Assembly: GCF_044704955.1 (NCBI RefSeq)
Contig: NC_091987.1
Span: 188,728,001-188,792,000, forward strand
Length of the DNA stretch: 64,000 nucleotides
Origin: Pristiophorus japonicus
Taxonomy: Eukaryota
Reading direction: 5' to 3'
Below the pieces are notes generated by a model. That model searched no databases, was not told the DNA's origin, and saw only the letters and a list, made by a program, of their open reading frames with translations. Below, piece after piece: positions 1 through 64,000 of this stretch; position 1 is the stretch's first letter, and every line of letters begins with the position of its first letter. Both the position numbers and the translations under genes were made by a program.

Positions 1-869
1 GATGATTGACTATGGCTTTGACGTGTCCACATTTTGATATTTAAAAAATTCTTGGACCAGATTGCTTTAAAAATGGCTATGATAATCCAACCAAATTATT
101 TAAGTATCAAATCCTCACAGAGGTCTGGTAAATTAGTGAATGACTTTATGCTTGTAAAGCCATGATGCTTATTATATCTGCCTGTGTTATAACATGAAGC
201 TGAATGGTCTTCGCTCTGAGGAGAATGAAATGCATATTATTTGTGGTGGTACATTTGAGAACAGATAATGATTTGGATTTTTTTGTTTCTTATGCTATAG
301 TCTCTAGTGATGTTGATTAGGTTTTCTCCTTTCACTCTCTCTTGTGTTTTGTTTGTGTGATGTTCCAATAAGGAGCCACATCCCAAGTTTATCATTAGTA
401 ATTTATATATGCGGGGTAACACCTAAGTGCACTTGTCTTGTGTTTATGTTTTGCTTGTCTCGGTTGAATCAGTATGCGCAGTCTAGCTGTACTCTGCCAA
501 CTTTGTAAGGGATTGGCTAGGACACCAGGTGCAACTCCCCTGCTCTTCTTCAAAATCGTGCCATAGGATCTTTTACGTCCACCTCAGTACTGCACTGGAG
601 TGTCATGCTAGATTTTTGCCCTCCAGTCTCTGGAGTGGGATTTAAAACTCCAACCTCTGACTCGAATGCAAGGATGTTACCAATTCAGCCACAGCAGACA
701 AACTATGTGTTTGATTTATATATTTCAGTCGAGTCTTGTTGTTCAATTCACTCTTCTTTTCTCCACTACCAACAATCTCCTAAACCCTTATCCCTACCCC
801 CTCCCTCCCCCCCGCCCCATTCAACAAGTGTGGGGAGCTCAGGGACTTCTTTGTCACTAAGATTGAGGC

Positions 870-1985
870 CATCCATTTAGCTGCATCTGTTATATCACTT
901 CCCCTTGATTACCATGATAAACCACCTCAGGCTCGCCCTGCCCTAAATGCTCATCTTTCTCGAGTTTCTCTCCCATCGCCCCATATGCCCTCTCTGAGCT
1001 CATCTCATTCATGAGACCCATCTTTTTCTACCTTGACACCAATCCCACTAAATTGCTGAGCATCCTTCTTGGCCCCCATGCTAACTGACATTATAAATGG
1101 CTCCCTCTCTGTTTTAAAACCACGACCATTATCCTCTCCTCAAAAAGATACCCTCAATCTCTCTGTCCTTGCAATCTACTGTCCTATCTTCAATCTTCCT
1201 TTCCCCGCCAAACTCTTTGAATGTGTTCACATTTCCAAAATCTGTGCCCATCTTTCCCACAGATCCCAATTTAAGTCTGTCCATTCAGGTTTCCAAATCT
1301 GCCATAGACCTGAACAGCCCTAATCAAAGTCCTCTGTGAATGTGACCATGGTGCACTATCGCACTTCAAGTCTTTCTATCTTTCTGCAACCTCTGTCATG
1401 ATCAATCACATCATCCTCTTCCAATGCCTCTCCTACATTATCCAGCTCCGTGGGACTGCCCTCGCTCGGTTCCACTCCTACCTAGCCAATCTTAGGTAGA
1501 TCATCTACAGCAATGGCTTCTCTTCCAGCTCTTTAACTGTTCCTTCCAAGGTTCTATCCTTGACCCACTCCTCTTCCTTATCTACACACCATCTTAAGGT
1601 ATGCAGTCAACTTCCACAAGTACATTGCTAATCTGCCATCCAGTCTAAGTAGGAATAAAGCCAAAATCTTCAACCTGCACTACAAACTCTGTACCCTGAT
1701 CACAGATTCAATCTCTCTCCCTGTCAACTGTCTCATTTTGAACCAGACTGTTTGCAACCTTGGCATTCTATTCGACCCAGAGCTGAGCTTAAAACCCCAT
1801 ATCCTCTCCATCATAAAGACCGCCTAGATTTCATCTCCATAACATCACCCGCCTCTGATCCTGCTTAACCCATCATCTATTAAACTCTCATCCACGCCTT
1901 TGTTACTTCCAGACTGGACTATTGCAACATTCTCCTGGCTGGCCTCTCATGCTTCACTCCTGGAAACTTCAGTTCATCCAAACTC
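870..1985 (+). mobile_element. Degenerate L2-clade LINE ORF2 fragment
   Basis: Decayed LDPIP...YRPISNLPF...LIHAFVTSRLDYCN-type coding remnants with many stops and indels; ends approximate. Confidence 0.75.
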
Positions 1986-2053
1986 TGATATCTAGCATAG
2001 TGCAAAAGGAATTCAGGCTTGGAGATAGCCACTGGTCATTCAGAGTCTGAAGT

Positions 2054-2075
2054 TTAGAACTTCCTGAACTGTACA
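2054..2075 (-). CDS. IgSF receptor exon 7: terminal coding exon (S)VQFRKF-stop
   Basis: Acceptor tttatcattgcAG after a 117-bp intron; phase-2 join gives TAA at 2056-2054 and a total CDS of 1200 nt. Confidence 0.5.
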
Positions 2076-2192
2076 CTGCAATGATAAAGGTTTGTTGCTC
2101 AGTGTTTGTATATTATTTGCCATAAATTATATCAAACATTTGTTCAATCTATCATTTATACTAAAAGAGTAGCGTGCTCGGTTGTGACTTAC

Positions 2193-2217
2193 CTACAGTT
2201 GCAAGGGCCGTACCGAT
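2193..2217 (-). CDS. IgSF receptor exon 6: cytoplasmic micro-exon DRYGPCNC
   Basis: Acceptor cttatttcacAG and donor TAG|GTAAGT around a 25-bp open exon (phase 1/2). Confidence 0.62.
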
Positions 2218-2617
2218 CTGTGAAATAAGAATAATTATGCATCATGAAGAAAATTCTGCACTCTTTATATGTTTCATTGTTGTGACATTTGAGATTATTT
2301 CTTAAAGCTCTGTTTGATTATTATTGCATTGAAAGCTCTCATTTCTGCATTGTCTTGATGCATTAGTTGTGGCTGGTGTTTGTTGCTTTTTTGTTTGGTA
2401 GTTGCTATTGCTGCAGAATCAGAATCCGTTCCCCACCACTCTCTTGCTGACTGCTACTATTTTACTAATTTTTCAGCATGGGAATTCCTTTTCACAATTC
2501 TTATGGTGCTCCTAGATGTAGAAGAGGAAAACATTTACGTGTAGGTAAGAAAATCAGGCATACTTCACCTGAGGCATTTGGTATCATTGTTGCAGGAGCT
2601 TCATGTTCAGGTCTTGG

Positions 2618-2788
2618 TGTAATAAGAGTTCCACCTAGTGGACTACTGCCCCACCTAGTGGACTACTGTGGTAAGGCAACTGCTGATGTATAATAATAAA
2701 AGGGTCATGTGACCAGGTCACCTGACAAGTTTTCAGTAGAGCCATCTTGTAGCCTGTGTGTTTATGATGTCGTAAGGATGATATCACA
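2618..2788. mobile_element. Solo LTR (171 bp) with 5-bp TSD CTTGG
   Basis: TGT...ACA termini; CTTGG at 2613-2617 and 2789-2793; internal AATAAA and a tandem ccacctagtggactactg repeat. Confidence 0.8.
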
Positions 2789-3484
2789 CTTGGCACATCT
2801 ATATACCTTTATAATTCACAATAGAGACTATGACTGAATTATGCGCACTTCTTGACCAGGATCTCTACTTACAGGGACAGATCTGCCGGGAATAGAAATG
2901 TAATGCTACCATATCCTTCTAAGCCACCACTTGACACTACAGTCCAGATGAAATCTCAGATTTCTTTAATGAAATAACATATCTTACTACATGTAAGCAC
3001 GTCTCTTAACCACCTCCAAAATGTCTATGCATTGCAGATAATTTTCAGAAATGTCTATTTTTACAACCTTGTTCCAGCATAAGCCCCTTTAGTTCAGAAC
3101 CAATCGAACATCTACACCTTTTCACATAGCTCCATTAATATTTATGTTTATCATCATCCATTTAAATTACTATTTCATTTGATGCAGCGATTCAGTGCTG
3201 AATAGCATGCTCATCCATCATTTGTGACATGCTATCTCTTTGACACTTCACTTACTGCATCCTGCAACCACTCTGTACAACTGCAATAATGGTGCTGCCT
3301 ATCATTTTCCCAGGACCAGTCATTGTAGGAAAACCTTATTGAGCAGGTTTGATGGCTTGATTTTTTTTTTGCTCATTCCAAATTCTCTTAACTAACCCAA
3401 ATCACATCAAGTGGTGAATAAGTTAATGCCTATTAAAACTGTCACTTCGCATTTGTGTTTCTCATCAGCTATTGGTTAATTTAC

Positions 3485-3568
3485 CTTTCCATTTACTGCT
3501 CCAGATCAGTAATAAAATGACAGACACCACAAAGATTGGCACTGATACAGATCGGAGGAGAAAACTAC
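3485..3568 (-). CDS. IgSF receptor exon 5: transmembrane SSFLLRSVSVPIFVVSVILLLIWSSKWK
   Basis: Acceptor ttccttcacAG, donor AAG|GTAAAT, 84 bp, phase 1/1; hydrophobic run followed by basic stop-transfer residues. Confidence 0.85.
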
Positions 3569-4290
3569 CTGTGAAGGAACAGAAAAGTAGTTTGAGTTTC
3601 TTATAATCTGCTTCAGTGCAAAATAATGGCGACAAATGCTAGCTAAATTGTATTCCTGGTGTATTGACTCAATATTGTAATATCTTCAAGATATGTGAAT
3701 TAAATTTCATTTTCTCTATTAGTACCAGTTGGACCTTGGTCCCACTGTGCAGGAGGTAGAAATACATTAGTCCTTATTTCTACAATTCAGTTAGTCTTAG
3801 CCACATAATATTACTGTTTTAAGCTTAGTACAAACCTCAGACCTGCATTATAGATAAAGCTATTTTCACCAATACTGCTAATCTATCTGTATTTGAGTTG
3901 GTTTCCATCAATCTATATTCTTTTCAAGAAATTCTCGATGAGATGAAATATTGACTCAGCCCTCAAGACATTTGTGCCGGGTGATGTATGGCATATTCAT
4001 ACACACATTATAGAATCTTGGATATGATGCCCATTTCATGTGTCAAGATGTTGAATCACACTTCATGCAAAATGTTATCTAAATGTAAACAATCCACCAT
4101 TAGCAATTTGTTGTGAGCCAATCAAATCATTCAAAATCCTTTTTGAAAATAATTTCATCCACTTTTTCTCTTCTGTAACTAAAATTTCTAATATCCAAAA
4201 TAAAGTTTTAAAGAAAAAAAAATTAAACTACATATTTCACAATGACATAATTAACTTTATGACTTATTACACATTTAACTTAATTAACTT

Positions 4291-4420
4291 CAACCACTGT
4301 CTGTCCCACCTGTGACAGAGACTGTAATTCCCGTATTGGACTGTTCAGTCACCTGAGAACTCACTTTTGAAGTGGAAGCAAGTCGTCCTCGATTTCTAGC
4401 GACTGCCTATGATGATGGTG
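4291..4420 (+). mobile_element. 5'-truncated RTE LINE 3' end with 9-bp TSD AATTAACTT
   Basis: Same 3' tail (GGAAGCAAGTC...GACTGCCTATGATGATG) as the RTE at 60440-61543; TSD at 4282-4290 and 4421-4429. Confidence 0.8.
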
Positions 4421-5096
4421 AATTAACTTTATCCACTAAGTTGACTTTTGATACCCTATTTGAGTTTTTCCTTCAAGGCCTCAGTCTGCTTCAAAAGCCT
4501 GGGAATTAATGGGACTTTAAAAAAAAATGATACCTCAAAACAGATGGAAATATTTTCAACCGCATCTGTTTATTCTGAGTATGTGCAGTTTGCAGAATTG
4601 TCCAGCATGCAACCTGTGTATCAAGATGAGTTGATGCCCCTAATTTTGTCAGAATTTTAGAGTTTTTACGTTAACTTGTATGTAAGTTACATTTTTGAGA
4701 CACAAGCAAGGCTAGTGCTGTTGCGAAAGAAGGATGAAATACTACGATGGCAGAGATGAATTATATTGATACCTCTGAGGCCAGCTCAAGCAACTCAGAG
4801 AGATGAGACCACAAGATCTACTACGTTGGTTTGAAAGAATCAGTTTGTACAAGATGTAGGAATATTGCTAATGTTGCTAAACTGCAAGCTTATCAGCAAT
4901 GAACTGAATTAGCTAGTCTTAATATATCTGACATACTAACTATTCAAAGCTGTTAACTTGGCAGCTATATGTGAAGACTAACTGAAAGGACCTTGCTATC
5001 TGATAATCTTGGGCCTTAAGTATAATATCAACTTCCAATAAGTAGAGTCCAAATTATGTTGATTTACTGTGATCCTTTCAAATGGCTGTTATATAA

Positions 5097-5460
5097 GAAC
5101 ATACATAAGAACATAAGAAATAGGAGCAGGAGTTGGCCATTTGACCCTTGAGCCTGTTCCGCCATTGAATAAGATCATGGCTGATCTGATCCTGGCCTTG
5201 ACTCCCCTTTCTGCCCGCTCCCCATAACCCTTGACTCTCTCATCATTCAAAAATCTATCGCCACCTTAAATATATGACCCAGCTTCCACAGCTCTCTGGG
5301 GTAGAGAATTCCAAAGATTCACGACCCTCTGAGAGAAGAAATACCTCCTCATTTCCATTTTAAATAGGCGACCCCTTTTCTGGAACTATGTTCTAGATTC
5401 CCTTACGAGGGAAAACATTCTCTCTGCATCTACCCTGTCAAGCCCCCTCAGAATCTTGTT
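5097..5460 (-). mobile_element. CR1 (HER1-like) LINE 3' fragment
   Basis: (ACATAAGA)n tail and 3' UTR shared with the other CR1 copies in the window. Confidence 0.85.
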
Positions 5461-6070
5461 GCTTCAATCTGTTGTAACCTTGCATACTAATTAATCAGTT
5501 AATAGCATCTACTCAAGTGCCTTGTGTACTTATAATGTTTAATATTAAAAATGCTGCTAATTGTATTATCATAAGTATATTAATAATGAAATGTTAGTTT
5601 ATGATTTCATTGCCTGACTTTCTCTCTTTGAGGTTACCTCCTTCTCTCAGCAGTGTACTGGCCCTCTGAAGGTGGTTGATTGCAGGTTAATATTCTGCAG
5701 ACTGGTTAATGTTAGATGGTTCAAGTGAGCAAAACTTAGGTATTTAGTCATCCTCTAGATATGGATGGTAAATCCCCAGATGATTTTTTGGACGGGGAAT
5801 TAAGGTGAAGAAGTTAAGAAGTAATCTGGTACTTTTCTTAGGTGTGGTTGCATGGTTTGTGGCCTTACTGATCACAGAATTACTTTCCTTACAGGTCTGT
5901 ATGCTAGAGAACTAAATCATCTTCGTTTGGCATGTGAACAGGCATTAGAGAGACAAAAGATGAGTTAATGTTTTAACTTTACAATAAATTACTCTTGTCT
6001 CCGTTTGTTCTACACTAAGAATTCATAATGAAGAAACATTCCCTTTTGCAGGTAGCATCGTTGCACTTAC

Positions 6071-6388
6071 TTTTCCAACCAGATGTTATGTATATTACAA
6101 CAGCATGTTCCTTTAAGCCATAGTCATTGAACGCTCTGCAAATATACTCTCCACTGTCTGAATCATCAATACTTGCTTTCGTGTAGCCTAAATTGCTTTT
6201 TCCAGAATACAATTGAATTCTTTGTCCCCGTGATTTCTTTTCCCAGGTAACTGATGGTGCTGGGTTACTGTCTGCTGTACAATTTAGTTCAAGAAATGAC
6301 TGTGGCATAACATTGATGGTGCACTGGAGCAGTGGACAGAGCTTATCTGAATCAGAAGTCCTGTAATGTATGATGGGCTGTGGGCCAT
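6071..6388 (-). CDS. IgSF receptor exon 4: C2/I-set Ig domain
   Basis: Acceptor gattcAG, donor A|GTAAGT, 318 bp, phase 1/1. Begins YGP; motifs LNCTADSNPAPSVTW and DSGEYICRAFN. Confidence 0.93.
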
Positions 6389-6806
6389 CTGAATCGGACA
6401 ATAGAAATGGAAAGTAATTAGTCATATTGGCTATGAATAGGAAAAAGCCCACTAACCAGGCCCATTTCAGTAGATGGACCTTACCTTCTCCAGATTTACC
6501 TCAATCTCTGTGTCTTCAGAAACACATCTAGTAGAATCTTGAGAACATTTATATTATAATTCAGAAGTCTTTCCTTATATTTTATTTCATAAATGTTTGC
6601 ACCTTGTTTGAAAAGTCCCACTGACTTCCCCTTTTATTCTTAACTTTTTCATTTCTAATCTGGATCCCTTGGTATTTGAACCCTTCACCATGGCGAATAG
6701 TTTGGGCAGATCAGATTAATCATTTTCATTAACATTATTCTGGCTACTTTGTAAACTTAAACAAAAATTACTAATTAGGATGAATGGTCTTTGGCCTGAA
6801 ACCTTG

Positions 6807-7177
6807 GGGGTGAAATTCACCATCGTCTCGTTCGGGGCGCTAAATTTAAAAAGTTTGAAAAGTAAGTGCCAGGCACTAACGATTTCATACTTTAACAAAA
6901 ATTCACCGTTTGCGATCCCAGAAATCAAGCGCTCCACTTCCTTCTTGGAGCGCTAACGGAATTAGGTGGGGCGGGGACCCCAGTAGCACTGCACACTGGG
7001 CTGTGCAGCACTGCCGCGTTCAAAGGGCCCTTCCCTCCTTATAGGCTCTGCAATATAAAATGGAGCGGCAGGCCCACCCGATCAGCCCAGCATTTCGTGG
7101 GAGTCGGTAGCGGTACCACGCCCCATTAGCGTCCCACGGGGCACTAACGGGAGGTGCAAATGCACCCAATTTCTCCC
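6807..7177. mobile_element. Harbinger-type MITE
   Basis: GC-rich; imperfect TIR GGGGTGAAATT...AATTTCTCCC. Confidence 0.55.
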
Positions 7178-7277
7178 TCCTTAACTCTATTTCTCTCTCC
7201 ATGGATGCTGAGTATTTCCAGCATTTTCTCTTTTAATTACCAATTAGGAATGTCATTTACCAACATGGAATCCGTAG

Positions 7278-8008
7278 GGGGTGAAATTCGGGTAGTTTGC
7301 GCCTCCCGTTCTAACGGGGCACAAATAACTTTTCGCCTGGGGTGTGGTGCCACTACCAACTCGCGTGAAATTCAGCAAGAGTTTAGCGACGGTACTAACC
7401 AGTAGTGCCCCGCTCCTGCCAAGCCGGGTTGCTGCACCAGCGATGACGTCATCACCATGCGCAGTGACCTGTTTTCACTTCGGAGCACAAATTCGGTAGT
7501 GCCCCGTGAGACTGCCGTGGGCGATGTCTGCGCCAGCTGGGCAGGATGCATATCAGGCTTTATTCTGCTCGAGTGGCAAAAATTAAAGGGGAGGCGCGGC
7601 GCTGACATTCTTTAAAATGGCCGAGTTTCCGGTTGCGGCCTTGCCTTTTTCAATTCGCGGGGTCCGTGTCACGATGTTGCAGCCCGGCACTTCGCTTCTA
7701 TACTGGGCTGCTGCCATGACAGCCCGCTCCTCAATGGTGTAGTGTTGGCCCCTTCTCCCTGATGCAGAGTTTGCAGTGTGCCCTCCCCACTAATGAAAGG
7801 GGAGGGGCCTGTGTTCCCGCCAGCACTGGAAAATTCCCGAGGTTGGCACCCCAGTCCCGCCCCCGAGAGGAAGTGGAGCACGCGACATTGCGCTGTACTT
7901 CCTTTTGGGGGCGGTAAATCCAATTTAGCTCACGGGGCGGGACTTCTGCACCTGGCACATGAAGTCCCACCTCGTGGCTGTTACCTGGGTGGTATGCAAT
8001 TTTGCCCC
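7278..8008. mobile_element. Harbinger-type MITE
   Basis: TIR GGGGTGAAATT...AATTTTGCCCC; internal similarity to the elements at 62077 and 63075. Confidence 0.65.
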
Positions 8009-8690
8009 ATAGACTGTAATTCTGCATTGAAATCAACAATTTCTACAAGTAAAGCAGACAGCCTCAATGATCAGTCTACTAAATTCCAATATATTCGCTA
8101 AAGAGAAATGTATCCTGTTGAAAAGTATATCATTTTAAGTGTTAAGTCTATCTTAAATGTTATAAAAATGAGATTTCTACACTTTGTTTCTTGCTGTTCC
8201 TTGTACTGTGTTTCCTTTTTCCGCAAAAGTGTTTTGGTGAATTTTCCATGCTCATCAAGGCAGGAATTTTAGCAAAGAAGAGTGGACCACCTTTTGATTG
8301 TCTGCTTCAAGCACTCCCAAGTCAAGTACAGCACAGCCAGCTTCAGAGTCAAGCTCTTCCTACTCACCATTGCCCCAACTACAGAAGAGCAATCCCATCT
8401 GCAGAGCCATTTTCATTAAGATTGCTCAACTCATGTAAGACAGTTACACCCAACCAGCCGGATTTCAGACTCCGATCCCAGAGCTGAAAGGGCAATGTGC
8501 TAACTTGGATACTTCAAGCTCAAACTGCCCATTCACATACAGTCCAGCCTGACATTGCCAAATTATCTTTTGTAAAGCTTCAGTGAAGCAGTTAGCAACT
8601 AGGCCACCTCAGACTTCCATTAGAAGTGTGCTACCTAATCTAAAATTAAACACACAAGGCCATCAAAAAAACAAAAGTTAAAATACTTAC

Positions 8691-9038
8691 AATTCACATT
8701 TAATGTTATATGTTTTATTATCCGCTCGTTACTTGTCGTATGAAGGACTTGACAAGTACAGATTGTCCCGTGGTCTTGCGAGATGGGGATAAATGTCATT
8801 TGACTGGTAATGCTAAATGTGCCATCTGAGTTCCTCGAGGGGGGCAGCATAATTGTATATTTAGTATTATCATTGGCTTTTGAAGATTGAGCATTGTGAG
8901 AAATGGTTTGATCTTGGTGTAGCCATTTAATGGAGATATTCTGAGGATAAAATCCCCTAGCAAGGCAGTGCAAAGAAGACTCATTCATGGCTACTAATTT
9001 TTCTTGAGTAATAGAAATTGCTGGAGGAGATGGTGGAA
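8691..9038 (-). CDS. IgSF receptor exon 3: C1-set Ig domain
   Basis: Acceptor tgttacAG, donor T|GTAAGT, 348 bp, phase 1/1. C1 motifs LHCLARGFYPQNISIKW, NSDGTFSITSQM, CTCQVLH. Confidence 0.93.
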
Positions 9039-9064
9039 CTGTAACATACAATGCAAAATAAAGT

Positions 9065-9435
9065 TATAAGAACATTAACATAACAACATAAGAATTAGGA
9101 GCAGGAGTAGGCCATTTGGCCCCTTGAACCTGCTCTGCCATTCAATAAATAAATGGCTGAACTTCTACCTCAACTCCTGCACTGTCCCCATACCCCTTGA
9201 TTCCCTTAATATCCAAAAATCTATTGATCTCTGTCTTGAATATATTCAAAGACGTTGTAATTAAATGCAATGTTGTATTTAAATGCCAAAGAAAACAATA
9301 GTAAACCAAGGGGTATGGTGAGAAAGCAGGAATGGGGTACTGAAGTTGCATGTTCAGCCATGAACTCATTGAATGGCGGTGCAGGCTAGAAGGGCCGAAT
9401 GGCCTACTCCTGCACCTAGTTTCTATGTTTCTAAT
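9065..9435. mobile_element. Two short, oppositely oriented CR1 3' ends
   Basis: Minus copy ~9065-9250; plus copy ~9305-9435, nearly identical to 26785-26915. Confidence 0.8.
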
Positions 9436-10330
9436 GTCGAGCAAGCTTTACATACTCAATGCATGTAGCAATTCCATTTCAATAAGGGAATTATGCAAAG
9501 GATATTCGGGGGGGGGGGGGGGCGGGCAACATGAATATAATTTGCATCTCATGATTGGTGAAGGTCACATAACCCATTGAGTTGCAGAGTCCCATAAAAG
9601 GACTTCCCATTAGTGATAAGAATGCTATTTTAGTTACTCATTTTAATGATTTTGTCTAATATGTGAAATTTTGCATGAGGCCCAATATCCTTTTCAATGG
9701 GCATTGGGCAATTTCACCTCTAGGCCCAGATTCAGTAGATGCATTTCAATGTGGGCACCACCTCTTCCTGTGCCATGGATCATTGTTACTGTGATAGATG
9801 TAAGTATCTATATTCTCTTTATATTGTAGTGATGCTTTTTGATTATGTTGCTAATTTAAGATGCCAACAGATAGCCGGAAATTACCATCGGATTTGTGGC
9901 AAAATGTCTGAACATTTTTACTGGATTTTCAAGCAATGAAGGATCTGAAATTATATCAGATTTGTTTGTAAGATCTTAAGTTAAATTGAATTATTATGTA
10001 TGATTGGGAAAAAAGTAAGAATTGGAAATGAAGAACCTAAATTATATGTGTATTATGCTTACACTAATATTATAAATGGAGTTATTGCAGCTAAAGTTGA
10101 CATTTTCTAAAAAAAACTACAAATATATTTCCAGTTGTAAAACATGCATTCTCCCAATGAGTTGCAAATATTATTAATGTTAAAAAACAACATTTTGGGA
10201 GGTGACCACACGTTCAAGGACTTTGGCGAGGATAGGAAGGTTGGAGATGGGCCTGTGGTTTGCAAGAGCAGGTCAAGGGTGACAAACGAGTGGACGAGAG
10301 TTTGTGCTTTTGGGGCTGAAGTAGAGATTT

Positions 10331-11144
10331 GAGCTCAATTTTCCCCAAAGTTTTGTTTTGGCGTACTTGAAGAGTTACGCCCGTTTTTGGGGGGTCCAAG
10401 TACACCAAAAAAAATGTTCTAAGTTTCCCTGTTTGATTTCTTCTTTTTGGCACAGCCTAACCTGTCCTTTAGTTTTGGAGGTGGAACCGTGATCTCTGCC
10501 AAAAAGATCGGGTTGCCACGGTAACCAGGGACACAATGCAGGCTGAGGCTGCAAAGTGAAACATACCACCAGCTCACAACATTAAAACACATTGCAGCAA
10601 CTTACCTCCAATTATTAAAATGTGTCTCCCCCCACCATCACCCCTGATGCCGGTGCCAATCCCTGCCCCTATCCCAGGCCGAATGGCCTCCCGGTCTGCT
10701 CCCCCGCTCCTAGCCCTGGCTGAATGACCTCCCGGTCCACTCCCCCGCCCCTAGCCTTGGCTGAATGGCCTCCCAGTCCCCGCACCTAACTAAACCCGAA
10801 AGGCTTCCCCCGCCACCCCTCTCTCTCACCTCTCCTGTTACTGCTGTCCAGGCATCTGCTGCACTTACCTGCGCCAATTTCCTTAATGCTCCAGAAGGTT
10901 TTTCTGCAGAGGCCACATACGCTGGCCTAAGAAGAACTGAAGTAACTTTCAGCTGGCCAAACTTGCCTAAATGGCCCGAATTGGAACAGGCGGCATGTTA
11001 CGCCCCTTTGGCTGAAAAAAAAAACTTATCTAAAAAAAATCGTAACTGAGTTACACTGGTGCAAATTAATCGGGGAATCTACGTTTTTTTAAACTTAGGC
11101 CTGCTCCGAAAAAACGGCGCAAATCACAGGGAAAAATTGAGCCC
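10331..11144. mobile_element. Harbinger-type MITE
   Basis: TIR GAGCTCAATTTTCCCC...GGGAAAAATTGAGCCC. Confidence 0.7.
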
Positions 11145-11147
11145 TAT

Positions 11148-12044
11148 GGGCCCAAGTTTCCCTAATAAAAAATAATGGCGCTCACTTACCTGGACGCCCG
11201 TTTTTATTTGGCCCCTTAACGCTGAAAATAAAAAACCAAAGTCTCCTTCCAACATGCGCACCTTCTGGCGCCGGCACTACCCAAGTTGAACTGGCAGGGC
11301 GTGGCTTCCAGTGTGCACCGGAACTATACAGCGCATGCGCCAGAAAGAAAACTGAGCAAGTAATGCGCATGCATACAAAAAAACCCTGCGCATGTGCTAT
11401 ACAAGGACCGCATGGATGGAGGACCTTCGGCCAGGGTGAGCAGCGGCTGTAGTTAAGGAGGAGAAACGGCAGAAGGCTTCATTTTTCCAGCTTCTTTGGA
11501 ATACCTGGTGGATGTCTCGGAAGATGGATTAACTTTGAAGAATTTTTTAAGATTTTGATTGATTTTGGAATCCAGAAACATCGATGGAAAAAGATTCATT
11601 TTTTAAAATTTTATGGCCTGAATGCAGTTTAACATCGCAGGAGCAGCATTATTGGTAAGTTTTCATTTAACAGTTTAATTTTTGTACTTACTTAAATTGT
11701 GCTAAAAGTCAAAGTTTTAGTGAGGGAGTCCATTCGGCCGGGAATAGGAACGGGCCAGTGCGGGTTTCTCCAACTGAAGGTAAGGTTTTTTCCTACGGTA
11801 ATTATAGGGTCTTTGTGCCGGGTTAAACAGTTTTGTATGATGGAAACTTGGTCTTAAGCCCAGAAATGGCGCGGGAAAAATCTTCACAGGTACATCAGCG
11901 CCAAAATGTTTGGCCCCAAACACTCTGGTGCTGGTAGTACACGCTGGTGCCCCAATACTGGGGAATCTTTGAACTGGCCTTCGGTGCCAAAAAACTCACT
12001 GAGCACCGAATAAATGCCACCCAGTGCTGGGGAAAATTTGGGCC
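11148..12044. mobile_element. Harbinger-type MITE abutting the previous one (3-bp TAT spacer)
   Basis: TIR GGGCCCAAGTTTCCC...GGGAAAATTTGGGCC. Confidence 0.7.
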
Positions 12045-12428
12045 AAAGACTGGTGGGTGCCAAAAAGGATGGTTTCAGACTTATTGATGCTGGGTTGGAG
12101 AAAGTGCAAGCCAATCCACAACTTGATGTCAGACAGGTAGTTAATCATCAATTATTATTTTTCTTTCAACCCATTTGTGGGGGAGGGGAGTCAAAAAGTT
12201 GGTTCAGTGAAACTGTATTTTTGGCCCTTTATGGATTCCACGAATAAAAAAATCATTGGACAGCACAGACAAGGAAGGGCCTAGGCCCAATCTTTATGCT
12301 GATTTAGCCAATATCAGTTGGGAATAATATACAACAGTTGGCTTCAGCATTCCTGGGCTATGGAGAAGAAATAGTCCTCAGGATTGCCACTGTGGATTAC
12401 CAACAGGAAGCCCCTCTACTGACACTGT

Positions 12429-12801
12429 GGGGCAGAAATTCAGGTCCGCCCGAAACGGGTCGCACCTACCGCTGTTGTTGTGTTTTCTCCGCCACGTTGG
12501 ATGTGGTGGCCTCTTGCGTGAAATTCAGCTCTTTGTCATTTTTTTTCGAGCGGCCCGGAAGTCGGTCATAATGGGGGTGGTAATGCGGCGCTGAGCTCAC
12601 TAGAGAGGTGGAAGTGGAAGTGGGACGGCGTCTCCGCCACTGTCGGTCATCAGTGTAGCGCCAGAACCGCCAGAAAAAGCACCTAAGAGAATTTCGCTGG
12701 CGGTGGCAATTGGACTCCAAATTGTCAGCCACTTGACCCCATTGCTTGGCCGCCGCTTTCCGGCGGTAAGAGACGTTTTCGGGCGGTTGAATTTCGGCCC
12801 C
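12429..12801. mobile_element. Harbinger-type MITE with 3-bp TSD TGT
   Basis: TIR GGGGCAGAAATTCA / TGAATTTCGGCCCC, with TGT on both sides. Confidence 0.8.
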
Positions 12802-13246
12802 TGTATCTGCAGGCCTAGGTTTAATTGTAATGGAGTAGGACCACATTTTATTATTCCCATATTTGGCTGAGGCACTGATCAGAATACCTACTGTAGAAAC
12901 AAACATAAGAAAGAATAGAATGAGAAAGGGCCTGTGGCCCACCAAGTTCTTTCTAAGTACCAAGTGCCATTTTCCCCATCATGAATTCACTGAATCCTCT
13001 GAGTAAAGATTCTATGAAGTTTGTAAAGCCCCAAAGAGAAATCACACGGAACTCTAGCCTACCTATCCAACATTCTTCATTCTGGATCAATTGCGCTTTC
13101 ATGGTCCCAGCAGTTCAGAACTCCTCGCATTGAACATTCTGTTGCATTATCTTTACCTGTACATACTCTATTAAATTATTTACTGTAACAATAGTTAGAC
13201 ATATAAAACTATTATCCATTTCTGATAATATATACACCCAATTTAC

Positions 13247-13591
13247 CATCGACATGTAATCGTGTTCCTGGTCCTCTGCTCTCTACCGGCGGGTAGACAG
13301 GTATCACCACTACACAGGTATAATTATAATCGGAGATTGTGAAAGAAACATTTTCAATCTTCAATGATGTAGCACAGTGCTTAAAACCACCTGGAGCAAT
13401 GTCAGGAATGCAGGTATGCTTACTCGTTCCATAGTGAACATCAGCGATCCCTGGAGAGCTAATATACCACTTTATATGGACCCAATCACTCTCATTTGCA
13501 ATGTAATTAAAGGTACAGTTTAATGTGGCTGACTTTCCTCGCAGGACGCTGACTCGACGTGGCTGAGTCACATTCCTTATCTCCGGATGAC
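13247..13591 (-). CDS. IgSF receptor exon 2: VJ-type V-set Ig domain
   Basis: Acceptor ttgttccatcAG, donor G|GTAAAT, 345 bp, phase 1/1. Motifs VTQP...ATLNCTF...IKWY...LKIENV...YTC and a J-like GPGTRLHV in the same exon. Confidence 0.92.
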
Positions 13592-14075
13592 CTGATGGAA
13601 CAAAATGTATCAATTGCTGAATGTAATCTTAGACCCAGTCAGGTTCATCTACAAATAATGGGGAAGGTTTGTTAGTTATTGTGAAATTGTAAATGGGTAT
13701 AATTTGCATGTTCACAATATTACTATGAAGAGAGGAAGTTATCCCATAATAAAGAAAATTACAGCAAAAAATCATCAGAAATTTGGTGAATTTAAGTGTT
13801 TACATTGCGGAGTTAATCCCCTGCTTTATTAAGTGCATTTAGGTTATCTAACTATGATTAAATATTCTTGTTTACAATCCAGCAGTATATTATATTAATA
13901 TTGAAAGGTGGAGCCATTAAGGCAAGAACAGTATCTTCCTGATGTGTTGGGTTGTGCAGAGGAAGAGAGGTGCTGTCAGATGCAGACAGCACCAGGGTTT
14001 GGGGCCAGAGCTGTTCCACTGGTTTGGGCAGAATGGGAGGGTAATGCTGATCCATCTCTTGTAATTGGAGAATCC

Positions 14076-14311
14076 TGTCATGTATGTAGACCATGTACAC
14101 TAACTGTATAGTCACATAAGGTGTGCCACCAAAGGGCACTGCAGTGGGAGACCTGAGGGTCACTTGCATAGGTGTGCAGGGCCTAGTATTAAAGGCTGCC
14201 CACCATGCTTACCTCACTCTGGAGTTAAAATAAATGGGACTAAGGTCACAACATCTCAAGTACAATACTAGACCTCGTGGAGTCATTCATAAGAGTACTA
14301 AAGACATAACA
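14076..14311 (+). mobile_element. Solo Gypsy-type LTR (236 bp) with 5-bp TSD AATCC
   Basis: TGTCATGTAT...ATAACA termini, AATCC on both flanks, AATAAA; starts like the Gypsy LTR at 51021 read on the minus strand. Confidence 0.85.
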
Positions 14312-14764
14312 AATCCCTTGTAAGGATGCAACATTAGATACAAAACCTACTACCACAAATTTACAGGCAGGAGAATTTGCCTGCTGTGCTCGTCCTCCCA
14401 CACACGTTTGAGGGCATAATGACTCAGTCTGATGATGTTTCCCCCATTTCCCTCAGGTGAGTTTTATTCCCATCTATAGCCAGACGGAACTATGTTTGCG
14501 ATGAAAATATTTGTGCAGTTGCTTGTTTATTTCAAGAAAATTAACATCCGACTATTATTGTTCTCTTTGCATCATCTTACATTCCGAACCTGGTGACACT
14601 TGTTCTAAGTGTATCTTAATAAATAGACCTCCTTTCATTAAAACATTTCCATTCCTCCCTCTCCTAAGGCATCTATTTTTTTCTTGAACGGTTCCAAGGT
14701 TATTGTCTCTACTACACTGCCTTGAAACCGATTCTATGCGTTGGTCAGTCTGTGTGAATAAACT

Positions 14765-15452
14765 GTCATTATCATCATAGGCAGTCCCTCGGAATCGAGG
14801 AAGACTTGCTTCCACTCTTAAAATGAGTCCTTAGGTGGCTGAACAGTTCAATATGAGAGCCACAGTCCCTGTCACAGGTAGGACAAATAGTCGTTGAGGG
14901 TAAGGGTGGGTGGGACAGATTTTCCGCATGCTCTTTCCGCTGCCTGCGCTTGATTTCTGCATGCTCTTGGCGATGAGACTCAAGGTGCTCAGCACCCTTC
15001 CAGATGCACTTCCTCCACTTAGGGCGGTCTTTGCCCAGGGACTCCCAGGTGTCAGTTGGGATGTTGCACTTTTTCAGGGAGGCTTTCAGGGTATCCCTGC
15101 AATGTTTCTTCTACCCCCGCCCCCCCCTTTGGCTCGTTTGCCGTGAAGAAGTTCTGAGTAGAGCGCTTGCTTTGGGAGTCTCATGTCTGGCATGCAGACA
15201 TGGCCTGCCCAATGGAGTTGATCGAGTGTGGTCAGTGCTTCAATGCTGGGGATGTTGGCGCGTCTGGCCTTCGGGGCCTTTGTAGGATCTTGCGGAGACA
15301 TCGTTGGTGGTATTTCAGCAGCGACTTGAGGTGTTTACTGTTAATGGTCCATGTCTCTGAGTCATACAGGAGGGCGGGTATTACTACAGCCCTGTAGACC
15401 ATGAGCTTGGTGGCAGATTTGAGGGCCTGGTCTTCGAACACTCTTTTCCTCA
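14765..15452 (-). mobile_element. RTE LINE 3' fragment
   Basis: KRVFEDQALKSATKLMVYRAVVIPALLY...RLPKQALYSEL and a (TGA)n tail. Confidence 0.9.
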
Positions 15453-15601
15453 CTGTAGCCTATCCATGGAGGACGTCCCTGGGGTTTGAAATTGTAGCCT
15501 ACAACGTTTTTTATTAAATATTTGTGGATGGAAGTCACGACAGCTGTTAACTCGCAAACTTTAAGAATTATGTAGCAAGTAGAAATTGTGCCTCAATCTA
15601 T

Positions 15602-16243
15602 GGGCTGGATTTTCAGTTCTGGTCATTTTGGGGTGGTAATGGCGGTAGGGTGGTAAAGTTTGTGCTGTGAAATGGTTTGTGTCCACAGCCACAAAGTTCA
15701 TCAGCCTGGCCTCGAGTTCGGAGCGATGTGCTAAGGGAGACGTTGCATACCTCTTTTAGGGCACTCGGCCAGCTGAGCAAGCAAAATTCCCGAGTTAAAC
15801 AGCCGGCCTCAGAGCACTGTAAGAGAGGACTGAGGGGGGTGGGGGAGGGAGAAACTCTGTTTAAAAAATAAACACCAAAAACATTCCCAATACATTACTC
15901 ACACCACAACATAAATCGCAAAAAAATATTTTAAATCACACTTACCTGAGGTCGACATTACTTAACTCACTGTGGCCGCTGCAGCTTTCACAGGCGATCC
16001 TAGCAGGGCACTCTACAAAGCGCTATGGGTCAGGCGACCCAATAATCGAGCCGGTGTCGCAACCAGGGACATTGCACACCGGCTCGCCACTTCCGAGCGT
16101 TTATGCTCCGCGCCCCCTCCAAACCAGCACCGAATTTCCCGGCGGGGCGCTAGAAGCTGGCTGCCGGCCGTAAGTGCTCACCACCGCCATTGCACCCCCC
16201 TCCGGGGCACTAACAGGGGCGGCAGAAGACCGAAAATTCAGCC
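15602..16243. mobile_element. Harbinger-type MITE
   Basis: TIR GGGCTGGATTTTC...GAAAATTCAGCC; GC-rich. Confidence 0.65.
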
Positions 16244-17374
16244 AAATATGTTTCATTTAAATTGTAGCACTAATAATGGATTAAGTCACTGATACATCGA
16301 TAGGCTTTGTTTGGTAACGGTATCAAGGGATATGGAGCAAAGGCAAGTGAATGGAATTGAGCTGCAGGTCATCCATGATCTAATTCAATGACAAGGCTCG
16401 AGGGGCTAAATGGCCCTGTTCCTATGTCAAAGTATAATTATACTGCCACTTTCACGTCAAATGGTTTCAGGGCGTAACAACACAAAAGTGGATTGATAAC
16501 TTGGGTTTGGATTAGCATCTGACTTTCCAACACACTAAAATAAGAATTGAAATGCTGTGCAGTAGATAATCACAGTCTGTTTGGAGCTTACACGAGTTGC
16601 AGTATAACTGCAGCCCAATGCAAAGTCGGACTTTAAAAGTACCCAGGCCTTTCATTGAATCCCCTGGGAACTTCAAAAATATCTTATTAAAATCTTTGTA
16701 ATGCTGTGAGAATGCTAGCCATCCTGGTCGTGCTCTCTTAATGTTAAAAATGATTCGTCCATGAACAGAGCTCCGTGCAGGCATTCAAGCATAGTTGGGC
16801 TGTAGTTAAGTTTACAGTGTGAGGTGCTGTGGCAGTGTATCTCAGATCTCCTGGCTGACCATTACACTGTGTAGTTGCTGGTTTGAGTGTTACGTGTGGA
16901 ATTACAGCACCCTTTGATATTAACTATAAAAACAATTGTCCAATTATAAATCTCTAAGCTTGTCCTCTTCAGGTCTCCAGCCAGAAAGGGCATGGATTAT
17001 CATCACCACACATTTGAGACTTGGAAATAATCTGTGTCAATCTTCAGCAATCCAACATAGCTGCTCAGAACACCTGACTCAAGGTCACAAATGCAGGTCA
17101 CGCTATTCCCTTTTGATATATTGATGCATAATTGTCAAAGTGAAGCCCCTGTATCAGATTGTATGGATCCAGTCAGCAGAATTAAGTATATAGTTCAATG
17201 CGACAGACTGAACTCTCGAGGCCACTGACTAGATGCTGTCAAGTCACCTCCCCAATAACCAGGATACCTGATAGGTTATGTTCAGTAGAGGAGACATTTT
17301 ATCCTGAGACCCGATCGCACCTGAAATATTATAAAGAAAATCGGAATGACAATTTTAAAAAAAAACATGGAAGA

Positions 17375-19810
17375 GGGGGGAGTTTTAACCTGGAGGAGCG
17401 CGCGGGTTTGGATGTGGGTGCGGGGTTAAAACTGGCAGAAATGCGAGCGCGTCGGGAAGCCGGCTCCAACCCGACAATTTCTGCGGTTCACTCGAACGTG
17501 TTGGGCTGCTTACTCGTGCCCTCGAGACAAAAGGGGTTCCTATTAACATGTACATGGAGTGCCGCAACCTACAAGGCTGTGGACCAAAAGCTGGGATTAG
17601 GATTGGACAGCCGTAAATTTCTATGATATGGTAGTCGCTTAATTGGAGCGATATTTCAACACAGTTTTACATTTAGCACTGCGTCCACGGGTTTCCCGGG
17701 CTTTCTGAAACTCAGCATTGAAAGCAAGGGGACAACACAACGGCAATTGAGGGGGCTGATTAAAACTCAGGGAAATACTGTATTAAATACTCAGCACTCA
17801 CAGCTGCTTTTTTTTTAACCTACGAGTGGGAAAGGGTTTGTTCATACTACTTTTGTTGAGAGTTTACTTTCTACACTATGGAGGTTTTCTGAATCACAGC
17901 AAGATGGCGAGGAGGACGAGGAGCAATATGAGCAGCAGCCTGCAGCTGGACAACAGAGAGGAGGGCAGCTCGCAGGAGGCACTGCCTGTGACACGGGGTG
18001 TACAGGCAGAGGCCGAGTTTCCTTGATGAGACAGAACAGCAGTGCTTCAGGAGGCTCGGGTTGTCACATCAGTTGGTCTCAGACATTTGTAGCCTCCGAG
18101 AAGAAGACCTGCTCCCTGCTCAACCTGGAGGCCAGGCATTGCCAGTAGCTGTGAAAGAGCAGGAGTAGGCCATTTGGCCCCTCGAGCCTGCTCCGCCATT
18201 CAATAAGATCATGGCTGATCTGATCCGAGCCTCAACCTTTTTGTCTCCGGGTCCTTCCAGGGCTCTGCCCGAGACACATCTAGGATCTCCGAGTTGGTGG
18301 CCCAGAAATGCATTGCCCTCATCAATATCCTCCTCTTTGTTTTCCTCCGACTCTGAATTGTCCATAGACGATCTGTGCTCTGAATCTTGTTCCTCCTGCA
18401 GTGACAAACCTCGCTACTGTGCAATGTTGTGCAGAGCGCCACACATCGACCATTGTGGACACCCTGGCTGGTGTCTCCAGTTCTGTCTAGGCACCTGAAG
18501 CACATCTTCAGCATGCTGATGGCTTGACCATATGAACATAAGAAATAGGAGCAGGAGTAGGCCATTTGGCCCCTCGAGCCTGCTCCGCCATTCAATAAGA
18601 TCATGGCTGATCTGATCCGAGCCTCAACTCCGCTTTCCTGCCCTTTCCCCATAACCCTTGACTCCCTTGTCGTTTAAAAATCTGCTATCTCCACCTTGAA
18701 TATATTCAAAGACCCAGCCTCCACAGCTCTCTGGGGTAGAGAAATCCAAAGATTCACACCTCAGAGAAGAAATTCCTCCTCATTTCCATTTTAAATGGGC
18801 GACCCCTTATTCTGAAACAATGCCCCCATAAGGGGAAACATCCTCTCTGCGCCTACCCTGTCAAGCCCTCTCATAATCTTATATGTTTCAATAAGATTAC
18901 CTCTCATTTTTCTAAACTCCAATGAGTATAGGCCCAATCTGCTCAACCTTTCTTCATATGACAGCCCCTTCATCTCGGAATGATCACGCATTGGGCTAGA
19001 AGTGGAAGCACTTTGACTGTCCATGTCTCACTTCCATGACCCCTTTCACCATCATCCCTCTCGTGGGTCAGCTGCACTTGACGTCTGTCGCTCTGCTGGA
19101 GAGCACTTTGGTACAGATCGGTGCGACACTGTAAGGCCAAAGATAAGGTATCTGTCATTCTATTTAAGGCGGTAGATATGTTTGCATTCAGAGTGTGCAC
19201 AGCTCTGGTCAAGGCTTTCACGGACTCATTTGTTTGTCGCATTTTATGTTACACGGAGTTGGCCACTCTATCCATGAAAGAAGGCATTGTTGCAATGCCC
19301 TGCAACAGTGGCCAACTTATTCTTGTGGCGGACTCCTCCATTCTCTCTGCAATTGTGGTCAGTGTGCTTAGAAAGTCTGTGAGTGCCTCACACTTTCTCT
19401 GCTGCTCCTCAATCCTTATCCTTTTCATTGACAACCCATGGGGTACAGCACCGATGTCCAGCTGAGCAGAGCTTGGAGAGGGCTGCACTCTCTGAATTGA
19501 ACTCTCCACAGCTACCCCTGCCACCACTATCTGCTCTTGCTCACTTGTGAAGTGTGAGTTACCAAGTGAAAAACCTATCTGTCTAACTGGTCCCACTGAA
19601 GTGCGAGTATCTGAGCTGCTAAATAGTATGGATGATGGATGGATATATGATGGATGGATAGATGGGGATGTGAGGAAGTGCATAGAAAGAGAAAGGGTGT
19701 ATGTGCAAGCTAAGTGGGCATGAGGAGCAATATGATGGAGTAGGCTTGACAAGGCAGAGTGAGGGTGTGGGTGGTCCATAGCAGGATGTTGGTGAATGCA
19801 ACCTTACCTT
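17375..19810. mobile_element. Rearranged PIF/Harbinger remnant with a CR1 insertion
   Basis: Transposase N-part on + (~17900-18290: VYRQRPSFLD...ALPVAVK...SGSFQ). Inverted C-part on - (~18300-18530: MLKMCFRCLDR, ALHNIA). Minus-strand CR1 3' end at ~18530-18985. Myb-gene-like C-terminal ORF on - at 18990-19620, resembling the ORF at 42361. Confidence 0.7.
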
Positions 19811-19824
19811 ATCTGGTTAGATCA

Positions 19825-20132
19825 TTAAGGCTGTTGAGAAGCAAGAGGAACTAGCAGAGGATCTAACCATCATTTTCCAATCCTCTATGGCTACAAGAGT
19901 GGTGCCAAAGGACTGGAGGACAGCTAATGTTGTTCCTTTGTTTAACAAGGGTGAAAGGGATAGACCGAGTAATTAAAGGCCAGTCAGCCTAACCTTGGTG
20001 ATGGGAAAATTATTGGAAAAAATCCTGAGGGACAGGATAAATCTTCATTTGGAAAGACACAGATTAATCAAGGACAGTCAGCCTGGATTTGTAAAGGGAA
20101 AGTCATGTCTGACTAACTTGATTGAATTTTTC
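19825..20132 (+). mobile_element. CR1 internal RT fragment
   Basis: DWRTANVVPLF...RPVSLT...GFVKGKSCLTNLIEFF. Confidence 0.85.
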
Positions 20133-20249
20133 GACTTCCTGCTGTGGGCCACCCATACCCTCACTGTCTTGTAAAGCCAAATCCATGTTTCTGTGAATTT
20201 TATAGTATATAAACTCAGGTTACAAACTAAATCATTGTTAAAACACAAT

Positions 20250-20894
20250 GACCCTGAAATTCCGGTCGGAGGCTTTCTTCGGACGAACGCCTCCGCCCCG
20301 AAATTTCTCTTCGAATGTACCAGGTGGTTTCAGAGGCTCCTTTGATTCCGGTCGGATGCCTTCTTTCCACGCGCTTCCCCGTCTACGAGATACAGTTGGA
20401 GAAGCCGGAGTCACATGGGCCTGGACAACCAATCACGATACAGTATTCTCATTGATAGTAATGGGAACTCCGATTTTATGAGTTCCCATTACTATCAATG
20501 AGAAAAAAACCCTAAAACACCCAAACACAACATAATAAATAAAATAAAAAAAACACATATATTTTAAATTAATTGAAATTAAAGTTAATTAAATGTTATG
20601 GAATGTGTTTTAATAGGATTTAAAATAAACTTACCTTAGTGGACAGGGTTTTTACTATAAAAATGTGTATTTACATTTTATTTTTATATGTTTTAAAACT
20701 CTTACACTGGTAAAAATAGGCAATGCAAATAGCCCAATCTCTCCCTCGCGGATGTCCTTCTCCCGGGGATCTTGACAGATCGGAAAAGCTGGTTTTCGGC
20801 ACATGTGCATTGCGCGCCAAAAAACGGCTTTTGCTAGGTCTCGCCCAGTCCGTATGTATTCCGTATGGACCTGGCGAGGCCAGAATTTCAGGGC
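20250..20894. mobile_element. Harbinger-type MITE
   Basis: TIR GACCCTGAAATTC...GAATTTCAGGGC; internal palindrome ctcattgatagtaatgggaactc...gagttcccattactatcaatgag. Confidence 0.65.
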
Positions 20895-21365
20895 TAATAT
20901 TTTAGAATTTAAGTAATAACCCGGTATTCATTTTCACTGTAAAGTTGCTGTACATGTTACCCTGTGAACAATTTGAATTTTAGTGCCCGATCCTCCCTCT
21001 GAACTTCAATCTACAACAGGATTCCAGCAACATCTGCACTCTATTCTATGTCTTCTGAATTCAGTTCAGTTTATTAATTCCTTCAAAGTATCTCATTTAT
21101 ACACAATTCTTTAAAGTACAGCTTTGGCCAACATTTATAATCAGTAAGCAATTTTGCATCATTTTATTCTATTGAAAAATGATCCACTAAGTGGAATTTT
21201 TTTTTCAAACTAATATATTTAAGTTATATTAATTGCTACAGACATTTTATTTGAATGATCCAGTAGTGTTACTCTTAATTGTTTAATATTCATTTGTGAT
21301 GAGTCTCAGTCTGAACCAAATCTGTTAGAGAGATTGGATGAAAGAACTTTAATCAGAGCACTAAC

Positions 21366-21423
21366 CTGCTACACCAGTCTGTGTCAGAAGGAACATTGTC
21401 AGCTGTAGTAATATGCTCTCCAT
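21366..21423 (-). CDS. IgSF receptor exon 1: signal peptide MESILLQLTMFLLTQTGVA(G)
   Basis: ATG in GGAATGG context, 19-aa hydrophobic leader, phase-1 donor CAG|GTTAGT; joins in frame to the V exon (GVA-GHPEIRNVTQP). Confidence 0.8.
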
Positions 21424-21871
21424 TCCACGTCCTCTTAATTCAGTTCAGTTTATTTCTATCTTCAAAGTATCTTATTTATACACAATTCTTTGGTGCATAA
21501 TCTTTTATCATGAATGGTGTGTCCTCTCCAGACAGTGTTCATTTCAGTTCAAGTGTTTGAAGTAACAGATCTGACCGCTTTGATCAACTAGGTTTAATGA
21601 AGAGAGGAAGGAAATGCATGTGTGCTGATGGAAATATTCAAGGCACATCTTCTCCACAGAAACCACTGATTTTGTGTAGACCAACTCCATTGTCCATTGA
21701 ATCAGAGTAACAGTGAACCATTCGGGTGAATAATTTATTTCCATAAAATTAATTTTAAAAATTAAATTTATTTTATACTTTGATTCTGTAACAAAACAGA
21801 AATCAGTTATTTAATCAACTGCAGGTTATTGCTAACCAATAATTAGGCCGCTTCTAAAGACTCCCATAAGA

Positions 21872-23140
21872 ATAGATTTGAATATAGGGAGTATGATTAA
21901 GAGGTTTATAGACAATACAAAAATTGACTGTGTGGTTGATAATGAAGAGGAAAGTCATGGGCTGCAGGAGGATATCAATCTACTAGTTAGGTGGGCAGAG
22001 CAGTGGCAAATGGAATTTAATTCAGAGAAGTTTGAGGTGATGCATTTTGGGAGGGCTAATAAGGAAAGAATATACACATTAAGCGGTAGGCCACTTAATA
22101 ATGTAGATGAACAAAGGGATTTTGGAGTGCTTGTCCACAGATCCCTGAAAGTAGCAGGCCAGGTGGATAAGGTGGTTAAGAAGGCATACGGAATGCTTGC
22201 CTTTATTGGCCAAGGCATAGAATATAGGAGCAGGGAGGTTATGCTTAAATTATATAATATTTTGGTTAGGCCACAGCTGGAGTACGGCGTGCAGTTCTGG
22301 TCGCCGTATTATAGGAAGGACATGATTGTACGAGAGTGGGTGCAGAGATTTATAGGATGCTGCCTGGAATGGAGAATCTTAGTTATGAGGACAGATTGGA
22401 TAGACTGGGTTTGTTCTCATTGGAACAGAGGAGGTTGAGAAGAGACCTCATTGAGGTGTAAAAAATATTGAGGGGCCTGGACACAGTGGATAGTAAGGGT
22501 CTATTTCCATTGGTGGAGGGGGTCTATTACGAGGGGCTATAGTTTTAAAATGGTTGGTGGAAGGTTTAGAGGGGATTTGAGGGGGGGGGGGGTTTCTTTA
22601 CGCAGAGGGTTGTGGGGATCTGGAATTCGCTGCCTGGAAGAGTGGTGGATGCAGAAACCCTCATCACTTTTAAGAGATGGTTAGATGGGCATTTAAAGTG
22701 CAGTAACCTGCAGGGTTATGGACCTCGAGCTGGTAATTGGGATTAGACTGGATGACCTTTTGTTGGAGGGCACAGATATAATGGTAAGTACTGCAGGGAA
22801 TAGAATACGGCCAGGGTGATTTCTCTGGATGGGTCGGAGAGGGATTTTCCCAGATTTTTTTCTCCCTAAATTGGCCTGGGTTTTTATCTGGTTTTTGTCT
22901 TTCCCAGGAGATCACATGACTCCAGAGTATAGAATGTTTCAGTATAAGGGGTGTCGCAGTTGTGGTGAGACGGATTGGTTGGGCTGGGTGCTCTTTGCCT
23001 TTCCGTCAATATTCATAGGTTTATATGTAACCTTTAGGGCTGCTGACCGAGGGCCATGTGGCTCTTTGTCAGCTGGCGTGTACATGATGGGCCGAAATGG
23101 CCTCCTTCTGCACTGTAAATTTCTATGTTTCTATGTTTTT
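21872..23140 (+). mobile_element. CR1 LINE 3' fragment with long 3' UTR
   Basis: WQMEFN...LVRPQLEYGVQFWSP; (TTCTATGT)n tail. Confidence 0.9.
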
Positions 23141-23159
23141 AAATGCTCGACGAGAAAAG

Positions 23160-23815
23160 GCCAGTTCTGATGAAGGGTCATCGACCTGAAACGTTAACTC
23201 TGTTTCTCTCTCTACAGATGCTGCCTGACCTGCTGAGCACTTCCAGCATTTTCAGTTTTATTTCAGATTTCCAGCATCCGCAGTAGGTTGCTTTTGTGCC
23301 AAAGTCCATTTAGTTTGCCTTCTACCCTCCTGGTAGTCCTGTGATACAGTAATAATGGAGTTGCGACTAAGTATGGAAATCAATCTCTATCAATTAGTCT
23401 ACAACAGATCCAAACATGAGGCAAGGAGAACCCCCCAGTGGTAGAAAGTTTTGGGAACCATAGGTCATCTTCCTTTTTCCTCAACCCTCCACTGTGGTTG
23501 ACAGGACCCTTGACCATGTCCGTCCCAGTTCCCGCAATTGATCCCTCACCCCTACCCCTCCCGCCCAGAACCACGATAGGGACCCCTTGCCCTAACCTTT
23601 CACCCCACCAGCCTTCACATTAAGGGAACATCCTTCGTCATTTCTGACACCTCCAATGTGATGCCACCACGAAACATCTTTCCTCTCCCTTCAGCATTCC
23701 GAAAGGACCGTTCCCTCTGCGACAGCATGGTCCATTTTTCAATCATCCCCAACAGCCCCTCCCCATCCCACGGCACCTTCCTGTGCTGGCGCAGGAAATG
23801 CAACACCTGGCCTTT
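23160..23815 (+). mobile_element. Penelope-like element remnants (terminal repeat 23160-23296; ORF fragment ~23520-23815)
   Basis: LTFHPTSLHI...SAFRKDRSLCDSMVH...HGTFLCWRRKCNT, resembling the RT/GIY-YIG linker of Penelope elements. Confidence 0.7.
23163..23199 (+). ncRNA. Minimal type I hammerhead ribozyme motif in a Penelope-like terminal repeat
   Basis: AGTT-CTGATGA-AGGGTC-ATC-GACCT-GAA-ACGT-T-AACT: intact core, stem I AGTT/AACT, stem II GGTC/GACC, palindromic ACGT stem III. Confidence 0.7.
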
Positions 23816-24599
23816 TCTGTTTTCAGCCCAGTGACCTGTTCCTCCCAATTTACATTTATCACATATAATGCCTTAAATTACTTATATACTGTATCCCCAA
23901 ATATTATTTTCTGAAAGGAATTGCATTTGAATGAATCAACACTATCTGCTTTCACTTTCTCCCTAGATCAGAGCCTGTTCCATAGATTGACCACTTGCTC
24001 ACTGAAATTATAGGGCCCAAGTTTCCACCAACCCTTAGAATGGCATACCTCCATGAAATTCGCCGACTTTCTGGACACAAAAAGTGCGCCTAATCCTTAC
24101 CGTGGTGTTCTCCACGCTCATCAAGCCTCCTTTGGATTTGGCGGAATGCAGTAGAACCAGCGGGGGTGGGTGGAGTCAGGTCCCAGCGCTGAAAACAGTG
24201 CCAGGATCTCTGCACATGAGCGCTAGAATGTGTGTGCATGTGCAGTAGCTCCTCCCCTCCCCCCCCAGATTCTGTGTGCGTGTGCTGCTGGCTGTGTGGG
24301 AGGTGCCCGAAGCATGCCGACCCTAGCCCTGGCCGAATGGGCTCCCTGCCGCGACCTGCGAGGGAACAGACGGCAATGTCCGTCATCGGAGTCAGGAGAT
24401 CCCGGGAACAGAAAGCCAAGCAAGAAAGGGAGAAAGAGCTGGCAAGAAGGAAGATGACTGAGGCCATCGAGTGTTCCTTGGGACTGTCTCGGAGATGTTC
24501 AGGGGTTCGGGGGGGGGGCGGGGGTAGCAGGAAAGCAAAGGTATTGGGGGCAAGGCGTGAGTAGGATGGGACCTGGGCAGGCTCGTCTGTTTAACGTTG

Positions 24600-38110: not shown

Positions 38111-38664
38111 CAAAAAAAACTTGTGTATTTGCTAAGCTTTGTTTCAAAGTTGTGAAGTAATGATTCTGTTCCTGGATTACTCAGTGGCACCTTAGACCCT
38201 GCTCCAGCAAAGATGTCCAAGATAGTGATGGTGTGTTAGTGACGAGCTCAGATTTCAGAGAATAAACAGGGCCAAGCATGTGTCTACTGTGGATAAGGCA
38301 TTACTTCATGCCAACCAGCAGTGTCAATGGATCACAGCCGCGTGCTTCATATGAACTTTACTGTTCATGTGTCATGGGGGCACTGGTGACCGTCACTGCA
38401 TCTTTGTCTTTGCAGTGCTGGTGCTCCCCTGCTATATGGGTCAATTGACCCTCATGACATTTTTCTTGGTGCAATTCATATCTAGGCAGTAAAGACGCTG
38501 TATTTCCTTCAAAAGTTTCTCCTTCCATACCTTCAGTCAACTCCAGCGTACCCTAGCTTTCCATTCTTGGTCCCCTCCTGTTCATCAGTTATATGATAAC
38601 AATATCACCTGAAGTACGGTGCCAGCTTCCACATATCTGCCAATGATACTCCAGTTTACCTTCA

Positions 38665-39012
38665 CGGCAAATGAGCCAAAGGTGGGCAGAGGAAACATTA
38701 CCAAGACACCCTCAAAGCCTCCCTGATAAAATGCAACATCCCTACTGACACCTGGGAGTCCCTGCCAAAGACCGCCTTGAGTGGAGGAAGCGCATCCGGG
38801 AGGGCGCTGAGTCTCATCAGCGAGAGCGTGCAGAAATCAAGCACAGGTAGCGGAAAGAGCGTGCGGCTAAACTCCCACCCACCCTTTCCCTCAACGACTA
38901 TCTGCCCCACCTGTGACAGTGACTGTGGTTCTCGTATTCAGCCATCTAAGGACTCCTTTTTAGAGTGGAAGCAAGTCTTCCTCGATTCTGAGGGACTGCC
39001 TATGATGATGAT
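38665..39012 (+). mobile_element. RTE 3' fragment nested in an L2 remnant (~38530-39410)
   Basis: RTE C-terminal homology and (TGA)n tail; L2-like sequence resumes after it. Confidence 0.8.
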
Positions 39013-39414
39013 TACCTTTGCACCTCCCCAATCAATCCTGGGATTATTGTTAAACTCTCTGATTGCCCAATTGAGATTAAGGCATGCGTGAGTTGATAGT
39101 TTCTTCCGCTAAATGTCAGCAAAGTCCTCCTCTTCAGCTTCCACCACAACCTGGGTGCCTCTGGAGTTAACTCCATCGATTTGTCTAACTACCGCTCCAG
39201 GATAACTCTGAGTTTACAGACATTTGACATACTGCTTAATCCCAAGCTGAATTTCCATCCCTACATCCTTTACCAAGCACACTTTCTTCCATCTTTGCAA
39301 CATTGTTTGCCTCTGTCCTACCTCTGCTTCACCACCGCTGAAACCCTAATCATCACTTTGCAGCTCAATGTCTCAAATGGCCTCCAAGTTATCATCCACC
39401 TCAATTAATTCTGA

Positions 39415-40073
39415 CTCAATCGAGTGAGGTGGAAGTGGCCTCATCGTGGGGCAGGGTGGAGTGGCTGTCACTAGCAGGGTGGAAGTGGGGGTGGGGCGGA
39501 GTTACCGACACTGCAAGGCATCAGCGCGCACTGATGACATCATCACGCTGGTGCTTCACAACATCTCTCCCCTTCAGTTAAAGGGGAGGGCCGCTGTGAA
39601 CTCTGCAGCCACTTTAGTGGCAAATGGGCCACCAGGGAGGGTTTCGTCCAGACCAGTGGTTTGACACCTGCAGCCATAATTGTCGGCCCAACCTGGCAGT
39701 TGGCCGACAAAAAAAAAAACATGGCAGCAGCGGCAATGCATCCTCCCCTTTAAGGGAAGCCATATCGCCGCTGCAGAAGGCCTCAGCCTCACTGAACCAC
39801 CGGGAAAAAACAGGTTTTGGTACCACCGGGCGAGCTGAAAATTTTCATGGCGGTATTTCGCAGTTGGGGGGCTAGATCAGCTATGTGTACTGTGATGACT
39901 CACTTAACACAGATCGGCAGCAGCTGAGCGGGAGCGGGTCACGCGGGGATAAAACAGGAGCGGAATTTTGATAATGGCGACCATTATACGAAAAGTCAGC
40001 GGCCATTGCACTCCTCAGCATGGCTGCTGCTTTCCTGTGTTGAGGCCTTAAGGAAAGGGGCAATTTTGGCCCC
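39415..40073. mobile_element. Harbinger-type MITE, one end truncated
   Basis: GC-rich, ends CAATTTTGGCCCC, shares the gatgacatcatc and aaaggggagg motifs with the other MITEs. Confidence 0.55.
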
Positions 40074-41054
40074 TTTACATCATTGTGCCTCTTTCTTAAG
40101 CCCCTCTAACTCCTCACCACCCATCCTGCTATTATTACCTTCTAATAAAAGCCTACCAAACTGCACTTTTATCTCCACCAAGTTCCTTTTCTCTGTTCCC
40201 CTTTCCTCCCCCTGCTCTATAAAGTGCTTTCAGATGGCTTTCTGTGAGTACTATTGAAATGCAAGTTGTCAGACAAAAGCATGTAGATGCCTAAAATATT
40301 TAGATAAAGGTCATTTTTCTAAATGAGCACAGAAGAACGTCTTCTAACTGAAGCATCACACATCTCGCTGCGGTCAAAATAATCGCAATGCAAAAGATAT
40401 GAAAGAAATTCTTAGCATGTTATCGGCACAAATCAGTAAGTTTCCTGTCTAGAGCAGAGCTACAAGATATCTAGAACATCCTCAGACCACTGAGGCTGGT
40501 CTCTGTGACCACAAAGCAGTGTTATCAACACTTGCTCTATTTTCAGAACCCTGAGATCGACTCAGTAGAAATTAATTCATTTTCAGGCCATGGTCCAGCA
40601 GAAAAGAACTAAGTTGCAAAGGTTTAATTTCCTTCATCCAGTGAGTTGCTGTGTTTTCAGTCTAATGGAACGGTTGTACACCAACGAGGCTGATGATCTA
40701 CACTCACACATGATCTAATCTTAGTCGTCTCTGAAAAATAACCAGGGGACAAAAAAGTCGAAAAAAGAAGGACGCCCATTTATATATAGCACCTTTCACA
40801 ACTTCAAAATGTCCCAAAGAGCTTTATAGCCATTGAAGTACTTTTGAATTGGAGTCACTGTTGTAATGTAGGAAACTCGGCAGCCAATTTGTGCACAGCA
40901 AGGTCCCATAGACAGCAATGTGATAATGACAAGATCATCTGTTTTAGTGGTTTTTGTTGAAGGGTGACTATTGACCAGAACATTGGGGCGAACTCCCCAT
41001 GAAAGATTATGATTGTTACAATTTTTTTCAAAATGGTCCTTATTTAGTCAATAA

Positions 41055-43670
41055 TGGGTGGAGTAGTTGTCAATACCGTGTGGGGCCTCGGTTGGGGTGT
41101 ACAATTTGAATTATATAATGAATTTGCACTCGGCAAGATGGACTGCTAAATTTTGCGCCACTGGGGACTTAGTTTTAAAAATGGAGCAAGGCAGTACCGG
41201 AGGCATAAATGGCCTCTGTGGGCCGCTGCTAATGACTGCGCCCAATTTCACCTGAGTATCATTATAATGAGGCAGCTAGTCATTGGCCTTCTTAAAATGG
41301 ATGTTGGTTCGGGCAGGTTCTGGTCACTCTCATCATTTCAACGCTGCAAAAGGTCGGTCATGGCAGCTGGACAAGGCTCCACAAGGGCCACTAGATTTTC
41401 TGACCTGGAATTAGACACACAGATGGGGGATGGAGGCCAGGAGACAGATTCTTTTCCCTCCATTTGAGAAGCCTGCTCCACACATCTTCCTGCCATCTGG
41501 GCAGAAGTGGCTGCCAAGGTCTCAGACATCGCAGTCACAGACCGGATGCCAACACAGTGCAGAAAGAAGTTCAACGACCTCAGGCAAAGTGTGGCCAAAG
41601 TGAGCACATTTTTCCACAACTCTTACATAACAGCCTCTGAGCCTCTGTCTGTCTTCACAACGCCCACACACCAGCCTCTGAGCACACTCTGCAAACCAGC
41701 ACTCGGGGCACGATGGAGCCACAAACCATTTGTGCCCACTCATTTCATCTTTTGCTCTTTAAGCTGGCCAAGAATTTCTTCCACATACACAACTGGACTC
41801 TTACTCACCAAGCTTCCTTTCTTTTGAAGGCCAAAGTGGCACAAAACAGATGGCAGCAGCAACAGACAGGAGGGGGGTTGGGGGAGGGGGAAGCTGAACT
41901 GTGCCACCTAACTGATGTGAAGGAGCGAGTACTGTGACTTACAAGGAGAAGAAATGGGGGTGGGGGTGGGGATCGTTGAGCCCGTTGGGGGCAACATTGG
42001 TAAGTTAACCCCTTCCTCTCATCCCACCTGCCCGTTAAAGCAGAAGGCCTTTTCACTTTCCACATCCACATTCTGTGTCTGCCTTTCTTCCTGCATGCCT
42101 GCCCACCTTCTCTCACCTTAACGTGACTCTTGTACCATTTACATTTTCAGACAATGCCCCAGCCACTGAGCAGCCTGTGCTTGAGCCCTCCCCCCCCCCG
42201 CCCCCCTTCTCCTCACAACCCAGTCTACAGGGAGAAGAAATGAGGATGGGGGAGGAGGAGAAGCCAATCACCTAGTCATTGCTTCTCTCACCCGCAGGCA
42301 CCAGCTCAGATACTGGCACTACGCAGTCCTTAGAAGTTAGGTTAGTAGAAGGGGTCCTCATTGTGTGATGCACCGGGGCCTAGCCAGCTACAGTCGGGTC
42401 CAGGAGAAAGGGAAGCTCAGGAGCCAGCTTCTCGGAGGGCGGGTTCGCGCGCAAGTTCTGCTCCACAGGACTCAGTTAAGGACCTCGAAGTGGAGGCGGT
42501 CGAACAAAGGGTGATGACTTTGCACTCCGACATGATATGTGCAATCGCAAGGGTGCCCGAGAGCCTGTCACAAGTGATGAGGAGCGTGGAGGAGTCCACC
42601 TCCCGCATTGCAGACAGCTCTGCAGACACCCTGGAGCCCATCATTGCCAGTGTGCAGACGATGGTGGACTCCCAGAGTGACCGTGCGGATTCAGACTTCA
42701 TGACGTGTGTAATGGGCGATGTGGCAGCTTCCATTGTGGCACAGATGGAAGCAACACAATGGCTTGCTGATGCAATAGAATCAATTGGTTGCTCGCATGG
42801 ATGTTCAGACTGCTCTCATGCAGTCTCAACATGATGCCATGCAATGTCCTGCTGATGTCATGCAGTCTCAGCTGCATGCCACTGAAGCCCTAACTGCTGC
42901 CATCACCTCCGGGTCCCCCACAGTCGACAGGGGATCAGATGGTGTTGCAGCAGCCCAGCAATCTGTGCTCCATCATATTGGTGGGGATGCTGAGGTGTTG
43001 CCCCGGGGAGTGGCACTGGGTCAGTGGAGCAGGAAGCTGCTGTCCTCTCATCGGATGACAGCATTCCTGATCCCACCACTGCCACTCCGCCATTGCACTT
43101 GCCGCTGCCTGTCACCCAGCCAGCCCAGACTGCCGCCGCCCAGCCTGAGGTGGTACAGTCTGTTGCCAGGACTTCCAGGTCCAGAGCTGGTCAAGGGCAT
43201 CCTACAAGATCATCTGTAGTCTCTGGCCCTGACACACAGCAGCCTTCCAGCTGCAGCCACAGGGGAAACATATTGCAGAAAACTAGTTGATTCGTTTTGC
43301 ATAAGGAAATGTACGTGGGCGAATGATAAATCCAATGTTAATGTTTCACTTTTTTTGTCATAAATGTTCATCGTCATCTTTAATATTTGGTGCTGTCTCT
43401 CATTTCAGTGTTGGGGATTTGGTGTGGAAGAGCTCATTGATGTGATGATGGGGAGGTGCACAGGAATCGGGAAGTGGGCTGGAAATCAGTCGAAGCGAGG
43501 TCTAATCAGACAATCGCAGACCACCCTTGCAGGATCGTGAAGGTGTCGACGCCTCCTCCTGTAGCTCCTCCTCCTACTGCTCCTGGTCCCTCCCCTCCTA
43601 AGGTGCAAAGGCAATGTCTGTGGGCAATGGCTGTGCCCTCATGATGGCCAGGTTGTGAAGCATGCAGCTT
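41055..43670. mobile_element. PIF/Harbinger remnant: spliced Myb/SANT pseudogene (+, ~41360-43290) convergent with transposase C-terminus (-, ~43480-43667)
   Basis: RATRFSDLEL...AIWAEVAAKVS...RMPTQCRKKFNDL (Myb/SANT) with GT-AG introns and in-frame stops; CMLHNLAIMRAQPLP followed by an acidic tail on the minus strand. Confidence 0.8.
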
Positions 43671-44051
43671 GGTTTTACACAGAAGGTTTTTTTCATTTCT
43701 TGCATTTGATTTGTAAACGTGAAACATAAATTGGAGTGATGTTTTCAGAGAAGCTGCTCCTCGGGTCTTGAGTGCCCTGATCGTTAATAGATTCAGATAT
43801 CTGACCGATATCGTGGGCAGGATCTGCATATTCACTGGCCAAGTTTGATTGACATTGGATCTTGCCATATCTCAATGCTCCCTGCACTACAGCTGGTTGA
43901 AGTGAATAATCCAATCTCTCAGGAGAAAGTTAACCAGAGACAAAGAAAATAAAAACTGATGCCTTTCACGACTTCAGGACGTCCCAAGGAGCTTTACAGC
44001 CAATGAAGTACTTTAAAAAAAAAAGATTGTAATCACTGTTGTAATGTAGCA

Positions 44052-44340
44052 AAGGGGTCGCCCATTTAAAACGGAAATGAGGAAGAATTTCTTCTTAGGG
44101 TGGTGAATCTTTGGAATTCTCTATTCCAGAGGGCTGTGGAAGCTGGGTCATTGAATATATTTAAGGTGGACATAGATAGATTTCTGAACGATAAGAGGGT
44201 CCAGGGTTATAGGGGGTGGGGGTGGGGGGGGGAAGTGGAGTTGAGGCCAGGATCAGATCAGCCATGATCTTCTTGAATGGCGGAGCAGGCTCGAGGGGCC
44301 AGATGGCCTACTCCTGCTCCAATATCTTCTGTTCTAGAAG
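44052..44340 (+). mobile_element. CR1 3' end
   Basis: FKTEMRKNFF...NLWNSL and the CR1 3' UTR. Confidence 0.85.
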
Positions 44341-44694
44341 TTCCGACATGTGGTGTGCATAATTTTCTGATCAAGAATTGCGATCAGAAAATCATACTTG
44401 ACGTGCACCTTTTTCGTGTTCTTTACCGTGTAGTCCTTACTATCAAAACACGAGAGAATAGAATTTCTAACTAGCTGCATCAGAACAGATATGTGGGAAA
44501 TCAAGCAGGAATCTCTTGCAATGGATCCTTTAGTGCCATGTAAGGGCTATTTGTAGAACATCATCTTCCCCCAATATGCTATTGTACAAAATCTGCAAAA
44601 CCTGAACTCAATTTTCCGTGTTATTTTCCCTCTCCAGCTAGTACCCTAACAGCTGCCACCCAAATAGATCATGTACCTAGACAACTTTGGTGCT

Positions 44695-44910
44695 AGCCTT
44701 GGCTCAGTGGCAGCACCATTGTATCTGAATCAGAACGCCTTGGCCTTGAGCCCCACTATCTAAACTGACATGTCAGCGAATGCTGGACTGTTGCAGGTGC
44801 TGTCTTTCAAATGAGATGTTAAACCAGGCTGCACTAAAAGACATAAAAGACCCCACGGCACTCTTCAGAGAAGCGAATAGGAGTCTTCTTGGTGGTCTCG
44901 CCAACATTTC
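44695..44910 (+). mobile_element. tRNA-derived SINE remnant
   Basis: A-box-like TGGCTCAGTGG head; related decayed pieces lie on - at ~520-690, 34700-34880, 40780-41000 and 45270-45460. Confidence 0.55.
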
Positions 44911-45494
44911 GTATGTAGGTGAGGTGGATGGTAAAATGAGAGGAAGCTGTACAAATATCAGTCTTGACTGATTGCATTTTGTTTCCCAACTTTTGCAATA
45001 TTTATGAGGAAATATCTAAATGTTGAAATAACAACATAAGAATTAAGAGCAGGAGTAGGCCATTCGAAGACTCGAGCCTGCTCCGCCATTCTGTAGGATC
45101 ATGGCTGATCTTCGACCGCAACTCCACTTTCCCGCCTGATTCCCATATCCCTCCGGTTCCCTAGAGTCCAAAAATCTATCGATCGCAGCCTTGAATATAC
45201 TCAACGACTCAGCATCCAGAAATATAATCCCTCTGTAGTGTAAAGCAACTTGGTTGCATTGTAAAGGAAACTTATTGTGCCTTTCACTGCCTCGGAGCGT
45301 CCCAGGGCGCTTTACAGCCAGTTAAGAGCTTTTGGAGTGTGGCCACTGTTGTAGGGTGTAGGGTGCAGCCGCCAGTTTGCGCGCAGTGGGCTCTCACAGT
45401 GTGGTGATTACCAGATGGTCTGTTTGTTTTTGGTGATGTTGGTTAAGAGATAAATGTTACCAAGACATTAACGACATTCTATAAATGTAAAAAG

Positions 45495-45623
45495 AAAACA
45501 CAGCGGATGCTGGAAATCTGAAATGAGAGCAGAAAATATTGGAAATACTCAGTGGGTCAGGCAGCATCTTTAGAGAGAGAAACAGAGTTACCATTTCGGG
45601 TCTGTGTCCCTTCGTCAGAACTG
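45495..45623 (-). mobile_element. Penelope-like terminal repeat with degenerate hammerhead
   Basis: Minus strand reads AGTT-CTGACGA-AGGGACACAGACCC-GAAATGGTAACT; homologous to 23160-23296. Confidence 0.65.
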
Positions 45624-46319
45624 TCACTCAATAAGATCATGGCTGATCTTCGACCTTGTCTCCACTTTCCCGCCCGATCCCCATTGGGGCTGCCTGACCT
45701 GCTGACTATTTCCAGCATTTTCTGTATTTATTCAATAAATGTAAAGTTGGTTGCAGAAGACCCTTTCAGCTTCAGTATTCTCCTCTCGTGTCCTGAAGAT
45801 GCTAACTCCTACAGAGCGGTGGCCCATTCTTCATGTATGTGCCTAGACGGTGAAGTGTTTGCTGGCTATTTGACTATAGGATGCCTCACACCTCCCACCC
45901 ACCTCCTCTTCTGGCTGGGATCAGCGCAGACCTGGGCTTGAACTTGGGTGGGGGGGACTTGCCTGGTCTGTCCATCTCTGGTTTCTAAAATTAACAAAAA
46001 AATATATATATATATAAAGTAACTGGTTTGTAGAGAGACCGACGGTAGTCAGTTGCAACAAGTGAAGATAGAAATGCAACATAATCGCTACAGACAGCAA
46101 CTCAAGAATGTGTGTAGTGTTTGGTCATTCTGGGTGCAGTTTCAGAGATATTAGTAACCAGGCAAGGCCATTACACCCAAACCACAGGGAGTGGTTAAAG
46201 CGAATAGTACAGATGCATTAAAGGGGACTCTAGACAAGCATCTAAATAATGTGGAGTATTGTGAGATGAAAACAGCATTGTGCTGTGTGGTGCAGTCCAT
46301 TTGACAACAATCTAACATC

Positions 46320-46745
46320 GTGAGCCGCCCCGACCTGTGTGAGAACACCACCGCAGGTTGGGACTATAAATACAGCTGGAGTGCTGGAACTGGAACATCG
46401 TGGGCGAAGGTGTGATGAATGAGGGTACGGGGCCCAGAAAAGCCGGGGGCCCAGGGACAGCACAGAACTGCCCACACTGCGATATGTGTGCACACTAGGT
46501 CCGTGCAGCAGAGCAGGTCTTCAATCGTCCTGGTTCAACTTTTGCCACTGGATAAAGGCCTAGCTCTGTTGAGCCCATGTGGTGGCTGATGTGCAACGGT
46601 CACCACACGTTAAAAAAATCCACCCACAGGCATCTTCCACCCTCTCAATGGAAGTTCAGGACTGGAACATCGGGTCCTTCATTGAAACATCTGTGAACTC
46701 TTGTTGGGAGCAAGTCATCCTCATTCGAGGGACCGCCTATGTTAT
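46320..46745 (+). mobile_element. Non-coding element with RTE 3' tail (second copy)
   Basis: Homologous to 36685-37253; ends GGGACCGCCTATGTTATGA. Confidence 0.75.
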
Positions 46746-46924
46746 GAGGTGAGCAGTTATTACATTGTTAAAACATCTGAAATAATCAAATCAGTGCAGA
46801 TACATTTGGTAGACTATAGAATTTCTCCTCTCCCCACCCTCAAACATAAAAATACACATTCAGAATTGAGTCCAAGACTTGGGGTAAAAAATATTAGGAA
46901 ATATTTTTTCATGTGAATAGCGAT
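46735..46924 (+). repeat. 190-bp direct repeat, copy 1
   Basis: Matches 51022-51211 with about 6 substitutions. Confidence 0.92.
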
Positions 46925-49900
46925 TAGGTCCTTACTATACAGTATAAATGCACACGAGGCCCATGCTTGAGATAAGGTCAGTCTGTGACCTGTCCTTTAT
47001 TCCTTAGTACTCAAGTGATGAAGGTGGGTGGAGCTTCCCCTTTTGTACCTGAAGGCCCAGGTTAGGAGTGTCTCCCACCTAGTGGTCATTGTTCTCACAG
47101 TGTACAACTTAGATCAGATTATACATGGATTACAATGCTGGTTGAATACATGACATCACCTCCCCCCCCCAAAGTCTTATTGGGATCACAGGTTGAGTCT
47201 CTCTGGTGGTTTACGCTATCTTGTAGAGCACCTGAGTTGGGGCTCCGGTTGTTGGGCGCTGGCCTGAGTGTCTGCTGTTTGCGGTGCCTCAGGCCTATCC
47301 AGACTGCCCACAGTAATTGGGCTCTCCTCCCTTTGGTTCCGGTGTTCGGTCACCTGTGGTGGAGTGAACTCTACATCGTGTTCTTCCTCTGCTTCTTCTA
47401 TGGGGTTGCTGAACCTCCTTTTTGTTTGATCCACGTGTTTGCGGCAGATTTGTCCATTGGTAAGTTTAACTACCAGAATACTATTTCCCTCTTTGGCAAT
47501 CACAGTGCCTGCGAGCCATTTGGGCCCTGCAGCATAGTTGAGGACAAAAACAGGATCATTTACATCAATACATTGCGCCCCCGCATTCCTGTCATGGTAG
47601 TCATATTGTGGCTGACGCCTGCTCTCGACAATTTCTTTCATGGTGGGGTGTATAAGGGATAGCTGGGTTTTGAGCGTCCTTTTCATTAGCAGCTCTGTGG
47701 GTGGAACCCCTGTGAGCGAGTGTGGTCGGGATCTATAGGCCAACAGAAGGCGTGATAAGCGTCTTTGTAGGGAACCCCCTTGGATTCTGAGCATCCCCTG
47801 TTTGATTATCTGCACTGCTCGTTCTGCCTGGCCATTTGAGGCCGGCTTGAACGGTGCCGTTCTGACATGGTTAATTCCATTGCCTGCCATGAAGTCCTAG
47901 AATTCAGTGCTTGTGAAGCATGGGCCATTGTTGCTGACCAAGATGTCCGGTAGACGTGGGCGGCGAACATTGCCCGTAGATTTTCTACCGTGGCAGAGGA
48001 TGTGCTTGAATTTAAAATGTCACACTCGATCCATTTGGAGTAGGCGTCTACTACAACCAAAAACATTTTTCCCATGAAAGGACCTGCGTAGTCCACATGG
48101 ATGACCAAGGCTTGGCGGGCCATGGCCAGGGACTAAGGGGGGCTTCCCTGGGTGCACTGCCCAGCTGGGCACACGTGTTGCACCTGCGAACACAAAGTTC
48201 CAGATCTGCGTCTATCCCTGGCCACCAAACGTGTGACCTGGCAATTGACTTCATCATGACAATGCCCGGGTGCTCATTGTGGAGTTCTCTGATGAACACC
48301 TCTTTGCCCTTCTGGGGCATGACTACGCGGTTTCCCCACAGTAGGCAATTGGCCTGAATCGAGAGTTCATCCCTGCGCCTGTGAAATGGTTTAAATTCCT
48401 CAGGGCATGTCCTGTATGTGGCTGCCCAGTCCCCATTCAGGACACATTTCTTGACTAGAGACAATAGCGGGTCTCTATTTGTCCAGACTTTAATCCGACG
48501 GGCTGTCACGGGTGAGCCTTCGCTTCCAAAAGCTTCAACAGCCATGACCATCTCAGCAGCATGCTCAGTAGCCCCTTCAGTGGTGGCTAGTGGGAGCCTG
48601 CTGAGTGCATCGGCGCAGTTTTCGGTGCCCGGTCTGTGCCGAATTGTATAGTCATAGGCGGCTAATGTGAGTGCCCACCTCTGTATGCGTTTGCATTTAT
48701 GGCCTCGTTGTCGGCCAAAAGGGATGTTAGGGGTTTGTGATCTGTCTCCAGCTCAAATTTCCTGCCAAACAGGTACTGGTGCATTTTCTTTACAGCATAT
48801 ACACATGCGAGCGCCTCCTTTTCTACCATCCCGTAACCCCTTTCTGCCTGGGACAGACTCCTGAGGCATAAGCTACCGGCTGTAACTGACCCTTGACATT
48901 GACATGCTGCAACACACACCCGACACCATAGGATGACGCATCGCACGTTAACACAAGTTTCTTAAATGGGTCGTATAGTGTTAACAGAGTGTTGGAACAT
49001 AACAAATGGCGTGCTCTATTAAAAGCCCTTTCCTGGCTGTCCCCCCCAGACCCATTCGCGACCTTTGCGTAGGAGCACGTGTAGCGGCTCTAGCAGCGTG
49101 CTCAATTTGGGAAGAAAGTTACCAAAATAGTTCAGGAGCCCCAGGAACGAACGCAGCTCCGTCGTGTTACGGGGTCTGGGTGCTCTCTGGATTGCTTCCG
49201 TCTTGGACGCAGTCGGGCTGATTCCGTCTGCTGCTACCCTCATCCCCAGGAATTCTACCTCTGGAGCTAGGAAGATGCACTTCGCCTTTTTCAGTGGCAG
49301 CCCTACCCGGTCCAGTCTGCGTAGCACCACCTCCAGGTTGTGGAGGTATTCTTCAGTATCATAACCTGTGATGAGGATGTCATCCTGAAAAACCACCATC
49401 CCTGGAATCGACTTGAGGAGACTTTCCATATTTCGTTGGAAGATCGCGGTGGCCGAGCGAATCCCGAACGGACATCTGTTGTACTCAAACAACCCCTTGT
49501 GTGTCGTGATGGTGGTCAGCTTCTTCGACTCACTCGCCAGCTCCTGGGTCATGTAAGCTGAGGTCAGGTTCAATTTTGAAAAAAGTTTGCCACTGGATAG
49601 TGTCGCAAAGAGGTCTCCGCTCTCGGTAGTGGGTACTGGTCTTGGAGTGATACCCGATTGATGGTGGCCTTGTAATCACCACATATCCTGACCGATCCAT
49701 CCGCCTTGAGCACCGGCATGATCGGGCTCGCCCAGTCACTGAATTCGACTGGTGAGATGATGCCTTCCCTCAGCAGGCGGTCCAATTCGTCTTCTATCTT
49801 TTCCCGCATCACATACGGCACTGCTCTGGCCTTGTGGTGTACTGGCCTGGCATCCGGGTTTATGTGAATCACTACCTTGGCCCCCATGAAAGTGCCGATG

Positions 49901-51021
49901 CTGGGTTGAAATAGTGAGTTAAATTTGTCCAGGATCTGTGAGCATGATACTCGCTCCACAGAGGAAATTGCATTGACATCGCCCCATTTCCAGTTCATGA
50001 CAGCAAGCCAACTCCTCCCCAGTAGTGCGGGACCGTCCCCTGGGACAATCCAGAGTGGCAACTTGTTCTCCGAATCTTTGTGGGTCACGACTACAGTGGC
50101 GCTGCCTAGCACCGGAATGATCTGCTTTGTGCAAATCTGTAGCTATGCGTCAATTGGCGATAATTTTGGCCTCCTGGCCTTGGACGGCCACAACTTTTTG
50201 AACTGTTTGATACCCATCAGGGACTGGCTGGCCCCCGTGTCTAGCTCCATTAATACTGGGATGCCATTGAGGAGCACTTTCGACATTATCGGTGGCGTCC
50301 TGGTGTATGAACTGTATACGTGCTCCACATGAACTCGCTGAACTTCAGCTTCCAGCGATTTCCCCTAGCGTTCATTTCTGCAATTTCTGCAGGTATTTTG
50401 CTCATCTCTGCAAACTCTGGCTGAGTGTGTGCCTCCACGCCTCCAACATGAGGAAACAAAAGGTCCCTTGCCAGTCGATCGTCCCTGACTGCCCCTGTGA
50501 CTGTCCTTGAATGCGCCATTAACAGGTGTTGATGGCCCCATTACTGGCCGCATTGTCCCTTGCAATGGTGTGAATCTCCGTTCAACTTGCCATTGTCTCT
50601 GCCGAACTCCCCCTCTGGTTTCGACTACATATTGGGGCATGCCCGATTGCCCTTGTCTGCCTGGTGAACTGTGTACTGCTTTAACAATGTTGAATCTCTG
50701 TCCCAACCATTCCTTAACACAGTACCTCTTGTCTGTTCTGCTAGTGGCCATGCTCGCGTGGTTTAAATCCCAGTTTCTCGTCGCCATTGATAGGTCCTTA
50801 CTATACAGTATAAATGCACGCGAGGCCCATGCTTGAGAGAAGGTCAGTCTGTGACCTGTCCTTTATTCCTTCGCACTCAAGTGAAGGAGGTGGGTGGAGC
50901 TTCCCCTTTTATACCTGAAGGTCGAGGTTTGCAGTGTCTCCCACCTAGTGGTCATTGTTCTCACAGTGTACAACTTAGGTCAGATTATACATGGGTTACA
51001 TTGCTGGTTGAATACATGACA
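46925..51021 (-). mobile_element. Ty3/Gypsy (Mag-like) LTR retrotransposon, gag largely deleted, pol decayed
   Basis: LTRs at 50788-51021 and 46925-47155; PBS TGGCGACGAG (tRNA-Ser(GCT)-like); G-rich PPT. Domain order PR (LDTGAS), RT (FQDD), RH (CDAS, TDHKPL), IN (HVDYAGP, SNGQAER). Confidence 0.95.
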
Positions 51022-51211
51022 GCCTATGTTATGAGGTGAGCAGTAATTACATTGTTAAAACATCTGAAATAGTCAAACCAGTGCAGATACATTTGGTAGA
51101 CTAGAGAATTTCTCCTCCCCCCACCCTCAAACATAAAAATACACAATCAGAATTGAGTCCAAGACTTGGGGTAAAAAATATTAGGAAATATTTTTTCATG
51201 TGAATAGCGAT
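51022..51211 (+). repeat. 190-bp direct repeat, copy 2
   Basis: Matches 46735-46924. Confidence 0.92.
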
Positions 51212-52003
51212 AACAAGACAGGCTGCAAAAGCTGCTAAGCTAAAAGAAAAGAACATAAAATGCTGGAAATACACAACAGATCAGTCACCATTTGTAGTGA
51301 GAAAAGATAGTGTTGGATCTCTTAATTTCCAATGAAATACGAACTCCGATTGTAGTTTTAATGTAACTTTATTCTGGAAGCAGCAACAAGCTTCTGGCTT
51401 TAAGCCAGGCCTTTGTCCTTCTGAGACCACATGGCCAAAATGGCTGTACTTATACCTGGTTCAATTTACAGAAAAGAACTCGCCTTCTTTGACCTTATTG
51501 GCTCAATTGATAGTCTTTTAACCTTTAATTGGCTCGCTACCCAAGGTCCTAAAATGTCAAGTTGATTGATAACTTAATGTAACATGCTGAGTTGCACGTA
51601 GCAGTTTTGACTTGGGGTCTGTGAATTTTCAAAACTGCAGCCAGACTGCAAAGCTTGAATTCTCTATCAATCCACCCTTTGATTCTTTCACAAACTGAAT
51701 CATAAAACATCAAGTATCACTGGTTAAACATTCTACAAAATAATTTCATACATGTTAATAGAGTTTCCTTCTAAAATGTGTTGATGTGTTTCACCACATG
51801 TCCGGACTAATAGCTTCCACACAAATTTACACCAACCCGAGTTCCATCGTGGCCACAATGGAAGTCTGGTTTTAGTAGGTTAATTAACCTTATAACAATT
51901 TAATCCAAATCAATATCTTAATTCAACCAGTAAACAACCTTCCCTTAAGCAAAACATACCCCTGTGCCCCGTACAGACGGTCTGCTGGGACCTGCAAGGT
52001 GTC

Positions 52004-53281
52004 TCACATGTGGGACAGCAGCTGCAGCGGCCTGGTTGCGCAACATTTAATCAACATAAACAAACAATATAAAAGTAAAATAATTACAACGAATAGAATT
52101 AAACCTTCCACCAATGAAGTTCCGATTGAACCTAGCCATTCAGTGGCTCTGCTCCACAAAGTGAATGATGGGGGTTGCTTAAGTTTTTCTACCTCCTTTT
52201 GGATATGCTCCGCTAAGTGAGTAATTTCTTCGGAGCAATCTGGGATATACGTGCAACACTCAGTTCCGAGTAGGGCGCAAGTACCTCCCTTTTCAGCCAG
52301 GATACAATCAAGGGCCAGTCTATTCTGTAGGGCTACTGTGCTCACCTGCGACCATTTCTGCATTGATTTTAACTAGGACCTCTGAGATATCATTGGCTAC
52401 CCATTCCACAAAGGATGCCATGTTAATGGATTCCCTTGCCAGTCTGGCGGTCCCATACCTGGCGATCAGAATGGCAAAGAACCTCTCTGTTTCTGTGATA
52501 GCTCTCTTAGGACGGTGTAAATGTTCCGACAGTGACTTTATATGATACATATAAGGCACAATGTAGGCTAAATAGCAGGATCCCATCCAATTCTGGGGCA
52601 GCCAAGGGTAGGCCTTGTGGCCACACACCCAATAGGTGCCATTATAGGCAATGAAGGTTAGCTGTTTCTTTGTCAGCAACACTCCGGGGCCTGTCCAGGC
52701 TTTTCCATCTGTTTTATTCAGAATCCCAGTTGCGTTAAAAACTTCCACATCGGCCCAGTTTGGACTGTTCCGCGGCTTGATTACATTATAATTCTGGGAG
52801 CAGTTACTATACCCCATATTTTGGCTTCCTTTGATGTTTCTAATCAGACAGACCGATTCCCCCGGTTTCCTATTCCCGTTGTATTAGTGATAACAAAAAA
52901 TGGGGGCCGTTTGGAATTATTGTAGCACGGTTGGTATCCCCCTACAAAGGTAGTCAGATTGTAACCTGCGGACTTCCATTTACATGCCCAGTTTTCCGTA
53001 TCCTGAAACGCATTGCCTGTTTTGTTTTGATTAATTATTCACTCAGCCATTTCCGAGATATTCAAGGGAATCCCTCCCTTTGAGTGAATAGGAATATGCG
53101 CACACACCCAACAACTAGAAATGTTACCTTGTTTGGTATAAATGTATGATATATATAAAAAGGTATTTACATGTAATTCCCTTGCTACCCTACTATTTCC
53201 CTTTGATGCAGAGGGTCGGCTAGTAAGAAGTAGGCCTATGCCTAGAATACCTACAATCAGTAATGCAGTAAATTTATACAT
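52004..53281 (-). pseudogene. env: ERV env, gamma-type (frameshifted)
   Basis: Signal peptide, CWVC, furin site RPKR, ISD LQNRLALD, CX6CC (CALLGTECC), membrane anchor. Confidence 0.93.
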
Positions 53282-53336
53282 TTTGGCAAAAAGTAATTGT
53301 CCTTATTAGATTTCAGCTTCAGTTACGGGTGCTCAT

Positions 53337-56300
53337 TTAACGTGTGAAGCGTGGATCCAGGCTTTCTTTCTTTGGACTTTAACAGCTGCCTGGGTGGTCA
53401 ATAAACTTGATAAGGTCCCTCCCACTTGGCACCCAAAGTTTCTTTATGCAACTTTTTCACATACACCCAGACTCCCGGGATAATGTCGTGTCCTCCTTCG
53501 GGTGGATTACCCCAAGCTGCCGATACCTGTCGGGAAACAGAACTAATAGCATTGGTTAGGTTCTGACAGTATGATAACAAAGTGTCACTCATTAAGTGAA
53601 CATCAGCTTTCCGTAAATCAATAGTTCCTGGCAGCGACATGGGTCTTCCTGTTATAATTTCAAATGGGCTTAGACCCGTAGTTCTGTTTGGGGTTGCCCT
53701 AATGCTACATAGCACTATTGGTAGTGCCTGGGGCCATGGTGTTCCTTCTTGGTGATATTTGGCAAGCCGTTGTTTCAGAGTTCGATTCGTTCGCTCTACT
53801 TGTCCTGATGATTGTGGATGATAAATCCCATGTAATGTTCAGTAACCTGCAGACTTCTTGGCAGACAGCACCTGTGAAGTGTGTTCCCTGATCTGAGTCA
53901 ATGCTACTCGGGACTCCCCATCGGGGAATGTAATCCTTACACAAGACCTTTGCAGTGTGATTGGCTGTGGCTCTTTTAGTTGGGACAGCTTCTACCCATC
54001 TGGAGAATCTGTCGACCATGACAAGAATGTTAGTGTATCCTTGGCATGAAGGAAGAGATATATAATCAACCTGCAGATGCTGGAATGGTCCGACAGGGGC
54101 AGGGGGCCTCAGTTGTGGCATTACCATGATGGGTCCAGAATTATTTTTCTGGCAGACCACACAGCGGTCTGCTACCAGCTGGGCATGTTTTTTAAATCCC
54201 CGACCCCACCAGCTTTTCTGGAACCGTGCCGTCATTTGTTGTGAGGCCAAGTGTCCCCACGAGTGGGTCTGTTGGGCTAAAAAAGGCATAAGCGCTTGTG
54301 GCGCGACTGGCTTGTCGCTAACTCTTTGTCTCCAGACACCATCTTCGCATAGCTTAATTCCTGCCTCAATCCAAGTCCATTTTTCCTCTCGGTAGCACTC
54401 GCCTTGCATTGTTTGAAGGTCTCGTGTCAGAGTCCTGAGTGCTTTCAATCTGCACACCTGTGTTGGTTCTTCTGGGGGAATGCCCTGTGAGGCGTCATCT
54501 TTAGCTGCCTGGTCGGCTAGGGCATTTTCCTGTGCTTCTGTGGTATTTTCCTTGGTATGGGCCTTACACTTCAGGATGGACACTTCCTGAGGTAATTGTA
54601 TGGCCTCTAGTAAGTCTCGGACTTCTTTTCCATTTCGGATAGTTGTACCAGCAGCAGTGAGGAATCCCCTTTTACGCCATAACAAACCAAAGTCGTGAGC
54701 GACTCCAAAAGCATAACGCGAATCTGTGTAGACATTAGCTGTCTGTCCTTCTGCTATTCGACATGCTTCTGACAGGGCCCGTAACTTGGCCTGTTGTGCT
54801 GACGTTCCTGAGGGTAAACATCCTTTTGCCACTACCTCATATAAGGTTGTAACTGCCCATCCTGCTTTTCTGGTACCATTGTCAACAAAGGAGGAACCAT
54901 CTGTAAACAGGATGAGGTCTGGGTTGTGCAGAGGCTCCTCTGCTGCTAAGGCTGCTTCTTCTGTTTCTTTTAAAATCTCCACGCAGTCATGCTCTTCACA
55001 TTCTCCCCCCTCTTGCTCCCTCGATTCTGACATCGGGAGCATAGTTGCGGGATTAACCGGGCTAGCCCGGAAGATATGGAGATTAGGAGCTTCCAAAACT
55101 GCTGTCCAGCGGGTCCATCTAGCTGTCGTCACCTGAGACATTCTTTTCAAAGACAGCAAAGCGTGTACGGTGTGGGGACACTTGACAATCAGCTTTTGGT
55201 CGAGGACTAGACCCGCAGTGATCATTACCGCTCGACATGTAGCTTCCATGGCCCTTAGGCAACTTCCCCATCCGAGGGCTACCGCATCCAGTTTTGCCGA
55301 ATAATAGCCAATAGGTCTTTGTCGATCCCCATGTTCTTGTGTCAGTATAGCTGTCATGTATCCTTCTTTCTCATGGACAAACAGGGTAAATGGCTTACCA
55401 CTGTCGGGGATTCCCAGAGCCGGTGCCGAACACGAAGCCTTTTTCAAACTCAGGAAGGCCTCTTGCTGTTCCTTAGTGAGGGTGATGGCTTCTTTAGAGG
55501 CACGTTTCCCCTTTAATATATTATTCAGTGGCTGAGCAAGCTGTGTGAAGGAGTCAATCCAATTTCTGTTAAAGTTACACAATCCCAAAAAAGACCTTAG
55601 TTCCTGAATAGTGGTGGGTTTTTTAGCAGCCCGAATGGCTGCAGTTCTATCCTGGGTAAGTTCTCTCTTTCCTTGTGAAATCTTTTGTCCCAGGTATACA
55701 ACCTCTTCTTGGGATATTTGTGCTTTGTCAATGCTGGCTTTATGTCCTTTCAGCCTAAGGTGGTCCAGCAAAGCACGTAAATTTTGTTCATGCTGTTCTT
55801 CCGTGTTTGAAGCTAGCAGGATATCGTCTACATATTGGATGACTGTGGATGACAGTGGAGGTAATTCTCGCAAATGGCTTTGTAAAGCCATTTGGAATAC
55901 CGTTGTGGAATCCCTGCGGCAACCGGGTCCAAGTATACTGTTGTCCTTGGACCGTGAAAGCAAACCACTGTCGAACCTCCGGTGCCAGAGGCACTGACCA
56001 AAATCCATTGGCCATATCTATAACCGAGAAATATTTATGTTCCGGTTTGAGCGCATTAAAAATGGTAGAGGGATCTGTGACCAAAGGAGCTTTTTGATCA
56101 ATACACTGGTTAGCTTTCCTATAATCGACAGTCAAACGCCAAGTCTCATTAGATTTCTGCACCGGCCACACGGGGCTATTGGAGGAGCTATGTGCTTTAA
56201 TAAGCACCCCTTGTTTCTCCAATTGTTGAATAACCAGTAAGATTCCTGCGATGGCAGTTGGACTGATGGGATACTGTTTAGTACATGGAGGCTTGGTCCC

Positions 56301-56761
56301 GGTAAATGACGCAGGCTCCATCTGGAGTAGGCCACAATCATTCTTATCTTTAGCCCATATCGGATGTTCCTTCAATTCTTCTTTCTTCAAAGTTCTAATT
56401 GACTATGTCACCCGATCATCCTCGAAATGCAATGATGAATCTACTTGGATTAGAATGTCCATTCCCAAAAGGGGTTGATCTACTGGGCCTCTCCAGACCG
56501 GCGTGGTTAGTTCATGTGGACCCAGCCCTATAAGTACCTTTTAATTTCCATTTTATGGCCCCCAACTCAATAGGCTGTATGTGCCCTACCATCCAACGAC
56601 AAAAAGTCTCCATATTGTAGGGGTAAGCATGTTAATTCCGCCCCTGTGTCTAAAAGACAGTCCACATCCTTATCGCCCACCCTCACAGTTATATATAGCC
56701 CATCTCCCCTTTGTTGTATTAGTGCGAGGAGGGGGGCCAGGATGGGCTCTAATCGTTTTTT
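53337..56761 (-). pseudogene. pol: ERV pro-pol (several frameshifts)
   Basis: PR LLDTGAE; RT WTRLPQGFHN and YVDD; RNase H FTDGSS and YTDSRYAF; IN HHCC, LQVDY, SDQGTHF, GPY. Confidence 0.95.
56695..56761 (-). promoter_or_regulatory. Putative -1 ribosomal frameshift signal at the gag/pro junction
   Basis: A_AAA_AAC in the gag frame, 6-nt spacer, stem AGCCCATC...GATGGGCT; the -1 frame is open into LLDTGAE. Confidence 0.8.
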
Positions 56762-58295
56762 GCTATCCCAAGTAACTCCTTCTGTTGTTGTATTGTCAGT
56801 CGCTTGAATGCTTCTATGAGGTCATTATCTTGTGACAAGCCTGGTTTGTTGGTTGAATTGTATCCCTGGCTGCATCCTCTTCCCCGGCCGCGACCTTGCT
56901 GTTTTGCCCTGCACATCTTGGCCCAGTGACCTTCTTTCCCACAATAATAAAATTTTCCGGGTAATTTTCCTAATAACTGTTTATCGGACACCTGGGATTT
57001 CCATCCCACAGCCTGTACAGCACGGACTTTAGCTCCCATATCCCGATCTAATTGGTTACATCGATCCACCAATGCTGCAAAGGTAGTTCCTCTACCTTTC
57101 CAGTCCGGTAACACTACCTTAAGCATTTTGGACAGTTCTGGCTTTAGACCTGCCATGAAAGCTGCTTTCAGGGGTCCAAACACTTGTTCATCCATTTCCT
57201 CATCCGTATTATTCATACCCGAATGTTCTAGCCATGTGCATCTAAACCGCTCGTCATACTCCAGGACCTCCTCTGTTCCTTTCTGTTGGCAGGCTGCAAT
57301 TTTTCCCCAGTCTGTCTTAGCTGGACTGAAGGCTTGCAGCCAGTGTTTAATCGCCTCCCATCCTGCATCTAATTCTTGCTCATCCTGCCCCAAAGCTTCT
57401 TCTACCTTGTCGTGCAATTTTCTTCCCTGTGTTTTTGGCACCATTATGGTCAAAATTTGCACTCCGTCCCAGGGGTGAAGTTGATATATATTTCTTAAAC
57501 GGTCCAATTGGTCCCACGTTTTTACTCCCCCTTTCTTTGGATTGGGCAATTCCTTGGACCATTTATCAATTTTCTCTGGGTCTGCCGGATCGTGAACTAA
57601 GTATTCTGCATCCTTTTCCTCGTTTTTTTGGTTCCGCCCTTATCCGCAGTCTCTTCTGATTTGACTACAACTCGTCTTTTTTTAAACGGGGCAAAGCGCA
57701 CCCCTAATTCTTCATCCTCCGACCCTGTATTGTCAGAGGATTCAGAATCCGTATCTATTCCTTGGTCGTGTCTTCGAGTTTGCGCTTTCAATTTATCCAG
57801 ACATAGGTACCTTGGGAATCGACCGATACATTTTCCTTTTCCTATTACTGTCTCTTTACCTAATGATATTTTTCCATTCTTTAATTTCACCTTTAAGATC
57901 TTTAACTTCTGCTTCCGACTTTTCAAGTTCAAGTTTTTTCTGTTGCAGCTCTGCACAAACTTTGTACTGGTCAGTTCTCGATCATGCTGGGAACGCATTA
58001 TAATTTCATTCCACTTTCCGATCAGTCCCATAATGGCGAGGGACCATCTAGTTCGCTCTTTATTTTTCATACGGGTCGTTTTTCCCCAGATCCTTTTAAT
58101 CTCATCCAAGGACCATTGTCCTTTGGAGGTACCGTATTTTTGTTCGATCTTAATACAGGTTTTAGATAAGTTGAATTGTTGCTCTATATATTCTTTCAAC
58201 TGTTGGAGGATTTCATCTATCGAAACCTCAGGTGGTGCCTGCCCACCTTTAACAGTTGTAGGCAATTCTTTGCTCGTATCTCCTGCTGCCATCAT
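56749..58295 (-). pseudogene. gag: ERV gag (frameshifted)
   Basis: Capsid-like KTDWGKIAACQQKGTEEVLEYDERF; zinc knuckle (F)YYCGKEGHWAKMC with the first Cys lost. Confidence 0.88.
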
Positions 58296-59377
58296 ACTGA
58301 TTTCTTTACTGGGGTCTCGAGTTGTAGGCTTTCCAGCCGATCAGTGGGTCGGTGATTAATTAACTAACACACCGCCAAAGTTAGACGTCTATGGGACCTC
58401 AAGCCGACTACCAACCGGAGGGTTCGCAAACCGGAGGCTTTCGGAATCGCGTAGAAGGAGAGGCGGATTTAGACTTTTGACCGAGGACTTTTATAAAGAG
58501 GAGTCCTTACCTCAGTATGTTGGTCCGATGTCCAAAATTCAGTTTCTTCCCTCAGGGATCGTGTTCGTGACGCCAAAATTGTTAGATCTCTTAATTTCCA
58601 ATGAAATATGAACTTCGATTGTAGTTTTAATGTAACTTTATTCTGACAGCAGCAACAAGCTTCTGGCTTTAAGCCAGGCCTTTGTCCTTCTGAGACCACA
58701 TGGCCAAAATGGCTGTACTTATACCTGGTTCAATTTACAGAAAAGAACTCGCCTTCTTTGACCTTATTGGCTCAATTGATAGTCTTTTAACCTTTAATTG
58801 GCTCGCTACCCAAGGTCCTAAAATGTCAAGTTGATTAATGACTTAATGCAACATGCTGAGTTGCACGTAGCAGCTTTGACTTGGGGTCTGTGCATTTTCA
58901 AAACTGCAGCCAGGCTGCAGAGCTTGAATTCTCTATCAGATAGATTCATATTTTGGCCTGGATTTTTCTGACATCAATGGTATAATGGTGGGATAGGACT
59001 TCTAGCAGCCTATGAGACTCTGCCAGCACCTGACGACATTTTCCTTGGACAGGGTCCTCATTTAATATTCAGGGCGTGATTTCAGTGAGCATCCCGCTTC
59101 TGATTGTGTCTTTGCTTCAGGGAAGGCTGCAAATCATGGCAAGGCTGCAGCAGTGAGTAAGCTACCTGCAGCTGAAATGGCCAGAAAAGGGGAGTGGAGG
59201 GGGAGGAGGGAGAGAATGGCGGACTTGAACATTAACGGGGTCGGCAGAAAGAAGAGGGCCATTTTGTGGCTCCACAATGACCAAGGCCCCAAGATTCTTG
59301 GAAGCTGCCGTGGAGATAATGCTGGCCGAGATAAGGGCCGGAAAACAGGAAGTTATGCCTCAATAAAAGGATGTGTA

Positions 59378-61543
59378 GGACGTTTGAGGTGGTGGCGGGT
59401 CGCATGCTGTGGGATGGAGTCAAGAACACTCGAGTCAAAGGCAGAGTCTTGGTTGAGGAGATCTTCGAAGTGCTCCTTCCAGCAAGCCCTGAATGCCTCG
59501 GTGTCCTTGATGAGTGTTTCCCCATTCTTGGTCAGCAGTGGGGTGGGGCCTTGGCAGTTTGGACCGTAGGTGGCCTTGGCTGCGATGAAGAATCCTTGCA
59601 TGTCATGGCTGTCGGCCAGTTATTGTATCTCCTGTGCTTTTTCCATCCACCACCTGTTCTTTAGGTTCCAGTTTTTTTGTTGGACCTCAGCCTTGAGCCA
59701 CCTGTAATGTTGCTTTGCTGCTCCTGAGTTGGATTGTCGCTTGAAGCTCAGAAATGCTCTGTGTTTGTGATCCATTAGTTCTTGGATCTCCTGATCATTC
59801 TCATCAAACCAGTCCTGGTATTTACTGGTTGAGTGACCAAATGTCTCTTCGCAGGCACTGGTTATGGGGGCCTGGAGGGCAGACCAAGCGCTGTGGGCAT
59901 TCTGCCTCTCAGGGTCATCAAGGCATGTCACGTTAGCTGTGAGGTGCTGGCTATATAGGGCTCTCTTAGCTGGGTCTTTAAGTGCCCCGGCACTGACTTT
60001 TTTGCGGCAGTGCTTCTGCTGTCCCCTCTGCTTTGGGGCTATGTTAATGTCGATGATGGATCGAATTAGGCGGTGGTCCGTCCATCAGTCGTCAGCTCCT
60101 GTCATGGCGCAGGTGATGCGCACATCCTTGCGATCCCTGGCTCGGACGATGATATAGTCGAGCAGGTGCCAGTTTGGAGCGAGCCTTATATTTGTCACTC
60201 TGGCGGAACAGGGTGTTGGTGATGAGAAGTTATGTTCTAGACATTTTGTCAGGAGTAGGGTACCGCTGGAGTTGGCTTTCCTTACCCCCTCTCTGCCAAT
60301 CATTCCTCCCCAGAGGTCTGTGCCTTTGCCGACCCTGGCGTTGAAGTCACCTAGGAGGACCAGTTTGTCGCCCGCGGGGACGCGGAACAGGGATGTTTTG
60401 AGGTTGGAATAAAAACCCTCTTTGGTCTCATCCGTTGCAGCGAGACTAAACTACAGAACCAGTGTGAAGCTGTTTAACCTTTGCCACCTCCAGGCCAAGT
60501 CCAAGACCACCCCAACCTCTGCCGTCAAGCTACAGTATGCGGACGATGCCTGCATCTGTGCACATTCAGAGGCTGAACTCCAGGATATAGTCGACATATT
60601 TACTGAGGCATATGAAAGCATCAGCCTTACGCTAAAAATCCACAAGACAAAAGGTCCTCCACCAGCCTGTCCTCGCCGCACAGCACTTCGCCCCCTCGTC
60701 ATCAAGATCCATGGCGCGGCCCTGGAAAATGTGGACCATTTCCCATACCTCGGGAGCCTCTTATCAACAAAAGCAGACATTGATTAGGAGATTCAACACC
60801 ATCTCCAGTGCGCCAGTGCAGCCTTCGGCCGCCTGAGGAAAAAGGTGTTCGAAGACCAGGCCCTCAAATCTACCACCAAGCTCATGGTCTATAGGGCTGT
60901 AGTAATACCCACCCTCCTGTATGGCTCAGAGGCACGGACCATGTACAGTAGACACCTCAAGTCGCTGGAGAATTACCATCAAAGATGCCTCCGCAAGATC
61001 CTACAAATCCCCTGGGAAGACAGATGTATCAACATTAGCGACCTTGACCAGGCCAACATCTCCAGCATTGAAGCACTGACGACACTTGATCTGCTCCGCT
61101 GGGCAGGCCACATTGTCCGCATGCCAGACACGAGACTTCCAAAGCAAGCGCTCTACTTGGAACTCCTTCATGGCAAACGAGCCAAAGGTGGACAGAGGAA
61201 ACGTTACAAGGACACCCTCAAAATCTCCCTGATAAAGTGCGGCATCCCCACCGACACCTGGGAGTCCCTGGCCAAAGACCGCCCTGAGTGGAGGAAGTGC
61301 ATCTGGGAGAGCGCTGAGTGCCCTGAGTCTCATCGCCGAGTGCATGCAAAAATAACAAGCGCAGGCAGCGGAAGGAGCATGCGGCAAACCTGTCCCACCC
61401 ACCCCTTCCCTCAACGACTGTCTGTCCCACCTGTGACAGGGACTGTGGCTCTCATATTGGACTGTTTAGCCACCTAAGGACTCATTCTAAGAGTGGAAGC
61501 AAGTCTTCCTCGATTCCGAAGGACTGCCTATGATGATGATGAG
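59378..61543. mobile_element. RTE LINE with inverted 5' part (- 59378-60440; + 60445-61543)
   Basis: Endonuclease/linker motifs (LGDFNA, HLLDYIIVR, DWFDEND) on -; YADD, C-terminus and (TGA)n tail on +. Confidence 0.88.
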
Positions 61544-62076
61544 GACTTCTGAAGAGAAGTGGCACTGGTGGTCAATGCCAGTGTCTAGAACTCTAGAACC
61601 CCCACGGCAGCTATTCAATGCCGTAAACTTCTTAATGGCCTCATCAGGCTGGCCAATCCAAATGAAGGCATGAGTGCTGATAGAGATGCTGAGGTGTTGC
61701 TGGAAGCATGACTCACCTCCTTACTACCCAGGACCACATAGTGTGAGGGAAGAAATGAATGATACCCTTACTAGGCACAAGATTCAACCACCATTCCACT
61801 CATAGTTACATCTCCTCCCCTTCCATTCCACCATTCCATATCACATTTACTACAATGTTTGAGTTGGAAATGAAGATATATTCTGTACCTGATCGCATGT
61901 TCACAAGGGAATGTCTACAGAAATTTGAAGACAGCAGGAAGAGGAGTGGTCCCCCTAGCTCCATATAATGCCGTGGGCTGCTTTAAGATTCTTAAAGGTT
62001 GTACTCCTGTAACATAGAAGGCAAATTGGTAGCAAACTACAAGAATTATCTGGCGACAGTTCTTCCTCAAACTCTT

Positions 62077-62456
62077 GGGGACCGAAAATGCCCTGTTCTG
62101 CACCTCCCATTAGTGCCTCCGGGGGTGCTAATGGGGCACAAAGCTATTTTTGCCCGGCAAGGGTGGGGGGCTACCAGCTCCTGTGAAATTGTATGGGAAT
62201 GAGTGGAGGCACGAACATGGTAGCGCCGCGCACCGCTAATAGTGCGCTGGGCCACCTCGCCTCCAGCGATGTCATCATTGCTGTACACAGTGGAAATTGC
62301 CTAGTGCCCGTAAGCTGCCGTGAGAGGTGTCAGCGCCAGCCTTGAGGGTCGCGAACCGGGCCAACTACCGCTCCCGGAGTGGAAGTTAAAGGGGAGGTGT
62401 GCTGCGCGCCGGCAATTTTTGGGCTCGAAATTGGGTGTGAATCAAATTCTAGGCCC
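62077..62456. mobile_element. Harbinger-type MITE
   Basis: Imperfect TIR GGGGACCGAAAAT...AATTCTAGGCCC; similar to 7278 and 63075. Confidence 0.55.
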
Positions 62457-63074
62457 TTTTTTTAAGGAAGGTCCAAGCCATTCTGTTTGAGCATTGGCCC
62501 ACAACTATCGAGAGCTCATTACTCTGCCGGGTACTTGGCCTCGAGCCCACTGCTGTGTGCAATATCCCCGCCAGAAAACATTAAGAATTGCGTCAATGAC
62601 AGCTGCTGCTGCAGATGGCCAGTAAATTTCATTGTTAATAATTAATGATTCACAACCTCTAAACCACAGTATATTTTATTTAACTTTTACATATGTTCTT
62701 CTTTATGTTCCCACCAATTAAGGGGACATATAGATGGTTGATTCCTTGAGATTCACTTCAAAGATTACTGAGAGCCTCCAGATTGTATTAAACCCTCAAA
62801 ATGTTAAAAGTATCAAGCTGATAACATTAATTGAGTCAAATGGAGTTGCATGTCTCTTGCGCGGCCTATCTATGCGGCAACTTCTTAATTGGTTCCAATT
62901 TACCATTAAAACTCTGCAGAAATTATGATATTATGAGCTGTCTTTCCCCAGTTTTATCATTGCCTTTTGGTTGTATTTAAGCATGAAGTATTCATGTTGC
63001 GGTTTTCCATATTATGCCATTTGCTCATGAGCACTGAGCCTATCTCTTTTTATATGGTATGCATTTGAGATTAT

Positions 63075-63911
63075 GGGGCCAAAATTGCCCCTCTGAGAAA
63101 GCCTGTTAGCACCTCCGGGAGGCGCTAAAGGGATTTTGCATGGGCGCGGTGGCCAGAGCGCCCCCCCCCACCCCCACCCCCCCTCCCCGAATTGCCCCCG
63201 GTGCTCGGTGCGCGAAAGGGATTTTGCACCACATCCTGCGATTAGTGGCTCAGGGGAACAAAGACTGTTTGACTGGCTGGGGCAGTTGGAGGTAGGAAAT
63301 CATGTGATGAAACCTCCAGGTTTATGTTCAATTAGAGTTGGCAACTCTCCATAATACTGATGTACTGTGTCATCTCCTCCCCCACAGGGTCAGCCAGCAA
63401 GTCTTTGGAGCTGTGCTAGCTGCCAACCTGAAAATCTACTGAAGAGTCAGCAAGCACAAAGTCAGCACCTTTGGTGAAATGTACTTTCCTTCGATGCGGG
63501 GCTGCCAGAATCCTCGACTCCCCACTGTGGGTGCTAAGAGAGCATGAGAAACTGCTTTTGCCCGGGGGTGGGGGGAGGGGCGCTACTGGCTCCTGCGAAA
63601 TTGCGCAGGAGTTAGCGGAGGCACTGACACGGTGGTGCCGCGGGCCGCCGCAGAACCAGCGATGATGTCATCGCCGTGTGCGGCAACCCTTTAGCGGCCC
63701 AAGGCAATTCCTTTCCGCCCCGCGGCGGAAATTGGCCAGCACCCGTGAGGCTGCCGCGAGCATTGCCGGTGGCAACCTCGGGGGTCGCGAACCGAGCTGA
63801 CCTCTGCTCCTGGGGCGGAACTAAAGGGGAGGTGCGCTGTGCAGGAAGTCCTGTCCTGGCTCGATTACCACCCCCTCCCCCCCCACTCGGGGTGCTGGGG
63901 AATTTCGCCCC
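63075..63911. mobile_element. Harbinger-type MITE
   Basis: TIR GGGGCCAAAATTGCCCC...GGGGAATTTCGCCCC. Confidence 0.65.
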
Positions 63912-64000
63912 CTGCGTCTGGTCTTCATTTTCTTTGATAGCTTTTGTTTATAAGTTAGAAAAATATCGGAGATGGGATTAAAGGCTGTTTGACTGGGTGG

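Follow-up and report, generated by a model that had tools for sequence, protein, structure and literature searches.

We analyzed a window of 64,000 nucleotides from the sawshark Pristiophorus japonicus. On its minus strand lies an intact, transcribed gene for a type I membrane protein, which is already modeled publicly (P0001, 408 amino acids, named "sialoadhesin-like"). The initial annotation, which was made from the sequence alone, had proposed seven exons for this gene, and we reproduced that model exactly: the exons have AG acceptors and GT donors throughout, they sum to 1,200 nt (399 amino acids and a stop codon, in an open frame), and the introns are in phase 1 except for the last, which is in phase 2. 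This amount of gene structure is far beyond chance. Five of the exons (those for the V, C1, and I domains, the transmembrane segment, and the first part of the cytoplasmic tail) are identical in P0001 and are 48-67% identical to those of orthologues from other elasmobranchs. So the exons, the phases, and the open frame of the initial annotation stand, but its last exon is probably wrong. (Our similarity searches were run per exon; full-length searches used the public P0001.) There is no neighboring gene in the 64,000-nt window. In particular, the neighboring paralogues that the initial annotation had proposed to look for are not in the window, and the family HMM does not find a second V exon there. 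A possible second V-like exon at 17012-17219 gave a weak tblastn signal (E = 0.018), but under the family HMM it was noise (E = 5.6).

At the 3' end, the last exon that had been proposed is just 22 nt (2054..2075, minus strand) and encodes SVQFRKF and a stop codon. The support for it consists of the AG acceptor, with its splice consensus, and the stop codon, and it is probably not part of the gene. The exon before it (2193..2217, minus strand) encodes DRYGPCNC, leaves phase 2, and has counterparts in the orthologues (DRCFLCN or GWCGPCN). Beyond that point, P0001 and the orthologues from stingray and catshark have a conserved tail in common, about 31 amino acids long (RHSKRHENQ...KITEF), and this tail has no match anywhere in the window. 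The true 3' end therefore lies to the left of coordinate 1, and the gene runs off the left edge. The tail of the sawshark protein is short (about 40 amino acids) and has no tyrosine motif. The conserved tail ends with T/S-E-F/L, much like a ligand of class I PDZ domains.

For the 5' end, there are two candidate exons. The leader exon of the initial annotation (21366..21423, minus strand) begins with ATG, encodes MESILLQLTMFLLTQTGVA plus 1 nt, has a hydrophobic core, and ends in a phase-1 GT donor. Of the 3,254 stop-free segments in the window, it is the one with the highest likeness to the family's leaders (MQLLLKLLFILQTAVQG): it scores 28.3, as compared to a mean of 12.6 (standard deviation 3.1) and 26.6 for the runner-up. 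By this measure it is the leader that resembles those of related proteins, and presumably it is used. The alternative is the 5' exon of P0001 (15946..16013, minus strand), which has its ATG at 15958 and encodes MSTS plus 1 nt. The MSTS of P0001 matches exactly at this exon, which has an in-frame TAA just upstream and does not encode a signal peptide. Its upstream limit (~16013) is inferred solely from the length of a 413-nt contig.

The evidence for transcription comes from the contigs of two sequencing runs, which are RNA-like by their behavior rather than by the record, and the tissue is not on record either. These contigs stop precisely at the donors of the V exon (13247) and the C1 exon (8691), and the introns are without contig coverage except for repeats. 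For example, the X1 contig spans the V exon without a mismatch and stops exactly at 13247, and the match of a 703-nt contig to the D2 exon stops exactly at 8691, with 379 more letters beyond. The 413-nt contig, which lies on the V exon, continues for 64 more letters on the 5' side and overhangs the acceptor by 4 nt (TCAG). This overhang fits the exon that ends with CCTCAG at 15946 (the MSTS start of P0001) and not the leader, which ends with TAGCAG. Because the overhang fits only the end of that exon, the V exon appears to be joined to the 5' exon at ~15958 in the RNA-like contigs. As that exon lacks a signal peptide, the sampled transcripts may be non-productive, or the leader may be used elsewhere. 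The RNA-like contigs carry no information about the start site, the strand, or the level of expression. No P. japonicus contig spans the junction from V to C1; a partial model from Hemiscyllium ocellatum joins V to C1 to I over the same junction (LHV/V/VPPSPPAIS). The initial annotation had suggested that its junctions be compared with RNA: the ends of the V and C1 exons are exactly as it gave them, but the V-to-C1 junction is not spanned, and its leader is not the exon that fits the overhang.

The V exon (13247..13591, minus strand) encodes a V-set domain (Pfam, E = 3.8e-7) with two pairs of cysteines. The canonical pair (LNC ... YTC) is present in every member of the family that has a V domain, and an extra pair (C..C, before strand E) is conserved as well. 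The V domain of the sawshark protein is 46-54% identical to those of family members from seven species. Among PDB structures, lambda light-chain V domains are the top matches (E = 4e-8), and the sequence GPGTRLHV is aligned to their J strand (GGGTKL). Outside of the family, and whether we searched 1.84 billion representatives or PDB, the best matches for V are Ig light-chain V domains, at a modest 30-37% identity. So there is indeed a germline J-like strand, and to judge from these matches the head of the protein looks like that of an antigen receptor, as the initial annotation had it. V runs directly into J within one germline exon, and where the two meet we found neither a heptamer nor a nonamer of a recombination signal sequence (RSS); the only CACTGTG, which is at 13379, falls within the codons for KHCAT. 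The gene thus lacks the separated V and J with flanking RSS that define a rearranging Ig or TCR gene. Two other searches with V were less informative. First, an AlphaFold2 (AF2) model of V only was poor (pLDDT of 70, with the G strand unmodeled), and its Foldseek matches were lambda V domains with weak scores (E ~ 4e-4). Second, when the V exon by itself was used in a word search, with candidates limited to proteins of 63-200 amino acids, there was no match.

The next two exons encode the domains that we call D2 and D3. The D2 exon (8691..9038, minus strand; CLARGFYPQNISIKW ... CTCQVLH) fits the C1-set better than C2-set_2 (Pfam, E = 6.3e-15 versus 3.5e-8). Its best matches in PDB are IgG CH3, UrIg2, and IgA, and it is 53-64% identical to its orthologues. 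The D3 exon (6071..6388, minus strand; LELNCTADSNPAPSVTW ... GEYICRAFNDYG) encodes an I-set/C2 domain (Pfam Ig_3, E = 6e-10; I-set, E = 2e-8). D3 matches neurofascin, DSCAM, Robo, and MAG D3 in PDB and is 48-59% identical to its orthologues, and in the family profile it is aligned with D3 and D4 of MAG. An AF2 model of P0001 has three Ig domains and a transmembrane helix (residues 340-371). Pfam and PDB agree on the order that the initial annotation had read from the sequence, which is V, then C1-set, then C2/I. Overall, V comes closest to Ig light-chain V, D2 to C1 domains, and D3 to the I-set domains of MAG or nectin. A look-alike search of the Atlas did not discriminate further: its matches all had one score and were generic clusters of the V-C2-I type (Siglec, nectin, CADM, MAG, and MCAM). 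The initial annotation had also stated that this mosaic matches no mammalian gene that it recognized. We too found no one-to-one orthologue of a characterized gene, but there are clear relatives: SIRP for the V-C1 region, the J strand, and the tail motifs of the family, and Siglec/MAG or nectin for D2 and D3.

At its strongest, the idea of the initial annotation would make the gene a relic of the lineage that preceded antigen receptors, with Ig/TCR and UrIg rather than any innate family as its nearest kin. Besides the light-chain matches of V and the matches of D2 to IgG CH3 and UrIg2, the family profile scores better on V-C1 of UrIg2 (2e-20) than on SIRP-alpha (1.4e-17). But the scores and identities (30-37%) are modest, and VJ-type heads are common among innate receptors, including SIRP, NKp30, CD8, CD79, NITR, and PRARP (PMC11599192). 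Also, D3 is not a C1 domain, unlike in UrIg and UrIg2 (PMC12227049). We think that a relic of this kind is quite unlikely.

The transmembrane segment and the relatives suggest something else. The stalk and transmembrane exon (3485..3568, minus strand; SSFLLRSVSVPIFVVSVILLLIWSSKWK) matches the family HMM (E = 7e-5) and has one Arg in its transmembrane portion (SSFLLRSVSVPIFVVSVILLLIW). This Arg is kept in the orthologues from Hemitrygon akajei and Scyliorhinus torazame, both of which are short-tailed. It is near the outer end of the transmembrane segment, only four residues into the hydrophobic stretch, so it could sit at the membrane interface rather than within the membrane. The elasmobranch members of the family fall into two clades. 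The sawshark, stingray, and catshark proteins, with the Arg and a short tail, form an activating clade. The relatives from Heterodontus, Narcine, Rhinoraja, Rhincodon, Stegostoma, and Chiloscyllium form an inhibitory clade: they are missing the Arg or any other transmembrane charge, and they have long tails with the motifs TIYAVV, VSYADIVI, and SEYSVV. Tree support is 98/98 for the family, 100/100 for the activating clade, and 95/97 for the inhibitory clade. Because each clade contains both sharks and rays, the split between them predates the divergence of sharks and rays. The coelacanth also has a pair, with a short form that has a transmembrane Arg and a long form that has an ITIM tail. So the charged transmembrane segment of the initial annotation is real, with an Arg that is conserved in stingray and catshark orthologues and mirrored in the coelacanth. 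Its proposal of an activating receptor family of cartilaginous fish was partly right: activating is a fair reading of a conserved Arg, but the coelacanth pair takes the family beyond the cartilaginous fish.

Our preferred reading is that the sawshark gene is the activating-type member of an old and unnamed family of paired activating and inhibitory receptors, and we would put the probability of this at about 60%. If so, the V head would bind the same ligand as the inhibitory relatives do, or a related one, and the Arg would recruit an adaptor that bears an ITAM and has an Asp in its transmembrane segment (of the FcR-gamma, CD3-zeta, or DAP12 type). Binding of the ligand would then activate the cell via the adaptor. 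In the inhibitory relatives, TIYAVV (which is ITSM-like), VSYADIVI (an ITIM), and SEYSVV would recruit phosphatases of the SHP type. The pairing with an adaptor, the opposite signaling, and the shared ligand are what we infer for such a family; for the adaptor, the analogy would be to NKp30 and NKp46, SIRP-beta, and Siglec-14/16. Between the clades, V is the best-conserved domain (46-54% identity, versus 31-35% for D2 and D3), as one would expect of a head that still binds a related ligand. On the other hand, the split is old and the identity between the clades is only about 35-50%, unlike the near-identical ectodomains of classical paired receptors, so the ligands may differ.

Could these be the SIRPs of fish? 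The sawshark protein would then be a SIRP-beta-like activating member, the inhibitory relatives would be the counterparts of SIRP-alpha, and D3 would have been replaced or have diverged. In the word-based searches, SIRP-alpha and SIRP-beta were the only named matches from outside of the fishes (E = 1e-10 with a single protein, and down to about 1e-24 to 1e-35 with a profile), but the word index is biased towards proteins with exact 5-mers in common (GPGTR, for instance). In an unbiased search with V, there was no SIRP at E = 1e-3, and V scores 31 bits on Ig light-chain V versus 20 bits on SIRP V. The J strand of pig SIRP-alpha (SGPGTRLFV) is nearly the same as that of the sawshark protein (RGPGTRLHV) and is at the same place, at the end of V. 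The family HMM for D2 gives 43-48 bits on C1 domains of SIRP, but it matches their third domain and not their second, and the family HMM for D3, which is an I-set and not a C1 domain, matches no C domain of SIRP. When the inhibitory clade was compared to SIRP-alpha with hhalign, they aligned over 330 columns with a probability of 98.8%, but at just 19% identity and with the tails unaligned. By TM-score, SIRP-alpha is the best Foldseek match (0.48/0.61), and the tail motifs xSYADI and SEYSVV resemble TYADL and SEYASV of SIRP-alpha. The transmembrane charge is an Arg near the outer end, while SIRP-beta has a Lys. Two C1-set domains define a SIRP, and as far as its sequence tells, the sawshark gene does not encode two. 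Also, a survey from 2026 dates the SIRPs to the tetrapods (PMC13262535). We consider it unlikely that the family are SIRPs.

The names that the relatives carry are automatic only: sialoadhesin-like, Siglec-5/10/11/12/13, MAG-like, and syg-2-like. Taken at face value, the Siglec names used by NCBI and UniRef would make the protein a true Siglec, that is, a sialic-acid-binding lectin of the CD33/MAG kind. The names reflect Siglec-like structure, motifs in D2 and D3, and tails. The top Foldseek matches are Ig1-3 of MAG (3e-18) and d1-3 of CD22 (5e-16), and the family profile aligns with MAG over three domains, with strong matches at the end of D2, in the linker between D2 and D3 (LdvkYgP), and in D3 (SNPxP..W and gxYwCxAxNxyG). 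Siglecs too have forms with ITIMs and forms with a transmembrane charge, and the relatives have ITIM/ITSM tails; in the activating clade, however, D2 scores better as C1-set, and over V the alignment to MAG is weak. Siglec V domains have an intrasheet B-E disulfide and an inter-domain Cys, and they are not known to have the B-F pair. The V domains of this family keep the canonical B-F cysteines, we saw no Cys in the relatives where Siglecs have the inter-domain one (the GESV..NC stretch), and V has a GxGT J strand and Ig light chains as its best matches. Furthermore, in the column for the essential Arg of MAG (YYFR), the family has T, I, or P (YNYTC, YKYIC, and YDYPC). A true Siglec is very unlikely.

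Likewise, we doubt strongly that the protein is an adhesion molecule of the nectin/PVR/CADM type (V-C1-C2) and not an immune receptor. The ectodomains of nectin-1, nectin-3, Necl-4, and CD155 match the AF2 model in Foldseek (7e-16 to 8e-13), the Atlas neighbors include nectin-3 and CADM clusters, D2 also matches C2-set_2, which is the Pfam family of nectin-type second domains, and the PDZ-like end of the orthologues' tails fits as well. But nectins are absent from the matches of the sequence searches, the conserved transmembrane Arg and the relatives' ITIM/ITSM tails are features of immune receptors, and nectins are not known to have a J-type G strand. Among all of these readings, nectin seems to us the most improbable.

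As for how an activating/inhibitory family of this kind might have arisen, it could be a pre-tetrapod lineage in which a VJ-C1 head of the antigen-receptor type is joined to an I-set stalk like that of Siglecs or nectins and to a tail with ITIM/ITSM motifs. On the fish side, this lineage would be related or ancestral to SIRP, to the CD33-type paired Siglecs, or to both, which the 2026 survey dates only to the tetrapods (PMC13262535), or else it would be a non-rearranging relic of antigen-receptor precursors, beside UrIg and UrIg2. We offer this as a speculation that is probably not correct as it stands. The literature that we searched, for SIRPs, Siglecs, and paired receptors of cartilaginous fish and for PRARP, contained no prior description of the family. 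For shark immunology, the two forms are a candidate receptor pair, one activating and one inhibitory, to seek on leukocytes. It had been hidden under the misleading names of Siglec, MAG, and sialoadhesin, and this annotation can be corrected, as there is no sign of a sialic-acid-binding site. More broadly, non-rearranging receptors with VJ heads (SIRP, NKp30, UrIg, PRARP, and NITR) are comparative material for what the RAG transposon invaded, and this family adds an unusual V-C1-I layout, a split that is older than the divergence of sharks and rays, and a counterpart pair in the coelacanth. Any relevance to the origins of antigen receptors hinges on linkage to the MHC or to its paralogous regions, and until the linkage group has been established, the family settles nothing on that question. 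For UrIg and UrIg2, too, the case is built on linkage to the MHC or to the antigen-receptor complex.

How does the family compare to known systems? Siglecs (MAG, CD22, the CD33-related Siglecs, and Siglec-14/16) are the best overall structural match across three domains, and they resemble the family in having ITIM and ITIM-like tails along with partners that have a transmembrane charge. Unlike Siglecs, the family has no Arg for binding sialic acid, and it has canonical B-F cysteines, a J-type G strand, and a C1-like D2. Nectin, PVR, and CADM have a V-C1-like-C2/I ectodomain of equal size, but we did not find reports of a conserved transmembrane charge, or of kin with ITSM/ITIM motifs, for any of the three. 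SIRPs have a similar head, with a non-rearranging VJ-type V domain that includes the GxGT strand and is followed by a C1-set domain. They also have a similar design, with an inhibitory form that has tyrosine motifs in its tail and a short-tailed activating form with a transmembrane charge, as in the two elasmobranch clades and the coelacanth pair. The SIRP layout is V-C1-C1 rather than V-C1-I, and the identity is about 19-28%. NKp30, which is an activating form, also has an Arg in its transmembrane segment. NKp30, PRARP, APAR, and NITR have been listed together as VJ-type members of the IgSF (PMC11599192). As in the sawshark protein, their VJ head is germline-joined and belongs to a receptor of the innate type, but they consist of a single V domain or of V and C2/I, and none is known to have a V-C1-I ectodomain. 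Finally, UrIg and UrIg2 are also from cartilaginous fish (elasmobranchs) and have a VJ exon that does not rearrange, with a C1 domain after it (PMC12227049); for D2, as well as for V with D2, the UrIg2 structure 9dmx ranks among the best PDB matches. In UrIg and UrIg2, the VJ exon is followed by C1-type domains only, with up to 9-11 of them in UrIg2 (PMC12227049), and no paired activating and inhibitory design has been described; the sawshark gene, as predicted from its sequence, does not have C1 domains only after its VJ exon, but one C1 and one I-set domain.

This gene encodes, as far as its sequence allows us to judge, an activating-type receptor that does not rearrange and has a VJ-C1-I architecture, and it appears to belong to a conserved paired family. 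(By activating we mean relatives with an arginine in the transmembrane segment and a short tail; by inhibitory, relatives with an uncharged transmembrane segment and a tail with tyrosine motifs.) The gene is already modelled in public databases, as a 408-amino-acid protein from P. japonicus (P0001) that is named "sialoadhesin-like."

The initial annotation had proposed seven exons, and we reproduced these exactly on the minus strand, each with AG/GT bounds and an open frame: a leader (21423-21366), V (13591-13247), the second Ig domain or D2 (9038-8691), the third Ig domain or D3 (6388-6071), the transmembrane segment (3568-3485), a first cytoplasmic exon (2217-2193), and a 22-nt last exon (2075-2054). 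The exons sum to 1200 nt, or 399 codons plus a stop, and there are no assembly gaps inside the gene. All of the introns except the last are in phase 1, which is usual in genes of the Ig superfamily. The transmembrane exon encodes SSFLLRSVSVPIFVVSVILLLIW, with a single arginine four residues into the hydrophobic stretch.

The V, D2, D3, transmembrane, and first cytoplasmic exons are identical in P0001, so these parts of the seven-exon model stand, while both ends differ. At the 3' end, the tail of P0001 is RHSKRHENQGSSVKSDRVEDADAHEDKITEF instead of SVQFRKF. This type of tail is kept in orthologues from stingray and catshark; hence the 22-nt last exon is probably spurious. None of the 5-mers of the P0001 tail occur at the expected place within the window, so the true 3' end would lie beyond the left edge of the window. 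On the 5' side, P0001 starts with MSTS at 15958, without a signal peptide and with an in-frame stop immediately upstream. The proposed leader (MESILLQLTMFLLTQTGVAG) is similar to the leaders of relatives (MQLLLKLLFILQTAVQG), and it ranked first in leader-likeness among 3254 stop-free segments of the window, with a narrow lead over the second. We consider the exon at 21423-21366 to be a candidate leader because of this resemblance.

For evidence of transcription, we compared the contigs from two sequencing runs, both from one study of the same organism and not recorded as RNA, with 8600-13650. Both runs behave like RNA over this stretch, and the contig depth in unique intron sequence is zero. 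In the V exon, a 413-nt contig has no mismatches and ends exactly at the donor (13247). In the D2 exon, a 703-nt contig matches from 9014 to the exact donor (8691) and continues for another 379 letters, which we infer to be the D3 exon (318) and 61 nt of the transmembrane exon; these exons are outside the compared stretch. The second run has further contigs within both the V and the D2 exons. The V contig continues for 4 nt (TCAG) past the acceptor, with 64 more letters. The TCAG agrees with the end of the exon at 15958 (..CCTCAG) and disagrees with the end of the proposed leader (..TAGCAG), so the sampled transcripts seem to use the 15958 exon, without a signal peptide. No contig from the two runs joins V to D2 over 8600-13650; this junction is supported by P0001 and by the model of the epaulette-shark orthologue, which has ..GPGTQLHVVVPPSPPAISV.. 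over the same boundary.

Two other signals in the compared stretch deserve mention. Within the V-D2 intron, at 12181-12340, a 160-nt contig from one run (X1) matches the minus strand with 2 mismatches, as compared to none for the real exons; it is most likely a repeat copy from elsewhere rather than an extra exon. In the intron directly upstream of the D2 exon, at 8938-9444, the summed contig depth reaches about 4e5-7e5 in both runs, from many contigs of 60-70 nt at 95-99% identity. This element (with the peptide ..HELIEWRCRLEGPNGLL..) is also present at three further places (approximate positions 5100-5260, 18100-18620, and 26826). It is probably a SINE/LINE-tail repeat that is both abundant and transcribed. 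Separately, reading through the D3 donor (6018-6071) gives ..SGWKSKCNDATCKRECFFIMNS*, and models from epaulette shark (P0029) and small-spotted catshark (P0035) end in a similar way (..GSKCKSEC.. and ..GSKCQRER..). This could be a secreted isoform that arises by intron retention, or it could merely reflect a shared GTAAGTGC donor and truncated models.

Elsewhere the window consists of transposons, masked repeats, and one element that resembles an endogenous retrovirus. The retrovirus-like element (52004-58295, minus strand) was identified from long open frames in the ORF list only: gag-like frames at 56749-57549 and upstream at 57597-58295, pol (reverse transcriptase or RT, RNase H, and integrase) at 53705-56390, and, at 52004-52817, an env-like frame that contains a CX6CC-type motif. 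A Gypsy/retrovirus-like pol (protease, RT, and integrase) lies in several broken frames at 47216-50112 (minus strand), a LINE-type reverse transcriptase ORF of 507 amino acids at 25296-26819 (plus strand), and further RT fragments at 21878-22438, 31893-32837, and 60422-61477. A C/T-rich simple repeat at 24649-29793 is interrupted by seven N runs that add up to 2533 bases, and it encodes PLSPS-type strings in all frames, which gives false ORFs of up to 1289 amino acids.

The proposed order of domains, V then C1 then C2/I, was borne out by Pfam: the V exon is V-set (3.8e-7), the D2 exon is C1-set (6.3e-15, versus 3.5e-8 for the CD80-like C2-set), and the D3 exon is Ig_3 (6e-10) or I-set (2e-8). 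The best PDB matches of the V exon are lambda light-chain V domains (4e-8), with GPGTRLH aligned to the lambda J strand GGGTKL. D2 matches constant domains of IgG (CH3), UrIg2, and IgA, and D3 matches I-set domains from neurofascin, DSCAM, Robo, titin, and MAG. V and J adjoin within a single exon and there is no recombination signal at their junction.

Our searches were run for each exon, and full-length work used P0001. An exhaustive HMMER search with the V exon against 1.84 billion representatives gave only 23 matches at E <= 1e-3, with P0001 (100% identical in V) at the top. Together with word-based searches and cluster look-ups, this identified relatives from the coelacanth (Latimeria chalumnae) and from ten species of elasmobranchs. 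In a maximum-likelihood tree rooted with tetrapod SIRPs, the family has support of 98/98 and splits into three clades. The activating clade (100/100) contains sawshark, red stingray, epaulette shark, and two catsharks; those members whose 3' part is modelled have the transmembrane arginine in common (FLLRSVSVPIFVV, FTHRFVTVPIFVM, FPVRSITMPIFVV) and a short tail that ends in T/S-E-F/L. The inhibitory clade (95/97) contains horn shark, whale shark, zebra shark, numbfish, and skate; a bamboo-shark model, which was left out of the tree, is an additional relative of this type. In inhibitory-type proteins the transmembrane segment is uncharged, and the tail is long and contains the motifs TIYAVV, VSYADIVI, and SEYSVV. 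Because both clades include sharks and rays, the split between them is older than the divergence of sharks from rays. The third clade is a coelacanth pair (P0015 and P0026), recent duplicates of one another with near-identical ectodomains (branch lengths of 0.09 and 0). One form has the transmembrane arginine and a short tail, and the other, the long form with an ITIM tail, has ESVYAVP, VPYADIVI, and SEYAEV. Unlike the ancient split in elasmobranchs, this pattern points to recent duplication or gene conversion, which is classical for paired receptors. The suggestion of an activating family from cartilaginous fish was partly right: the receptor is of the activating type, but the family is paired and is not confined to sharks, as the coelacanth has a pair too. 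Between the two elasmobranch clades, identity is highest in V (46-54%, versus 31-35% in D2 and D3). Three features are kept across the family: the GxGT strand, the YPP motif that precedes it, and an additional pair of cysteines. We found no paralogous exons elsewhere in the 64-kb window, no characterised one-to-one orthologue, and, in a literature search that was not exhaustive, no earlier description of this family.

By analogy with established paired receptors, the sawshark protein may signal via an ITAM adaptor bound by the transmembrane arginine, while its inhibitory relatives would recruit SHP-type phosphatases. The conserved V heads might recognise the same or related ligands. NKp30 and NKp46 work through CD3-zeta or FcR-gamma, while receptors that use DAP12 have a central lysine. 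The arginine of the sawshark protein sits towards the helix's outer end and is presumably closer in position to that of NKp30 and NKp46 than to the lysine of the DAP12 users, but we take this as only a lead.

The mosaic architecture that was claimed for this gene holds up, but its relatives are recognisable. An AF2 model of the whole protein (pLDDT 75.6) matches MAG Ig1-3 (3e-18), CD22 (5e-16), nectin-1 (7e-16), Necl-4, and SIRP-alpha (1e-13), of which SIRP-alpha has the best TM-score. The likeness to MAG and CD22 explains the Siglec-type automatic names: the family profile aligned to MAG across all three domains, strongly in D3, the D2-D3 linker, and the end of D2, but weakly in V. We rejected Siglec identity because the column of the Siglec arginine is T, I, or P in the family, and because the family V has canonical cysteines and terminates in a J strand. 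SIRPs dominate among the word-based matches, in an index that is biased towards common 5-mers; the J strand is nearly the same letter for letter, and the hhalign probability is 98.8%. On the other hand, D3 of the family is not C1, D2 is like the third SIRP domain, and V scores better as light-chain V than as SIRP V. For V plus D2, UrIg2 ranks with the best PDB matches (2e-20), but it has C1 domains only (PMC12227049), as opposed to the I-set D3 of the family. Given these differences, we place the family in none of the three and file it as a separate VJ-C1-I paired-receptor family. Because a 2026 survey dates the SIRP and Siglec families to the tetrapod level (PMC13262535), it is of some interest that sharks and the coelacanth have a related pair.
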